The notes under the pieces were generated by a model. That model was not told the origin of the DNA and searched no databases. It was given only the letters and a program-made list of their open reading frames with translations. Below are positions 1 through 64,000 of a stretch of DNA of 64,000 nucleotides, in pieces (positions within the stretch are counted from its first letter, which is position 1; each line of letters begins with the position of its first letter). Origin of the DNA: a virus. The stretch is taken from the IMG/VR virus record IMGVR_UViG_3300034069_002177, positions 46,907 to 110,906 of that record, one strand, 5' to 3'. The translations under genes and the position numbers were made by a program.

Positions 1-76
1 CTCAATGTTGCTGAATATGTGCATGGAATCGCTGTTGACGAGGACCAGTCGTAGCTAAATCGGCTACACTCTACTT

Positions 77-583
77 ATGGCTATAACCGAGATTCCAGCG
101 ATAATTCCAGAATCCGAAACCACTTTCTTCCTAAGAGAGTGGAACCCTCTTGTCGAACTCAACGATGAATCTGACGCTTCTCCGACCGTTCTCATTTACG
201 GTGCTTCGGATGCTGCTCATCAGGCAGCAGCGGGTATGATTGCGAAATTGATTTCACAGTTCCCCAACATGGCGTTATTTGTTGTGCCGGAAACACCAGA
301 AAACGCTGAAGAGGAAATCGACAAGACAACCGAGATTATGGAATGGTTATCGAATACAGAGAATAGAGGCTTGATGCCTCAGGTTTCTGATTTCAACACT
401 CCTATCCCGCTCATCTACCTTTCTAACGTCAATGACCTTTATACGGAGACATCTTTGGTGCGCCTCGTACGCAGGGCTAGATTTCTAGGCGTGGCAGTAT
501 TGGCAGTAGCCAGTCACATCGACCCGGAATCATCGACGTTCAGCAACATCTCAGGTATGTTCACTCATGCCATCGAAGTGTAG
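77..583 (+). CDS. hypothetical protein, possibly degenerate P-loop/FtsK-like fold
   Basis: 168-aa ORF; LVRRARFLGVAVLAV resembles an FtsK-like segment but there is no intact Walker A. Confidence 0.6.
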   Translation: MAITEIPAIIPESETTFFLREWNPLVELNDESDASPTVLIYGASDAAHQAAAGMIAKLISQFPNMALFVVPETPENAEEEIDKTTEIMEWLSNTENRGLMPQVSDFNTPIPLIYLSNVNDLYTETSLVRLVRRARFLGVAVLAVASHIDPESSTFSNISGMFTHAIEV

Positions 584-616
584 TGCTATAGTCAGGGCTA
601 ACCCTGGAGGCACACC

Positions 617-1129
617 ATGTACGGAAGAGCTTTAGCTGCTCGCATTCCTGAACGCAAATGGTACGAGCCATCTCCCTACATCACTACGTTCGATGATTTC
701 GGGAACATCAATACAAAGGCGCTTGATGCCGTTCAAGAAGCCTATCTTTGCTGTGCGGATCAGTTGCCCGCTGCAAGCCATCCCGGTGATGTCTGGCTGT
801 GTGCAATCTGCGACAGGATATGGGCTGTTCCTTCCGATCATGCTATTGGTAACTCATGGACGCTCACTCGATTGAAGTACGTGGACAAAGCCTCCAAGGA
901 TGTTCTAGCGCTCCGTTCATACCATTGGGGACATGCTACCTTCGCAGTTTTCATCGTCTCGATTCTGCTTTCCATTGCAGTCTTCGTTATTTCCAGTGGA
1001 GTTCACCCCCTATCGGCAACATATATCAGTTCGGCTTTCTTTGCGGTCGGGGTGGTCATTACTGCTTTTATCGCTTCTCGATGGCGTAAACTGTCTGCTC
1101 AGTACAACTTGTCAATAAGTGACAACTAG
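617..1129 (+). CDS. membrane protein with N-terminal Cys cluster
   Basis: GGAGG RBS; CC...CAIC..W followed by two hydrophobic helices. Confidence 0.7.
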   Translation: MYGRALAARIPERKWYEPSPYITTFDDFGNINTKALDAVQEAYLCCADQLPAASHPGDVWLCAICDRIWAVPSDHAIGNSWTLTRLKYVDKASKDVLALRSYHWGHATFAVFIVSILLSIAVFVISSGVHPLSATYISSAFFAVGVVITAFIASRWRKLSAQYNLSISDN

Positions 1130-1141
1130 GGGATGATTTAG

Positions 1142-1651
1142 ATGGCGGAGCACGTTTCAGTAGACTCCGATATCGTAGGTATCGACAACGAACTCAAAGG
1201 CGTTGAATCGTGTTGCATCAATTCGCTTTACGCGGAGGAAGCAACACCTAATGGCGTTGGCATTGTCTGCAATGTCTGCGGTGATGTGTGGGTCTCCACC
1301 ATCGAAGAAAGCAGCAACGTTCTTTGGCGTCGTACGTACGCCGGTCGTTATACAGATGATGTCCGCGCGAAAATTGAAGTAGCTTCCAAGAATGAACACC
1401 GTATCAAGCGAAACATCGTTCTCAGCATTGCTGCGGTATTCGTGTTCGTCATCATTTGGAACATCTTCGACTACGCAACGGATAAGTATGCGTTGTCGGA
1501 GATTCTGCTCAGTAGCTTCATCGTCATTATCATTGGCGGTGCTGTTTCCGTTGCTATGTTCAAGGGTTTGTTCAGAAGCTTCTCCCGCAATACTCGTAAG
1601 TTGAAGTACGAGTTACCTCGTGTGGAAAAGACCGAATTGGTTGCCGAGTAG
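1142..1651 (+). CDS. membrane protein with N-terminal Cys cluster (paralogue of 617..1129)
   Basis: CC...CNVC..W followed by two hydrophobic helices. Confidence 0.7.
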   Translation: MAEHVSVDSDIVGIDNELKGVESCCINSLYAEEATPNGVGIVCNVCGDVWVSTIEESSNVLWRRTYAGRYTDDVRAKIEVASKNEHRIKRNIVLSIAAVFVFVIIWNIFDYATDKYALSEILLSSFIVIIIGGAVSVAMFKGLFRSFSRNTRKLKYELPRVEKTELVAE

Positions 1652-1660
1652 CAACTGCAC

Positions 1661-1709
1661 AAGACCGGCTGTGATTCTTCGGATGAACAGCCGGTCTTTT
1701 CTTTTTTTT
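1661..1709 (+). terminator. intrinsic terminator
   Basis: AAGACCGGCTG...CAGCCGGTCTT inverted repeat plus T-tract. Confidence 0.75.
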
Positions 1710-1799
1710 ACTTGGGTATCCAATTTTTGACTTTCTTCGCCGGTCCATGTTCGGACTTGTATGCTGTAGAAAATTTAGTCAATCAGAAGGGGCGCTGTA

Positions 1800-2813
1800 G
1801 TGCCAACCATCAAGTCGAGTAACACGTCAACGAAAGACAACAGCGTAAGCAAGGGGGTGTTGTACCTCATTGGTGTTGCCGCATTCGTCCTTTTATGGCT
1901 CATTGGTTACGGCGCGGATCTTCTCATCTATCGCTCGCTTAGTCCGCTGCCTCTAATTCTTCCGCTGGTGACAAGTATCCCTATCGCTATGCTGTTTAAT
2001 CGCGTTTCTCGCGTGTACCCAGGTGCCGCCTCCATTTTTGGATACGTTGCTACTTCCATGCTGGCACTGGCATTAGCCATCATCGCCCTGCTGACTTTCT
2101 CTTCCAGTAACAGCCCGTTGGCGATTGGAACCGCTGCGGCTATTCTTGGTCTCATCTACCCAACCGTCGCCGTTGGTTTTTGCCGAGCTATCGAAGTATT
2201 CATGGAGAAGCTTGGTTTGTTCGACAACGCCATCTCCACTTTGGATCACTACGACACCATCAAGGAGCGCGAGCGTTCTGAAAAGGTCCAGCACGAAGAA
2301 GAAGTTGTTCATGATAAGGAGGAAGCCGACGCGGTAGTGGCGGAAGTTGTTGCTGAGGCGGTTGCCGTAGCTGTCGCAGAGGCTGCACCTGTGGTTGTCG
2401 AGCCTACGGTTGTTGTCGTATTGAAGGACGAGCCTGAAGTTCCGGCAAGTCCTTTTGCTCTGAGTGATGAATCTAAGGAGCCAGCAGTTTTGGATTACAG
2501 CAAGGCTGTCAAGACCATCAAGACGAAGAAAAGTGGTGTTGAAATCATTGAACTTGACTTCGACGAACTAGGTCGTGTGGGCGCATCCAAAGTTCAGGTA
2601 ATTGTTGACTCGCAGCATGAGAACGAGGTTGCTGTTAGCGCCGAGTCTACTAGCGATGAAGAGCTAGAAGAAGTTCTCGTTGCCGAAGAATCACCTGCTG
2701 AAGCGCCTGTTGTCGTCAAGAAGGCTACGCCCCGGAAGAAGTCCGCTACCCGCCGACGTACCACGCCCAGCAAATCCCCCACAGCCGAAGTTGATGAGAC
2801 TATCGAGTCGTAA
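1800..2813 (+). CDS. membrane protein with acidic/basic low-complexity tail
   Basis: four hydrophobic segments then E/V-rich and K/R-rich tail. Confidence 0.75.
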   Translation: MPTIKSSNTSTKDNSVSKGVLYLIGVAAFVLLWLIGYGADLLIYRSLSPLPLILPLVTSIPIAMLFNRVSRVYPGAASIFGYVATSMLALALAIIALLTFSSSNSPLAIGTAAAILGLIYPTVAVGFCRAIEVFMEKLGLFDNAISTLDHYDTIKERERSEKVQHEEEVVHDKEEADAVVAEVVAEAVAVAVAEAAPVVVEPTVVVVLKDEPEVPASPFALSDESKEPAVLDYSKAVKTIKTKKSGVEIIELDFDELGRVGASKVQVIVDSQHENEVAVSAESTSDEELEEVLVAEESPAEAPVVVKKATPRKKSATRRRTTPSKSPTAEVDETIES

Positions 2814-2929
2814 GTAACAAAAATGAAAGACCTAGCTGAGAGTTACATGCAGCTAGGTCTTTTATTTGCCTTCCTCCTTGCTGAGTGTTTATCTAAGTGC
2901 TACGATTACCGCTCAGCAACGGAGGTATC

Positions 2930-3745
2930 GTGGGGACACGTAAAGACGAAATCAAGCAGAAGGCGCAAGCAACTCGTGATGCGCAGAAGAAAAAAGAGAA
3001 GCGCTCTCGATTAGCCTTCCAAGGCGGTATTGCCGGTGTGATCCTCGCGGCTGTTGTCGTTGTCGTCTTAGTCGTTCTGGGGTCTAGTAGTGCACAGGCG
3101 GGTACTCCTGGAAATATGTTTAGCGGCGGTGTCCAGTTCAAGAATTCAAGTCTGACGCCAGTGTCAAGTCCAGCTTCCGATAAGTTCGCTATCAAGACTC
3201 CACCACTGCCTAAGGACAAGGTGGACGTGAGTATTTATATCGACTACCAGTGCCCGTTCTGTAACGATTTCGAGAAGGCATATGGAGACAATTTGCAGTC
3301 TCTGGCAGCATCTGGGAAAATTGACCTCGCATATCACCCCATTGCTATTCTTGATCGTTCTTCATCTGGAACCAAGTATTCGACTCGTGCAGCGGGAGCC
3401 AGTGCATGCGTAGCTGAGTCTGCTCCTTCGCAGTGGCTTGCATTCAACAAGCTGATGTTCGCCAATCAGCCTGCCGAAGGTGGTACTGGTCTTGAGAACG
3501 ATAGGATCATCAGTATTACTAAGGAAGCAAAAGTAGACAATGCTGACACCATCAGCAAGTGCATTACAGACAAGAAGTACGACGGTTGGGCAACCAAGGT
3601 GACCGCCGCTGCGAGCAAGAACCTGCCGCACACCAATGCAGGTCTTGCTGCTACGCCGTCTATTGTTGTCGATGGCAAGCTTTACGCTCAGGCTGACGGA
3701 GACTTCAGCGCTTACCTGAACAAGCTCATTGCCGCGAAGAGCTAA
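2930..3745 (+). CDS. DsbA-family thioredoxin-fold protein
   Basis: TM anchor, DYQCPFC active site, ATPS cis-Pro loop; GGAGG before GTG 2930. Confidence 0.9.
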   Translation: MGTRKDEIKQKAQATRDAQKKKEKRSRLAFQGGIAGVILAAVVVVVLVVLGSSSAQAGTPGNMFSGGVQFKNSSLTPVSSPASDKFAIKTPPLPKDKVDVSIYIDYQCPFCNDFEKAYGDNLQSLAASGKIDLAYHPIAILDRSSSGTKYSTRAAGASACVAESAPSQWLAFNKLMFANQPAEGGTGLENDRIISITKEAKVDNADTISKCITDKKYDGWATKVTAAASKNLPHTNAGLAATPSIVVDGKLYAQADGDFSAYLNKLIAAKS

Positions 3746-4395
3746 CCCGCAATACGCTTAGCGTTGTCAATAGTAGAATCTTCCTGTTCAACTCCACCTT
3801 GGTTGATGAGCAGGAAGATTTCTGCTTCTTGCTCAATGGTTTCGACACTCGCCTCCATTGTAGGAAGAACGGTTGTGTGGCGGAAGCTACGCTGAAAACC
3901 TTCACTGAGGTCGCTGTACTTGACCATTTCTTCTTCGGATGAACTTTGTGATTCGTCGAACCACTCATTGGGTACCTCCAAGCGGTCTTCCATGAAGTCA
4001 AGTACAGCTTCGATACGCTGTTTGCCGTCTACGACAGCACCATAGTGGTCACTGCCGAACGGTCGTTTGTTCAGAATTACCGAGCCGGTGGGAATGCCTA
4101 GCAAAAGTGAACGAATGAGACCCTGCTTGTGTGCGGTATCCCAGACGGATCCGCGCTGATAAGGAGCATCAAAGTCGTATTGATCACGCGCAGAGAGCCA
4201 ATGTCCTACCGTATAGGAGGCGGAATCCATGCGGAGCTTTTCCAAAGGCTTGCGTTCGATCTTGGAAGCCTTCGGAGGCGCACCGACAGCAGCAGACCTA
4301 TCCGCAGTGGAACCGGAGTTCTTATCAGGGTTCACTTTGCGAGAGGTGACAATGCCGTTTTTATCAACGATTGGCTTATTAACGAGGTTGCTCAT
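3742..4395 (-). CDS. DUF262 (ParB-like/GmrS-type) protein with DKNG leader
   Basis: YQRGSVW, LIRSLLLGIP, VVDGKQR motifs; N-terminus IVDKNG. Confidence 0.85.
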   Translation of the reverse strand: MSNLVNKPIVDKNGIVTSRKVNPDKNSGSTADRSAAVGAPPKASKIERKPLEKLRMDSASYTVGHWLSARDQYDFDAPYQRGSVWDTAHKQGLIRSLLLGIPTGSVILNKRPFGSDHYGAVVDGKQRIEAVLDFMEDRLEVPNEWFDESQSSSEEEMVKYSDLSEGFQRSFRHTTVLPTMEASVETIEQEAEIFLLINQGGVEQEDSTIDNAKRIAG

Positions 4396-4401
4396 ATCTC
4401 T

Positions 4402-4423
4402 ATTATGCCAGATGCGTCCGATC
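4402..4423 (-). promoter_or_regulatory. PafBC-like promoter variant, probably leaderless
   Basis: GATCG-N11-CATAAT, 6 nt before ATG 4395. Confidence 0.45.
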
Positions 4424-4671
4424 TAACGAACTGTAAGCTCGGACAGAGCGAAATCAGCCTGTCGCATACCGGAGCGCAGCGCAACATGCGTCACACCCTG
4501 ACGAGCCAGCTTGGCAGCCCACGACCTGGAGATACGCTTGTTGTAGCTCTGTCGCACCCAACCCTTGTCCGGGTGGAACTCGGATACGACAGTCGGATGA
4601 AGAGCGAAATCGCGGACGGCATCACCAAAGTATTTAAGGGCAGCAGCCGGAACCTTTGCAGAGAATCCCAT
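4423..4671 (-). CDS. hypothetical protein
   Basis: 82-aa ORF co-oriented with the DUF262 gene, AG-rich RBS. Confidence 0.55.
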   Translation of the reverse strand: MGFSAKVPAAALKYFGDAVRDFALHPTVVSEFHPDKGWVRQSYNKRISRSWAAKLARQGVTHVALRSGMRQADFALSELTVR

Positions 4672-4804
4672 GATGATTAGCTTTCTGATTACAGTGAGTG
4701 TTTCAAGTCAATTATTACGATACTACTTATTTGTTCTGATGTCAATTTGATTTGTGAAGTTTGTCCTGATATCTTGTGGACTGCACAACAAGGAGCACAC
4801 AGTA

Positions 4805-5731
4805 ATGCGAAAACTAGCAGTCAAGCTCACAGCCTTCGACCTGCTTCATTGGGTTAACGAACACACCGTCAGCAATGACATCTTTGAACAGGCTATCGTC
4901 CGCAATACCCTCATCAACCTTCTGGATCTTTACGACCACTGGTGTAAAGACGAGACAACTTGTGATGTGTGCCAACGCCCCGAGGGTGCCTTCGTTAGAA
5001 ATCGTGAGTCCGAACTTGAATATCATGCCGAAGCAATTTTCGAGAGCAACCGTAAGTTCGCAGAGTTGAAGACGCGGCTAGATAAAACCAATTTTGACAT
5101 CAGTTCTTTGTACTCCGCCTTCATCACCCCCGAGAGCGATACCGTTATTCGAGCCGTCGCGCACCGTGGAGTGATTAGTGACTTCGGTGAGATGCATTAC
5201 ACCCGACGAGGATCTGTTGCAACTCTTGGTTCGAATCACCCTGTCGTTATTCAAGGCGAAGAATTTGGAAAGACGGCTTTTGACGGCTCTCTCACCTTGA
5301 CGGTGTTTCTTGATACCGATCACCTTTCCGAAAGTTGGACCGTCGAAAATACGCTTGCAGCTAATGAGCTTGTGACATTCACCTCTGATTCACTGAGTTC
5401 AATGCGAGTGGGCGACATCGAAATACCCACTAACGTGGAAAGGGTTGAAGAAGAAGTCTTCGCCCTCGGCGGGATTCTGGAAGACGAACGTGACATAGTT
5501 CGTTTGGAACGTCACAAGGTTATCAACGCTACTCGTTCGCACCCTGTATTAGGTAGGTTGGCTAACGGGGATGACGTATGGCAGATTGTCAGCGATGGTG
5601 CTGGTAGGACAATCAACGATGCCATGCGGACCATTTTGGCATCTAAGGGCGATCCTTCGTTGACCACTGAAGAGGCGATCAAATTAGCTTCGATTGTTTT
5701 CTCGAAACGAGGCATCAAGCAGTACGTTTGA
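4805..5731 (+). CDS. hypothetical protein
   Basis: AAGGAG RBS before ATG 4805; long ORF. Confidence 0.75.
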   Translation: MRKLAVKLTAFDLLHWVNEHTVSNDIFEQAIVRNTLINLLDLYDHWCKDETTCDVCQRPEGAFVRNRESELEYHAEAIFESNRKFAELKTRLDKTNFDISSLYSAFITPESDTVIRAVAHRGVISDFGEMHYTRRGSVATLGSNHPVVIQGEEFGKTAFDGSLTLTVFLDTDHLSESWTVENTLAANELVTFTSDSLSSMRVGDIEIPTNVERVEEEVFALGGILEDERDIVRLERHKVINATRSHPVLGRLANGDDVWQIVSDGAGRTINDAMRTILASKGDPSLTTEEAIKLASIVFSKRGIKQYV

Positions 5732-5768
5732 CCCTAGACTGTACCCGGTCACAACGATAAGGAACTTC

Positions 5769-7382
5769 ATGGTCACGTATTCTGCTGCACCCCTCGAAAA
5801 TGAGACGGTTGCCCAAATCGCTCCCCAGACTCTCAAGGAGATTTTCCAGACGGATTCTCTCTTCCCCGGACGCGTTCTGTCCGCATTAGGGTTTGGTCGT
5901 TCGCTTGACGCTAAGTATCGTGAGGTGACAGAATCTGATACGGCAAACGAGTTCTATCGCGGCGTCATTGAAGACGCAGTAGCCTTCCGCGAAGGCGTTG
6001 GACTCTACATCGTTGATGACATCACCACGACTTTGGTTGGTGAGTCTCTCATCGCTAAGATTTCCGTGACGGATGATTCTGTTATCAAGCAGGACACTCA
6101 TCTTCTCGGAGGTGTTGCCGCATTCGCTATCCCGACCAATAGCCACAATCATGCAGTGTTGGTGACATCCGGTGGACTCGACAAGCCAGCATTCAAGAAC
6201 GTTGCGGGTGTCTCGGTGCTTCCTGTTGACTATGCGTTCCAGAACGTCGCAGAGACGCTCTATACCATTGCTAATCTTGTACTAGGTGACTTCCCAGAGG
6301 AACACGGTACTAATTGGTCAGAAGGCACCAATGTTGCTATCACGTTCTACCGCGTATCGGGTGAAGAGATCAAGCGTGAGTACCAGTTGGTTCTTCGTAC
6401 CGAAGACGGCATTGTCGTCGCTAAGGAAGCGAACGCCAATGAGGATGGTTATATCTCCATCAAGGCATGGAGCGATGTCGAGCCAGGCGAGCACGCGCTT
6501 TCTTCGTTTGTGTATCACGCACACGAGAAGTTCGCTGATCGACTCAATGAGATCGAGAACAAGGGTAATGCACTCGCGACCATCAATGCTGATGAGAACG
6601 TCGAAGCGTATGACGACTACAACAACGACCGTTACCTTCCTCTTTACCTTGACGACTTGCAGGTAGTTGCAAGTCAGGATGTCTTCGGCTATGACGAGCA
6701 CCCTGTTCACGAGCTTGCCGCTCTCGAAGAAGAACCAGTTGATGACGGTAACTCCGATGTTCCCGATTTCGGTTCAGATGCGGACACGGACGAGGTTACT
6801 TCCGAAGCTGTCGCAGATGCCCCCGCCGAGTCCGATTCCGCCACTGACGACGCCACCGCCGATGCTATCGAGTCGGAAGATACCGGGTCTGTTATCACCT
6901 CGCCGGAAGATATTGAGACGGCTGATGATTTGGTTCATTTCGCTGAGTACGAAGTGACCCATTCTGAAGAGCCGGTTGTTGCTGGTGATGTCAATGACGT
7001 AACCGCTGAGACCGAAGATCCTTTCGCGCTTGGTGCTGAGTACCTCATCAACGAAATTCCCGAAAGTGATGAAGTGCAGCCCTTGGTAGAAGGTGAAATC
7101 GATGGCACCGTATTCGATAAGACCGAGGTTGTCACTGACGATGCAGATATTCAGCCCGAGCCTTTGGAAGAACTAGCTGACCCTGCTGCGTTCGAAAACC
7201 TCCAGTGGTCCGAAGTTGTTGCCGGTGATGGTTTCGATGAAACTATCGTCGAAGACGCGACGCCTCAGCTTGCTCCTGAGTTCGGTGATCTTTCGTGGGA
7301 AGATGTCGCCACTACGGTAGCTGACGACGATAATGATGCGCAGGATGAGAAGCCATTGAAGGGTTTCTTGAATAAGGGCTGA
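5769..7382 (+). CDS. hypothetical protein with highly acidic C-terminal half
   Basis: AAGGA RBS; D/E-rich tail. Confidence 0.8.
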   Translation: MVTYSAAPLENETVAQIAPQTLKEIFQTDSLFPGRVLSALGFGRSLDAKYREVTESDTANEFYRGVIEDAVAFREGVGLYIVDDITTTLVGESLIAKISVTDDSVIKQDTHLLGGVAAFAIPTNSHNHAVLVTSGGLDKPAFKNVAGVSVLPVDYAFQNVAETLYTIANLVLGDFPEEHGTNWSEGTNVAITFYRVSGEEIKREYQLVLRTEDGIVVAKEANANEDGYISIKAWSDVEPGEHALSSFVYHAHEKFADRLNEIENKGNALATINADENVEAYDDYNNDRYLPLYLDDLQVVASQDVFGYDEHPVHELAALEEEPVDDGNSDVPDFGSDADTDEVTSEAVADAPAESDSATDDATADAIESEDTGSVITSPEDIETADDLVHFAEYEVTHSEEPVVAGDVNDVTAETEDPFALGAEYLINEIPESDEVQPLVEGEIDGTVFDKTEVVTDDADIQPEPLEELADPAAFENLQWSEVVAGDGFDETIVEDATPQLAPEFGDLSWEDVATTVADDDNDAQDEKPLKGFLNKG

Positions 7383-7443
7383 TCCCGAGTTGCAAAAATA
7401 CTCCCGAGTTGTTATGATCACATTTCAACTCGGGAGTATTTGC

Positions 7444-8922
7444 GTGAAAGCAACAGACGAACAGGCAGACGCCATTGAAGCGTTCGACGAAGGGGACAAC
7501 CTCGCGCTCGTAGCGGGGGCAGGAACCGGCAAGACCACCGTCCTCAAAATGATGGCGGAAGGCGACTCACGTCGGGGTCTTTACCTGGCATTCAATAAGT
7601 CAGTGAGGGAAGAAGCCAACATCAAGTTCCGTAAGACTAACGTCGAGGCGCGCACCGCACACTCGTTGGCTTACAAGGACTTCGGCGCTCCCCGACAAGA
7701 TCGCCTTCCTGGTCAGGGTGCTGCGTTCATGCGTAACTCCACTCTTGCCAAGGCGCTCGACATTGTTCCAACGACTGTCAAGGGCGATGACATCAGCGAG
7801 CGCAAGGTCGGTGCTGCCGAACTAGCCCACCTCGCTAAGCAGACTGTCAAGCAATTCACCAAGACCAAAGATGAATCCATCAGTCTTGATATGGTGGAGC
7901 TTCCTCCACTATTTGCTGCTGACAAAAAGATCGCAGCAGACCTCACGCCTCTCGTGCACAAATACGCTGAGCGTCTGTGGAAAGAAGTTGTTTCGCTCGA
8001 TAGCGAAATCCCCATTTCTCACGATGACTACTTGAAGCTCTACCAGCTAAGCAAGCCGTTCATTAAGGCTGACTATATTTTCCTTGACGAGGCACAGGAT
8101 GCCGACTCTCTCATGGTGGAAATCATCAAGGATCAGATGGACCACGCTCAGATCATTGCGGTAGGAGACCGTTCGCAGGCTATCTATGGCTGGCGAGGCG
8201 GCACCATAGACGCTATGACTGAGTTTGGTGGCGTAGAGCGTCACCTCACGCAGTCATTCCGATTCGGTGATGCAATCGCCGCACAGGCAAATAAGATTCT
8301 GGATCTTCTCGATGCTGACATTCGACTGAGAGGAACGCCCTCTATCAAGTCTGAGGTGTTGTTCGGTGAGCGCTTGGAAGAGCCTGACGCCATTCTCACT
8401 CGCACTAACATTGGAAGTATGGTGGAAGTTCTTGCGCGTCAGTCCGCAGGTGAGAACGTTGCTATCGCTGGTCAGCACAAGGCGAATGAAATGAAGAAGA
8501 TTGCTAAGGCGGCTCAGGATTTGCAGGAGAAGGGTTACACCCCGCACCCCGACTTCTCGGCGTTTGACAACTGGAGCGAAGTTGTCGCATTCAGCGAAAC
8601 AGATGAAGGCTCCGAGTTTACCCCGATTGTGAACCTCGTTCAAACATGGTCGCCGTTGCAGATTATCGATGCTATCGATTCCTGCGTACCGGTCGAGAAG
8701 TCCGATGTGGTTATCTCCACTGCTCACATCGCAAAGGGTCTCGAATGGAATCGTGTTCGTATCGGTGAAGACTTCTACCCTCCGAAGTACATTGACGGCG
8801 TTCAGCAGCCGCTGGCGCGCGAGGAAGCCATGCTCGCATATGTCGCAGTGACTCGTGCCAAGCATGAACTGGACGACTTCGGCTTGTCGTGGATTTACAA
8901 GTACCGTGGGGAGATTGAATAG
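7444..8922 (+). CDS. UvrD/Rep-like SF1 helicase
   Basis: AGAGTGKT, DEAQD, VGDRSQAIYGWRG, QSFRF, AKGLEW, YVAVTRA. Confidence 0.95.
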   Translation: MKATDEQADAIEAFDEGDNLALVAGAGTGKTTVLKMMAEGDSRRGLYLAFNKSVREEANIKFRKTNVEARTAHSLAYKDFGAPRQDRLPGQGAAFMRNSTLAKALDIVPTTVKGDDISERKVGAAELAHLAKQTVKQFTKTKDESISLDMVELPPLFAADKKIAADLTPLVHKYAERLWKEVVSLDSEIPISHDDYLKLYQLSKPFIKADYIFLDEAQDADSLMVEIIKDQMDHAQIIAVGDRSQAIYGWRGGTIDAMTEFGGVERHLTQSFRFGDAIAAQANKILDLLDADIRLRGTPSIKSEVLFGERLEEPDAILTRTNIGSMVEVLARQSAGENVAIAGQHKANEMKKIAKAAQDLQEKGYTPHPDFSAFDNWSEVVAFSETDEGSEFTPIVNLVQTWSPLQIIDAIDSCVPVEKSDVVISTAHIAKGLEWNRVRIGEDFYPPKYIDGVQQPLAREEAMLAYVAVTRAKHELDDFGLSWIYKYRGEIE

Positions 8923-8947
8923 CGCCGACTGGTGTTATTCGTGAACG

Positions 8948-9757
8948 ATGATGAAGAGAAAGAAAATCATGCGTAAGAGTTTCATTGCTGTAGGTACAGC
9001 CGCACTGTCACTTTTGGTGCTCACGGGATGCCAGGGTCTTAACGGATCATCCTCATTTAAGCTAGCTCCCGCTGCTCAGTATCAGCCGCATGCTCTGTCC
9101 AGTTTGGACGAGCAGCAGTTCGAAAACGGTGACATTGCCAGCGATTTCAAGGAGTGGACGAAGGATATTGGTTGGTCGAAGACGTACGAGCTTGCCAACT
9201 CCCCTATTACGTTCATTCCCAAAAACCAGAATGAGTCTTTTGGAGGTTCGGCATCTCATAACGCTTGCACGGCATGGGTTCCTTCTACTCCCGGCTCCGA
9301 GGCTAGCTCGACAACTTTCGACTACGTATATCGACTCAAAAGCGCTGAGGGTAAAGCTGCGAATGCAACCGAGGTCGCTGATGTCATCACGCACCTAGAT
9401 GGCGATATGCAGCGTCAGGGATGGAAGACCTACAACGTGTCACACCTTGGTTTTACCAGCGGTAGCGCCGGTCAGAAGGCTTGGTACGCCCCTTCTACAG
9501 ACATTGACTCACCTTCGCCTACCCCCGTCAAGGGTCACCTAGAAGCTATTTCGGGTAAGCCTAACTCTGAGTACATCAGCTACAGAGTTCTCGCTGCTGA
9601 TCGAGGAAACGGATATATTTCGCTGTACGTAACGACGCCTTGCGCGCCTGTAGAAAGCGATTCTTATAGTCAGTTACAAGGAGATGTGGGAAGCGCTGAG
9701 CTAGACTTGATTCAGTCCGATTCCAAGAATCCCGACAATGCTGTCACCGCGCAGTAA
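8948..9757 (+). CDS. putative lipoprotein
   Basis: signal peptide with LVLTGC lipobox. Confidence 0.75.
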   Translation: MMKRKKIMRKSFIAVGTAALSLLVLTGCQGLNGSSSFKLAPAAQYQPHALSSLDEQQFENGDIASDFKEWTKDIGWSKTYELANSPITFIPKNQNESFGGSASHNACTAWVPSTPGSEASSTTFDYVYRLKSAEGKAANATEVADVITHLDGDMQRQGWKTYNVSHLGFTSGSAGQKAWYAPSTDIDSPSPTPVKGHLEAISGKPNSEYISYRVLAADRGNGYISLYVTTPCAPVESDSYSQLQGDVGSAELDLIQSDSKNPDNAVTAQ

Positions 9758-9799
9758 CACACGAAACACAGACACTACAACAAGGAGAACCACCAAAGC

Positions 9800-10573
9800 A
9801 TGACAACAAACGAAACCGAAGAAACCAAGGTCGAACCGACTTTCCGTTCTGATATCAAAGTAGAACTCGTCAAGAGTTCGGCTAGTGATGACGATGTTCT
9901 TTTCGCCGCCAGGGTATCTACCGCAGGCGAGCAGACCCGCGAGCTAGTTGACTACGATAACCTCTCGGATGAAGACAAGGCAAAGGCGGAAAAGAGGGCT
10001 TCCGGTCTTATCAACTACCTGATGCGCGACCGTCATGGCTCGCCTTTCGAGCACACTTCCTTCACGTTCTACGTCGAAGCACCCATCTTCGTATTCCGCG
10101 AATTCATGCGTCACCGCATGGCTTCCTACAATGAAGAATCGGGACGTTACCGGGAGATGCGCCCTGTCTTCTACGTGCCTAACCGTGAGCGTAACCTCAT
10201 TCAAGTTGGCAAGCCTGGTGCATACGACTTCCTTCCTGGCACGGATGAGCAGTTTGAAATCGTAGACGATGAGACGCGTAAGCAGTCAGTTGCCGCTTAC
10301 GAGGCATACCAGAAGATGCTGAAGGCTGGTGTCGCTCGTGAGGTAGCGCGCATCGTGCTTCCTCTCAACTTGTTCTCCAGCATGTATGTCACCGTGAATG
10401 CTCGTTCCATGATGAACTTCCTTTCGCTTCGCACCAAGGTCGAAGGGTCACACTTCCCCTCTTTCCCGCAGCGCGAGATCGAAATGGCTGCCGAGCAGAT
10501 GGAAAAGTTCTTCGCAGAGAAGATGCCAAACACCTACGCTTCGTTCCAGAAGAACGGGCGCGTGTCCCCGTAA
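9800..10573 (+). CDS. thyX: FAD-dependent thymidylate synthase
   Basis: HGSPFEH, REFMRHRMASYNEESGRY, REVAR motifs. Confidence 0.97.
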   Translation: MTTNETEETKVEPTFRSDIKVELVKSSASDDDVLFAARVSTAGEQTRELVDYDNLSDEDKAKAEKRASGLINYLMRDRHGSPFEHTSFTFYVEAPIFVFREFMRHRMASYNEESGRYREMRPVFYVPNRERNLIQVGKPGAYDFLPGTDEQFEIVDDETRKQSVAAYEAYQKMLKAGVAREVARIVLPLNLFSSMYVTVNARSMMNFLSLRTKVEGSHFPSFPQREIEMAAEQMEKFFAEKMPNTYASFQKNGRVSP

Positions 10574-10700
10574 CACCGCTGTAGAAACAACAAGAAGGCA
10601 CCAGACGAAATCAGTTTGGTGCCTTCTTCTGTATTCGCAATGCGACCGATTTTGCATGCTAGTTTAGTACCCACATAGGCAGTACACGAAAGGGTTTATT

Positions 10701-20607: not shown

Positions 20608-20637
20608 TTGACAACATCGGTTTCGTTGGTGTACAGT
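20608..20637 (+). promoter_or_regulatory. internal sigma-A-type promoter
   Basis: TTGACA-N18-TACAGT. Confidence 0.65.
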
Positions 20638-20667
20638 TATGGAACAAGACAACAGAGAAAAAGATAT

Positions 20668-20749
20668 GCCCCTGTGGCGGAATTGGCAGACGCGCTCGAC
20701 TCAAAATCGAGTTCTTCACGGAGTATCGGTTCAAGTCCGATTAGGGGTA
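20668..20749 (+). tRNA. tRNA-Leu(CAA)
   Basis: CTCGA-CT CAA AA-TCGAG. Confidence 0.95.
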
Positions 20750-20793
20750 CAGGTTGTAGGCTGAAAATAACCAGCATAGTCAGAAGCCTATAT

Positions 20794-20867
20794 GCTCTCG
20801 TAGCCCAATCGGCAGAGGCGGTTGACTTAAAATCAATACAGTGTGGGTTCAAGTCCCACCGAGAGTA
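20794..20867 (+). tRNA. tRNA-Leu(TAA), short variable arm
   Basis: GTTGA-CT TAA AA-TCAAT. Confidence 0.9.
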
Positions 20868-20910
20868 CGCAACACAAGCAATAGAACAAATCCCATTAAT
20901 TAACACACCA

Positions 20911-20983
20911 CGGGGTGTGGCGCAGTTGGTAGCGCGCCCGTTTTGGGGGCGGGAGGTCGCAAGTTCGAATCTTGTCACCCCGA
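20911..20983 (+). tRNA. tRNA-Pro(TGG)
   Basis: CCCGT-TT TGG GG-GCGGG. Confidence 0.95.
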
Positions 20984-21036
20984 CGTAACAATGCATTACA
21001 CTAACAAGTAACGCAAGCAACAAAAGCAACACGTAT

Positions 21037-21109
21037 TCCTCGATAGCTCAATTGGCAGAGCATCGCACTGTTAATGCGACGGTTCTTGGTTCGAGTCCAA
21101 GTCGGGGAG
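21037..21109 (+). tRNA. tRNA-Asn(GTT)
   Basis: TCGCA-CT GTT AA-TGCGA. Confidence 0.95.
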
Positions 21110-21269
21110 CTAGGCGGTAGGGTCGCCTCTACACGTCGATTACGACAAACATCATGCAACAGTGCGTAGCACGCGCTTTCGCCCAATGGGCGGACGACCG
21201 CCTCTACTAGCCGCATGGTCATAAAGTCGAAATCATTAGTACGGTGCATCCGCGCCTACCGCCCATGTT

Positions 21270-21436
21270 TTCCTTGAAGCACACTGGCAGTGCGCGCCTA
21301 CATAGTAGGTCTTAAGAGATGGAGGTTCGAATCCTCCCAGCCGCCCTCGTGACGGCTGTAGTTCAATTCGTAGATTGGTAGAACAGACCGACATAGCCGG
21401 TAACAAAGAATGTGGGTTCAAATCCCACCAAGGAAT
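21270..21436 (+). ncRNA. tandem double tRNA-like RNA with swapped acceptor strands
   Basis: two D/anticodon/T sets; TTCCTTG pairs CAAGGAA, CAGCCG pairs CGGCTG. Confidence 0.65.
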
Positions 21437-21618
21437 CGAAACAACATCTAGCAGCATGGTCAGGAAGATGACTTGGATGTTGTTGTATCGAGGTATGAAT
21501 GAACCCGCGTAGCGAACCATTCCCATCTTCACCTATTCTTTCCTCGTAAGAGGCGGTGTTTCCTAAATCCCTCGGGATGGACGGACTCAGGGCTTTCCGT
21601 AAAGTTTCGTCCACCAAA

Positions 21619-22007
21619 GGGGATGACTTGGATTCGACTGATTGATACAGGCGAAAAGAAGCGTGCCGTGGGTTGTCTGGCGACTACGTAAATTACACCA
21701 GGCAAAAAGAAATGCAAACGCATCTCGCAACGACTTCGCACTCGCAGCCTAACCGCTACGAGGCTTAATGGAGTCTGTCTCAGCTTCCAATGCAGAATGA
21801 TTCACGGCAGGAACTAGGCATCAGCAAAGAGGAATCCGATGCGTCACCTAACTACTGGGTGGCAAGCAGCGTAATCATGGTAGATAGACGATAACGAGCC
21901 GGTGTCCATACCAACTCGTTGCAGTCGATAACCGCCCCAAATGGACTACGCACGTAGAAGGTTTCGGTTTATCAAGCAACACGCGGGTTCGATTCCCGCC
22001 ATCTCCA
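21619..22007 (+). ncRNA. ssrA: tmRNA, tag ANASRNDFALAA (21714-21752)
   Basis: GGGGATG..GGATTCGAC 5' end, GCGGGTTCGATTCCCGCCATCTCCA 3' end, G3-U70, tag ending ALAA-stop. Confidence 0.95.
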
Positions 22008-22013
22008 CGACCA

Positions 22014-22088
22014 CTCACGAGAAGTACCGGCTCGATACCGGCATGATCCACCATATGGGTCATCTGCATGGCAACAGACTACGTGGGA
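22014..22088 (+). ncRNA. circularly permuted tRNA-like domain with Ala identity
   Basis: T-arm, ATGATCC-ACCA, TAT, GGGTCAT; G3-U70 and A73. Confidence 0.5.
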
Positions 22089-22203
22089 GCACATATTTAG
22101 GTGAGAGTCCTTAGTCCAGACCGGGAGGGTATGACCGGGAGAGGGTGAAAGCCCCTAGGTGCCGCCTAACGTGGACGGCACCGCACAAACTTACAAGTAC
22201 GAG

Positions 22204-22233
22204 TTGACAGAAGCCATTTCTGCCTGTCATACT
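22204..22233 (+). promoter_or_regulatory. internal sigma-A-type promoter
   Basis: TTGACA-N18-CATACT. Confidence 0.55.
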
Positions 22234-22254
22234 GAATGAACAGCAACACAATAT

Positions 22255-22343
22255 GGAGTGGTCGCATAGTCCGGCTTAGTGCAGCAGTCTTGAAAACTGC
22301 CGTGGCGTTAAAACCACCGTGGGTTCAAATCCCACCCGCTCCG
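22255..22343 (+). tRNA. tRNA-Ser(TGA)
   Basis: GCAGT-CT TGA AA-ACTGC; long variable arm. Confidence 0.95.
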
Positions 22344-22386
22344 CGAAGGTTATAGGGTAGACATACCCGTTCCCTTTCACAATCAA

Positions 22387-22550
22387 AAGATGGCGTGTGG
22401 CGCAATTTGGCTGACGCAGTGGACTAGTACCTAACCCCTACGACTGGTGAGTTGTAATGGCATGGACGGAATCCACCGGAAATAGGGAGGCATTGGAAAC
22501 GATGTCCCACCCGAGGTTCCTTGCAGGTTCGAGTCCTGTCACGTTGTCTT
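22387..22550 (+). ncRNA. expanded tRNA-like RNA with insert in the anticodon loop
   Basis: 11-bp acceptor-like stem, D-arm, GTGGA/TCCAC enclosing ~48 nt, T-arm GCAGG-TTCGAGT-CCTGT. Confidence 0.55.
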
Positions 22551-22563
22551 CGATTGTGCCTTC

Positions 22564-22636
22564 GGGTTTTTAGCTCATCTGGTAGAGCGCTGCTTTTGCA
22601 AGGCAGAGGTGAGGGGTTCAAGTCCCCTAAGATCCA
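22564..22636 (+). tRNA. tRNA-Ala(TGC)
   Basis: TT TGC AA loop; G3-U70. Confidence 0.95.
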
Positions 22637-22764
22637 CGAGTCAAAGAAACTTCGGTTTTGATTTGACTTAGATAGAAATTGTCTGGTAGTGTTGTGATAA
22701 CAACAACGGAACTTGAAAAGACAACAGTGGAAATACAAGCTCAACGAAATTGGTTGAGCGAAAT

Positions 22765-22851
22765 GGAGCCGTCGCATAGTGGCCTAGTGCACCACCCTGC
22801 TAAGGTGGAGTACCCGCAAGGGTACCGTGGGTTCAAATCCCACCGGCTCCG
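22765..22851 (+). tRNA. tRNA-Ser(GCT)
   Basis: CCACC-CT GCT AA-GGTGG. Confidence 0.95.
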
Positions 22852-23045
22852 CAAAGACCGAATGAGTAACCCCTGGTACGGGTAAAAATTCAGTCCTCGC
22901 TCAAATCAGCATCATCGATGCGGCTTCCAGCCGTGAAGTTGGAAAGTACATCGAGGGTGGTACCACTGAAACGAGCAATTGCCTTGGATGACTCAATAGG
23001 GGTGCGAAATGACATAAGTCATGAGCTTCACTGAATAGGCATTAT

Positions 23046-23132
23046 GGAACCGTCGCATAGTGGTCTAGTGCACCACCTTGGAAAGGTGGCATACCTGCAA
23101 GGGTATCGAGAGTTCGAATCTCTCCGGTTCCG
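23046..23132 (+). tRNA. tRNA-Ser(GGA)
   Basis: CCACC-TT GGA AA-GGTGG. Confidence 0.95.
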
Positions 23133-23331
23133 CGTTGTCGTCTTCCAAGCGACAATCCCGACAAACCTGGGTGAAGGGTTGTTCAATGATGGCTAAGAAC
23201 TAAAACCGAGCCATTGTGTATTTTCTTCATTCTTGCACTGACTAGAATGTTGCGGTTGATCCCGTTAGGAAATCTACGGAACGGCTTCGGTTGTTTCGGG
23301 TCGTTAGGGTTTGATCACCCTTTCGACGCAT

Positions 23332-23405
23332 GCCTCGCTAGCTCAATTGGCAGTAGCATCTGACTCTTAATCAGAGGGTTCCCGGTTCAAGTCCGGGGCG
23401 AGGCA
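23332..23405 (+). tRNA. tRNA-Lys(CTT)
   Basis: TCTGA-CT CTT AA-TCAGA. Confidence 0.95.
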
Positions 23406-23839
23406 CAAAGTATCTTCGGATACTTGCAGTAAGACAAGGCTTCCATGTACGCCGCAAGGTATGTAGAGAAATCGCTTCGCATGGGTGAGTCTTACTGAGA
23501 ACGTAGAGATGCGATTAGAGGCGTTCTTTCCACACTTGTACACCGGATCGGTCCTAGGAGCCTATCGTCACAGACGGCACATCCGAGGGAGGGGTTGATG
23601 AACCCTTGTACGTATACATCGTCGCTTCAAGCACAGCCTCTGTGAGGAACTGTTGCCAGTTCGGACGTAACCCGAACGCTCGTAAGTTCACAGCCTATGT
23701 AGAGGGGCTGGTGGGGCGCAATCCCATTGCGGTTATGAAAAGCCGAAAACTTGCAGCATTTTCGTCATGTGCGGGGTTCAATTCCCCAAGGGCGTCGGCT
23801 CAAACCCGGCGCGGTTGGATTCATTACCGTGGCGAATAT

Positions 23840-23913
23840 GGTGGGCGTAGCTCAGTTGGTAGAGCGCTGGCTTGTGGAGCCGGATGTCGCGGGTTCGAGC
23901 CCCGTCGTTCACC
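23840..23913 (+). tRNA. tRNA-His(GTG)
   Basis: CTGGC-TT GTG GA-GCCGG; G-1:C73. Confidence 0.95.
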
Positions 23914-24088
23914 CGAATTACGTTCTGATTCAGATACCAAAAAGGAATCAGAAAGTCATCGAACAGCTTGGTATCTCTGTTGTGGATGGTGTGAAGTCGT
24001 ATCGAGTCATCTTTTGCGTCGGCAGGCGTTGATGACAGGTGATGCATTCCGAAAGGAACTGCCCGTCGATAGCTTCACATAAGTTTTT

Positions 24089-24179
24089 GGAGGGGTCGCA
24101 TAGTCCGGCTTAGTGCAGCAGTTTCGAAAGCTGCCGTAGGTGTCACATCCTACCGTGGGTTCAAATCCCACCCTCTCCG
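24089..24179 (+). tRNA. tRNA-Ser(CGA)
   Basis: GCAGT-TT CGA AA-GCTGC. Confidence 0.95.
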
Positions 24180-24289
24180 CAATAGAGTTCAAGCAGCCCT
24201 GATTACCAGGAAGCATAAGATGACACTTGGACCTAGATTTCTTCATCGACTAGCAGATTCGTTCTGACTTGTCAGATGAAGTAAGTAAT

Positions 24290-24369
24290 GCCCGATTGGT
24301 GGAATTGGCAGACACGCTGGCTTTAGGTGCCAGTGCTTAGGCGTGAGAGTTCAAGTCTCTCATCGGGTA
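24290..24369 (+). tRNA. tRNA-Leu(TAG)
   Basis: CTGGC-TT TAG GT-GCCAG. Confidence 0.95.
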
Positions 24370-24515
24370 CGCACGGATTCACAAGACGACTGGTGCAATG
24401 GTCGTTGCATAGTGCCTTGTTGTGATGATGTTGCCGGTTGGATCGGTATTGCACAATTGCCCCCCAACAAATCAGGTCCACCGAACGTCGTGATGACAGT
24501 GCGGTGGGCTTCTGA

Positions 24516-24589
24516 CGCTCAGTAGCCAAGATGGTAAGGCGCACCGCTCATAACGGTGTTACGCGGTGGTTCGAGTCCACCCTGAGCGA
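24516..24589 (+). tRNA. tRNA-Met/Ile2(CAT)
   Basis: CACCG-CT CAT AA-CGGTG. Confidence 0.9.
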
Positions 24590-24826
24590 CAAAGGTGATG
24601 AGGAAGGTCTTGACTACACTCATTATCTAACGGGACGACCCGGCAAGGTCGCTTTCGGTTCTCAGGTTTATCCCGTACACCCCTGAGACAGCAGTGTGAA
24701 ACCTTTTGCCGAGGGTTGCTGCATTTTGAGACAGAAGAATGCATGTGATGTTATTGCCTCCGCGCTGACCTCTCCATGTTGGATATCTGTCGGATCCTAA
24801 GTTGGTCACACTCGGCTTAGTTGTCT

Positions 24827-24900
24827 GGCGCGTTAGCACAATTGGTAGTTGCAGCACCCTTTCACGGTGCAGGTTACGGGTTCGAGCCCCGTACGCGTCA
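24827..24900 (+). tRNA. tRNA-Glu(TTC)
   Basis: GCACC-CT TTC AC-GGTGC. Confidence 0.9.
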
Positions 24901-24916
24901 CGTTTCTTGTTGGTAC

Positions 24917-24946
24917 TTGACAAGATAGGTAAGTCACCTGTAAGGT
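24917..24946 (+). promoter_or_regulatory. internal sigma-A-type promoter
   Basis: TTGACA-N18-TAAGGT. Confidence 0.65.
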
Positions 24947-24961
24947 GATAGTAGTAAATAT

Positions 24962-25035
24962 GGCGCTGTAGCACAATTGGCAGTTGCATCGGTTTCTCAG
25001 ACCGAAGGTTGCGGGTTCAAGTCCCGTCAGCGTCA
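24962..25035 (+). tRNA. tRNA-Glu(CTC)
   Basis: TCGGT-TT CTC AG-ACCGA. Confidence 0.9.
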
Positions 25036-25164
25036 CGATAACCCAAACGCTCCGAGGAATGTCGGAATCACTGGCGGGTTAGATAACTAACGAGAGACAC
25101 TACGTAGCCTTCCTCAGGAGGTCTTTCGTCCAGAGTCGCCTACTGAGGCGGAAGCGACTACCAT

Positions 25165-25238
25165 GCCATCTTAGCTCAGTTGGAGAGAGCGACTGTTTGA
25201 AAAGCAGTAGGTCACCGGTTCGGCTCCGGTAGTTGGCA
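25165..25238 (+). tRNA. tRNA-Phe(GAA)
   Basis: ACTGT-TT GAA AA-GCAGT. Confidence 0.85.
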
Positions 25239-25265
25239 CACTGGTTCCTTTTAGGACCACGTTAT

Positions 25266-25340
25266 ACCCTTGTAGTTCAGTAGAGATTAGGGCGCTTGTC
25301 GATGAGACAGGAGGCGGTGGTTCAAGTCCACCTGGGGGTA
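25266..25340 (+). ncRNA. tRNA-like RNA, non-canonical anticodon loop
   Basis: intact T-arm GGTGG-TTCAAGT-CCACC; loop CGATGAG. Confidence 0.6.
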
Positions 25341-25457
25341 CGGTTGAGAGACTTTGCAAGGTCTCGATGCAAGTTCGGCGGGAATTGAACCCGTGCGGGG
25401 CGCAAGCTACGGTTGTCGTATGAGGAAGCTTACTCAGATAGTCTTCGCGTAGCACAT

Positions 25458-25530
<73 letters not shown>

Positions 25531-25611
25531 CAAACGGTGAGAGCCACTGGTTCTTAGCCGTCTTATCTCTACATCAACATCCAATCTATAGATACGGCGT
25601 TGCTGTAGGGT

Positions 25612-25685
25612 TCCCTGTTGCGACTAATGGAATATGTCGTCTTCACAAGAACGAAGAGATGCCAGTTCGACTCTGGTACGGGGAG
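25612..25685 (+). ncRNA. tRNA-like RNA with 8-nt loop ACAAGAAC
   Basis: all four stems pair; anticodon loop non-canonical. Confidence 0.65.
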
Positions 25686-25866
25686 CTTAGTGGTACCGGC
25701 ACAGGGTGTACAACCATCGTCGGTGCGGTCGGGAGTGATATCCCCTGACCAGTCGTGCTTGGAAGGCTGCGTAATGTAGTACGGGGTTCGATCCCCGTCA
25801 TGAGCCACTTATACTTCTTCAAGGGTTGACCGGAATCAAGATGCCGTGATACCATTGAAGGCATAA

Positions 25867-25941
25867 TGCGGGGTAGGGCAGTTCGGTAGCCCGCCAGGCT
25901 CATAATCTGGAAGTCGCGTGGTTCAAATCCCGCCCCCGCAA
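25867..25941 (+). tRNA. tRNA-Met(CAT), initiator-like body
   Basis: CCAGG-CT CAT AA-TCTGG. Confidence 0.85.
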
Positions 25942-26163
25942 CGTTACAACGAAGATACAAACATCGAAGGGTTCTTGTATCGGGATTACTAGAAAGCGCA
26001 ACCTGCGTGTAACTGGGTTGTGTTAGGTGGGGACCGTAAGGTTCGTGCCGACACCGGCAAGAGAACGAGACCTAGCGTGAGAGCGAGAGGTCAGGTGAAT
26101 TGGTACTTCGTACCGCGAGAAGCCCGAGCTTAGATGCACACGTTCCACTTGCCGGTTTTGTTT

Positions 26164-26236
26164 GGGTCGTTAGCTCATCTGGTAGAGCGCTGCTTTTGCA
26201 AGGCAGAGGTGAGGGGTTCAAGTCCCCTACGATCCA
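26164..26236 (+). tRNA. tRNA-Ala(TGC)
   Basis: near copy of 22564..22636 with altered acceptor pairs. Confidence 0.95.
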
Positions 26237-26336
26237 CGCTTCCTCTCCAATCACCATTCTCGGCTCATTACCTTGGATGGCGGAGAGCCCCCACTTCGAT
26301 ACCGGTTACGGGGTGGGGGATAGAAGCAACCAATAT

Positions 26337-26410
26337 AGGGGTATAGCTCAGATGGTTAGAGCGCTTCGCTGATAACGAAGAGGTCTTCGGTTCAATTCCG
26401 AATATCCCTA
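26337..26410 (+). tRNA. tRNA-Ile(GAT)
   Basis: CTTCG-CT GAT AA-CGAAG. Confidence 0.95.
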
Positions 26411-26440
26411 CTGCTCATTGTCACTTCTAGAATCTGGCGG

Positions 26441-26470
26441 TTGACAAAGAGTTACGACACACGATAAAGT
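26441..26470 (+). promoter_or_regulatory. internal sigma-A-type promoter
   Basis: TTGACA-N18-TAAAGT. Confidence 0.6.
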
Positions 26471-26518
26471 GGTGGTCGCGGTAAACAGTCCGCACAGGCT
26501 CTCAACATTGAGGGTTCT

Positions 26519-26593
26519 GGCGCATTAGCACAATTGGTTAGTTGCATCGCCCTTTCACGGCGAAGGTTACGGGTTCAAGTCCCGTATGCGTCA
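26519..26593 (+). tRNA. tRNA-Glu(TTC)
   Basis: TCGCC-CT TTC AC-GGCGA. Confidence 0.9.
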
Positions 26594-26594
26594 C

Positions 26595-26671
<77 letters not shown>

Positions 26672-26696
26672 CTTCCAAACCAATATCAGTTTGGAC

Positions 26697-26726
26697 TTGA
26701 CATCTACACAAAGTTGTTGCTAAGGT
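26697..26726 (+). promoter_or_regulatory. internal sigma-A-type promoter
   Basis: TTGACA-N18-TAAGGT. Confidence 0.65.
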
Positions 26727-26795
26727 TGTTCTATAAGCAAGAAAGAACAACACTTGGTAACTCCATAGAGAAAGAAATGCCGCGCAAGCGGTTTT

Positions 26796-26868
26796 GGCTG
26801 TATAGCTCAGGGGTGAGAGCACTTCGCTGATAACGAAGGGGTCGGTGGTTCGATTCCACCTACAGCCA
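26796..26868 (+). tRNA. tRNA-Ile(GAT)
   Basis: CTTCG-CT GAT AA-CGAAG. Confidence 0.95.
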
Positions 26869-27067
26869 CTCGGAACACAACAACTCGCATACCTGCCGGA
26901 CCAATCATCTGAGCAGCGCGGGGCGGAATGTTCGTCTCGAAAGAGAAATCGGCGGTATCTAGCGGTCCTTGGTTGCAAGGGTGCCGCAAGATGGATGAGT
27001 ACCGAGCGTTAACCTCATCAGATGATACGAAGCGAGATTGATTACCAAGCTTCTAAGTCGTCAACAT

Positions 27068-27140
27068 GCCCCTTTAGCTCAGTTGGTAGAGCGCTACGTT
27101 TACACCGTAGATGTCATCGGTTCGAGCCCGGTAGGGGGCA
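27068..27140 (+). tRNA. tRNA-Val(TAC)
   Basis: CTACG-TT TAC AC-CGTAG. Confidence 0.95.
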
Positions 27141-27346
27141 CTGCACCAAGCGGTTATGCATGACTGACTATGGTGCTTGACACATACCAAGTGTCTAGGC
27201 GGGGTTCCTGAATGTGACCTAGTTGTCGGTTGGCTCCAAACCGTCCCTTATGGACTACGAGGTTACCGCGTGTCCCGTTTAGCGTTCTTGCGTGAAGAGC
27301 GTTGTGGGTGTCCGTCTCAGTGGTACGAGACGTAATCCCACAGAAT

Positions 27347-27419
27347 GCGCCCGTAGCTCAGGGGATAGAGCGGTTGACTACGGATCAACAGGTCGGGGGT
27401 TCGATTCCCTTCGGGCGCA
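27347..27419 (+). tRNA. tRNA-Arg(ACG)
   Basis: GTTGA-CT ACG GA-TCAAC. Confidence 0.95.
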
Positions 27420-27434
27420 CGCAACACAAAGATT

Positions 27435-27675
27435 TTCAACCAACTGGACTGTCGCGGGCGAAAGCTTGAGGAAAGTCCGGGCACTTGACCAACTACCGTG
27501 TGGTAGATGAACTCCGCGTTCATCGCTCAAGAACCACTAAGCCCAACCTAAAAAGCAGGGTGCAGGATGTGTGCAACGCCAAACAGTCTGAGGGAGTTGG
27601 TCTCCTGTGAAAGACGGGTAGGCGGCTGAGACAGATGACAGTCTAAAACAGAACCCGGCTTACGGGTTGGTTGAA
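27435..27675 (+). ncRNA. rnpB: RNase P RNA, unusually short (~241 nt)
   Basis: P1 TTCAACCAAC/GGTTGGTTGAA; GAGGAAAGTCCGGGC and AAAACAGAACCCGGCTTA signatures. Confidence 0.9.
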
Positions 27676-27680
27676 TTAAT

Positions 27681-27764
27681 GCCCGCATGGCGAAATTGGC
27701 AGCCGCGTTGCGTTCAGAGCGCAATGACCGAATGGTCGTCCGAGTTCAAGTCTCGGTGTGGGCA
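27681..27764 (+). tRNA. tRNA-Leu(CAG)
   Basis: TTGCG-TT CAG AG-CGCAA. Confidence 0.95.
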
Positions 27765-27855
27765 CTGCTGACCTAGGTCAGCCACTAATGAAAGGCTACA
27801 CGAAATGATGGACTCCACCTAACCCTCCTTTGTTGACTATACAAAGGAGGTGAAA

Positions 27856-28035
27856 ATGAGAAAATTCACATACACAGACACCCGCGACTGGAAGGTCGCT
27901 GATGTCGATGGCAAGGCTATGACCTTGCTCGTGACGGATGCAAAGGGCAACAAAAGGAACGTCGAAAAGTTCGACGGCTTCCGCTCTGCATCCAGAGCAG
28001 CCAAGAAGCTTGGTGGTTTCGCCGTTAGGGCGTAA
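27856..28035 (+). CDS. small basic protein inside the tRNA array
   Basis: AAAGGAGGTG RBS; 59 aa, K/R-rich. Confidence 0.7.
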   Translation: MRKFTYTDTRDWKVADVDGKAMTLLVTDAKGNKRNVEKFDGFRSASRAAKKLGGFAVRA

Positions 28036-28151
28036 CTAGGCTTTCAGATTTCTCCGGTGTGCGGAGAATGAAATACCCAGTCGTGGACCTTGCAGAAACG
28101 AAGCGGCTGGCGAGTGGTAGGCATGTACTGCACTGTCCTACCACTCAAAAT

Positions 28152-28224
28152 GGCTCTGTAGCTCAGTTGGTAGAGCGTTCGACTGAAAATCGAAAGGTCA
28201 CCGGATCGATGCCGGTCGGAGCCA
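28152..28224 (+). tRNA. tRNA-Phe(GAA)
   Basis: TTCGA-CT GAA AA-TCGAA. Confidence 0.95.
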
Positions 28225-28374
28225 CGACCGATTCCATACAGTTTTTGCGGACTGCGATGGATCTCACTACTAGCCACGGGTACTTCGTTGCGTGCTGAGT
28301 AGGACATGAGGATTGGTGCCTCATCAATGAATAGACTGGTTGGGATACCGCAAAATTTCCAACTGGTCGCACTA

Positions 28375-28448
28375 GCCTCGCTAGCTCAATATGGCAGAGC
28401 ATCAGACTTTTAATCTGCGGGTTCTCGGTTCAAGTCCGAGGCGGGGCA
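28375..28448 (+). tRNA. tRNA-Lys(TTT)
   Basis: CAGA-CT TTT AA-TCTG. Confidence 0.9.
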
Positions 28449-28473
28449 CACATCATTGGGATTCCAATGACTA

Positions 28474-28557
28474 GATAGTAGTGATGTAATTGGCAGCACG
28501 TCCGCCTTGTGTACAGAGGGCTAACGGAAGGAATCGACTCGAAATCGTTCTACTATC
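28474..28557 (+). ncRNA. tRNA-like RNA with extended anticodon arm
   Basis: GATAGTAG/CTACTATC stem, D-loop AATTGGCA, T-like loop CTCGAAA. Confidence 0.55.
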
Positions 28558-28684
28558 GAAAACCGTGGCGTATGGTTTATTACGCAGTCACCGAAACATG
28601 GCGTAGGCGAAGCGCCCTAGAAGTTGGATTAGGTGAAAGGTGTCGGAAGCTCCCTCAGCAGGAGCCTAGTCTTGGTCACCATAT

Positions 28685-28757
28685 TCCTCTATAGCTCAAT
28701 TGGCAGAGCAGTCGGCTGTTAACCGACAGGTTCGTGGTTCGAATCCACGTGGGGGAG
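28685..28757 (+). tRNA. tRNA-Asn(GTT)
   Basis: GTCGG-CT GTT AA-CCGAC. Confidence 0.95.
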
Positions 28758-28880
28758 CAATGCGAGTATCCGGTACGCAAGGTTGCAACGCTCGCAGAAG
28801 TCCTAACTTTCCCACAGCAGTCCGTGAGGGAAGTCAAGCAACGGAAATGAGAAATCATAGGGTTGGCGGTTAGGCAACAT

Positions 28881-28952
28881 GGCGATGTGGTGTGAGTGGT
28901 TAGCCGTTTCTCTGCAAAAGAAAATATGCCGGTTCGATTCCGGTCGTCGCCT
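28881..28952 (+). tRNA. tRNA-Cys(GCA)
   Basis: TTTCT-CT GCA AA-AGAAA; U73. Confidence 0.85.
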
Positions 28953-29008
28953 CAATGCTCGATTTGACTTTCACCGGTCAGTCGTTCTACCATGTTCTAT
29001 ATGAACAT

Positions 29009-29083
29009 GGGGTGATAGCCAAGCTGGTTAAGGCACCGAACTCATAATTCGACGATTCGTGGGTTCAAGTCCCACTCACCCCA
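29009..29083 (+). tRNA. tRNA-Met/Ile2(CAT)
   Basis: CGAA-CT CAT AA-TTCG. Confidence 0.9.
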
Positions 29084-29257
29084 CTCAACTTCATCACTAC
29101 TCCGATGAGGTAGGGTTCCGATAAGCACCATGTGTGCTAAGATTGGGGCTCGCAGAACCACCCGGTTCTGTTGTGTGCTGGATTCCGTGTTGTGCGCACG
29201 ACGTGGAATTCATCGGTCGAAGTCCGACGTATGTAACCGACGAAACAGGTGCTACAT

Positions 29258-29330
29258 GCCCGTATAGCTCAGTTGGTAGAGCGCCAGCATGACTCGCTGG
29301 ATGTCGGGGGTTCAAATCCCTCTACGAGCA
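29258..29330 (+). tRNA. tRNA-Val(GAC)
   Basis: CCAGC-AT GAC TC-GCTGG. Confidence 0.85.
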
Positions 29331-29352
29331 CTGCTTCTTGACACGAAGCTAT

Positions 29353-29607
29353 TCCTGAGAAATCGGGATGTTCCGCCCTGACCTTCGCATTGTGAAGTTC
29401 CTTACCTCGGTTTGGATGAACCACTGCGACCCTTGGAGCCACCAAGTCCCTACTCCGGTAGGGATGAACCACCACGACCTTCGCGTCCACAATATCCTCG
29501 CCTCGGCTTGGATGATCCTCCCCAACCTTCAGATTCATCACTTCCTCGCTCCGGCTTGGATGAACCGCGATGACCTCTACCGTGGGTACACTTTCGTTTC
29601 GACGGGA
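29353..29607 (+). repeat. 48-nt periodic array: six tetraloop hairpins flanking five tRNA-antisense segments
   Basis: TG(A/T)(A/T)CC at 29369, 29417, 29465, 29513, 29561; covarying hairpins with GAAA/CTCG/TCCG/TTCG loops. Confidence 0.9.
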
Positions 29608-29622
29608 ATTATGGAAATGGAC

Positions 29623-29652
29623 TTGACAGAGTATGGTCTGGTACTGTAAAGT
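29623..29652 (+). promoter_or_regulatory. internal sigma-A-type promoter
   Basis: TTGACA-N18-TAAAGT. Confidence 0.65.
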
Positions 29653-29720
29653 GGTAAACGTCTTGTGAGAGCAAGACTTCGGAACTTCACAACACAATAG
29701 CGTTTAGTAAGAAAGATTTT

Positions 29721-29794
29721 GCTTCTGTAGCTCAGATGGTTAGAGCGCCGCCCTGTCACGGCGGAGGTCGCCGGTTCAAGTCCGGTCAGGGGCG
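29721..29794 (+). tRNA. tRNA-Asp(GTC)
   Basis: CCGCC-CT GTC AC-GGCGG. Confidence 0.95.
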
Positions 29795-30041
29795 CTATCA
29801 AAGGAACCGCGTTAGCGGGTTGCCTGCGATACAGCAAGACACCAGATACCGTCAAATATCTGGTACCCACACTTCTACCGTCGATGCGGTAGGTTCCGTT
29901 GACACGGAAGGATCGTTTCAAGTGAAGGTCTTGTACTTTGTTGGGCGTCGTCCTCCGGGACTGGCGCAGCCGATGGGTTCGGTTCCGTGACTCATCTCCC
30001 TTTTATGCCGAGTGGTTGCAAACGCGAGGAAACGGAAATAT

Positions 30042-30114
30042 GGGGTCTTAACTCAGTTGGTAGAGTGCCTGCTTTGCAAGCAGGATGTCAGGAGTTCGAT
30101 TCTCCTAGACTCCA
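30042..30114 (+). tRNA. tRNA-Ala(TGC)
   Basis: CCTGC-TT TGC AA-GCAGG; G3-U70. Confidence 0.95.
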
Positions 30115-30254
30115 CGTTGGTAGACGAAAGTCTTACCTTGGTAGATGAACACCTACCCTGCTCCAGTAATGGACAGGCTCCGAAGCAGAGATTCGGAATC
30201 CTACGTAAGACTGCTAGCGTCGCACATAGGAATATCGAGTCAAGTGTTCAACAT

Positions 30255-30325
30255 GGATTTTAGCTCAGTTGGTAGAGCACCTGCTTTCAAGCAGAATTTC
30301 GGGAGTTCGATTCCCCCATAATCCG
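30255..30325 (+). pseudogene. degenerate tRNA (Ala(TGC)-like, 6-nt loop TTTCAA)
   Basis: D-arm intact; anticodon loop one base short; acceptor irregular. Confidence 0.55.
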
Positions 30326-30469
30326 CGAACAAGAAGCTGTTGAAGTTTAGGGATTAACTACCCGAGTGCAGATACGTGTGTGTACTGTTTATACCCTAGT
30401 CGCCGGTTAGGATGATGACTGCTTGGTAGTTCTTGCAGTGATTGTTCATGAATACGAGCTAGGCTCTGT

Positions 30470-30540
30470 GGGGATGTAGCTTAATGGTAAAGCCTTAGTC
30501 TTCCAAACTAATGACGCGGGTTCGATTCCCGTCATCCCCT
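30470..30540 (+). tRNA. tRNA-Gly(TCC)
   Basis: TTAGT-CT TCC AA-ACTAA. Confidence 0.95.
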
Positions 30541-30803
30541 CTGTGGCATCATCGAAATTACGGTGAAGGCTTCCTAACGCCTCTGTGTGAATCGCAGTGA
30601 AAAGTTAGGACTCTGCCGGAGTAGAGTGGTTGCATAGACTAAACCGGAAACAGGGCTTGCGGACCTGGGCGTGATACGGGATTCGGCTATCACAGACCTC
30701 TTTATGAGGCATATGGATGAAAGTTCCACAGTGAAGCATTTAGGAAATTCGAAGAATCCAAACGCGTTGGATGAAATCGTATAGACTAAGTGCATCACGA
30801 CAT

Positions 30804-30875
30804 GCGGATGTGGCGCAGTGGTAGCGCATAACCTTGCCAAGGTTAGGGTCGCGAGTTCGAATCTCGTCATCCGCT
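30804..30875 (+). tRNA. tRNA-Gly(GCC)
   Basis: TAACC-TT GCC AA-GGTTA. Confidence 0.95.
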
Positions 30876-31043
30876 CGTAAGCAGCATTTGACTGCTAGGG
30901 CTTCTAGGATATCCATTGGGTATCCTTTTAGTCGAGATCCCGTCCAACCGCAAGGTTGGCGTAAGCGGTCGTTCAAATACACCTTCTCTAACTCCGGTTG
31001 GCATCGAAAGATGCGTTCTTGGGAAGCGTGTTAAACCGGATAT

Positions 31044-31115
31044 GCGGTCATAGCCTACGGGTATGGCAACTTGGCTTCCAGCCAAGAGTTGATGGTTCAA
31101 GTCCATCTGACCGCT
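31044..31115 (+). tRNA. tRNA-Gly(TCC)
   Basis: CTTGG-CT TCC AG-CCAAG. Confidence 0.85.
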
Positions 31116-31438
31116 CAAAGCCATCCAGAAGGCGGTATAAGCGAGTAACTAACGCCGATACCATCCGATGCTGGCTCATCCTTAGAATGGAACGTGGCGC
31201 TTGTGAGACTGTAGTGGTCAAGCACGTGTTACCGGAAATTCTCAGGCTCTGATTCTCGACTAGTAATCGGGAAGCGGGTTTGCTTCACCCGCCCTAGCTG
31301 CGACGAGTAGTGGCGAAGGAATAAGCACCTCAGCAATGCGAGGCTAAGCGTTGCCACTATTGGGTCACTGTTTACTAGACAAACCCTTTAGGATTCGGTA
31401 AGCTAGAGACTAAGAAGCTTCCTAGCTTCCGAATACAT

Positions 31439-31533
31439 GGGACTGTAGCTCAAAAGTCACCCTCAAGGTGGCGGGTAGAGCAAGGAGCGGCGCGCGTTCC
31501 AGAAGGTTATCGGTTCGATCCCGATCAGTTCCA
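31439..31533 (+). ncRNA. Ala-like tRNA variant with hairpin inserted in the D-loop
   Basis: GGGACTG/CAGTTCC-A with G3-U70; D-loop insert GTCACC..GGTGGC; loop GG CGC GC. Confidence 0.65.
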
Positions 31534-31575
31534 CGGTCTTCTAGTCGTCCTTCGGGATGGCTAGAACTCCACCAT

Positions 31576-31650
31576 GCGAAAGTAACTCAGCGGTAGAGTT
31601 CCTCGTTGCCAACGAGGTTGTCGCGGGTTCGATCCCCGTCTTTCGCTCCA
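31576..31650 (+). tRNA. tRNA-Gly(GCC)
   Basis: CCTCG-TT GCC AA-CGAGG; encoded CCA. Confidence 0.95.
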
Positions 31651-31735
31651 AGGTAGGAATTTGTCAAACGCAGCCCGGTGCCCTGACGACATCGATGCTG
31701 TAGGGGTTCCTGCCTGTAACTTATTTTCATGATTT

Positions 31736-31808
31736 GCCCTCGTAGCTCAGGGGATAGAGCAGGAGCCTTCTAATCTCTTGGTCGCAGGTTCGAATCCTGC
31801 CGAGGGCA
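31736..31808 (+). tRNA. tRNA-Arg(TCT)
   Basis: CT TCT AA loop. Confidence 0.95.
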
Positions 31809-31909
31809 CAACGGTCGTCAATGGGCGTACACGACCGGGTTTACTTGGCGTCCAAAACAGGCGGCTTCCTATGAGTGTATGGAGGCTGATCCTCGACTCG
31901 ACACTCACT

Positions 31910-31982
31910 GCGTTTGTAGCTCAGTGGATAGAGCAGTTGACTACGGATCAACAGGTCGGGGGTTCGAATCCCTCCAGGCGCA
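31910..31982 (+). tRNA. tRNA-Arg(ACG)
   Basis: GTTGA-CT ACG GA-TCAAC. Confidence 0.95.
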
Positions 31983-32041
31983 CAGATTTGCATGGTAGCT
32001 GTCTAGCTGCTATGCTTTTCACGAGGGTAAAACCTTGAAAT

Positions 32042-32114
32042 GCCGACTTGGCGCAATTGGTAGCGCAACTGTCTTGTAAACAGTAGGTTGCGGGTTCAAG
32101 TCCCGCAGTTGGCT
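32042..32114 (+). tRNA. tRNA-Thr(TGT)
   Basis: ACTGT-CT TGT AA-ACAGT. Confidence 0.95.
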
Positions 32115-32130
32115 CTCCGAAGGGATAATT

Positions 32131-32493
32131 ATGTACGACTTGTCATTCTCTGAATTTGACGACGAACCTCGCGCCCTCCCCATCGATGTAGCGCGTAATC
32201 GCATCGAGCCGTTGTTCCCGAATTTGAAGTTCACAAGTGCTGGCGGGTCAGTTCCCTTCCAAGCCGAGGGCTACTACATGGGTATCGCGGACTTTTACTT
32301 TCGGTTCCGACATGACTCGGCTAGTCTCACGATTGGTCGTCCTGGTCGGCACACCCCCGAAAATGATTTCGTCATCTACAAAGATGACGTGACTGGCGAG
32401 GATTACGCGGGAACGCTCGACGATGATGAATTTGTAGCGTTGTTCACGGAACTCATGGAGCGTATGCTTGCAGAGAAACCACTTCCTCGCTAA
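32131..32493 (+). CDS. hypothetical protein inside the tRNA array
   Basis: GAAGGGA RBS; 120 aa; PFQAEG..FYFRFRH. Confidence 0.8.
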   Translation: MYDLSFSEFDDEPRALPIDVARNRIEPLFPNLKFTSAGGSVPFQAEGYYMGIADFYFRFRHDSASLTIGRPGRHTPENDFVIYKDDVTGEDYAGTLDDDEFVALFTELMERMLAEKPLPR

Positions 32494-32503
32494 GAAATAG
32501 ACT

Positions 32504-32539
32504 GGTGATGGTCAGGTCAGAAATGAAGCAGCCATCATC
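32504..32539 (+). ncRNA. SRP-RNA domain IV-like mini-hairpin
   Basis: GGTGATGG-TCAGG-TCA-GAAA-TGA-AGCAG-CCATCATC. Confidence 0.7.
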
Positions 32540-32542
32540 TTT

Positions 32543-32615
32543 GCCCTTGTAGTTCAGCGGATAGAGCGTCATCTTCCGAAGGTGAATGTCGCTGGTTCGA
32601 ATCCAGTCAAGGGCA
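32543..32615 (+). tRNA. tRNA-Arg(CCG)
   Basis: TCATC-TT CCG AA-GGTGA. Confidence 0.9.
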
Positions 32616-32713
32616 CAAGCAACACGAAGTGGCGATGGCAGGGTAAGTTGCAACGACTGTCACGCTCCCTATGCATGGGGTTGTGTTGTGAGGTGAAGGG
32701 AAATCACCAAATT

Positions 32714-32785
32714 CGTACTGGTCGTTCAAGTCAGGACTGCTTGTTAAAAGTGAGATGGGGGTATCGAATCCTTCCTAGTACGCCA
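32714..32785 (+). ncRNA. degenerate tRNA-like RNA
   Basis: CGTACTGG/CTAGTACG then CCA; T-like arm GGGGG-TATCGAAT-CCTTC. Confidence 0.45.
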
Positions 32786-32851
32786 AACTTCTTGTAACAC
32801 GACCGGGTTCAGCCCAGTCGTGTGATATAGCCAGACACCGATGGTGTTTAT

Positions 32852-32923
32852 GCCACTTTAGCTCAGGGGTAGAGCAAACGCTTCGTAAGCGTTAGGTCGT
32901 CAGTTCAAATCTGACAAGTGGCT
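32852..32923 (+). tRNA. tRNA-Thr(CGT)
   Basis: AACGC-TT CGT AA-GCGTT. Confidence 0.95.
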
Positions 32924-33183
32924 CGGAATCGGGAACAAGGTCTCTCGGTAACGGACAGGTACAAAACGAGAACCCAGTGCACATGGACTCGCACAAAATC
33001 CTGTTACCGTTTCGGTGTCCGTCTTCTTACGTTTTCGGGCACCGAACATTCTTCGAGGTTCAGCACTCGACGTATTTCATCTCAGGATACGGTACGATAC
33101 CAAAGGCTGGTCGGAGGTACACCGAAGGTAATCTGTTAGTGCAGATGATCAACCATGCACAGCGCGGAGTGATTCGCGTTTGT

Positions 33184-33255
<72 letters not shown>

Positions 33256-33291
33256 CGTAAAGACTGCTACGGTAGTTATTCACGAAAATAT

Positions 33292-33367
33292 GGGTTCTTA
33301 GCTCAGTTGGTAGAGCATCACGCTGGCAGCGTGAGGGTCAGGGGTTCGAATCCCCTAGGATCCACCA
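33292..33367 (+). tRNA. tRNA-Ala(GGC)
   Basis: TCACG-CT GGC AG-CGTGA; encoded CCA. Confidence 0.95.
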
Positions 33368-33396
33368 TATAGACACCTTGACGAAACGGACCAAAG

Positions 33397-33870
33397 TTGA
33401 CCGAGCTAGTAATCGCTCCAATGAATGTCGAAGATATTCAGTCCGTTATCGACCATGTAACCAATGTATCCCTAGCTTCGTCGCATCTCGACCACCCCAA
33501 TATCGGTGCATGGCTTGAAGGTGAATACAATCCTGCTGATGTACTCGCAAAGCTTGATTCGAGCATCTGTCTCATTGTGAGAGATAACGAGCACATTGTC
33601 GGTACCGGATTCATCGATACGACAACTGGCTACATTTCGGGTGTCTATGTCTCCAATAAGGGACACGGTACTGGTCGTTTGATTGTCGATAGGTTGCTTG
33701 AAGAAGCAGCAGCAGAGGCTGGTACGAAACACTTCACTGCGAGTGTTCATCCTGACTCGAAAGCCATGCAGCACATTCTTTCAACGTCTGGTTTCACGGC
33801 AACGCATGTGGACCCTCACGTTGTTTACTATGTTGGTACCGACTTCATGATTTGGGAAAAGTCGGTATAG
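33397..33870 (+). CDS. GNAT-family acetyltransferase
   Basis: IVGTG..ISGVYV..KGHGTGRLI acetyl-CoA loop; C-terminal ..SGF. Confidence 0.8.
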   Translation: MTELVIAPMNVEDIQSVIDHVTNVSLASSHLDHPNIGAWLEGEYNPADVLAKLDSSICLIVRDNEHIVGTGFIDTTTGYISGVYVSNKGHGTGRLIVDRLLEEAAAEAGTKHFTASVHPDSKAMQHILSTSGFTATHVDPHVVYYVGTDFMIWEKSV

Positions 33871-33876
33871 CAACAC

Positions 33877-33948
33877 GCCTCGTTAGTTCAGCGGAAGAAT
33901 GCCTCTTTCCTAAAGAGTTGGTCGCTGGTTCGAATCCAGTACGGGGCA
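33877..33948 (+). tRNA. tRNA-Arg(CCT)
   Basis: CTCT-TT CCT AA-AGAG. Confidence 0.9.
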
Positions 33949-34303
33949 CTGGGAAAACACCAACAGATTCGATTAGTCATCGAGGAACTAAGTTGGTGAG
34001 GGTGGTCGTTCACCGTGAAAAGAACGATGTCTGGTGATGTAGACGAGGTACCTAGCCTGAATCACAAGCGGATGAGACGGTTAGCTGGTTGGTGGACGCT
34101 CGATAAGGGTGGTTTCCGTACTCGCTGATTTGTGGGGTATAGATTCCGAATACTGCGACCCATCGTGGAAGACAACAAGCGGCTTGACTGGTCGCCCAAG
34201 TGACAAGTGTGGTGGAAATCCACTAGTAATCAAGAGCGTGGTACAGGGATCATAACCCTGCCTCCGTGAAGGTTTTAAGCCGGAGCGGCTTGGTTGCGAT
34301 TTA

Positions 34304-34377
34304 CGGAGTATGGGAAAATTTGGCAATCCGCGCCGTTCGGGACGGCGAGAATGAGGGTTCAAATCCCTCTACTCCGA
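34304..34377 (+). tRNA. tRNA-Pro(CGG)
   Basis: CGCCG-TT CGG GA-CGGCG. Confidence 0.9.
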
Positions 34378-34380
34378 CAT

Positions 34381-34545
34381 GGGGCGAGTGAGTCCGCGAA
34401 ACCTTGGTGTTGACAACACAAGTAGACGTGGGCGCGGTCGCGTGTTTTCTCGACACCCTGTATCGTCAAATGCAGTAGGGTTGAGGAACAGAAATGCGGG
34501 CAGCAATGTGCCGCTACCGTAGGTCGAGACTACGGCGCTCCACCA
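34381..34545 (+). ncRNA. tRNA-like RNA with Ala-type acceptor and ACCA end
   Basis: GGGGCG/CGCTCC-ACCA, G3-U70, T-like arm CCGTAG-GTCGAGA-CTACGG. Confidence 0.55.
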
Positions 34546-34607
34546 AACTTTTGACACAGATTGGTCAACCCCGGCGCTTTAGGGGCTGAGAACGGCTCAC
34601 AGAGCCA

Positions 34608-34728
34608 GTGGTCGTGGGCGAAGCGTGAAGGCATCCTGGGTAAGTCCTTCCGGCAAGCTACCAACGCGAATTCTGAGGTTCATGTCTTGGAAGTGCTGGG
34701 GACGTGGGTTCGATTCCCACCGACTGCA
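34608..34728 (+). ncRNA. tmRNA-TLD-like small RNA
   Basis: GTGGTCG/CGACTGC-A, G3-U70, GGAC-GTGGG-TTCGATT-CCCAC. Confidence 0.5.
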
Positions 34729-34754
34729 CAACGTCAGCAATGCGCTGACCGTAT

Positions 34755-34828
34755 GGTGTTCGTAGCTCAATTGGCAGAGCGGCAGGTCGTGAACCTGTTC
34801 GTTGCGGGTTCAAGTCCCGTCGTCCACC
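34755..34828 (+). tRNA. tRNA-His(GTG), atypical
   Basis: GCAGG-TC GTG AA-CCTGT (C33); acceptor mismatches. Confidence 0.7.
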
Positions 34829-34860
34829 TGAAACGATACCCTTATCGTCAAAAGGAATAA

Positions 34861-34934
34861 CAGGATGTAGCGCAGTTTGGTAGCGCGCCAGTTCGGGGAA
34901 CTGGAGGTCGCGGGTTCAAACCCCGCCATCCTGA
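34861..34934 (+). tRNA. tRNA-Pro(GGG)
   Basis: CCAGT-TC GGG GA-ACTGG. Confidence 0.85.
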
Positions 34935-35110
34935 CACTTATCGACATCCGTTAACGAATGACACCGTACTGTTTTATGGTATAAACACCCCAATAGAGGG
35001 GTGGTTGTTCGATAGCGGGTACATTCCACATAAAAATGGCTTGACAGATGAGACAATTTCATACACGGCAAAATGGTTGCTGTATCTACATCCGAAAGCT
35101 CATCCCGACC

Positions 35111-36631
35111 ATGCTCCCAACTTCCCGCCAACTACTCGTTGGAGACTCCGCTGAAAACAGCATCATGCAGACAATTACGATTGCTGTTTCAGCAATCCTT
35201 ATTGCCGCTGGTCTTGTTACCGCTCCGGGTCTTATCAACAACGCCCGCGACAACAACGCCACTTCTGACTTGGCTAACGTAGCCTACGCTCAGGAAGGTG
35301 CGCTTGCTGTTGACGGCAAGTACCACTCTGACATCGATCCTAAGTCAACTGCTGATGATTCCCTCATCAAGACTGGCGGTGTCAAGTACACCTTCTCGGG
35401 CAAGACGACCAATCAGGCTGCATTGACTTGCGATACGCCAACCGCTGCCTACCTCATTCGCACAACCGCTGCTAATGGCAAGACTTTCTACCGCGCATCC
35501 GGTTCTGCTACGACTTCTACGGACCTTTCCAAGCTCACCATTGCAGATTGCATCAAGGCGCTTCCGGGATGGACCAGCTTCGAGATTCCTCAGCCCTCCG
35601 CTGGTGGCTCAACCACACCTTCTGCTGGTGCTTTCGTTGTCAAGAATCTCGCTAACCCCGGTCTTCGCTCCGCTGTTGCTAGCAACGGAAAAATCTACGG
35701 TACGTTGAACTACGGCGCTCCTGACACTACTCAGTCGCCCGACCAAGACGGCAACCAGCCCGAACTTCCTCTAGATTTGCGAATTTCTTCTGACAACGGT
35801 GCTACATGGTCAAGTGCAACTGGTCTACCTTCTAACCAGTTGATGGACAACATCCACGCTTCTGCGGATGGTCAAACCATCATCTTGACGCCTGGTGACA
35901 GCAACGGTCTCTACATCTCACACGATGCGGGCGCTTCATGGTCTCGCGTTGATGCCGCTGGAGAAAACAACTGGAATGGCGCGGTCACGTTGTCAGATGA
36001 TGGCAAGACTATCGTCCTTTCTTCCCAGGATCAGAACAACTTTGATTATGGTACTGGACAGAACACTGTTGTTCCTGGTGGAGCAATGATCTCGCACGAT
36101 GGTGGTGCTACCTTCACTACCAAGAACGTTGGGTCGGGAAACGACTTCCACGCATGGGCAACTTCTTCTGACGGAAGCGTCATTTACGGTAATGCAAATG
36201 ACGGCACATTGTACAAGTCAACCAATGGTGGAAACACCTTCACTGCTCTATCTACGAGCACTCAAGGTGACTCTGCCATCAGCACCAATTCTGATGGAAG
36301 CAGTGTCCTGCTTGTTGACGGAAACGATAGAGGAAACAACTTGTCGCTTTCTACAAATGGCGGTCAGTCCTTCAAAAACATCTCTCCGACAAATGATCCT
36401 GATAATCGTAGATTCTGGTTCAAGTCGGATATGAGCGCCGATGGCAACACCATTGTTGTTGGTGATGGCAATGGTAACCCTGATTCATATATCTCAACCG
36501 ATGCTGGTTCGACGTGGACCAAGGTTGACGGTACTTCTGGTCAGATCGGTTCAGTAAGTGTTTCTGCTGATGGTAAGACTTTCACAGTAACCGATTCGAA
36601 CAACCGCAGCACCGCAGTTGGTACCCGCTAG
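35111..36631 (+). CDS. pilin-like N-terminal helix fused to BNR/Asp-box beta-propeller
   Basis: hydrophobic helix + INNARDNNATSDLANV; six SxDxGxTW-type repeats; start uncertain. Confidence 0.75.
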   Translation: MLPTSRQLLVGDSAENSIMQTITIAVSAILIAAGLVTAPGLINNARDNNATSDLANVAYAQEGALAVDGKYHSDIDPKSTADDSLIKTGGVKYTFSGKTTNQAALTCDTPTAAYLIRTTAANGKTFYRASGSATTSTDLSKLTIADCIKALPGWTSFEIPQPSAGGSTTPSAGAFVVKNLANPGLRSAVASNGKIYGTLNYGAPDTTQSPDQDGNQPELPLDLRISSDNGATWSSATGLPSNQLMDNIHASADGQTIILTPGDSNGLYISHDAGASWSRVDAAGENNWNGAVTLSDDGKTIVLSSQDQNNFDYGTGQNTVVPGGAMISHDGGATFTTKNVGSGNDFHAWATSSDGSVIYGNANDGTLYKSTNGGNTFTALSTSTQGDSAISTNSDGSSVLLVDGNDRGNNLSLSTNGGQSFKNISPTNDPDNRRFWFKSDMSADGNTIVVGDGNGNPDSYISTDAGSTWTKVDGTSGQIGSVSVSADGKTFTVTDSNNRSTAVGTR

Positions 36632-36655
36632 AACCAATCTGCATCAACTAGCACC

Positions 36656-36700
36656 AGAAGCCGTGATACTCTCCCGATGAGTGTCACGGCTTCTGTCGTT
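36656..36700 (+). terminator. terminator-like hairpin
   Basis: AGAAGCCGTGA...TCACGGCTTCT. Confidence 0.6.
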
Positions 36701-36786
36701 CTTACTCCTAGATTTTTCTTTATCCGCTACGTAGAATTCAACTCCATAGCGTCACCTACAACCGAGCATAGAACAGGAGAAAACCA

Positions 36787-37284
36787 ATGACCGGTGTAAT
36801 TGTACTGAATGCAAGTTATGAGCCCCTAGGCGTTGTTTCGCTCCACAAGGCGATGAAGAACATCATCCGTGGTCGTGTCGAAGTTGTACGTGCGCACGAT
36901 TCTGATGTCATCCACACGTCTTCTGGTGTGCTCGCTGTGCCTATCGCTGTTCGTTTCACCAAGATGGTTCGGGTTCCTTACCGTAATGGTGAGATGCAGC
37001 CGCACCTGAAGAAGGTTTTGATCCGTGACAACTACACGTGTGCCTACTGCGGTAAGCACGCTAAGACAGTTGACCACATCCAGCCTAAGTCCCGTGGTGG
37101 TAAGAACACGTGGATGAACCTCATTGCTGCTTGCCAGCCTTGTAACGGTAAGAAGGCGAACAAGACTCCTGAGGAAGCACACATGGTTCTTCAGTTCCAG
37201 CCGCACCCTGTCTACCAGCAGGATGTCCTGACGGCGAACATTGCCAAGACAGGCTTCAGCATGGATACTCTGTTCGACTTCTGA
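36787..37284 (+). CDS. HNH endonuclease (McrA-like)
   Basis: VLNASYEPL, RDNYTCAYCG, TVDHIQPKSRGG, ACQPCNGKK. Confidence 0.95.
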   Translation: MTGVIVLNASYEPLGVVSLHKAMKNIIRGRVEVVRAHDSDVIHTSSGVLAVPIAVRFTKMVRVPYRNGEMQPHLKKVLIRDNYTCAYCGKHAKTVDHIQPKSRGGKNTWMNLIAACQPCNGKKANKTPEEAHMVLQFQPHPVYQQDVLTANIAKTGFSMDTLFDF

Positions 37285-37384
37285 ACGAACTAGCTACACC
37301 CTCGGGGACAACTATCTATGGGTGGTTGTCCCCGAGCCATTTGCGGAGTACGCTCCGCTTGTCAGTCAAGAGAAAGAGAAAAAG

Positions 37385-38587
37385 ATGAGTAACGAATTAG
37401 GATTCCCAATCGAGATGATTGGTACCAAGGCTCCGGTCCGAATGTGGGCTAATGAGTGGGAAGTAGAGCATGATGCGTTGAAGCAGCTACGGAATATTGC
37501 TTCGATGCCTTGGGTTCACGGCGTCCGTGTGATGCCTGACGTGCATGTCGGCAAGGGCGCTACCGTTGGTTCGGTTATCGCTATGAAGCAAGCCGTATCT
37601 CCCAATGCTGTTGGTGTTGATATTGGCTGTGGAGTTGTAGCCGTTCGCACGAGCTTGCGCGAAGAAGATTTAGAGCGTTTGCCTCAGTTACGTGCGGCTA
37701 TTGAGAACTCCATCCCTGTCGGTTTCCGTGGACATGACCGTGATGTGAATGTCCGCCAGCTTGGTCTTGAACGAGGCTGGGATAACTTCTGGGGCGACTA
37801 CAAGAATTTGCACAAGGATGCCGATGCTATTGAGGGTAGAGCGCACTCTCAAATGGGTACATTAGGTGGCGGTAATCACTTCATCGAACTCTGTGTAGAC
37901 GAAGCCGGTGATGTGTGGCTAACGCTGCACTCCGGTTCTCGTAACATCGGCAAGTCACTTGCGGAACGTCACATCGACATTGCGCAGAAGCTTGCTCACA
38001 ATGACGGCTTGGTTGACCGAGACCTGGCGGTGTTCTTATCGGGTACGCCCGAAATGGATGCTTACCGTCACGACTTGATGTGGGCTCAGGAGTATGCGCT
38101 ACGTTCTCGCTCGATCATGATGGCGCTGTTCCGCAAGGCACTTCGTGATCACTACGGTGACAGCAAGACCGTCACCTTCGATGAAGAAATCAATGTGCAC
38201 CACAACTACGTCGCTGAGGAAATCATCGACGGCGAAGAGATGTTGGTTACCCGTAAGGGCGCTATTCGCGCAGGTCTTGGCGATGTTGCATTGATTCCTG
38301 GTTCGATGGGTACCGGTTCGTATGTTGTTCGTGGTCTCGGAAACGATGCTTCGTTCCAGTCGGCATCTCACGGCGCTGGTCGTCGTATGAGCCGCAGCGC
38401 TGCAAAGCGGAAGTACACGGTCGAAGACTTGATTGCTCAGACAAAGGGTGTTGAGTCTCGTAAGGACCAGGGTGTTGTCGATGAGATTCCAGCGGCATAC
38501 AAGGATTTGAAGCATGTCATGGATTCGCAGTCGGACTTGGTAGAAATCGTTCAGCACCTACGAACGGTTCTCTGCGTCAAGGGCTAG
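37385..38587 (+). CDS. rtcB: RtcB RNA ligase
   Basis: MPDVHVGKG, VGVDIGCG, GTLGGGNHF, HSGSR, HHN, SHGAGR, DEIPAAYK, VKG. Confidence 0.97.
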   Translation: MSNELGFPIEMIGTKAPVRMWANEWEVEHDALKQLRNIASMPWVHGVRVMPDVHVGKGATVGSVIAMKQAVSPNAVGVDIGCGVVAVRTSLREEDLERLPQLRAAIENSIPVGFRGHDRDVNVRQLGLERGWDNFWGDYKNLHKDADAIEGRAHSQMGTLGGGNHFIELCVDEAGDVWLTLHSGSRNIGKSLAERHIDIAQKLAHNDGLVDRDLAVFLSGTPEMDAYRHDLMWAQEYALRSRSIMMALFRKALRDHYGDSKTVTFDEEINVHHNYVAEEIIDGEEMLVTRKGAIRAGLGDVALIPGSMGTGSYVVRGLGNDASFQSASHGAGRRMSRSAAKRKYTVEDLIAQTKGVESRKDQGVVDEIPAAYKDLKHVMDSQSDLVEIVQHLRTVLCVKG

Positions 38588-38644
38588 ACGGTATTGCTCA
38601 GAAGAGAGGCTCGAAAGGGTCTCTCTTCTTTGCGTAACCGCCTA

Positions 38645-38666
38645 TGTCGGATGACTGCGTTAGACT
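38645..38666 (+). promoter_or_regulatory. PafBC/RecA-NDp-like promoter
   Basis: TGTCGG-N10-TAGACT. Confidence 0.7.
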
Positions 38667-38686
38667 TGTATCAACAAAGGAGATTC

Positions 38687-39295
38687 ATGTCCGACCGCTC
38701 TCACCTCATTCGTGACACTACCGTCGATGTCAATGGACACCCTAAAACGGTGTATCGCAAACCGGGCGACCCCGCGCCAACGAACAACAGCCGCTCCGGT
38801 GGTATCGGCGCTCCGATTTCTTCACGACTTGTCAAGGTGGTTCCTGACCACTCGCAAGAGTTCCCTATCGCGGCAGATAAGTTCGATTCTCGTTGGGCTG
38901 AAACTAATCGTGTGAAGTACGCTGATGATTACATCAACGAATTCCAAGCGTGGAATGGCTGGAACGATTACAACCCAAACGGCACCCTCAACGCTCAGTC
39001 TGGTGATGATGGCATACTCTACTTCGTGGAGCCTCATACTGGCGATTTGGTTCTCACTGGTACGCCTGGTGAATTTTACATTGCAGCCATTTCATCGCCA
39101 CCAGTTGTCGAGCCCATCGAGTCCGGCTACAAGATCACGTACGTATCAACCGATTATGCAGAGGATGACAACCACCTCACCACCTTCAATATTGACGCTA
39201 AGGGTGACTACACCGGAGAACCGGGTACGCTCGACACGTTCGGTAGTAACCTTGATGCAGAAAGCGCTCTCGGTGTTCTGCGTGGAGAGAACTAA
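38687..39295 (+). CDS. hypothetical protein with DVNG leader
   Basis: AAGGAG RBS; TVDVNGHPKTVYRK. Confidence 0.8.
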   Translation: MSDRSHLIRDTTVDVNGHPKTVYRKPGDPAPTNNSRSGGIGAPISSRLVKVVPDHSQEFPIAADKFDSRWAETNRVKYADDYINEFQAWNGWNDYNPNGTLNAQSGDDGILYFVEPHTGDLVLTGTPGEFYIAAISSPPVVEPIESGYKITYVSTDYAEDDNHLTTFNIDAKGDYTGEPGTLDTFGSNLDAESALGVLRGEN

Positions 39296-39410
39296 ACACA
39301 TTTGATTGTGCTGAGAAGGGAAGTCTTTTACGGCTTCCCTTCTTGCATTTAACGGTCTCGTATGACTCGGGATGCTAACCTCTGTGTAGTCAAAACGAGA
39401 GGCTCCTAGC

Positions 39411-40055
39411 GTGAGTATTGTCCAGAATCCCAAGTCCGATGTCACAGAAGACAACATTCAACTCACGGGTAAGAATGCCCTTTTGGCTTGGAACCGTATT
39501 TCGACTGTACTTGCCGAGCATGGGGTCGATGATTCCACCGCTATTTCCAAGGCGGTCGCAAGGCGTCTAGTCGAGGACCACATCGTAGAAGGAGATTTTT
39601 TCACACCCGGCTTGACTCATAACAGCAGCATTCGTGTTCGCAAGCTTGTGGATAATGCAGTTGTTCCTCATTTTGCTCACGTCACCGATGCCGGTGCTGA
39701 CCTCATCAGCGTAGAAGATGTCGTGATTCCCGCTGGCGGACACAAGATGGTAGGTACTGGTATCGCTATCGAAATTCCTCTCGGTCGCGTTGGTCTTGTC
39801 CACCCTCGTTCCGGTCTTGCTGCGAAGCATGGCATCACCGTCTTGAACACCCCTGGCACTATTGACTCCGGTTACCGTGGTGAAGTCAAGGTAATCCTCT
39901 ACAACAGCACGAAAGAGGATTACGAAGTTGCTGTAGGTGACCGTATTGCTCAGTTGGTTATCCAAGAGCATGATTACCCGTTGTTCATCGAGGTCGAAGA
40001 TCTCGCAACTTCCGACCGTGGTGAAAACGGTATCGGGTCCACAGGAAAGAACTGA
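39411..40055 (+). CDS. dut: dUTPase with N-terminal extension
   Basis: AGADL, PRSGLA, GTIDSGYRGE, DRIAQL, RGENGIGSTG. Confidence 0.95.
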   Translation: MSIVQNPKSDVTEDNIQLTGKNALLAWNRISTVLAEHGVDDSTAISKAVARRLVEDHIVEGDFFTPGLTHNSSIRVRKLVDNAVVPHFAHVTDAGADLISVEDVVIPAGGHKMVGTGIAIEIPLGRVGLVHPRSGLAAKHGITVLNTPGTIDSGYRGEVKVILYNSTKEDYEVAVGDRIAQLVIQEHDYPLFIEVEDLATSDRGENGIGSTGKN

Positions 40056-40060
40056 ACCAG

Positions 40061-40534
40061 ATGAAGAAAATCTTTGCCGTATCGGCATTGGTAATGACCA
40101 TTGGGCTGACGCTCGTTGGTTGTACTAACGCGAGCACAAACGGTGGCGGTACAGATGGTGTTCTTGCGCCGACGACCAAAGGTGATGATGTCACTATCAG
40201 TCAGCTAAGCCAGGCAGAGACCGATAAACTTGTCGATGCTTCTGGTTCGAACTTCAGTGATTTCACGCCGGTTGCAAAGGGCAACAAGGTTACTTTTATT
40301 ACGGTCGGTAGCAAGACGTGCAAGGAGACTCCTATTGCTGCCAAGGCAGAGAGCGATGCTACCAAGATCGCATTCAAGGTCTACGACCAGAAGACGACCT
40401 GTTCCAATGATTTCGGCACTTACGGTTGGACCATCACATTCAAGAACACCACTCCTTTCGCTGGTGCTCCCTTCCTTCGTTGTGAGGGTGACAAATGCTA
40501 TAGCGATACCACAAACGACACCAAGGCTTGGTAA
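40061..40534 (+). CDS. putative lipoprotein
   Basis: LVGC lipobox. Confidence 0.8.
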   Translation: MKKIFAVSALVMTIGLTLVGCTNASTNGGGTDGVLAPTTKGDDVTISQLSQAETDKLVDASGSNFSDFTPVAKGNKVTFITVGSKTCKETPIAAKAESDATKIAFKVYDQKTTCSNDFGTYGWTITFKNTTPFAGAPFLRCEGDKCYSDTTNDTKAW

Positions 40535-40537
40535 CGA

Positions 40538-42169
40538 GTGAGTGATGGTGATTTCTCCGGTTTTGGTGCCGGGGTAGACAACAACGATAATTCGAAGAGG
40601 TCTTGGTATGACGGATTATCGCCAGAGGAACGTGCGCGTTATCAGGTAGAGGCTCAGAAGAAGCTACAGAACAGCAATCCGTCTTCTCGACCTCCTGTGC
40701 AACCAGTACGTCCGGTTCAGCCGGTTCGCCCTGTGCAGCCGGTTCGCCCTGTGCAGCCCATACGACCCGTCAACCCCACGCAGCAGCAAGTACCCGTATC
40801 TCGGGCTCGGTCGGCTCAGCCAGCCCCACAGCGCCCTGCGGCACCGGTTCAGGCAACCTCATACACATCTTCGCCGCCACCCACTCCGCAGCGTTCTTTA
40901 CCCCCGGAAGCACCCTCAACACCTACTTCTTTTCTAAGCCCTTCTTCGACTCAGCAGCCTTCGGGAGATATTCAGCCGCCGCCGCCTGACCCGTATCGCT
41001 ATCTTCAGGCGGCACCTCAATCCTTCGAGGATCAGTCGCCGCCTTCGACTCCTAGGAATCCTTCATATCTTGATGACTTTGATGGCTTAGATAGACAACA
41101 GCCGGTTCCTCCTATCGATCCTGCCGTTTTGCTGGATCCTTATGGTCGGGCTGCGATAACTCCACCCGAATTCCGCCCCTCTCCCCAAGGTCAACCTGTT
41201 CCAGAATATCGCAACTATACGGAACCAACTCCCGGACAAACCCAGTATCGCCCCGCATTCAATCCGGTACCAAATTTCGCTCAGCAAGGACCGACATACG
41301 CCCCACGCCCGCCTAGGCGTCGCAAAAAGTCTTTCATCCCCTTTACAATCGTCGCGGCATTTCTCGCGTTTGCCTTGGGAGCGGGAATCCCGTTAATTGG
41401 TCAGTACAGTGGTTCTGTGCAACAGTCAATAACTAACGCCGCCCCGAGTTCTCATGTAGGGACGGATGGCTCTATTGCCACTGTTACCGATCTCTCTACG
41501 ACGTTGGCTGCGTCTGAGCAGATTCTCAAAGGGTCTGATGGTGTCAAGTCAGCCGCCGATTTAAAGGCAAAGATAGCGACCGCCACAAAGGTTGTAGCAG
41601 ATAGCAAAAGCACCCCGGCAGAGCTTGGAAAGGCTCAGAACGAACTTGCTACAGTGACTGCCGATGTACGCCAGGAAGTACGCGTAGTTCAAGTGAATAC
41701 TTACTCGGCAGCAGTAAAGACTAAACTTGCCAATGGCGAATTCCACCAAGGTGCTACTCGTAAAGACGATGTTCGCAACATGCTCGATACCCTCGGTGGT
41801 CAGGACATCGGGGTTATCTATGTTGACAGCCCTTGTGGTCTCACTAACGCCGCAGGTTGTGTCAAGAGCGAAGATCCTTCTGTCATGTACATCTCTCCCA
41901 AGATTTTGAACAAGGCTTACTACCAGGACTACATGTTGTTGCAGACTGTTGCCCACGAATACGGACATACTGTTCACTTCCGTACAGGCTACTACCGTGT
42001 TTTCAATAACCCCGAAGTCAAGGCAGCTTTCGGCAAAGACCCAGAACATATTGCTGACTGCATGTCTCAGGACATTACGGGAGTGGTATTTACGACCTAT
42101 GGTTACACATGTGACGCTTCGCAACTCGCTGCTGCGAGAAAAATCTGGAATGATGACCTCGCATCTTGA
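40538..42169 (+). CDS. Pro-rich membrane protein with C-terminal HExxH metallopeptidase-like domain
   Basis: PVQPVR repeats, TM helix, VAHEYGH..E..ADC. Confidence 0.75.
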   Translation: MSDGDFSGFGAGVDNNDNSKRSWYDGLSPEERARYQVEAQKKLQNSNPSSRPPVQPVRPVQPVRPVQPVRPVQPIRPVNPTQQQVPVSRARSAQPAPQRPAAPVQATSYTSSPPPTPQRSLPPEAPSTPTSFLSPSSTQQPSGDIQPPPPDPYRYLQAAPQSFEDQSPPSTPRNPSYLDDFDGLDRQQPVPPIDPAVLLDPYGRAAITPPEFRPSPQGQPVPEYRNYTEPTPGQTQYRPAFNPVPNFAQQGPTYAPRPPRRRKKSFIPFTIVAAFLAFALGAGIPLIGQYSGSVQQSITNAAPSSHVGTDGSIATVTDLSTTLAASEQILKGSDGVKSAADLKAKIATATKVVADSKSTPAELGKAQNELATVTADVRQEVRVVQVNTYSAAVKTKLANGEFHQGATRKDDVRNMLDTLGGQDIGVIYVDSPCGLTNAAGCVKSEDPSVMYISPKILNKAYYQDYMLLQTVAHEYGHTVHFRTGYYRVFNNPEVKAAFGKDPEHIADCMSQDITGVVFTTYGYTCDASQLAAARKIWNDDLAS

Positions 42170-42236
42170 CGTAGATCAATTTGTCTGGTAGATTAGGTCT
42201 GATCGGACAAAGTGTTCGGGACAAGCTAGTTGAGAG

Positions 42237-43157
42237 ATGAATGACAACCTACGCCGATATGACCTAATCCAAATCCACTTCGATACCCGTACCATCAGCG
42301 GCAGTAAACCATTGTGCTACCTCGTAGCTGCCGTTGGGGACGGCTCTGGTGAATTTGAAGTCATAACCGATGAATTTGAACCCCGTGAGAATGCTCATGG
42401 GGAGCTTGCCGCGCGCATCGTCGATACCTGCATGAAGGTTGCTTCCAATAACCCACAGGCTCCGATTGAAGCCTTGGTTTACAATTCCGGTCCACGCAAG
42501 AACATCTTGGCTATCGGAAGCGAATTCGGTCATGTGCGTTTCGCGCTACAGTCGGAGTTGAACAAGTCAAGTGCAGGCGGTCAGATAGTTACCGAAAAGA
42601 CTCATAGTTGGGTAGTGGGTACCCCTGAGGTCGTTCAGGAAGATAGCGGTTCTGAACCAATGACTTTTGTGGCAACAGATGGAAGTCTGAACAAGTTCTA
42701 CGCTGGTGGTTCCTACGGCTGGATTTCCTCTGACGGAGAGTTCGGTTACGGCGGTGTCGTACGTGGTGAAAGTTCACTTATCTGTGAACTTATTGCCATC
42801 AAAGAAATGCTTTCTTCGATGAAGCGAGACAATGTAAGGGTTCTGGTTGACAACCGATTAGCTATCAAGATTTCACGCGAGCCTGATTCGATGGGTGACA
42901 GCAAGCTTGTGAGCAAGCGTGCGCTTACGTTGGCTCGTAGCATCGCAGACCTAGTAAAGAAACGCAAGAATGTCGAGTTCCGTTGGATTAAGGGGCACAG
43001 CGGACATCCTTTGAATGAGGGTGCCGACCGTTTGGCGCGCAACGCTAGACTTGCTCAGTCATTCGATCAAGACAGCACGACAGTGAGCCAAATCGCACAG
43101 ACCATTGCTGATGATATTACTGAGGAATACAACGCCTACGCCGAAACAGTACGCTGA
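42237..43157 (+). CDS. RNase H family protein
   Basis: VATDGS, CELIAI, VDN, WIKGHSGHPLNEGADRLA. Confidence 0.9.
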   Translation: MNDNLRRYDLIQIHFDTRTISGSKPLCYLVAAVGDGSGEFEVITDEFEPRENAHGELAARIVDTCMKVASNNPQAPIEALVYNSGPRKNILAIGSEFGHVRFALQSELNKSSAGGQIVTEKTHSWVVGTPEVVQEDSGSEPMTFVATDGSLNKFYAGGSYGWISSDGEFGYGGVVRGESSLICELIAIKEMLSSMKRDNVRVLVDNRLAIKISREPDSMGDSKLVSKRALTLARSIADLVKKRKNVEFRWIKGHSGHPLNEGADRLARNARLAQSFDQDSTTVSQIAQTIADDITEEYNAYAETVR

Positions 43158-43210
43158 CAACTTTCTCGCTGCTATCATCTGACGACGCCGCAAGATAAGA
43201 ATGAGTGTGC

Positions 43211-43918
43211 ATGTCTTTCCCTCCCAATACGCCTGATGAGGCAAGGAGTTCCACCGCTGGGTTCTTTGCGAAACTTGTTATCTTCATCCTCGTTGTAACT
43301 GCTGCGTTTGTTGTTCCTTATGTCGTGGTGAAGCAAAACGAAGCAAAAGGGTCCACGAGTACCGTTTCGCCGGAAGCAGTACATGGAGGTACAGCCACCC
43401 CGCATCCAGCAGTAAACGATCCCGGAACGGTGAAGACAAGCGCGGGTACTCTGCCCGATGAGTTGACGTTCGTAGCTGGAGATTCGTTGCCTTCGTCTGC
43501 AACATTAGCACTGGCTTCTCCTTCTGAAGCGGGCTGGGATCTCATCAGTCAGACTAATGGCGTGAATACCTATAAGTACCGTGCGTTGGGGTGCACTATC
43601 ACTTCGCAAATAGTCTCGATGAAGTTCACAGCGACTGGCGAAGGAGCAAGTACAGAACTACTCACTAACGAATTGAAACAGACCGTTTCTAGCAGTGATG
43701 TGACGGTAGCCAACCTCGAATACAACTTCCAACCATTCGATACTCAGTTCGTTGGAGTGGGTACGAGCGATGGTGGACTTTTCAAATGGAATTACGGTCG
43801 TGCCTTCCCCACGATGAACAAGGGCGTTTATATCACTGCATCGTGCGGCACCAAGGATACGATGTTCCAAGCAGCGGATGAACTCCGCGCACAGTTCGGT
43901 GTATTGATTAAGGCGTAA
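43211..43918 (+). CDS. membrane-anchored hypothetical protein
   Basis: single N-terminal TM, polar extracellular domain. Confidence 0.7.
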   Translation: MSFPPNTPDEARSSTAGFFAKLVIFILVVTAAFVVPYVVVKQNEAKGSTSTVSPEAVHGGTATPHPAVNDPGTVKTSAGTLPDELTFVAGDSLPSSATLALASPSEAGWDLISQTNGVNTYKYRALGCTITSQIVSMKFTATGEGASTELLTNELKQTVSSSDVTVANLEYNFQPFDTQFVGVGTSDGGLFKWNYGRAFPTMNKGVYITASCGTKDTMFQAADELRAQFGVLIKA

Positions 43919-44534
43919 GACCGAAACGATCTGGTTGAAGAACTCGCACGAGGGCGTATTCCTTACCCCATCGGGTGAACAGCTTGCGCTTCCTGAGATC
44001 AGCGATGTAAGCGTCTCGTTGGAGCTTGCGACCTGTTTCTTCGCCAAGACCAATAAGGAACTCATCGAAATCAGGTTCCAATACTTGCATATGATCTGCG
44101 TCGTAAACAAATCTTGATGGGTAATACTCAGGAGCCTTTCGACGCTTGGCATAACGTGATTCTTCTATCATCGTGCCGATGTCTCGAATGAAGTCAGTGC
44201 GACGCTCACCCTCGATACGGGTGATGTGTTCCTGTGCACCCACGATAGCTAGCGGTCGGCTGATGTTGTCGTCAGGTGAGGTGTGGTTGTAGTCATGATA
44301 TAGAGCGGCTAAGGTTATCGCCAGCTTGTCGATAGTAGCGAAGCCGAACCACTCGGCACCTTCACTAGCGTATAGCGCTACGGTAATCCCATGCTGAGCA
44401 TTGTGGTACGGCTTGTTGGCTGTAGGATTGGTCTCCGTGATAGCGGTGAGATGAGCCTGCGGGTCAGCAGATTTGAGCCTTGTGAGTGTTTCGATAAGGC
44501 GTGAGATTCGACTTGCATTGACGGCTTGATCCAT
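43908..44534 (-). CDS. HD-domain phosphohydrolase
   Basis: PYHNAQH, ALYHDYNH, DAD. Confidence 0.85.
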   Translation of the reverse strand: MDQAVNASRISRLIETLTRLKSADPQAHLTAITETNPTANKPYHNAQHGITVALYASEGAEWFGFATIDKLAITLAALYHDYNHTSPDDNISRPLAIVGAQEHITRIEGERRTDFIRDIGTMIEESRYAKRRKAPEYYPSRFVYDADHMQVLEPDFDEFLIGLGEETGRKLQRDAYIADLRKRKLFTRWGKEYALVRVLQPDRFGLTP

Positions 44535-44551
44535 TGCCGAAGACTACCATC

Positions 44552-45295
44552 TCAGTCCGCAAACAAATCAAAAAGTTCTTTCGGAGCAATGTCAAGTTTG
44601 TTGGGAACATCATCGATATCTGAGATGAGCAGTCCATCAAGTTTCCGTTTGTATTCGACGATGGTCTTAGCCTTAGCCTTTTCGGCATCTGTTGCTTGTC
44701 GCCAGGACGACTCATACTTACTGGTCGGCTTCACGGGACGCTTAGTAGTCCATTTGGCATAGATGAGCTTTTTGTCGGTTTCGGCGCGAGTGTGTTGAGC
44801 CGTGAGTCCTCCTTTGTTGTGGACTTTGGTATTACCCTTCGTCTCACCGAGGTAGGTCCAATTGTCAGCCTTATAGAGTGCGCCCTTGCGAGTATCGTTC
44901 TCTACAACGAATGTCTCGAAGCCGATAACCTTGACACCGTAGATGTCCTCCCACAATTGCGCGCACACTTTGCGCCAGAGCGCTAGAACTCGCGTGGCAA
45001 GGTTCTTCTCATGAAACTCTAAACGAAAGACTGTGTTATTGATGATTGCCGGTAGGTAGTAGCTCTGTTTGATCTCTTTGTCTTTGGGAATGCCGAAGAA
45101 TGTATCTCTTGCACCTACGCCGTAGACCGATGATGCACCGGAGATGATACCTACGACTTTTCCGTTGTAGTGAATGATGAAGTGAAGTTGCTGACCGTGC
45201 GTACCGTTGTTTTCGACGTAATGACGATTGCGAATTTCTTGATAGCGCTCGTCAGTTCGCTTGACGCATTCGAGCGCGATTTCTTCATTACTCAC
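44552..45295 (-). CDS. DUF4338 (DruA/Mom-related) protein
   Basis: ARD..INNTVFRL, NLATRVL, FETFV, GALYKADNWTYLGETKG. Confidence 0.75.
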   Translation of the reverse strand: MSNEEIALECVKRTDERYQEIRNRHYVENNGTHGQQLHFIIHYNGKVVGIISGASSVYGVGARDTFFGIPKDKEIKQSYYLPAIINNTVFRLEFHEKNLATRVLALWRKVCAQLWEDIYGVKVIGFETFVVENDTRKGALYKADNWTYLGETKGNTKVHNKGGLTAQHTRAETDKKLIYAKWTTKRPVKPTSKYESSWRQATDAEKAKAKTIVEYKRKLDGLLISDIDDVPNKLDIAPKELFDLFAD

Positions 45296-45353
45296 TGGTA
45301 CTCCTTAGGCGAAGAAATAGTAGCACGACGCATCTTAAATCACCAGAGCGAGA

Positions 45354-45375
45354 TGTCGGAAGCATCATCTACAAT
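45354..45375 (+). promoter_or_regulatory. PafBC/RecA-NDp-like promoter
   Basis: TGTCGG-N10-TACAAT. Confidence 0.6.
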
Positions 45376-45539
45376 CGAGTTATGCGAGGAAACTACCGAT
45401 TACGCAAACGTTGTTCTGGCGTCCTTTATGGCTGTGCTTATTCTGCGCAGCCATTTGCATTTAACAACTTGACAACCCAATTGGAATGCAATAGTATTGC
45501 TGTTGACGTAAGTGTTACCAGCCAAAAACGAAAGGAGGG

Positions 45540-46073
45540 ATGGTCATGCGCGGAGTAATTGTTTTGAACGGGAACAACGAGCCACTTGGTGTCGTGTCTG
45601 TCCGTCGTGCGGTCGGCTATGTTGTGGCTGATCGAGTTGATATCATCGAGGACACCGATGACGACTTCTTCCGCTCTGCTGGAAACAAGCTCGTGAAGGT
45701 ACCTCGGGTAGTTCGCTTCAAGGACGCCGTGGATGTTCCTACACGGTTCAACGAAATGAACTGGTCTCGTACTAAGATGCTCGACCGCGACCTCTACACC
45801 TGTGGCTACTGCGGCAAGTGGGGTAACACCGTGGACCACATTATGCCTCAGTCTCGTGGCGGAAAGTACACCTGGATGAACACCATCACGGCGTGCCACA
45901 AGTGCAACAACCGCAAGGCTGACCGCACCCCTGAAGAGGCTGGTATGGAGCTTTTGTTCCAGCCCAAGCTTGTCTACCGAACCGACACTCTGCTGCTCGC
46001 TATGGCTGCGACAGGTGCCGACTTGGAGCGTTTGGGTTTTGACACCCCTACGCCTCGAATGGTGGAAGCCTAG
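45540..46073 (+). CDS. HNH endonuclease (paralogue of 36787..37284)
   Basis: VLNGNNEPL, RDLYTCGYCG, TVDHIMPQSRGG, ACHKCNNRK. Confidence 0.95.
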   Translation: MVMRGVIVLNGNNEPLGVVSVRRAVGYVVADRVDIIEDTDDDFFRSAGNKLVKVPRVVRFKDAVDVPTRFNEMNWSRTKMLDRDLYTCGYCGKWGNTVDHIMPQSRGGKYTWMNTITACHKCNNRKADRTPEEAGMELLFQPKLVYRTDTLLLAMAATGADLERLGFDTPTPRMVEA

Positions 46074-46188
46074 GAGGTTCCTGGCAACATAAGAAAGAGG
46101 TTGGGCTAATCGTCCAACCTCTTTCTGTTTCTCTGACGATGTGACTATACTGGCGAAGTAAGTGTTTGACAGAAACGAAAGGTATCTC

Positions 46189-46662
46189 ATGTCAGCAGTT
46201 GTAAGTACCCCCATCGTAGATAAGAACGGTAAGCAGACTACGGTCAAAAAGAAGGTTGGTGAGGCTCCCAAGCCTTTCGCCCGTCCTATCCCATTCCCTA
46301 TCTCACGACCACAGCAGGCATCGCCTGAGCAAAGAAACAAGGACGCAGTACGAGATCTTCTTACCCGCCTTTCGGTAGGAGACAGCAGCACCATCGCTGA
46401 CTCGGATGTCAAGGAAGTAAGCACGAGTATTTACTCGGTCACCAGCGGCAAGACCAAGTTCGTTGCATTCGACAACATTCAGGTCTCTGATGAAATCGTT
46501 TCCGGTATTGTCACCATTGACGACGGAAAAGTCGGTGGAAGCCTTTACCTCGGTAACGGTACCAGCAGCCAGACTGATTCGAGGGGTTACGCTCTTCGTT
46601 CTTCCAATGCCGCTGTTGAAACTCAGCTAGATGCAGCAAAGATTGCGTTGCCTTACCTCTAA
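46189..46662 (+). CDS. hypothetical protein with DKNG leader
   Basis: GAAAGG RBS; PIVDKNGKQTTVKKK. Confidence 0.8.
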   Translation: MSAVVSTPIVDKNGKQTTVKKKVGEAPKPFARPIPFPISRPQQASPEQRNKDAVRDLLTRLSVGDSSTIADSDVKEVSTSIYSVTSGKTKFVAFDNIQVSDEIVSGIVTIDDGKVGGSLYLGNGTSSQTDSRGYALRSSNAAVETQLDAAKIALPYL

Positions 46663-47192
46663 CGAGATTTGACTTCCAGCGAGAGTCGAAGTTCCTTCAT
46701 CACAGCGAAGAGAACATCGACTCTCGCTTCTTTTCTGCCCTCTTCGATCTCGGTTACTCGAATGATCGGCACCTTGATTTTGGTTGCAACCTGCTTTCGG
46801 GTGAGCTTACGAGTCTCTCGTTGACGTTGAATCACCGAGCCTAGTTGTTCGAAGCTCGTGACTCCGCGATGCAATGAAGTTTCTTCAACAGCAATAGGGG
46901 CATTGTGTCCGATGTGGAGGTTGTGACAGTAATCACAGCGGTATACATTTGAGGCTGGGTCGTCACGAAGCCTCTGCGGCACTTCTCCTTCGTATTTGAA
47001 ACGAGTTTTGAATCCCCACTGACCGTTCACGAGCCTTTTGCAACCGCGAGGTGCATCATCTACCTTATTGGACGGTGCGGGTACTTTGGCGCATCGATAC
47101 GAGCAATACATACCATCGACGACCGGAGTGCCATCCAAACCCTTGCGACAGTTCTTGCAGCGAGTACGGACGGGGTAAAGTGTTTCAGCCAT
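46659..47192 (-). CDS. Zn-finger + XRE-type HTH regulator
   Basis: CxxC, YCSYRC, YRCDYCHNLHIGH; C-terminal HTH. Confidence 0.8.
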   Translation of the reverse strand: MAETLYPVRTRCKNCRKGLDGTPVVDGMYCSYRCAKVPAPSNKVDDAPRGCKRLVNGQWGFKTRFKYEGEVPQRLRDDPASNVYRCDYCHNLHIGHNAPIAVEETSLHRGVTSFEQLGSVIQRQRETRKLTRKQVATKIKVPIIRVTEIEEGRKEARVDVLFAVMKELRLSLEVKSR

Positions 47193-47214
47193 GATGGAGA
47201 TACTACCATCTCGG

Positions 47215-47236
47215 TGTCGCCGCCTACGGCTATGAT
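47215..47236 (+). promoter_or_regulatory. PafBC/RecA-NDp-like promoter
   Basis: TGTCG-N11-TATGAT. Confidence 0.65.
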
Positions 47237-47259
47237 GGATACAGCCTTAAGGAGCAAAC

Positions 47260-48345
47260 ATGGTATCCACGAACACGCGACCAGAGTCCATTGTTGACAA
47301 AAACGGTGTCGCGACTACTCGACACAAGAAGCTAGACAATGGAACTTCTACTAAGCGCAGCGGTGGCGCACCCGCCCCCAAACTTGCTGCTGGACAGAAC
47401 TCCCGTCCGTTTGCTAACGACACTCCAGCCGAGGTTGATGTTCCGCTTGCTGAGATTTATGGAAAGATTGCTTCCGAACGTGGAGCAATCAACCACGCCC
47501 GTTCCCAGATTGAAAATTATACGCGCCTTGTCGAAACCGAGATTGCCAAGGAAGCCAAGCGCGGTGTCGAAAATGGAAACGGTGGCTATTACGCTGATTC
47601 GTACCGTAACACCATCGGCAAGTTGCAACAAACCGTCAAAGAACATGAACCGCTTCTTGCCGAAGCTATCGAAGAAGCTGAGCCGTACGAAGATGAATTT
47701 GCCGCTCGCGGAGGATGGAGTCGCTTCTATCAGGTAAGTAACTCAAATGGTCACGTTCACCGCAGTATGAATTGCTCGACGTGTTACCCCACGACGGAGT
47801 TCTACTGGCATGCAGAGCGCTCCGGTTCTACTGACGCCGAAATTGTTGATGATGCCGGTGAGGACGCTTGTACCGTTTGCTTCCCCGACGCGCCCGTAGA
47901 AACACTATCCCGTCCTGGCAAGATGGAAACTCCTGATCGCACCAAGCAGCGTGAAGAGCGTGAAGCCCGCGCCGCGAAGAAGATCGCCGCAGATGCTGCC
48001 AAGGTTGCTAAGTCCATCACCAACCCAGACGGCTCGCCTCTTCGTCTCGGTAAATATGACCTTATCAAGACAGAACGAGCAGCGGAAATGGATTTTGTTG
48101 ATACAGCGCTCTACGCATACGCATACATCGACCCTGAAGAAGAAGGGTTCCGTAGAAACACCTGGCGCGATGAACAAGTCGAGAAGATGAGGCTTCTTTC
48201 GGCTGCGTTGGCTGCTAAGCGTGGAGTATCGCATGAAGAAATTTCTGAGTCCCTCAAGGCAAAGGCAGTCGGTAGGCTGAAGCGCGAGAACAAAGATCTC
48301 ATTGAGAAGTTCGAGCGTAATTTCAAGCCTTCCGATTTCGAGTGA
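47260..48345 (+). CDS. Cys/His-motif protein with DKNG leader
   Basis: SIVDKNGVATTRHK; GHVHRSMNCSTC...ACTVCFP. Confidence 0.85.
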   Translation: MVSTNTRPESIVDKNGVATTRHKKLDNGTSTKRSGGAPAPKLAAGQNSRPFANDTPAEVDVPLAEIYGKIASERGAINHARSQIENYTRLVETEIAKEAKRGVENGNGGYYADSYRNTIGKLQQTVKEHEPLLAEAIEEAEPYEDEFAARGGWSRFYQVSNSNGHVHRSMNCSTCYPTTEFYWHAERSGSTDAEIVDDAGEDACTVCFPDAPVETLSRPGKMETPDRTKQREEREARAAKKIAADAAKVAKSITNPDGSPLRLGKYDLIKTERAAEMDFVDTALYAYAYIDPEEEGFRRNTWRDEQVEKMRLLSAALAAKRGVSHEEISESLKAKAVGRLKRENKDLIEKFERNFKPSDFE

Positions 48346-48382
48346 TAGATTCATCTACAGACATAAGGGCTGACGCCTAGAA

Positions 48383-49174
48383 TTGGAGCACCACTACATG
48401 GATGCCATCGGCTTTTTCGGTTTCGAAATTGACGGTGACGTAAAACTGGCTAACGTTGAGTCTTCATACGAAGCATTCGCACCCCACTATCTTGACTGGA
48501 TACGTGAGGCGAATCGTGAAGATCTGCTCCGCATGGTTACAACGTTACAGACCGTTCCAAATAATGCTGACGATGATGAGATCGCTCAGGCATTCGGCTA
48601 CGCGAGTGCCGAAGACTTTTCCGAAAAGGTGGGAGCCTTCCCGGAAGGTGTACTTGACGAAGCATTGGGCAGCCCCAAGGATATGCTCTATAACGGCGTT
48701 GTCTACGGTACAACCAAGCCATCTGATTTTCGTCATGCTGAGTATGGATATGTCGTCAACCTCACACAAGGAACTTTGGATTGCTACATCGGTAATCAGC
48801 TAGCACCACATGATGAAGGTTTGTTCTTCATGGTTGCTCCGGTCACTGATTCAGGGACTATTGCGGAACACCACCACGTAGATTCAGTCGAAGTTTTTGC
48901 ACCTCGCCTTTACGCTAGTTACGATTGGGATAACCTGCCGTCTAAAGCTGAGTTTCTTGCTAACCACTACCGAGCCTTGATGTTGCAAGAAGACATGAAC
49001 AACTCTGCCATCACGAAAAGTAAGAAGACCAAGAAGAAACGTCATTCTCTTCTTGCGTTCGGAAGGAACAGGCCGGTCCTGGAAGATTCAGTCTGTGGCG
49101 CAATCGTAAAGTCGAATGGCAAGCCTTGTGTTCTTCGTGCAGGGCACGGAGGTAATCACCGATCTCGTATCTAG
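48383..49174 (+). CDS. hypothetical protein with C-terminal C2H2-like motif
   Basis: EYGYVVNL; ends CGAIVKSNGKPCVLRAGHGGNHRSRI. Confidence 0.75.
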   Translation: MEHHYMDAIGFFGFEIDGDVKLANVESSYEAFAPHYLDWIREANREDLLRMVTTLQTVPNNADDDEIAQAFGYASAEDFSEKVGAFPEGVLDEALGSPKDMLYNGVVYGTTKPSDFRHAEYGYVVNLTQGTLDCYIGNQLAPHDEGLFFMVAPVTDSGTIAEHHHVDSVEVFAPRLYASYDWDNLPSKAEFLANHYRALMLQEDMNNSAITKSKKTKKKRHSLLAFGRNRPVLEDSVCGAIVKSNGKPCVLRAGHGGNHRSRI

Positions 49175-50532
49175 GCGGCTACAGGCTGCGCCGTAACGCC
49201 ATTAGCATGGTTAGACACCCACGAGTCCATAGCGTCTTTCAAAGCCGTCCTGATTGATTCCTCGGTACTCTCAGAGGGTTTGATGGCTAGTGCTGCTGTA
49301 TTGAGGAACATCATTAGCTCATCGACGCTACTACGAGCTTCGACCCATTTCTGCAAGTCGTGGGGGATGGTAATAACGATTCGGTTATCGTCTACGGGCT
49401 TTTTCAAAGACTCCCGCGCAATCTCCGTTACTCGTTCCCAGAAACTTTCATTCTGACGAGTGGAACCGGAAGGTGCCTTGGTGAATGAGACCATCGTCTT
49501 GTTTTTGAGAGCGGTTTCATAGTCAAGCCAATGACGAATTACTTTGGGCAGCTTCTCTATTTCTTCGACCTCGCCTGTCTTCTTGTCTTGGATGCCGAAC
49601 TCCAAATTTCCCAATCGAACGATTTCTTGATTCTTAGCCAATGGTATGAAGAACTTAGACAGCTTGGGGTTGGCATTGATGAGCCGAAGGATGTCATGAG
49701 GGTTACGAACGTTGCCGTTGCCATCATCGTCGAGGTCACCATTTTCCTTGAACCACCCATTGTTGAACAGCGAACGAGGGAAACCGTGTTTGTAGGACTT
49801 GGTGAGGTAGCCGCTGACGACATTAGGGTCAAAAATTTCTTGCGCGGATATACCATTCTTACGGGTGGGGCGGGGGAGCTTTTCTGCTACGTGTGTGTCA
49901 ATCCAGCATCTTGCAAAGATATCTTCGACCTTCTTCATAGTGATTGCGGGGACACGAGCGCTGTACAGAATTACGATATTGCTGTGTGGGTTGATACCAG
50001 ATTCGGTGTAGCTGATTTCTGGCATGTGGATAACGCCCGCAATGCTCAGGCGCGTCTTCTCGGCTTGGTTGAGCTTAGAAAGGAACTTAGAGTATGCCTT
50101 GCCTTGTACCTTGATGAGTTCTTCATGGTCGAGGCGAGCGGCGCTACGGCTGGTAGCGACGATGAGTTGTGCTCGACCACCTTCCGCTTGCGTATTCCTG
50201 ATTAGAGCCTCTACCTGTCGCTCAGCGCGCATACCGTGCATCTGACCACAGTTGGGGCATGAAGAACGACCACACACGGACAGCTTGGAAAAGTTGGAAC
50301 TGATGATCTCGCCGGAGGCAGAAAGTGTCACGGTCTGGTCCGAAGTGTTGCCGTTTGAATAACGCTGACAATTACGAATGCGGGTAGAGCTACTGATTCG
50401 TCTCAGAACTTTTCTGGACGCGCTAATCTCGCGCCTGTAATCGGCAAAGGCTACTTTTGGTAGCGAAAGTTGAATGCTCTCGTCCTGAGAATCCTCGGGT
50501 GTGGATGAAGATGTCATCGTTCTGTCGAGCAC
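49171..50532 (-). CDS. divergent rolling-circle Rep (Rep_1-like) protein
   Basis: CGRSSCPNC, EISY..SGINPHSN (degenerate HUH), SGYLTK. Confidence 0.6.
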   Translation of the reverse strand: MLDRTMTSSSTPEDSQDESIQLSLPKVAFADYRREISASRKVLRRISSSTRIRNCQRYSNGNTSDQTVTLSASGEIISSNFSKLSVCGRSSCPNCGQMHGMRAERQVEALIRNTQAEGGRAQLIVATSRSAARLDHEELIKVQGKAYSKFLSKLNQAEKTRLSIAGVIHMPEISYTESGINPHSNIVILYSARVPAITMKKVEDIFARCWIDTHVAEKLPRPTRKNGISAQEIFDPNVVSGYLTKSYKHGFPRSLFNNGWFKENGDLDDDGNGNVRNPHDILRLINANPKLSKFFIPLAKNQEIVRLGNLEFGIQDKKTGEVEEIEKLPKVIRHWLDYETALKNKTMVSFTKAPSGSTRQNESFWERVTEIARESLKKPVDDNRIVITIPHDLQKWVEARSSVDELMMFLNTAALAIKPSESTEESIRTALKDAMDSWVSNHANGVTAQPVAA

Positions 50533-50676
50533 TCCCTTCGTAATCTGGTGTCGAAAACTAACCGTGGTTGGCGCTCTAAGCGACCTGTAACACGTTCGCC
50601 TTACGGTATCACCGAGAAGTCATTTCCGCTAGTTGATTTTCGTCCGAGTTTGGATGATTTTTCGGTCGTACCTGTG

Positions 50677-52197
50677 CTACGAAGACTGCTTTGTGAGACG
50701 GGTCTGAGCGAACTCGCGTTTTTCTTCGATGCTTTCCAGATCATCGAACGATTTAAGAACCGCTTGCTTGTCTTCTTGGCTCATTTCGGGAGTGAGAGAC
50801 TCTTGGACCATCGACCACACCTTCCATTCAGGGGCTTTACCGGCAGATTCTACGTTCTTAACAGTGGGGCGAATGATAGAGGTCTGCTTGTCATCATTGT
50901 AGGTACTGTGCTCTTTGATGGTGAGCTTGCTGATGTCGATAACTCCGCCTTCCCACACCTCCGGGGGATTGCTGGCACCCCATTTAATCAGATGGTTGTC
51001 TTCGTCTCGGAAAATCATTGTCGTTTTGTCACCGTAGTCGGTGGGATACGTTGCTCGGAACTCCAAAGTAAGCTTCATAGGCTTGATTATTTTGTCTCCC
51101 GGAGTACCAATCCATTCCTGATTGACTGGCGGCTTGCCTTCCTTGGCAATATCGGATGGCTTGTTGTTCTCGCGGTACCATGCAGAAACTGCGGAGGCAG
51201 CTATACCGACATGGCGTGCCTTTACCAACTCCATGTCCGTGTTGTTACCAGAACCAAAGACTGATTTGAGATTATCGATGTAGTCGCTACCGTTGTTTGA
51301 AGTGCTACGGACGTAAGCGATAACATCATCGACCTTTGCGGCGTCATACTTTTTGTCTTTTTCGCTCAGGGCGAGACTGACCTCATCAGCGGTCGCTTTG
51401 GTTGCCATCGTGCTGTTGGCGCGACTGATGTAATTGGCTCCATCATTGGTGAGGTTTAGAGCGACCCCGACAACATCACGAAGAGAGTAAGAAACTCCCG
51501 AATTGCTTCCAAGTGAGGAAGATTCTAGGTCCGAAAGACTGTCTTCAATTTTAGTGTCATTGAGAGTCCAGAGACCTTCGGGTCGAACACCCATGAACAA
51601 TTGCAAGCAGTTGGATCCGATTTGCTTGGTATCACCCTCAGGGTTGGTCACGGTGTAGATCCGTTCGCGGCGGCGGTTGGTGTGGCATTGGTCGCAGTGT
51701 GCGTCTTCAGGAACTTCGAAGTCTGCACCCTTGCCGTAGTAGCTGAGCACATCACCAGCAGGAGTGAATTCGTGTGTAGCGGTGAAGGTCCACTCGCCGT
51801 TGGAAATCGTTGGCTTATTGAGAGTGGCTACGATAACCTCTCGCGAGGTACCATCATTCTCATTGTGAATCACTTTGGATTCGAAACCGTACTCGAATCG
51901 ATCTTCGACACCAGCACGTTCAAGTCGATTATTTGCCATCTTGATAATGTGCTCGAACTTAGCCGAGTTATCTGCGGTGATCGTGTACTCCTGTACAGGA
52001 AGACTTGCTCTATCAAGGTTTTCACCATCCGCGTCAAATGTTTGTTCTAGAACAGCTTCGGCAGCGCGGGGAGGGGTGGCGCTTTTGATACGGTTCTTGA
52101 TGTCTTTCATGTTTGGCTTATCCGTGCTGCGGTGCACGGTGGTTGCCTTACCGTTTTTGTCAACGATAGGTGTGGGAACACGATTGGCGATAGACAT
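50677..52197 (-). CDS. phage-type protein (Zn motif, OB-like C-terminus) with DKNG leader
   Basis: PIVDKNGKATTVHR; CDQCHTNRRR..QIGSNCL; WIGTPGDK. Confidence 0.8.
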   Translation of the reverse strand: MSIANRVPTPIVDKNGKATTVHRSTDKPNMKDIKNRIKSATPPRAAEAVLEQTFDADGENLDRASLPVQEYTITADNSAKFEHIIKMANNRLERAGVEDRFEYGFESKVIHNENDGTSREVIVATLNKPTISNGEWTFTATHEFTPAGDVLSYYGKGADFEVPEDAHCDQCHTNRRRERIYTVTNPEGDTKQIGSNCLQLFMGVRPEGLWTLNDTKIEDSLSDLESSSLGSNSGVSYSLRDVVGVALNLTNDGANYISRANSTMATKATADEVSLALSEKDKKYDAAKVDDVIAYVRSTSNNGSDYIDNLKSVFGSGNNTDMELVKARHVGIAASAVSAWYRENNKPSDIAKEGKPPVNQEWIGTPGDKIIKPMKLTLEFRATYPTDYGDKTTMIFRDEDNHLIKWGASNPPEVWEGGVIDISKLTIKEHSTYNDDKQTSIIRPTVKNVESAGKAPEWKVWSMVQESLTPEMSQEDKQAVLKSFDDLESIEEKREFAQTRLTKQSS

Positions 52198-52223
52198 AAG
52201 TGAGTCCTCCTAGGAATACCTCT

Positions 52224-52245
52224 AGGTTACTCCGTACTAGCGACA
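52224..52245 (-). promoter_or_regulatory. PafBC/RecA-NDp-like promoter
   Basis: TGTCG-N11-TAACCT on the minus strand. Confidence 0.65.
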
Positions 52246-52851
52246 TCAGACCGCGTTGGATGCAAGACCGTTGAGTTCTGTTTTCAAAGTCAAAGTAATG
52301 TCGCTGAGCGCCACGTTCTGGCAATTCGCTGATGCGGCAATGAGAGCTAGGGAGGTAGTAGTGATGACTACCGCGTATTCGTATTCAGTAGATCCTAGTA
52401 TGGTCGGATTGGCGAATTCTTTCACTTCTGTACCGACGAGGAAGGGAAGAACGCTTCCATTGATGAATGATTGAATATAGCGGGCGAAAGGCTCTGGTTC
52501 GATATCAGCAAGTCTTGCTATTGCTGGTGCGTTATGAACAATGAGACGTTTCGTTTCGTTCCAGACATCCATCTTGAAGTCATTGTGGGATTCAAAAGAA
52601 CCGACAATACGTGTGCATAGCTTCACGCATGATGCGGCTAATACTCCCCACGGCATGACTTTGGTAACGAGACCGATGTTTGTTTGCACCATGTCGGAAT
52701 AGCCCATGACATCGTATTCGATGTGCCCTTTGTCATCAGCGCAATGCAATACCAACTCGGCTAGACCCACAGCGGTACCATACGTCAACTCATTGACGGG
52801 GATACCCTCGGGCTTGGCGGACGGTGTGCCCGTGCCGGTTACCTGCTGCAT
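52246..52851 (-). CDS. hypothetical protein
   Basis: 201-aa ORF. Confidence 0.65.
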   Translation of the reverse strand: MQQVTGTGTPSAKPEGIPVNELTYGTAVGLAELVLHCADDKGHIEYDVMGYSDMVQTNIGLVTKVMPWGVLAASCVKLCTRIVGSFESHNDFKMDVWNETKRLIVHNAPAIARLADIEPEPFARYIQSFINGSVLPFLVGTEVKEFANPTILGSTEYEYAVVITTTSLALIAASANCQNVALSDITLTLKTELNGLASNAV

Positions 52852-52954
52852 ATATGGAGGCTACACGAAACGGGCGGCGGCTGTCACAAAACACAAAATC
52901 ACCCAATGCGAGGAGAGAGCGCATTGGGTGATTTTGAGTATTCAGTTGTTAAAT

Positions 52955-54076
52955 TTATGCGGCGAGCTTCGGACGACCGACGCTACCACGACGCCAGTTC
53001 GGGAGTGCCTTGTCGAGCTTTGCCACCTTGTCAGACGACAGCTTGCCGTCCTTCAGGTACTTGCGGTTGCGAGTGATCCAGAATCCCATACGACGAACGT
53101 CAGGGTCTTCCGAGGTCGTGGCGGGGAATGAACCGTTCTGCTTGTAGTATTCGGCAGAAGACACCAGAGTGTCTTCCCACGAAGAAACGTTCGTCGGAGC
53201 CTTGATGTCCGCCCAGTTGGGGAGCGTCGAGGTGAATTCCTCCGTACGGCTTTCGAGTTCGCCTGCCGCAGCCTTGCGCTTCTGCTCGAAGAACCAGCGG
53301 GCGAGACGACGCTCGTCATCCTTTTCGGAGTTGACGGACGGAGCGTACTCGTTCTTCTCGAAGAATGCCTTGACGGCGGCGAGGTTGCGGCTCCACTTGC
53401 CGTCGTTACGAGACAGGTCGTTCCATGCAGGAACAGCCTTGTTGAGGCTGGCGGCACGTTCCTCGGTCATCTGACCCTTTCGGAACATACGACGCTGGTT
53501 GTTGAGCCAAGCAGCGAGGCGACGCTCTTCGTCGGACTCACACTCGAAGACCGGCTTGAAGCCGTTGTTATCGAGGAACTTGACGAGAAGTGCGAGGTTC
53601 TCGTCCCATGTCGGGTAGTGCGAGGCACGCGTCTGCTTCTCACGCTGCCACTCGTTCCAGCCCGGAATCTTTTCGTCGAGGATGGCAATGGAATCGAGAG
53701 AGGCTTCGCCGCGACGAGCCTGCGCCTTCTGGTTCGACATCCAGATGGCGAGTTTTCGCTCATCGTCATCATCAGACGATGAGACCGGAGTGCGGTCGCT
53801 CTTGGCGACGAATTCGAGATAGGCGGCGAGGTTGGTTCCGAAGCGGTCCGTCCGGCTACTCGTCTCGCGCCAGTGGGGAAGCTTTGCGTCGAGAAGGGCT
53901 GCACGGTCATCACGCATGTTGCCGGAGCGAAGTCGAACTCGCTGCATCGTGAACCACGACGCCAGGGTTGCTTCCTCGGGAATGGTGGATGACGGGTTGC
54001 GCCCGTTCTTATTGTAGAAATCGCTAACCTCAGCAAGACGATCCTGCCAAAGGTTTTCGCGCTCTTCGTTGTTCAT
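52955..54076 (-). CDS. helicase-associated (HA) domain repeat protein
   Basis: five repeats W..L.....F....P.....E..LA.W...QR...G......L....P.W; AGGAG RBS. Confidence 0.85.
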   Translation of the reverse strand: MNNEERENLWQDRLAEVSDFYNKNGRNPSSTIPEEATLASWFTMQRVRLRSGNMRDDRAALLDAKLPHWRETSSRTDRFGTNLAAYLEFVAKSDRTPVSSSDDDDERKLAIWMSNQKAQARRGEASLDSIAILDEKIPGWNEWQREKQTRASHYPTWDENLALLVKFLDNNGFKPVFECESDEERRLAAWLNNQRRMFRKGQMTEERAASLNKAVPAWNDLSRNDGKWSRNLAAVKAFFEKNEYAPSVNSEKDDERRLARWFFEQKRKAAAGELESRTEEFTSTLPNWADIKAPTNVSSWEDTLVSSAEYYKQNGSFPATTSEDPDVRRMGFWITRNRKYLKDGKLSSDKVAKLDKALPNWRRGSVGRPKLAA

Positions 54077-54239
54077 GTGGTTTCTCCTATTTTTGTGTAG
54101 CTTGCGACTGAGCCTACACTAAAAGTGTGAGATGCGCAAGTTATCAGAAAGGTGGCGTTTATGACAAGTTTCTGACGTAGGAGCTACGATACAAGAAGAA
54201 TCGCGGTTTTGTCAAGTCCCCTATTTCTGGGGACACAAA

Positions 54240-54674
54240 TTAACGAGTTCTGTGGTTGCCCGAGTGACCGCTTTTGAGGATGCAAGGGGCACCAACACTG
54301 TCTACCATAGTGTTGCAGACAGACTTCTCAGTCGCAACGCCCCTGGTAGAGAAGGTAGGAAGCACAGTCTTGATATCAGGCTGCAAGAACTCAGGGGTTT
54401 CCATTGCCGCTTCAAGGCTATCGAAACTTTCTGAGTTGAATTCCCCCGAAGAATTCAAGCGACCCGACTGGTACTTGGCATTGAATTCGGAGGGGTGACG
54501 CGTTACAACGACATTGTACTGCATATCAGGAGAGTAGCTGAGACCAACTACCCGGTCGTCAACAACATCAGCCGTCTCGTAGAGGTACCGCTGTAACGCG
54601 GACCTTCTATTAGCAGGACAAGTGGTGCGGAGGTAGAATTCGGTATCGACATCGGTAAGAGTTGCGGTGGACAT
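54240..54674 (-). CDS. hypothetical protein with C-terminal C2H2-like motif
   Basis: ends CNTMVDSVGAPCILKSGHSGNHRTR; GGAAGG RBS. Confidence 0.75.
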   Translation of the reverse strand: MSTATLTDVDTEFYLRTTCPANRRSALQRYLYETADVVDDRVVGLSYSPDMQYNVVVTRHPSEFNAKYQSGRLNSSGEFNSESFDSLEAAMETPEFLQPDIKTVLPTFSTRGVATEKSVCNTMVDSVGAPCILKSGHSGNHRTR

Positions 54675-54791
54675 GTTTGCATTCCTTCCCTATTGGGGTA
54701 TGGACAACTACCGTATTAGGATAACACTCTTAAAGGCTGAAATTGCGCAATCCGCTATTTGCTGGTAGGGTTGAGATGAATCGAGGTTGAG

Positions 54792-55562
54792 ATGACAACG
54801 CATTATGACACCCTAGGCGTTAGCCGTATGGCTACCAGCGCCGAGATTCGTAGCGCCTACCGTCACGAAATGCGTCTTCACCACCCCGACATGTCCAACA
54901 GCAATGGTGACCGCGCTGCTCAGATTACTCTTGCCTATGCTGTTCTTTCGGATGCAGCTAAGAAACGTTCTTACGATTACGATTTAGAGCGAACATCCCC
55001 CTACGCGCCCACCGTGTCAAATGCCAAGGCACCAGCTAGCCACCAGTACACAAGCGCCTCTACTAGCACAGCTAGTGCACCAAAGCGCACCGATCCCGTC
55101 ACTAATGTCGCGCCGCCGATGGAGTTTCATGATGCTACTCCGCCCAGTAAGCGCAAAAACAACAAGCGGGCTTCATTCTTTACTCGTGCATGGTCAACTA
55201 TCGGCGGCAAGATAGCGTTGTCACTGACAATAGCTGGATTTATCACTTGGGTTGCATCTGCAAGTATCAGCCTCAGTTCACTTGCAGGCACTCCTGTCGG
55301 GTTATCTGGTCTCGTCTCCGGCATTCTCATTCTGACCGTACTGGTTTTCATCATCAACCCAGTACGACACCCGTGGCTATCAATAGTGATTTTCGCTCTT
55401 GCGTTGGCTATCCCAATCGATCACATTAACAAAAGTGATGTCCTGCCCAACTTCCTTGAAGGACTCAGTGACAAGACGACAATCGCAATTACCATCACAT
55501 ATCTCGCAGCCCTGGGGACCAGGCTGTTCTTCGGACAGACTCGCCAAATCGCCAAGCGATAG
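54792..55562 (+). CDS. J-domain membrane protein
   Basis: HYDTLGV..IRSAYR..HHPD..AYAVLSD..RSYD; four C-terminal TMs. Confidence 0.9.
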   Translation: MTTHYDTLGVSRMATSAEIRSAYRHEMRLHHPDMSNSNGDRAAQITLAYAVLSDAAKKRSYDYDLERTSPYAPTVSNAKAPASHQYTSASTSTASAPKRTDPVTNVAPPMEFHDATPPSKRKNNKRASFFTRAWSTIGGKIALSLTIAGFITWVASASISLSSLAGTPVGLSGLVSGILILTVLVFIINPVRHPWLSIVIFALALAIPIDHINKSDVLPNFLEGLSDKTTIAITITYLAALGTRLFFGQTRQIAKR

Positions 55563-55605
55563 AAGTTACTTGCCCTAGAATGGTCTTCCACAGGAAGGCT
55601 ATGGC

Positions 55606-56154
55606 TTGTCAAAATCAAGGCACATAACCATCAACAACGTCTCCTTTGTAGTTGGTAGGACCATCGTCATTGCCTTCTTAGTGGGCGCATTTACGTTATT
55701 CGCAGCTACATTTTTCGTACCCCGTTTCATTTTTCACGCCCAGAACTATGTTGTCGTATCCGGGTCAATGGTTCCTGAAATCAATATCGGTGATATCGTG
55801 ATATCGGATACACATTACGATCCAGCGACCATCAAAGATGGCGACGTGGTGACCTATCTGACGAACGACCCCGATAACCCTTATGCTAATTCCACTATTG
55901 TCCATCGAGTGATTAGCGCCCAGCATAACCAAGACGGAACGAAATACAAGTTCGTCACCAAGGGTGATGCAAACCTATCCTCAGATATACCGATTACAGA
56001 ACTCGATATCACAGGGAAAGTGCTGTACAAAGTTCCGTACATTGGACTCGTGACAAATTCAGCCTACTCCGGTGACATCCTGCTATTCATCGGGCTACTA
56101 ATGGTAATGTTCGGGATAAGGCACGCTGAGCAAAGGAAAAGGCGCAAGAAATGA
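55606..56154 (+). CDS. signal peptidase I (SipW/ER-type)
   Basis: VSGSMVP, GDIV, IVHRVI, TKGDAN. Confidence 0.92.
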   Translation: MSKSRHITINNVSFVVGRTIVIAFLVGAFTLFAATFFVPRFIFHAQNYVVVSGSMVPEINIGDIVISDTHYDPATIKDGDVVTYLTNDPDNPYANSTIVHRVISAQHNQDGTKYKFVTKGDANLSSDIPITELDITGKVLYKVPYIGLVTNSAYSGDILLFIGLLMVMFGIRHAEQRKRRKK

Positions 56155-56252
56155 GAATGAGCAACAGGAAAAGACGAATCTTGGTAGGTGTCGTCGCAGC
56201 TATTGCAGGTGCCACGATGCTCGCCGGTACTTTGTCAACTTTTGTCCAATAG
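56151..56252 (+). CDS. 33-aa peptide resembling a bare signal peptide
   Basis: ATGA overlap with the peptidase; MRMSNRKRRILVGVVAAIAGATMLAGTLSTFVQ. Confidence 0.45.
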   Translation: MRMSNRKRRILVGVVAAIAGATMLAGTLSTFVQ

Positions 56253-56304
56253 CGAATCTTTCGCCACAATCGGCTGATAGGCTGCCATCAACACAAGGAG
56301 AATC

Positions 56305-56814
56305 ATGACCAACGATTGGTATGCACTAGACACTATCTCGGAGACCGGATTTTATGCCGTCGTCGTCACTGCGCCTGAGGCTCTCGTACCCATCGCTTCC
56401 GGTTATGCCAAGACTATCTCGGCGGGGCTGCATAGTAGGTTCTCCGACCGTATTTACCTTGGAGTGAGGCTGGCTCAGGAAGGTAGCGGAGCGGAGGGCG
56501 AGATTACCCCTGCCGAAGCTGATATCGTGACCAACTGGGTTGAAGGTGTCAAGCGACCACGTAGGTCTGGTAACAAGCCTCCCAAAAGCGCCATCATCTA
56601 CGTTGAACGTTTCGACAGACTCCCGGAAGAACTGGTAACTCTACTTACTCAGGAAAGTGGTGGCGATTTGAATGTTATCCTTGTAGGAGCAGTAGACGTA
56701 TCCACCCCTCCTAGCCCTGATTCACTTGCTCCTTTTGACGCGGTGCGCATCATCAATATTCCTTCCGAAGATGGCGACATCATTTCCACTGCTGAGGTTC
56801 AGCGAAAGGCTTAA
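56305..56814 (+). CDS. hypothetical protein
   Basis: AAGGAG RBS; IIYVERFD Walker-B-like segment only. Confidence 0.75.
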   Translation: MTNDWYALDTISETGFYAVVVTAPEALVPIASGYAKTISAGLHSRFSDRIYLGVRLAQEGSGAEGEITPAEADIVTNWVEGVKRPRRSGNKPPKSAIIYVERFDRLPEELVTLLTQESGGDLNVILVGAVDVSTPPSPDSLAPFDAVRIINIPSEDGDIISTAEVQRKA

Positions 56815-56851
56815 TCGCTACATCTAGCAAGAACTAAAGAAGGGCAAGGCG

Positions 56852-57121
56852 TTGAATACAGTCACTGACAGTGCCGCCGATGCCACCGTTTGGTCGGAGT
56901 CGGCAGGAATGATGGTGGACTTAGGTGGTCTACTCATCATTATGCTAGGTATCTATCTGCTAGCCAAGGGCGCGTTTCTCTTTTCCGCCGAGAAACGTCA
57001 TGACAAGAATTTCATTGAAGAATACGGGTCTAAGAAGCGAACACCGTTCTTCTTTTTGACGTTTGGCGTAGCGCTTATCGTGTCAGGAATCATCGTCGTT
57101 TTCGTTCCTTTTACAAGCTAA
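56852..57121 (+). CDS. small membrane protein
   Basis: two TM helices. Confidence 0.65.
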   Translation: MNTVTDSAADATVWSESAGMMVDLGGLLIIMLGIYLLAKGAFLFSAEKRHDKNFIEEYGSKKRTPFFFLTFGVALIVSGIIVVFVPFTS

Positions 57122-57271
57122 CCAGCTAACTACCAAACTAGCAGATTGTGACTTTTTAGCAATACATCGCAAACCGTTTACGGTGTCATTTGGTTGTGAC
57201 AAGATAGACCTCACAACAAAGCCGAGGGGTAATACCGCTCTCGGCTCCCACGAAAGTTCTAAGGAGAGTTT

Positions 57272-57541
57272 ATGAGTTTGGTACTAGATAAGATTGCAGA
57301 AGTTAAGGTGATTACTCGTCCGAGTTGCCAGCCTTGTAAAGCGACTATTCGTAAGTTCGGCTCATATGATCTCACCATCATCGACAGCGCAATCGAACGT
57401 GAAGAAGCCCTCGCTCTCGCCGCCGAGGTTGGTTACTTGGCAGCACCTATCGTAGTCGTTTACGCCGAGGATGGAACGATCATTGATCACTGGACAGGAT
57501 TCAACCCTGACCGTATCAATGCCGTTGTCGGTGCTAACTAG
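57272..57541 (+). CDS. nrdH: NrdH-like glutaredoxin
   Basis: CQPC, AAPIVV, HWTGFNPDRI. Confidence 0.9.
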   Translation: MSLVLDKIAEVKVITRPSCQPCKATIRKFGSYDLTIIDSAIEREEALALAAEVGYLAAPIVVVYAEDGTIIDHWTGFNPDRINAVVGAN

Positions 57542-57668
57542 GAGGTGATCCCTGTATCTCGGTTGCGGGTTTAGTAGTACCTGCGATAAACAGGGAAGCA
57601 CAGCTAGACCCGCAACTGTCAGGGTTCACCTTCTAGTCCACGATTCACCACTCATATAGGAGTAATAA

Positions 57669-58148
57669 TTGCCAAGACGACCAATTGCACAACCACATTC
57701 CGTATCGCGCCGCGAACATCTGAAAATGGAACAGATAGGACTGAAAAGGTCTTTCCAATCAGGCGGGCGAAATCTGACGGAGGTTGAGTATGTCGGCTTG
57801 CACACTTTCCGCAAAATGCTTGCCAACCGTAACAAGAACCTCGGTGTTGCTGGTAGGCAGGTTTTGCGTGAACAAGCGGAGAGAAGCCGCAGTTTTGGAA
57901 TTACGGAATTCGATTGCGCTGCTTGGTATGTTCTTTTCGGCGGTAATGAAACTCGCTACGAGAACGTACTTAATTCCGATATCGCGTTGATTCCTTTCGT
58001 AAAGTACCAGTCTGCTGGCGTCATGGATGACGACATCATTATCGAGTCACTCATCATCGGTCGTTCTGTTGAAGATGCCATTGCTGAGTTCAAAAAGCAG
58101 CACAACATCGTTCAGGATGAAGATTTCCTTTACGCCGAAACTGCTTGA
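57669..58148 (+). CDS. hypothetical protein
   Basis: AGGAG RBS before TTG. Confidence 0.7.
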   Translation: MPRRPIAQPHSVSRREHLKMEQIGLKRSFQSGGRNLTEVEYVGLHTFRKMLANRNKNLGVAGRQVLREQAERSRSFGITEFDCAAWYVLFGGNETRYENVLNSDIALIPFVKYQSAGVMDDDIIIESLIIGRSVEDAIAEFKKQHNIVQDEDFLYAETA

Positions 58149-58513
58149 TGTCTGCATCAGAGATGCCCTCCCAAAAAGTATCCACTTTATTGCTCACCAA
58201 GGCTCTAAGCTCGGCGTTCCTATTCGTTGGTGTGGGTGCATTCGTACTCGCCTCGATGGCTTCTGCGTTCGTCGCTTCTTCGCTTGGAATTGGCGCTATA
58301 GGAATATTCCTACGCACTTATACGGCAGTGGAAGTATCAGCGGTTCCGCTTTTGCTTATCGTCGCTCTACTTGCAGCAGCCTTGAACACGGGTAGAAAAG
58401 ATTCGAAGGGCTTCAAGCAAAATTTTGGGACAATGACCGAATCCACCCTTAGTTCGTTGTTCTGCGCCCCTCTCGTAGCCGCACTTGTAATCTATTTGGT
58501 ACTTAGCCGCTGA
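58145..58513 (+). CDS. membrane protein
   Basis: hydrophobic; coupled to upstream stop. Confidence 0.65.
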   Translation: MMSASEMPSQKVSTLLLTKALSSAFLFVGVGAFVLASMASAFVASSLGIGAIGIFLRTYTAVEVSAVPLLLIVALLAAALNTGRKDSKGFKQNFGTMTESTLSSLFCAPLVAALVIYLVLSR

Positions 58514-58576
58514 TTTTCTTTTGCACAAAGTCGGACGGATGTGCTAATGTATCCCAAAGTACAGGAAGGTACGAAG

Positions 58577-58999
58577 ATGACTCTGCTAGTCAATACCAAT
58601 GAACCGACCGGTCAGGCGGATGTTCTCCACCAAAGCCGTGAAAACGATGAAACATCAGTAATGGTGCGAGTCATGGTCCCCGTCAGGCGCGCAAGCCGCT
58701 TCTGGCAGATGCTTCGCGATGAGTCGCTAAGCCAGTTCGCCCCATTCGGAACCTATGAGTCAGAGGATTTCCCCTCGCACCGACTCATGGTTGTTGAATT
58801 CACCGGCAAGCCTCAGGCGGTGAACACCGACCTCGACATGTTCACGAAGTACCACTTCACACCTAAGGTCGTCAGTAATGACTCCGATGCCGTCGCAATT
58901 CCGTCCATCAGCTTCTCCAAAACAAACAAGCTCGACTTCTCGGACCCTGAGTTGGATTTCAACAAGAAAACCAAAGGCTCTTCGAGCGCATTTAGCTAA
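58577..58999 (+). CDS. hypothetical protein
   Basis: GGAAGG RBS; upstream AGTCGG-N10-TAATGT. Confidence 0.7.
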   Translation: MTLLVNTNEPTGQADVLHQSRENDETSVMVRVMVPVRRASRFWQMLRDESLSQFAPFGTYESEDFPSHRLMVVEFTGKPQAVNTDLDMFTKYHFTPKVVSNDSDAVAIPSISFSKTNKLDFSDPELDFNKKTKGSSSAFS

Positions 59000-59078
59000 G
59001 TAGCAAGAAAACAGCCCTCGGTGTATCAGCGCCGAGGGCTGTTTTCTTTTAACCAGAAATTTCGCATTACGTTCTGAG

Positions 59079-59100
59079 CGTCGTGAGGTGTGGCTAGGAT
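59079..59100 (+). promoter_or_regulatory. PafBC-like promoter variant
   Basis: CGTCG-N11-TAGGAT. Confidence 0.55.
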
Positions 59101-59128
59101 TGTCTATAAGCACCGAAAGGCAATCTTG

Positions 59129-59587
59129 ATGTCCGTTGTACAACCAGTTGAAATCATCGATAAGAATGGCAAACGAAACACTGTTCGCAAAAGACTGGAC
59201 TCGTCAACCTCCGGTAGCAAAAGAAATACCACTGTTACTAGCTCTACCAGGGAGGAAGAAAGCTTCGACCACCCCTTCTTCCCCGATGCGGAGGACAAGA
59301 AAACCGTCAAGCTCATTCGCAAAGTTTTCAAAGGAGCATCTGAGTTTCGATTCGAGTTCGAAGTAGAACGCGGCTCGCTGTATGTCATGAATAGGTCGGT
59401 TGTTTTAGAAAGCGGCGACGTGCATTCGGATGATGACAATGACGAAAGCAATCTTTCGCGACTTGATGAGGTTTCGGATCGCTTAGCGGAAATGTACTAC
59501 TCATTGGGTGCATTCGGTTCACAACGTCGCGTACGGGTTGTGAACCAAGAAAGCGAGAGCAGATACATCGCCATCAGACTTGACTGA
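59129..59587 (+). CDS. hypothetical protein with DKNG leader
   Basis: GAAAGG RBS; EIIDKNGKRNTVRKR. Confidence 0.8.
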   Translation: MSVVQPVEIIDKNGKRNTVRKRLDSSTSGSKRNTTVTSSTREEESFDHPFFPDAEDKKTVKLIRKVFKGASEFRFEFEVERGSLYVMNRSVVLESGDVHSDDDNDESNLSRLDEVSDRLAEMYYSLGAFGSQRRVRVVNQESESRYIAIRLD

Positions 59588-59639
59588 TGGCATAGAGAAA
59601 GGGCGACGGAAAATGTATCCGTCGCCCTTTCCTTGCCGC

Positions 59640-60356
59640 TTAGAGGAACACGTCCGAGTCTGGCTTCTCCGGGTCGATGGTTCCCACCTCAGGTACGTGA
59701 GGCTTGATAGCTCCGCGCCAGGTGTCACCAATCTGCGCCAAGTAAATCTTGGCAGCGTGGTCACCACGGTAAAGGCGCAGGAACTGCTTGCGTCGCTTAG
59801 CGACTGCGAGAACCTGCCCAAGGGCAGGAGTCCATACCGTAAGCGCTCCATCTTCCGCCTCGACACTGTTCTTGTCCTTGGGCGTATTACGTGACGTTTC
59901 TCCGGTGACCCACTTCTTCAGTCCTTCGAGAGGAAAGTCATTTTCTTCGACCGGGAACAGGAACTCGGTTGGCTCATCAGCGGTCTCTTCGACAATGGTG
60001 ACAAATCCGTCCTTGACGACAATGGTGATGTGGTGCGGGTCGTCAGCCTTTTCCTTGTCGTGCTTTTTCGCAAGTGGGGTGAAGACGTACTTGATGTTTT
60101 TGACGTTCACGGTGGACCAGAAGCCCGCCTCGACCTCACCGATACCAGGAACCCATGTATTGCCTACTACCTCGCCGTTGGCAGAGATACCGACAAGCAG
60201 GTCTACATCGCCTGGTTCTTCATTCCACGGTCCGCGAGACGAACTGACATGAATACCGTTGAAGGTGGTGTCATCGGGCAGCGAGCCTGCGGTGATGAGA
60301 AGATCGTCAAGGAAGCCGAGGAACTTCCTCGTTTGGATGGTGAAGCGACTAGACAT
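59640..60356 (-). CDS. hypothetical protein, possibly sliding-clamp-like
   Basis: GAAAGG RBS; pattern loosely like beta-clamp halves, ends IG..WRGAIKP. Confidence 0.55.
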   Translation of the reverse strand: MSSRFTIQTRKFLGFLDDLLITAGSLPDDTTFNGIHVSSSRGPWNEEPGDVDLLVGISANGEVVGNTWVPGIGEVEAGFWSTVNVKNIKYVFTPLAKKHDKEKADDPHHITIVVKDGFVTIVEETADEPTEFLFPVEENDFPLEGLKKWVTGETSRNTPKDKNSVEAEDGALTVWTPALGQVLAVAKRRKQFLRLYRGDHAAKIYLAQIGDTWRGAIKPHVPEVGTIDPEKPDSDVFL

Positions 60357-60466
60357 AGGCAAACCTTTCATGTGTGATTTGTCGTCATGCTAGCACGGGA
60401 TTTCTACCTAAACGGAACATCGAGAATCTCCGAGTGCTATCGTTCCGAAACGAGAAGCAAGGGTGA

Positions 60467-61699
60467 ATGGTGATGACTGAGTTCTATCGAGATGACAGGT
60501 CTATTGTCCTGCACGGCACTGCATTAGAAGCCTTAAAAGGTATGCCAGATAACTCCGTTGATGCCGTTGTTACAGACCCTCCATACGCCTTGACTGATTT
60601 GGATAGCAAGAAAGTCGTTGCGGCACTGACTTCGTGGACAGTCGGAGATAGGTCGTACGTTCCTGATTCCGGTAAAGGTTTCCGAGGAATGGACTGGGAT
60701 AAGTTCGTACCTCCGCCCAGTCTTTGGGATGAATGCATTCGCGTTTTGAAGCCAGGGGGATACTTGCTTGCCTTCGCTGGTGCACGGACACAGGATCTCA
60801 TGGGTATATCCATCCGCATCTCGGGGTTTGACATCAAAGATGGTATCGGCTGGGTATCCAGTCAGGGATTCCCGAAATCATTGGATGTAGGGAAGGCGGT
60901 TGATAAACATGTAAGCTCTGTGAGCCCATCTGAGGCGTTAGATGTTGTTGGCTCATCAGAGGAAGCAGTAATAGCCTCAGAGCCGCAGGTAGCGTCCTGG
61001 GATGGTTACGGTACGGCTATGAAGCCTAGCTTCGAGCCAATTATTGTTGCTCAGAAACCAATTGGTGAACGTAGTATCGTTGCCAATGTTCTTCGACATG
61101 GAACTGGTGCCTTGAACATTAACGCCACCCGAGTCGGCGGTTCTACAAAAGAAGACGCAGTGAGTCATCTCGGTAGATGGACCCCTAATTTTGTTCTTTC
61201 GCATTCTGAAGAATGCTTCCAGTCAGGGGCAGCGCCCGATTTCTTCGTCCGCAATAAGACGGAACAGTGGACGGGTTTTGGTCAGAAAGAAAGACCCGGT
61301 TACAGTAGTGAATCAATCAGCTTCTCGACACCGACATACCATTGTGTCGAAGGATGTCCTGTGAGACTCCTTGCCGAAGAATCAAATAGTCATGCAGCTA
61401 AGGTTCCTGGTGAGGGTGTTACGTCCAAATACTTCCCCGCCTTCCTTTATCACAAGAAAGCTTCGAAGCAAGAAAAGCCAGTGTCCGCCGATGGGAAAAC
61501 ACACGTATCTGTCAAGCCGCTCGAACTGATGCAATGGCTCGTTCGACTCGTCACGCCCCAGGGTGGGGTTGTTCTAGATCCCTTCCTGGGATCGGGAACA
61601 ACAGTCGAGGCAGCACGTCGAGAAGGTATTCTTTCCATAGGTGTTGAAGGGCATCAGCCCTACCTCGAACTAATTTCACAAAGACTCCAAAGGTCTTGA
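60467..61699 (+). CDS. N4/N6 DNA methyltransferase (beta class)
   Basis: VTDPPY, HVSVKP, VLDPFLGSGTT. Confidence 0.93.
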   Translation: MVMTEFYRDDRSIVLHGTALEALKGMPDNSVDAVVTDPPYALTDLDSKKVVAALTSWTVGDRSYVPDSGKGFRGMDWDKFVPPPSLWDECIRVLKPGGYLLAFAGARTQDLMGISIRISGFDIKDGIGWVSSQGFPKSLDVGKAVDKHVSSVSPSEALDVVGSSEEAVIASEPQVASWDGYGTAMKPSFEPIIVAQKPIGERSIVANVLRHGTGALNINATRVGGSTKEDAVSHLGRWTPNFVLSHSEECFQSGAAPDFFVRNKTEQWTGFGQKERPGYSSESISFSTPTYHCVEGCPVRLLAEESNSHAAKVPGEGVTSKYFPAFLYHKKASKQEKPVSADGKTHVSVKPLELMQWLVRLVTPQGGVVLDPFLGSGTTVEAARREGILSIGVEGHQPYLELISQRLQRS

Positions 61700-61766
61700 C
61701 AACAGCGTCCAAATAAGGTCTAATTCGTGGTACGTTACCTCGACAGATAGAAACTGAAAGAAGACA

Positions 61767-62123
61767 ATGGCTACTCCTGACAACATCATCGCCGCAATCG
61801 ACTTGTTCGTGTGCTCACAGATTCCCGAGGCGTCAGAGGCGACCTTCTCGTATCAGCCAACTTTAGATCCTACAGGGGTTCCGTACAAGGTGCAGCTTCT
61901 CTTTGTCTACGACAACGCATCTGTCGATGCTGTAGCGACTCGTAACGAGCTTCACACGGGCGGTGTAGCCAAGATGGAGGATTACCTCAGCAGTAATCTT
62001 TCCGACGTGCTAAAAAGTCAATTCGTTGAAAATCTTCGTCTTGATGATGGCGCGGGAAAGTTCGGCGTAGCTCTACGCAACTCCCAAGACCGTATCGAGC
62101 GCGAGCAGCCTTCTTACTACTGA
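61767..62123 (+). CDS. hypothetical protein
   Basis: 118-aa ORF followed by a hairpin. Confidence 0.7.
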   Translation: MATPDNIIAAIDLFVCSQIPEASEATFSYQPTLDPTGVPYKVQLLFVYDNASVDAVATRNELHTGGVAKMEDYLSSNLSDVLKSQFVENLRLDDGAGKFGVALRNSQDRIEREQPSYY

Positions 62124-62135
62124 GCAACACCAATA

Positions 62136-62171
62136 AGAACGCCCCCGCTATTGATTTAGCGGGGGCGTTCT
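62136..62171. terminator. bidirectional terminator-like hairpin
   Basis: AGAACGCCCCCGCTA...TAGCGGGGGCGTTCT between convergent genes. Confidence 0.75.
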
Positions 62172-62181
62172 TCGTATCAAC

Positions 62182-62862
62182 TCATGTCATCTTTTGAAGC
62201 AGTTCTAACTTCGCAATGAGGTACTTTTCTCGTTCGATAGCTCCATCAGCAAACTGCGCATCTAGCGCAACGACCTGATCGGCAAGAATGTCATTTGCCC
62301 TGATTTGATACTCGGGCTTGGGAAGGTTTTGAATGAGCAAGCTCATCTCATACTGATCTCGGGTGACGTTGTTCATCCTGCTGGTGATTCTTGTAACCGC
62401 CTCCACGAACGCTTTGCCTACAGGGCTCCACACTCCAGTGAATTTGACACTTGCTGTTGTGCCATAGATGTAGATCCTCATGCGTCCTTGAACGATTCCG
62501 CCTAACCAGCGCATTTTCGATATGAGGCGGTAGTCGTAAATCAGTGTTGTTTTGTTGACCCAGCCGTGAAAGATGAACAAGATACGAGAGTTGGTGGCAA
62601 CCAACAGACCTCGCTCATCTTTATGTGTAGTCGGTACCATTGCAAGCACGCGCTCATCAGGCATCAGATGGGTTTCGAGTTCACGAATTTCACGTTTGAC
62701 GCGGAAAATTATTCCTGCCTGATCGGCAGCATCTTGAATGTCCGGGCGGTATTTAGCTCGTGAAATTTCCCTTTTTGCTTCGGATACGGGCACAACGGTA
62801 TAAGGTCCGTTGCTGCCTGACCAAATCAATACTTCTTGGTCTTTCTCGTTCTTGGTCCACAT
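62182..62862 (-). CDS. bacterial PH-domain protein with SHOCT-like tail
   Basis: LMPDERVL..GLLVATNSRILF; GAIEREKY..K..LL. Confidence 0.75.
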   Translation of the reverse strand: MWTKNEKDQEVLIWSGSNGPYTVVPVSEAKREISRAKYRPDIQDAADQAGIIFRVKREIRELETHLMPDERVLAMVPTTHKDERGLLVATNSRILFIFHGWVNKTTLIYDYRLISKMRWLGGIVQGRMRIYIYGTTASVKFTGVWSPVGKAFVEAVTRITSRMNNVTRDQYEMSLLIQNLPKPEYQIRANDILADQVVALDAQFADGAIEREKYLIAKLELLQKMT

Positions 62863-62926
62863 GCCGTCTATCTACCCCTGGTTCACGGTTAGCCTACACA
62901 ACTCACCTGATGAAAAGCTGTGTATC

Positions 62927-64000
62927 TCACTGATTGTCGCAGAGGCTAAATAGACCCTCACAATTAGAGCTTTTAGGTGTGTCGGAAGTGGGTGGCGTAG
63001 TTGCTACAGGTGCTTCAGAGGTAGCGGTAGGATTGGGTTCTGCCGTAGCGGGCGTGCTAGGGGTAGCAGAGGGACTCACTGTGGGCTCGCTTGCTACCTT
63101 GACAACAATAGGAGAGCCGCCATTTCCAAAAGTAGCCATCTTGATGTCGGTAACAACGGTGTTGACTGGTACGTCGAAGTAAACCGTTCCAGTGACTGAT
63201 TCATCCGCAGCCAACTTGGAAATGACGTTGGAACCGCCCACGTCACCATACTGAGAATTTCCGTTATAGCTCTTGTTTGCTTCCGAGATGATGGAAAACC
63301 GCTGTGTTGATAGCGTCAAGATGGAACCAGAAACATTTTTGGCGGTGAAGTCGAGTTGGCACCATGCGCCATTAGAAGCCTTGACAGATGCACCATTCAT
63401 ATCCTTTGCCGCGACATCACACTTGATGCTTTGTGCTGTCATTTGCATCCCGTCCACTGTCGTTCCAAATTTGCCTACACTAGTTGTCAGCAGCGGGGTC
63501 CAGTCTGCTGCGACCGTGGATTTAGAAGGTTTAGGAGCGCTACTTTTAGATGGCTGAGAGGTCGTTACCGTGGGCTTGTCAGGTGCCTTATCTTTGGAAC
63601 CGCCTGTGATGGAACCAATGACGCTGACGATAATAATGATGACAATGATGAGGAGTGCGATGGAGGCACCGCCAACAAGAATCTTTTTCTTCTTGTCCAG
63701 TTCCATGAACTGTGTTTTCAGGGCATTGAACTGATACTTCTCGGGTAACGAGAAACGAGATTTTGGCTTATCGCCGCTATCGTCCATAACATCATCGTCA
63801 TCAAGCATTTCTTCGTCACTATCGACTTCATCGAAGGTAGGCTCGGGTCTTCCACCTCGACGCCTGTCGCGAGGATCGGGGTTGCGGGAATCATCTTCGC
63901 CCCTATCCATCCGATTTTGCTGTGGACGCCGAGGTCGTTCTTCTACCGGTTCTTGATTAGCATAGTTATCTCTCCTGTTTCGATTAGGAACCTCGGTGGC
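62927..64000 (-). CDS. membrane-anchored DUF4352-like protein, 5' end beyond the window
   Basis: frame open to the window edge; TM helix; TAKNVS..GTVYFDVP. Confidence 0.75.
   Translation of the reverse strand, partial: ATEVPNRNRRDNYANQEPVEERPRRPQQNRMDRGEDDSRNPDPRDRRRGGRPEPTFDEVDSDEEMLDDDDVMDDSGDKPKSRFSLPEKYQFNALKTQFMELDKKKKILVGGASIALLIIVIIIIVSVIGSITGGSKDKAPDKPTVTTSQPSKSSAPKPSKSTVAADWTPLLTTSVGKFGTTVDGMQMTAQSIKCDVAAKDMNGASVKASNGAWCQLDFTAKNVSGSILTLSTQRFSIISEANKSYNGNSQYGDVGGSNVISKLAADESVTGTVYFDVPVNTVVTDIKMATFGNGGSPIVVKVASEPTVSPSATPSTPATAEPNPTATSEAPVATTPPTSDTPKSSNCEGLFSLCDNQ

Follow-up and report, generated by a model that had tools for sequence, protein, structure and literature searches.

A shared N-terminal tag on unrelated proteins of a probably conjugative actinobacterial element

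Why do unrelated proteins of one mobile element begin with the same short leader? The question was raised by a 64,000-nucleotide stretch (the window) of a 203-kb IMG/VR record. A sequence-only reading had noticed a VDKNG..TTV leader on nine of its proteins and had proposed a portable targeting tag for packaged, transferred or scaffold-docked cargo. All nine ORFs were found to carry the leader at the listed starts; the Asp of its D-x-N-G falls between residues 11 and 14. The tagged genes of the window are:

3742..4395, minus strand: tagged gene with a GmrSD_N/DUF262 body; hairpin at about 4330-4386; weak promoter match; its pS16 homolog has the other tag described below
14029..14844, plus strand: tagged gene, body without known family; hairpin at about 14038-14094
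14844..15458, plus strand: tagged gene, body without known family; hairpin at about 14862-14918; start overlaps the stop of 14029
16364..17383, plus strand: tagged gene; hairpin at about 16379-16435; the homolog of its C-terminal domain in pS16 is untagged
38687..39295, plus strand: tagged gene, body without known family; hairpin at about 38705-38761
46189..46662, plus strand: tagged gene; hairpin at about 46198-46254; no clear promoter motif
47260..48345, plus strand: tagged gene with a Cys/His body; hairpin at about 47275-47331; phrog_15500 and phrog_2433 match only past the leader
50677..52197, minus strand: tagged gene with a phrog_2319 body from residue 69; hairpin at about 52126-52182; the pS16 homolog has the other tag
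59129..59587, plus strand: tagged gene; hairpin at about 59138-59194

As had been claimed, the leader is N-terminal; it does not occur equally at internal positions. A fixed regular expression run over the 174 called genes of the record matched 16 times in the 5,568 positions that make up residues 1–32 and never in the 48,587 residues farther inside; in 2,000 shuffles of the residues the mean was 0.029 and the maximum 1. The profile scan of the replicon and its relatives that the sequence-only reading had suggested gave 19 leaders in the record, 10 beyond the window, all N-terminal. The profile behind this count was built from those same 19; one built mostly from other contigs recovered 18 of them. 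Elsewhere the scan matched 665 protein clusters, and among the best 150 of these the match was N-terminal in 147. For metagenome leaders of at least 20 bits, a start codon lay no more than 30 residues away in 221 of 224 cases. No profile match was found in 401 genomes of the host phylum, Actinomycetota.

Pattern searches elsewhere gave little. The strict core pattern had no match in IMG/VR; one looser pattern hit 10 loci, all internally, and a second hit 55, none of the 47 listed exceeding 15.2 bits, so D-K-N-G alone is a generic turn. The single match of a GTDB pattern scan was internal, in a Thermoleophilaceae MAG, and no leader was present on two related IMG/VR fragments that span transfer and pilus regions. 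A tblastn search of plasmids with one leader, a weak search with a short query, found no match. NCBIfam returned one match for the 19 leaders (E 0.05), a PDB sequence search gave generic turns (best E 0.36), and the ESM Atlas, queried with residues 1–45, returned only unnamed clusters below 0.9 with TM below 0.5. Apart from these hits the leader region matched nothing in Pfam, NCBIfam, PHROG or PDB sequences, so no described T4SS signal domain was matched. A shared C-terminal motif was not found on the tagged proteins.

The leader was modelled by AlphaFold2 as a beta-hairpin (strands E6-12 and E18-24; pLDDT 93 over residues 11-20). Its core is rich in Lys (25.7%, against 4.9% Arg), lacks a conserved aromatic residue, and has Ile/Thr/Val on its best-conserved face; the net charge is about +3. 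The R-x(3-6)-P segment said to follow it usually was present in 123 of 172 linkers, compared with 63 in shuffles (maximum 80), with an Arg peak 20–21 residues past the leader Asp. This part of the description holds across the family but fails for the 59129 protein, which lacks the segment.

Is the peptide itself maintained, or is it the functionless by-product of a recombination hot spot or of a promoter-plus-start cassette that was copied? Between homologous genes, two crossovers fell within the leader; among 206 leaders, two on unrelated bodies were nearly identical as DNA; and there was a mild codon bias at leader positions. Such copying would leave traces of this kind. Same-residue leader pairs used an identical codon in 611 of 1,294 cases (569 expected), and in 30 ortholog pairs identity was 76% in the leader and 54% in the body. 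Residues have thus been kept while synonymous sites diverged, and the leader is better conserved than the bodies, which makes a functionless cassette very improbable. A DNA-level repeat was rejected as well. The data support a module that is portable, conserved at the protein level and predicted to fold as a beta-hairpin, and that marks a hidden group of otherwise unrelated proteins.

The bodies of the nine window proteins are indeed unrelated (best BLASTP E 0.086), and a wider set of 223 bodies fell into 136 clusters. The DUF262/GmrSD_N label given earlier to the 3742 protein was confirmed, whereas the other body labels were unmatched by Pfam. The tagged proteins are mostly small and single-domain (median about 235 aa; longest complete one in the loci 512 aa); P0043 is a fused multi-domain exception. 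Hydrophobic segments occurred in 0/174, 1/136 and 0/18 proteins of the tagged sets compared with 108/350 and 45/156 in controls, and the tagged bodies were more acidic (−7.3 vs −4.1 per 100 residues). Family assignments were scarce (5/131 at E 1e-4); the families seen were ArdC, DUF7007, CCA enzyme, LPD29, ART-PolyVal, ArdA, Arr-like ART, SprT, NUDIX and HD. By family membership, the few assigned bodies are conflict proteins (ArdC, ArdA, ADP-ribosyltransferases, CCA enzyme); since they are a small minority, an anti-defence role of the whole set is an extrapolation.

Several of these domains (ArdC-N/MPTase, LPD29, ART-PolyVal, GNAT-like, HD, NUDIX) are shared with the polyvalent proteins and the ArdC-type escort proteins of phages and conjugative elements (Iyer et al. 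2017, PMC5512222), which are proposed there to act early in invasion, some of them moved with the DNA. The polyvalent set proper (ArdC-N, MPTase, LPD29, ART-PolyVal) is present on a small minority of tagged bodies. Polyvalent proteins are described as joining 2–15 conflict domains in one large polypeptide (PMC5512222), whereas here many small single-domain proteins each carry the same short tag and mostly have their own promoter.

A 22-bp motif (GTC triplet, 10-nt spacer, TA-N3-T) was found upstream of 12/19 tagged and 3/154 other genes of the record, and of 142/221 tagged and 16/350 other genes in relatives. In the window it occurs at:

13976..13997, plus strand: PafBC-type promoter motif before 14029, with 14844 next in the same operon
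16336..16357, plus strand: PafBC-type promoter motif beginning 28 nt ahead of the ATG, so that the transcript would be leaderless
38645..38666, plus strand: PafBC-type promoter motif
47215..47236, plus strand: PafBC-type promoter motif
52224..52245, minus strand: PafBC-type promoter motif
59079..59100, plus strand: PafBC-type promoter motif

In sequence and spacing the motif matches the consensus of PafBC-dependent (RecA-NDp) promoters, tGTCgg-N10-tA-N3-T (PMC8635444). Those promoters are described for chromosomal DNA-repair genes (PMC8635444, PMC11804915); here a motif of this type precedes tagged genes. PafBC is reported to be activated by ssDNA (PMC11804915), and the motif ahead of most tagged genes therefore probably responds to single-stranded DNA. 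The record yielded no match to a PafBC/WYL gene, and no transfer, pilus, relaxase or SSB gene had the motif or the tag. The same motif also drives Cys/His zinc-knuckle-tagged genes. Such a promoter would be equally compatible with expression once the DNA has entered and with export out of the donor. The pLS20 family offers a likeness, in that scattered establishment genes, ardC included, share an upstream regulatory sequence (EGeRS1/EGeRS2) which differs between related plasmids, as here (PMC8708921); the difference is that the present sequence is a 22-bp PafBC-type activator promoter, and the available text of that account mentions no shared protein tag.

What, then, is the element? Its gene content suggests a conjugative megaplasmid of Actinobacteria. 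Encoded in the record are a VirB4-like ATPase (AAA_10, E 1.6e-12), pilus ATPases, and a Walker A/B membrane ATPase adjoining a Replic_Relax-like gene (E 4e-4, below cutoff); homologs of all of these occur in pS16. The Walker A/B ATPase matched no VirD4 model and is a candidate coupling protein by motifs and position. The closest cultured relatives are circular plasmids, and MOB-suite classed the Curtobacterium plasmids as non-mobilizable.

Packaging into a virion, one of the options raised earlier, is disfavoured. The leader could be a capsid-targeting signal if the element were a very large phage or phage-plasmid with its virion genes outside the 203-kb slice: IMG/VR classes the record as a provirus, a contig of 654,127 bp carries window proteins, homologs of two bodies occur in phages, and a similar hairpin follows L-E-K-A twice in one protein whose contig also has capsid, portal and sheath genes. 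The model would be the T4 capsid targeting sequence, likewise a short N-terminal label by which diverse proteins are loaded for delivery, although that signal is 10 aa long, cleaved by the prohead protease and capsid-dependent (PMC9026906), and the present tag, unlike it, also occurs internally. No capsid, portal, tail, prohead protease or other virion family was found when 171 proteins were scanned with Pfam and 83 with PHROG, a search that covered 203 kb out of about 654, or among 135 neighbours of relatives' tagged genes. Together with the plasmid relatives, the empty strict search of IMG/VR, Gordonia phage Stormageddon gp21 (an untagged homolog of the 50677..52197 body) and a DNA-damage-type promoter that differs from a late promoter, this renders a capsid signal quite unlikely. 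Proteins of a tailed phage carry a hairpin resembling the tag internally.

The DKNG tag was absent from three cultured Curtobacterium megaplasmids, pS16 among them, which carried an unrelated tag instead (46, 56 and 41 matches; hhalign probability 0.13 between the two). This pS16-type tag is accompanied in pS16 by its own upstream word and was absent from the present record and the metagenome loci. Among seven homologous bodies in pS16, four bore the other tag and three were untagged; of the homologs of untagged genes, 1/37 was tagged. The first 40 residues of the pS16-tagged proteins are not basic (median −2.5 per 100), and the tag has no conserved Lys. Hence the tags are lineage-exclusive, and the related Curtobacterium megaplasmids use an unrelated tag in place of DKNG. 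Neither this swap nor the PafBC link had been noticed in the sequence-only reading.

Two further readings can be weighed against this swap. The hairpin might be a basic nucleic-acid clip that holds recipient-made establishment proteins, induced through PafBC by incoming ssDNA, on element DNA, ribosomes or tRNA. The positive leader on acidic bodies, the promoter shared with zinc-knuckle-tagged genes, the internal copies kept in P0043 and P0158 and the ssDNA activation of PafBC fit such a clip; the excess of Lys over Arg, the missing aromatic, the Ile/Thr/Val face and the non-basic pS16 tag do not, and lineage-exclusive tags would be needless for a universal ligand. We consider it rather unlikely. 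Less likely still, the tag could serve as a degron or adaptor site, recognised by the Pup-proteasome, by Clp, or by an adaptor or scaffold of the element itself, so that toxic establishment proteins turn over quickly or collect in one place. An exposed Lys-rich hairpin with a flexible linker would suit it, and pupylation is reported to clear members of the PafBC regulon after recovery (PMC8223512); the pS16 tag, however, lacks the conserved Lys, internal copies are conserved, and host proteases would be common to lineages.

The reading that we tentatively prefer, at somewhat short of even confidence, is that the leader acts as a docking handle specific to its lineage, which the coupling ATPase probably recognises for co-transfer. 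The hairpin module of about 20 residues would dock, through its Ile/Thr/Val face, onto an element-encoded partner, most likely the coupling ATPase of the presumed conjugation machine, and the flexible Arg-Pro linker would allow the cargo to unfold or dangle. Host PafBC, activated by single-stranded DNA from transfer or damage, may turn the set on, and soluble, probably anti-defence and host-takeover proteins would travel with the DNA into the new cell. Foreign genes may be recruited by placing a copy of the resident promoter-plus-tag cassette in front of them. A shared module on unrelated soluble cargo, as in a T4SS signal, is what was found, and ArdC and TraC1 are reported as proteins transferred in conjugation (PMC5512222). 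A precedent is XVIPCD of the Xanthomonas T4SS, an effector domain shared by unrelated cargo and read by the coupling protein (PMC8740702). It is about 120 aa long, C-terminal, and part of a Gram-negative killing system in which binding has been shown, whereas the reader proposed here is putative; Pfam scans gave no XVIPCD match. Against a docking handle, mapped signals of F-plasmid substrates are C-terminal or internal (PMC11288057), PafBC-driven expression in the recipient after entry would make an export signal unnecessary, and copying of resident cassettes alone could yield lineage exclusivity.

Little has been defined about how conjugative elements select the proteins that accompany their DNA, and few short shared signals are known. 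Here sequence alone, through two unrelated tags that each have a promoter word of their own, delimits complete sets of candidate anti-defence proteins: 19 in this record, about 40–56 per Curtobacterium plasmid, and at least several hundred families overall, nearly all unannotated. The sister tag occurs on plasmids of strains in culture, so the mechanism can be tested directly. It is possible, if doubtful, that actinobacterial megaplasmids run a general protein-delivery system, in which interchangeable cassettes of promoter and tag, dozens of them, supply the conjugation machine with anti-defence enzymes under a per-lineage address code and reader, triggered in this case by PafBC, the ssDNA sensor of the host. 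The tag is likely an address label for proteins delivered to a new host cell by a probably conjugative element, and, if it is an export signal, it would provide a 20-residue handle for delivering proteins into Actinobacteria.

The sequence-only reading had ascribed to nine window proteins a common N-terminal VDKNG..TTV leader, always near the start, on unrelated bodies. The motif was confirmed in all nine, with the Asp of D-x-N-G as residue 11-14. In the whole record (202,737 bp, the window being its positions 46,907-110,906) we counted 19 leaders; they scored 27-40 bits, the next frame scoring 6 bits, with a profile made from the same 19, and a profile from 94 leaders, mostly of other contigs, recovered 18 of them. 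When the 174 called genes of the record were searched with a fixed regular expression, 16 N-termini and no internal position matched, the mean expected by chance being 0.029 (2,000 shuffles). The nine window bodies were indeed unrelated (best pairwise E 0.086), and the Arg...Pro segment described after the leader is real, occurring in 123 of 172 linkers compared with 63 shuffled ones.

The leader is conserved as protein. Where two of the 19 leaders share a residue (1,294 pairs), the codon was identical in 611; codon usage alone would give 569. In 30 ortholog pairs identity was 76% for the leader and 54% for the body, the leader value being biased upward since partners were found via leaders, and at least one pair being duplicated. 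The beta-hairpin suggested earlier was also predicted by AlphaFold2 from a 94-sequence alignment (strands 6-12 and 18-24). The pLDDT was 93 for residues 11-20 and dropped outside this stretch. Profile hits gave the rough consensus M-S-N-L-x-P-T-P-I-V-D-K-N-G-K-x-T-T-V-H-K-K. In two homologous gene pairs from metagenome loci, L096/L049 and L069/L053, all differences lie before the hairpin turn, suggesting that crossovers within the leader exchange promoters and starts.

A leader profile scanned against 1.84 billion representatives found 665 proteins at E ≤ 0.001. Among the best 150 of the 665, which include several proteins of this record itself, the match was N-terminal in 147; the exceptions were a three-copy protein with an N-terminal copy too, a repetitive false match and a phage-type protein. 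A metagenome pattern scan for the leader core gave 162 loci. In the 161 examined (one from GTDB) there were 228 distinct leaders, 224 with at least 20 bits, 221 of these 224 having a start codon within 30 residues; the loci come from few assemblies with a pattern-fixed core, so that the draws are not independent. The 223 bodies formed 136 clusters, a number inflated by truncation at locus edges. No leader matched at E 1e-5 in 401 Actinomycetota genomes (up to 17 candidates scored per listed genome), a scan run with a positive control. D-K-N-G alone is a generic turn, its looser IMG/VR matches being internal or at most 15 bits. Variant hairpin leaders have turns R-K-D-G, K-N-G-K-Q-F-V-Q or S-N-G-H (L093, L051, L073, L066, L039, L041). 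The same PafBC-type promoter motif lies upstream of them, and the family is therefore wider than D-K-N-G.

This motif, [TC]GTC[GA]-N11-TA-N3-T, was found upstream of 12 tagged genes, starting 28-57 nt before the gene. Across the genome it occurs 26 times, close to what chance would give (11-24), and the placement is the notable part. It agrees with the consensus of PafBC-dependent promoters, tGTCgg(N10)tA(N3)T, in the available text of PMC8635444, and is thus a predicted PafBC-type promoter. With a matrix trained on relatives, the motif was located before 12 of the record's 19 tagged genes and before 3 of the remaining 154; in the relatives themselves, where the first figure is circular, the counts were 142/221 and 16/350, several of the 16 being variant or zinc-knuckle leaders. 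In the window it precedes six of the nine genes, and 14844 follows 14029 in one operon. Exactly 28 nt separate motif start and ATG in 41 of the 142 metagenome motifs, a leaderless-mRNA spacing. PafBC is a host activator, itself activated by ssDNA according to PMC11804915. Transient expression (PMC8223512, in part) would suit a leader serving as degron or scaffold site. Against this, the proteins P0043 and P0158 have kept internal hairpin copies, and we consider this role decidedly unlikely.

Tagged proteins combine a basic leader with an acidic body, and hydrophobic segments occurred in 0/174, 1/136 and 0/18 of them, as against 108/350 and 45/156 controls. Most bodies belong to no family. Those assigned were ArdC-N/MPTase, DUF7007, CCA-adding enzyme and GmrSD_N in the record; LPD29, ART-PolyVal, NUDIX, HD, DUF7226 and DUF5710 in a scan of 91 proteins; and ArdA, Arr-like ART, SprT, LRV and GmrSD_N in a further scan (family in 5 of 131). 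This repertoire overlaps with that of polyvalent proteins; ArdC and TraC1 are reported to transfer as proteins (accessible text of PMC5512222). Phage homologs of two window bodies matched only beyond the leader, and gp21 of Gordonia phage Stormageddon has the body without the leader. The tagged protein at L001:17767-18357 matched PF15645, a papain-like fold family, with a score below cutoff; 5 metagenome leaders are attached to related bodies.

The record encodes Pol III alpha, DnaB, gyrase, NrdIEF, WhiB, type I-E cas genes, pilus genes (PilB/PilT/PilC and a prepilin peptidase), VirB4-like and FtsK-like ATPases and a weak Replic_Relax match. The neighbour of the Replic_Relax-like gene encodes a membrane protein of 921 aa that has Walker A and B motifs and is, by eye and position, a putative coupling protein. 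Further features of the window are:

17993-34935, array of 64 tRNA genes and a tmRNA with actinobacterial-type tag
49171-50532 (-), 453-aa ORF with Cys motifs matching phrog_11698, which we take by eye to resemble a rolling-circle Rep
44552-45295 (-), DruA/Mom-like protein
52955-54076 (-), five-repeat HA-domain protein
36787-37284 and 45540-46073, two paralogous HNH proteins
48398-49174 and 54240-54674, proteins ending in a similar Cys/His knuckle, C...C-x-L-x-x-G-H-x-G-N-H-R, a C-terminal equivalent of the N-terminal zinc-knuckle tags

IMG/VR classifies the record as a provirus. No virion family was found in its 171 Pfam-scanned or 83 PHROG-scanned proteins, the search covering 202,737 bp of the 654,127-bp contig that carries them and about 450 kb lying outside, nor among 135 neighbours of relatives' tagged genes. 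One weak terminase-like match coincides with the ATPase domain of the FtsK-like protein. On its left side the record is continued by a contig of a possible source run. Two large proteins, L023:219-3302 (G002) and P0170, one on a tailed-phage contig, contain a similar hairpin at two internal positions each. In L023 both copies directly follow L-E-K-A, and 14 such sites lie in the contig's protease-like gene; K-A is presumably a prohead-protease site. The hairpin after L-E-K-A, twice in a tailed-phage-contig protein, would fit a capsid tag like the T4 CTS (PMC9026906, as far as available), a reading we hold to be very improbable.

Among cultured strains, the nearest relatives of the element are circular plasmids of Curtobacterium, 546-608 kb in size. 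pS16 has homologs of 42/174 record proteins, including pilus ATPases, pilin, VirB4-like, coupling-like and relaxase-like genes. MOB-suite calls these plasmids non-mobilizable, and for this reason we only infer conjugation. No DKNG leader was found in pS16, where a strict form of the motif matched only 4 times, and no DKNG leader matched in pCPAA3 or D40. Blind comparison of pS16 N-termini revealed a different tag, of the approximate form R-x(n)-G-[RKQ]-F-x-x-x-x-[RH]-x(6)-L. Its profile gave 55 matches, 46 being kept after removal of those lacking ATG, one very short ORF and three false-looking ones. These proteins have acidic bodies and no hydrophobic segment (0/46 vs 130/469 others), and CCGC[GA][CT]ACA lies within 45 nt of the start in 38/46 compared with 7/469, five of the seven being tag variants by eye. 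The word stands about 7 nt before ATG. pCPAA3 and D40 gave 56 and 41 matches, irrespective of place within the ORF; megaplasmids with 41-56 G-x-F-core tags are NZ_CP126255.1 (L251-L278), CP018784.1 and NZ_CP126274.1, and R-[IL]-K-D-V-x-G-A-G opens a third variant. The DKNG and pS16-type tags are unrelated in sequence and do not mix between lineages. The pS16 homologs of the record's tagged proteins carried the pS16 tag in 4/7 cases and lacked it in 3/7:

3742..4395 (-), GmrSD_N body, re-tagged
50677..52197 (-), phrog_2319 body, re-tagged
DUF7007 body, re-tagged
ArdC body, re-tagged, its halves in adjacent loci

Untagged record genes had a tagged homolog in 1/37 cases, probably false; lineage-wide the figures were 8/15 distinct targets vs 4/30. 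The design was thus kept while both sequences differ, namely an own promoter word, an own tag and the same cargo class. The leader's basic charge, and zinc-knuckle leaders as an alternative, would agree with a nucleic-acid clip, but the hairpin core prefers Lys over Arg without aromatics and the pS16 tag is non-basic, so that we regard such a clip as unlikely.

Because the tags are exclusive, lineage-specific and placed on exchanged bodies, we tentatively propose an element-encoded reader, at somewhat below an even chance, with the coupling ATPase as the obvious candidate; it would recognise the tag on cargo, as with XVIPCD (PMC8740702, in part). Against this, neither tag nor promoter is on transfer genes, the mapped F-plasmid signals are C-terminal or internal in the available text of PMC11288057, and a PafBC promoter fits genes that are switched on in the recipient, as described for establishment regulons of pLS20-family plasmids (PMC8708921, in part).

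No covering match to the leader was found in Pfam, NCBIfam, PHROG or PDB sequences, and full-text search, mostly of open-access papers, on the motif, megaplasmids (those of Curtobacterium included), PafBC, translocation signals, polyvalent proteins and shared N-terminal motifs found nothing on it in the main texts of the papers listed; the supplements of PMC5512222 might include one of this sort. The leader set is a real, undescribed tag system, and the kind behind it is known: a portable cargo label joined to an establishment regulon.

Follow-up and report, generated by a model that had tools for sequence, protein, structure and literature searches.

The window analysed here is a stretch of 64,000 nucleotides, corresponding to positions 46,907 to 110,906 of the IMG/VR record IMGVR_UViG_3300034069_002177; positions refer to this window, except for those preceded by C1, which belong to the whole record. 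It contains a long tRNA island and, within it, between tRNA-Val(GAC) and tRNA-Asp, an array of six hairpins separated by five guide segments (Table 1). The scan that revealed the promoter-like site upstream of the array found 2 sites matching the promoter consensus, versus 0.9 expected in shuffled sequences. A cas operon is present on the same record and is followed by a further, single-guide unit.

Table 1. Features of the array, of its tRNA island and of the cas locus on the same record.
Feature	Position	Strand	Description
tRNA island	17993..34935	+	64 tRNA calls and a tmRNA
Promoter-like site	28964..28993	+	Consensus match preceding tRNA-Met, tRNA-Val and the array; a shared transcript may start here
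tRNA-Val(GAC) gene	29258..29331	+	Directly upstream of the array
Degenerate type I-E mini-array	29353..29607	+	Six hairpins, five guides, 48-nt period
Repeat 1	29353..29375	+	6-bp hairpin from 29353 (16 nt), handle ATGTTCCG from 29368; resembles the first repeat beside cas6e
Guide 1	29376..29395	+	tRNA-Ala(CGC) gene, from tRNA position 52 to 33; only 12 and 18 mismatched
Repeat 2	29399..29423	+	Hairpin from 29399 (18 nt), handle ATGAACCA from 29416
Guide 2	29424..29443	+	Nearest common match tRNA-Pro(GGG); mismatches at 10, 12, 15, 18 and 20
Repeat 3	29447..29471	+	Perfect 7-bp hairpin from 29447 (18 nt), handle ATGAACCA from 29464
Guide 3	29472..29491	+	tRNA-Pro(CGG); mismatches at 10, 12, 18 and 19
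Repeat 4	29495..29519	+	Hairpin from 29495 (18 nt), handle ATGATCCT from 29512
Guide 4	29520..29539	+	tRNA-Arg(ACG); mismatches at 12, 16, 18 and 20
Repeat 5	29543..29567	+	Hairpin from 29543 (18 nt), handle ATGAACCG from 29560
Guide 5	29568..29587	+	tRNA-Val(CAC); mismatches at 12, 18 and 20
Terminal hairpin	29592..29607	+	16 nt from 29592, without handle
cas3-cas8e-cas7-cas5-cas6e	C1:114277-121760		3.4 kb past the window end, 38 kb from the array
Single-guide unit	C1:121765-121840		After cas6e

The starts of the five handles are spaced exactly 48 nt apart; the exact 48-nt period, the six hairpins and the five segments reported in a preliminary description of this DNA were therefore borne out, together with its preference for the plus strand, on which all six hairpins fold better than on the minus strand. 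Aligned with the canonical type I-E repeat from a Mycobacterium plasmid (L003), the internal units match it in having two 7-bp arms around a 4-nt loop, followed by a 7-nt tail, and the array as a whole displays the 6-7-bp stem, 4-nt loop and 8-nt handle of type I-E repeats. Near-identical repeats and spacers of 31-33 nt, also typical of type I-E, are missing, and the period is 13 nt shorter than the 61 nt found in the canonical arrays of plasmid loci L002 and L003. Cas6e cuts at the stem base of the repeat hairpin; cutting at this position is predicted to generate products of 48, 48, 48, 48 and 47 nt, with an 8-nt handle and a guide of about 20 nt. Judged by its sequence, the array is a degenerate type I-E CRISPR array in the canonical register, with guides of about 20 nt. 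The earlier proposal of a new RNA family thus lost its support, since the units are type I-E repeats and a matching Cascade and Cas3 are encoded; TGAACC, formerly taken for a partner of the T-loop, is most readily interpreted as the 5' handle of the crRNA.

Repeat finders miss the array because its repeats conserve shape and not letters: Tandem Repeats Finder reported 2.2 copies only (period 48, score 117) and an exact periodic 9-mer scan of the whole record found nothing, the array included. No Rfam family reached its gathering score on the array. Folding of the entire 281-nt stretch gives no advantage over shuffled sequences (z 0.23), indicating that the structure of the array is local. A lone I-E repeat-like hairpin with a handle-like tail is also present at 17405-17429, before the tRNA island and within a longer inverted repeat; the 20 nt following it have no good match in the record.

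Two related contigs, X6 and X7, cover the array (two of the four runs examined). The 15 substitutions listed for them in 29344-29552 are all located in leader, hairpins, handle or linker; in repeat 2 the pair C29405-G29410 is swapped to G-C, a compensatory change, in repeat 1 the base pair 29358-29363 is deleted on both sides, and the hairpin differences also include loop changes. Guide positions 1-20 are unchanged among the differences listed, beyond which lie another 72 rows; in both contigs a block of 69 letters stands in place of 29442-29509, and a difference in guide 3 is therefore possible. The one-base change in length that this block introduces shifts the reading frames of the overlapping ORFs; coding by these ORFs was therefore rejected, in agreement with the non-coding nature first attributed to the array. 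Five patterns revealed no homologous array in IMG/VR, the nine stretches matched by one of them being four other I-E arrays and five unrelated repeats or chance matches, and BLAST searches of phages and plasmids with the array returned weak, chance-level matches only. The four other type I-E arrays, on viral contigs L080, L081, L083 and L085, have near-canonical repeats and some or all spacers of about 20-21 nt; none of these arrays has tRNA-like spacers, and a short motif recurs among the spacers of L080.

Cas3, Cse1, Cas7, Cas5 and Cas6e of the 202,737-base record all score above their family cut-offs. A Cas1 family search of the record, which is possibly partial, found no match, so that cas1 of the type I-E adaptation module appears to be missing; no stand-alone cas11 (cse2) gene occurs in the operon. 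Cas8e has 684 aa, a length shared by seven close homologues, and its last 150 aa match Cse2 below the cut-off (E about 0.01-0.02) in three of four proteins and with two libraries. The predicted structure of the 684-aa protein is poor over residues 36-410 and includes a confident helical C-domain; for this domain there was no Atlas match, and a PDB sequence search returned Cse1 alone. Cas8e likely carries a fused Cas11. The Cas7 clade includes nine relatives at 52-76% identity, and five metagenome loci carry a Cas7 of this clade; a search with one query did not find it in three actinobacterial megaplasmids, a Microbacterium phage and G242, a genome of the targeted family described below. Cas3 identity is 75-86% in all three relatives covering cas3, that of the Cascade subunits is lower (37-76%), and all Cas3 nuclease and helicase motifs are retained; these comparisons indicate that Cas3 is intact and the best-conserved gene of the system. 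It could serve ordinary arrays elsewhere on a larger element.

Other genes of the element code for pilus ATPases, an AAA_10 ATPase, FtsK, a replisome, gyrase, ligase, ribonucleotide reductase, a CCA-adding enzyme and RtcB. The record was searched for one terminase family, tyrosine integrase and serine recombinase with no match, and none of 51 element proteins tested matched virion families. The best plasmid matches of the helicase are 545-607-kb Curtobacterium plasmids. IMG/VR classifies the record as a provirus; by its gene complement it looks plasmid-like. The same Cas7 is present on a 654-kb contig, and the element may therefore be three times as long as the record. An N-terminal motif of the type DKNGK..T.HK is shared by many unrelated proteins, for example those of window ORFs 14029, 16364, 47260 and 50677.

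Every guide begins at tRNA position 52, with T-loop bases 53-55 forming a PAM, AAC. Cascade leaves every sixth guide base unread, and the guides conform to this rule at positions 12 and 18, which are mismatched in all five; position 6 is matched in all five. In G242, which carries all five sites, mismatches over guide positions 1-19 are found at 10 of 15 sixth positions versus 5 of 80 others; the corresponding p of 7e-7 is optimistic, since G242 was picked for matching and the search itself had left these positions partly free. In the case of guides 2, 4 and 5, however, the G242 target is the common allele of the family. AAC stands beside all five best sites of this genome, identified without a PAM requirement, so that the targets show the 5' AAN-type PAM of type I-E; in a Streptomyces (S. 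mobaraensis) I-E system AAC is likewise the PAM that was tested (PMC13572051).

The likeness of the guides to tRNA is beyond chance. Over 19 nt, the fewest mismatches of guides 1-5 versus 87 distinct actinomycete tRNA genes, a set collected using these guides and hence biased toward them, are 2, 4, 4, 3 and 2, values equalled by 0, 1, 5, 0 and 0 of 300 shuffles each. Complementarity to foreign tRNA sequence had been claimed in the preliminary description, and its guesses of Ala, Pro, Pro, Arg and Val agree with the gene matches in the family; the span it gave, tRNA positions 32-52, has to be reduced to a pairing over about 34-52, with every guide mispaired at positions 41 and 35 (the middle of the anticodon). 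Guide 2 has the weakest target assignment, and one Arg(CCG) allele matches its positions 1-13.

From the nearest named relatives of the element, the Curtobacterium plasmids, the targeted actinomycete family would be Microbacteriaceae. A search of 121 genomes of one actinomycete family, performed with guide bases 1-17 preceded by AAC, any base being allowed at positions 6 and 12, detected sites with at most one mismatch for guide 1 in 38 genomes (21 exact, by hand count), guide 3 in 19, guide 4 in 71 and guide 5 in 92; reversed-pattern controls for these four guides gave 0 matches in the family sample. For guide 2, 91 of the 121 genomes matched at up to two mismatches, mostly at one recurring site, and its control also matched some genomes. 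Guide 5 was found in just 9 of 201 genomes drawn class-wide, a sample that includes two unpublished genomes, absent from the family counts; compared with the 92 family genomes, this indicates a fit specific to the family. An exact match to guide 4 is present in 121 genome stretches, within tRNA-Arg(ACG) in 101 of them; none of the 80 matches listed is titled Microbacteriaceae, and the family Arg(ACG) allele departs from guide 4 at position 16. The best family genes have 0, 3, 2, 2 and 1 read-position mismatches with guides 1-5, and the best genome still leaves guides 2-4 with 2-3 of them over 20 nt. Rival tRNA islands were also considered as targets, using 25-41-kb stretches of three actinobacterial megaplasmids, one Microbacterium phage and one Bifidobacterium plasmid; they are not favoured, having at least three read mismatches, worse than the family chromosomes.

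The element's own tRNA genes do not match guides 1-5, the best of them showing 4, 7, 5, 5 and 4 read-position mismatches. This confirms the earlier remark that no own tRNA is matched perfectly, as well as the two differences noted over tRNA 36-52 between unit 5 and the Val gene at 27068. Among the 64 tRNAs of the element no gene was called for Ala(CGC) or Val(CAC).

A sixth guide, with the same build as the array units, is found behind cas6e not only here but also in L024, L025 and L027, the three relatives reaching this region, and is retained across elements whose Cas7 identity falls to 52-76%. All 61 family genomes searched carry its pattern, and the loci checked are Glu(TTC) and Glu(CTC) tRNA genes. 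In all four elements it keeps A at positions 6 and 12 despite other target bases; we infer that selection maintains these sixth-position mismatches, which perhaps weaken the pairing of free guides with tRNA. The small ORFs at C1:121921-122325 and at window 58541-58999 look alike, with no function assigned by sequence; a look-alike of the former also follows the cas6e-side guide in L025. The C1:121921-122325 ORF is a candidate regulator of the cas system.

The five guides very probably serve the element's own Cascade. The array would be transcribed together with the upstream tRNAs, and the element's Cas6e would process its RNA into 48-nt crRNAs; these would be loaded on a shortened Cascade containing four Cas7 and a Cas8e-Cas11 fusion, which would hold in place the single, otherwise loosely bound Cas11 copy. 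Once bound to the DNA of a tRNA gene beside the AAC PAM, the complex would recruit Cas3, which would cut, instead of the complex merely binding, with the host chromosome as the relevant target; the element would meanwhile provide its own, unmatched tRNAs, as part of a takeover of the cell that would be either regulated or terminal. For such a purpose, tRNA genes would be conserved, mutation-resistant addresses sharing one PAM. That the whole chain, from array through Cas6e and short Cascade to Cas3 cutting of host tRNA genes, represents the main function is plausible, if a little short of probable; it was chosen because Cas3 is the most constrained component and no other guides were seen.

Data on engineered complexes bear on this point. 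E. coli Cascade with a 20-nt spacer is described as having four Cas7 and one loosely held Cse2, and interference persists (PMC5159557); conversely, PMC6859484 reports that S. thermophilus Cascade with spacers 6, 12 or 18 nt shorter does not support Cas3 cleavage, so that these sources conflict on whether complexes shortened by 12 nt cut. The inactivity of the short S. thermophilus complexes and the read mismatches retained by guides 2-4 speak against cutting; constant cutting, moreover, would bring nothing to a stable plasmid and would be affordable only in a regulated or terminal state. Two further points weigh against the proposed chain: the Cas11 match is below its cut-off, and Cas3 may work for ordinary arrays beyond this record. 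A last objection is that RNA polymerase would reach a tRNA-gene-bound complex PAM-distally, an approach that strips dCas9 and dCas12a (PMC9758054). It can be proposed, tentatively and with considerable doubt, that a plasmid-like element uses a fixed CRISPR weapon on host translation genes, resulting in an RNA-guided replacement of the tRNA pool; in equally doubtful terms, short Cascade-Cas3 and guides from a tRNA operon might destroy or silence chosen host tRNA genes, with a guide-proof set being installed.

In the leading alternative, the same guides and complex might instead be aimed at rival temperate phages and integrative elements, through att cores that repeat tRNA 3' halves. Such a role is unlikely, if worth reckoning with, and so is its detailed form, in which silent att copies would be cut or covered and transcription would strip the short R-loop off the intact host gene. 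The guide-1 pattern occurs in 30 viral stretches (19 tRNA 3' fragments, 5 whole genes, 6 unrelated) and the guide-5 pattern in 8 (2 fragments and 1 whole gene among them), many of these stretches lying beside ORFs with a tyrosine-integrase motif in a crude motif scan. Defence of this kind would account for an active Cas3 on a plasmid-like element, and is in line with the polar removal of dCas by RNA polymerase (PMC9758054), evidence that concerns Cas9 and Cas12a only and not Cascade, and with the targeting of tRNA-integrating elements by Lalka phages, though inside those elements (10.64898/2026.04.20.719267). However, the chromosome carries the identical sequence and PAM, and the untargeted control tRNA-Phe is duplicated in about 10 of 51 genomes (hand count), second copies of the targets being no commoner: 3 of 38 for Ala(CGC), 6 of 71 for Arg(ACG) and about 4 of 92 for Val(CAC). 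With tRNA-Phe duplicated at least as often, the targets are not special integration hot spots. Distinctly unlikely is a binding without cutting that would silence selected host tRNA genes and move the tRNA pool off GC-rich host codons, in favour of the set encoded by the element. GCG, CCG and GTG are indeed 3-4 times commoner in family ORFs than in the element (a crude set of 43 ORFs), genes for Ala(CGC) and Val(CAC) are missing from its tRNA calls, and crlRNA systems are described as repressing without cutting via short or partly matched guides; conversely, Cas3 is intact and most conserved, the target sites are within genes and not promoters, and the sixth guide is directed at Glu, an amino acid whose codons are commoner in the element than in the family. 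Regarding Cascade on the non-template strand, published reports diverge, with moderate repression in Luo et al. and slight or no silencing in Rath et al.

Action on tRNA itself, homing and decay are all unlikely. Small RNAs acting on tRNA molecules, as an antisense sponge or as guides of cleavage or modification, with or without Cascade, would fit the complementarity of the guides to the tRNA sense strand, the predicted duplexes of -27 to -33 kcal/mol, near tRNA fold energies, and the three read-position mismatches (guides 2, 3 and 4) that would become U-G wobbles. Nevertheless, Cas3 acts on DNA, all five guides start exactly at a DNA PAM, the 12/18 mismatches, with others, cost a naked duplex 6-17 kcal/mol and remain unread in Cascade, and no Nop-domain protein was found, which makes such an action very improbable. 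Of the modes of action raised in the preliminary description, targeting of tDNA is therefore favoured over sponging or modification of tRNA, as decided by the PAM register and the 12/18 mismatches. The hypothesis that the guides direct an RNA-guided insertion at tRNA genes recalls the homing of CASTs, which typically uses delocalised, repeat-degenerate, short guides near tRNA genes (PMC11656645); with an intact Cas3 and no tyrosine or serine recombinase in the record, its probability is minimal. A TniQ search had no match, and its control likewise matched nowhere. Equally minimal is the probability of a decayed relic or of a decoy RNA soaking up Cas proteins: the repeats differ among themselves and cas1 was not found, but this reading is largely refuted by conservation, namely the compensatory hairpin changes in X6 and X7 with guide positions 1-20 unchanged among the differences listed, the sixth guide kept across elements with Cas7 at 52-76%, and the single register that all five guides share on tRNA genes.

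Compared with known systems, the array resembles canonical type I-E (L002, L003; S. mobaraensis, as described in PMC13572051) in hairpin-handle geometry, cas3-cas8e-cas7-cas5-cas6e order and AAC PAM. It differs by a 48- instead of 61-nt period, guides of about 20 nt, repeats conserved in shape only, the likely Cas8e-Cas11 fusion, no cas1 found, fixed guides on bacterial tRNA genes and its location 38 kb away, within a tRNA island. With the engineered Cascades shortened by 12 nt (PMC5159557; PMC6859484) it shares the 20-nt spacer and the predicted four Cas7 and one Cas11; unlike these it is natural, and the loosely held Cas11 is apparently fused. Degenerate repeats, short fixed guides and partial matches are also features of the crlRNA mini-arrays CreA, CreR and viral Cracr (10.1101/2023.03.03.530964; 10.1101/2024.10.29.618823). 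According to these sources, crlRNAs are directed at promoters of cas or toxin genes and Cracrs rely on host effectors, whereas here tRNA gene bodies are addressed and the element has its own Cascade and Cas3; the main text of the Cracr report (10.1101/2024.10.29.618823) does not contain the word tRNA. The guides have no site with fewer than three read-position mismatches in their own record, and thus lack, within it, the promoter target of crlRNAs. Delocalised crRNAs of I-F3 and V-K CASTs likewise lie outside the cas locus and point at tRNA-gene sites; CASTs, as presented in PMC11656645, are without interference and carry Tns proteins, whereas the present element has an intact Cas3 and yielded no recombinase. 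Cas12r of Thermus Lalka phages is similar as an element-borne CRISPR against tRNA-gene-integrating elements; it is described as type V with normal 32-33-nt spacers, and its targets are inside rival elements, not tRNA or att sequence (10.64898/2026.04.20.719267). TIGR-Tas arrays have variable hairpins between short guides too; their units are reported to contain two 8-12-nt spacers and box C/D motifs and to require a Nop protein (PMC12045711), unlike the units described here, each with one continuous 19-21-nt match. A TIGR-Tas identity was rejected on these grounds and for lack of a match to the Nop domain PF01798, in a search whose control matched 4 of 14, so that divergent Tas proteins could escape it.

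Thus, the system is known in kind, as type I-E, and almost certainly represents a guide array for its own Cas proteins; the novelty would be a compact variant with fixed tRNA-gene guides. A literature survey of titles and abstract openings, with subscription journals and supplements holding spacer tables outside its scope, yielded no tRNA-directed, element-borne or short-spacer I-E system like this; PMC4288209, PMC4288158, PMC6546366, PMC4762764 and 10.1101/2025.09.30.679422 were also considered. If the proposed function is true, this would be a hard-wired CRISPR tool against conserved host genes and not an immune memory, and it would offer a possible, testable reason for the presence of whole tRNA sets on large mobile elements. 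As a natural counterpart of the engineered 20-nt Cascade, it could settle whether such complexes license Cas3. Since shape-conserved, sequence-variable arrays evade ordinary repeat finders, more of them may have been overlooked.

The tRNA island has some further peculiarities. A tRNA-like gene with an enlarged D arm, called by neither ARAGORN nor Rfam, is located at 31441-31534, and odd tRNA genes are found at 19160-19229 (a weak, Rfam-only match), 25266-25341 (a His call with anticodon ATG) and 30255-30326 (an unreadable anticodon). Directly after the island, an HNH endonuclease and the RtcB RNA ligase are encoded at 36787-38587, and a second HNH is found at 45540.
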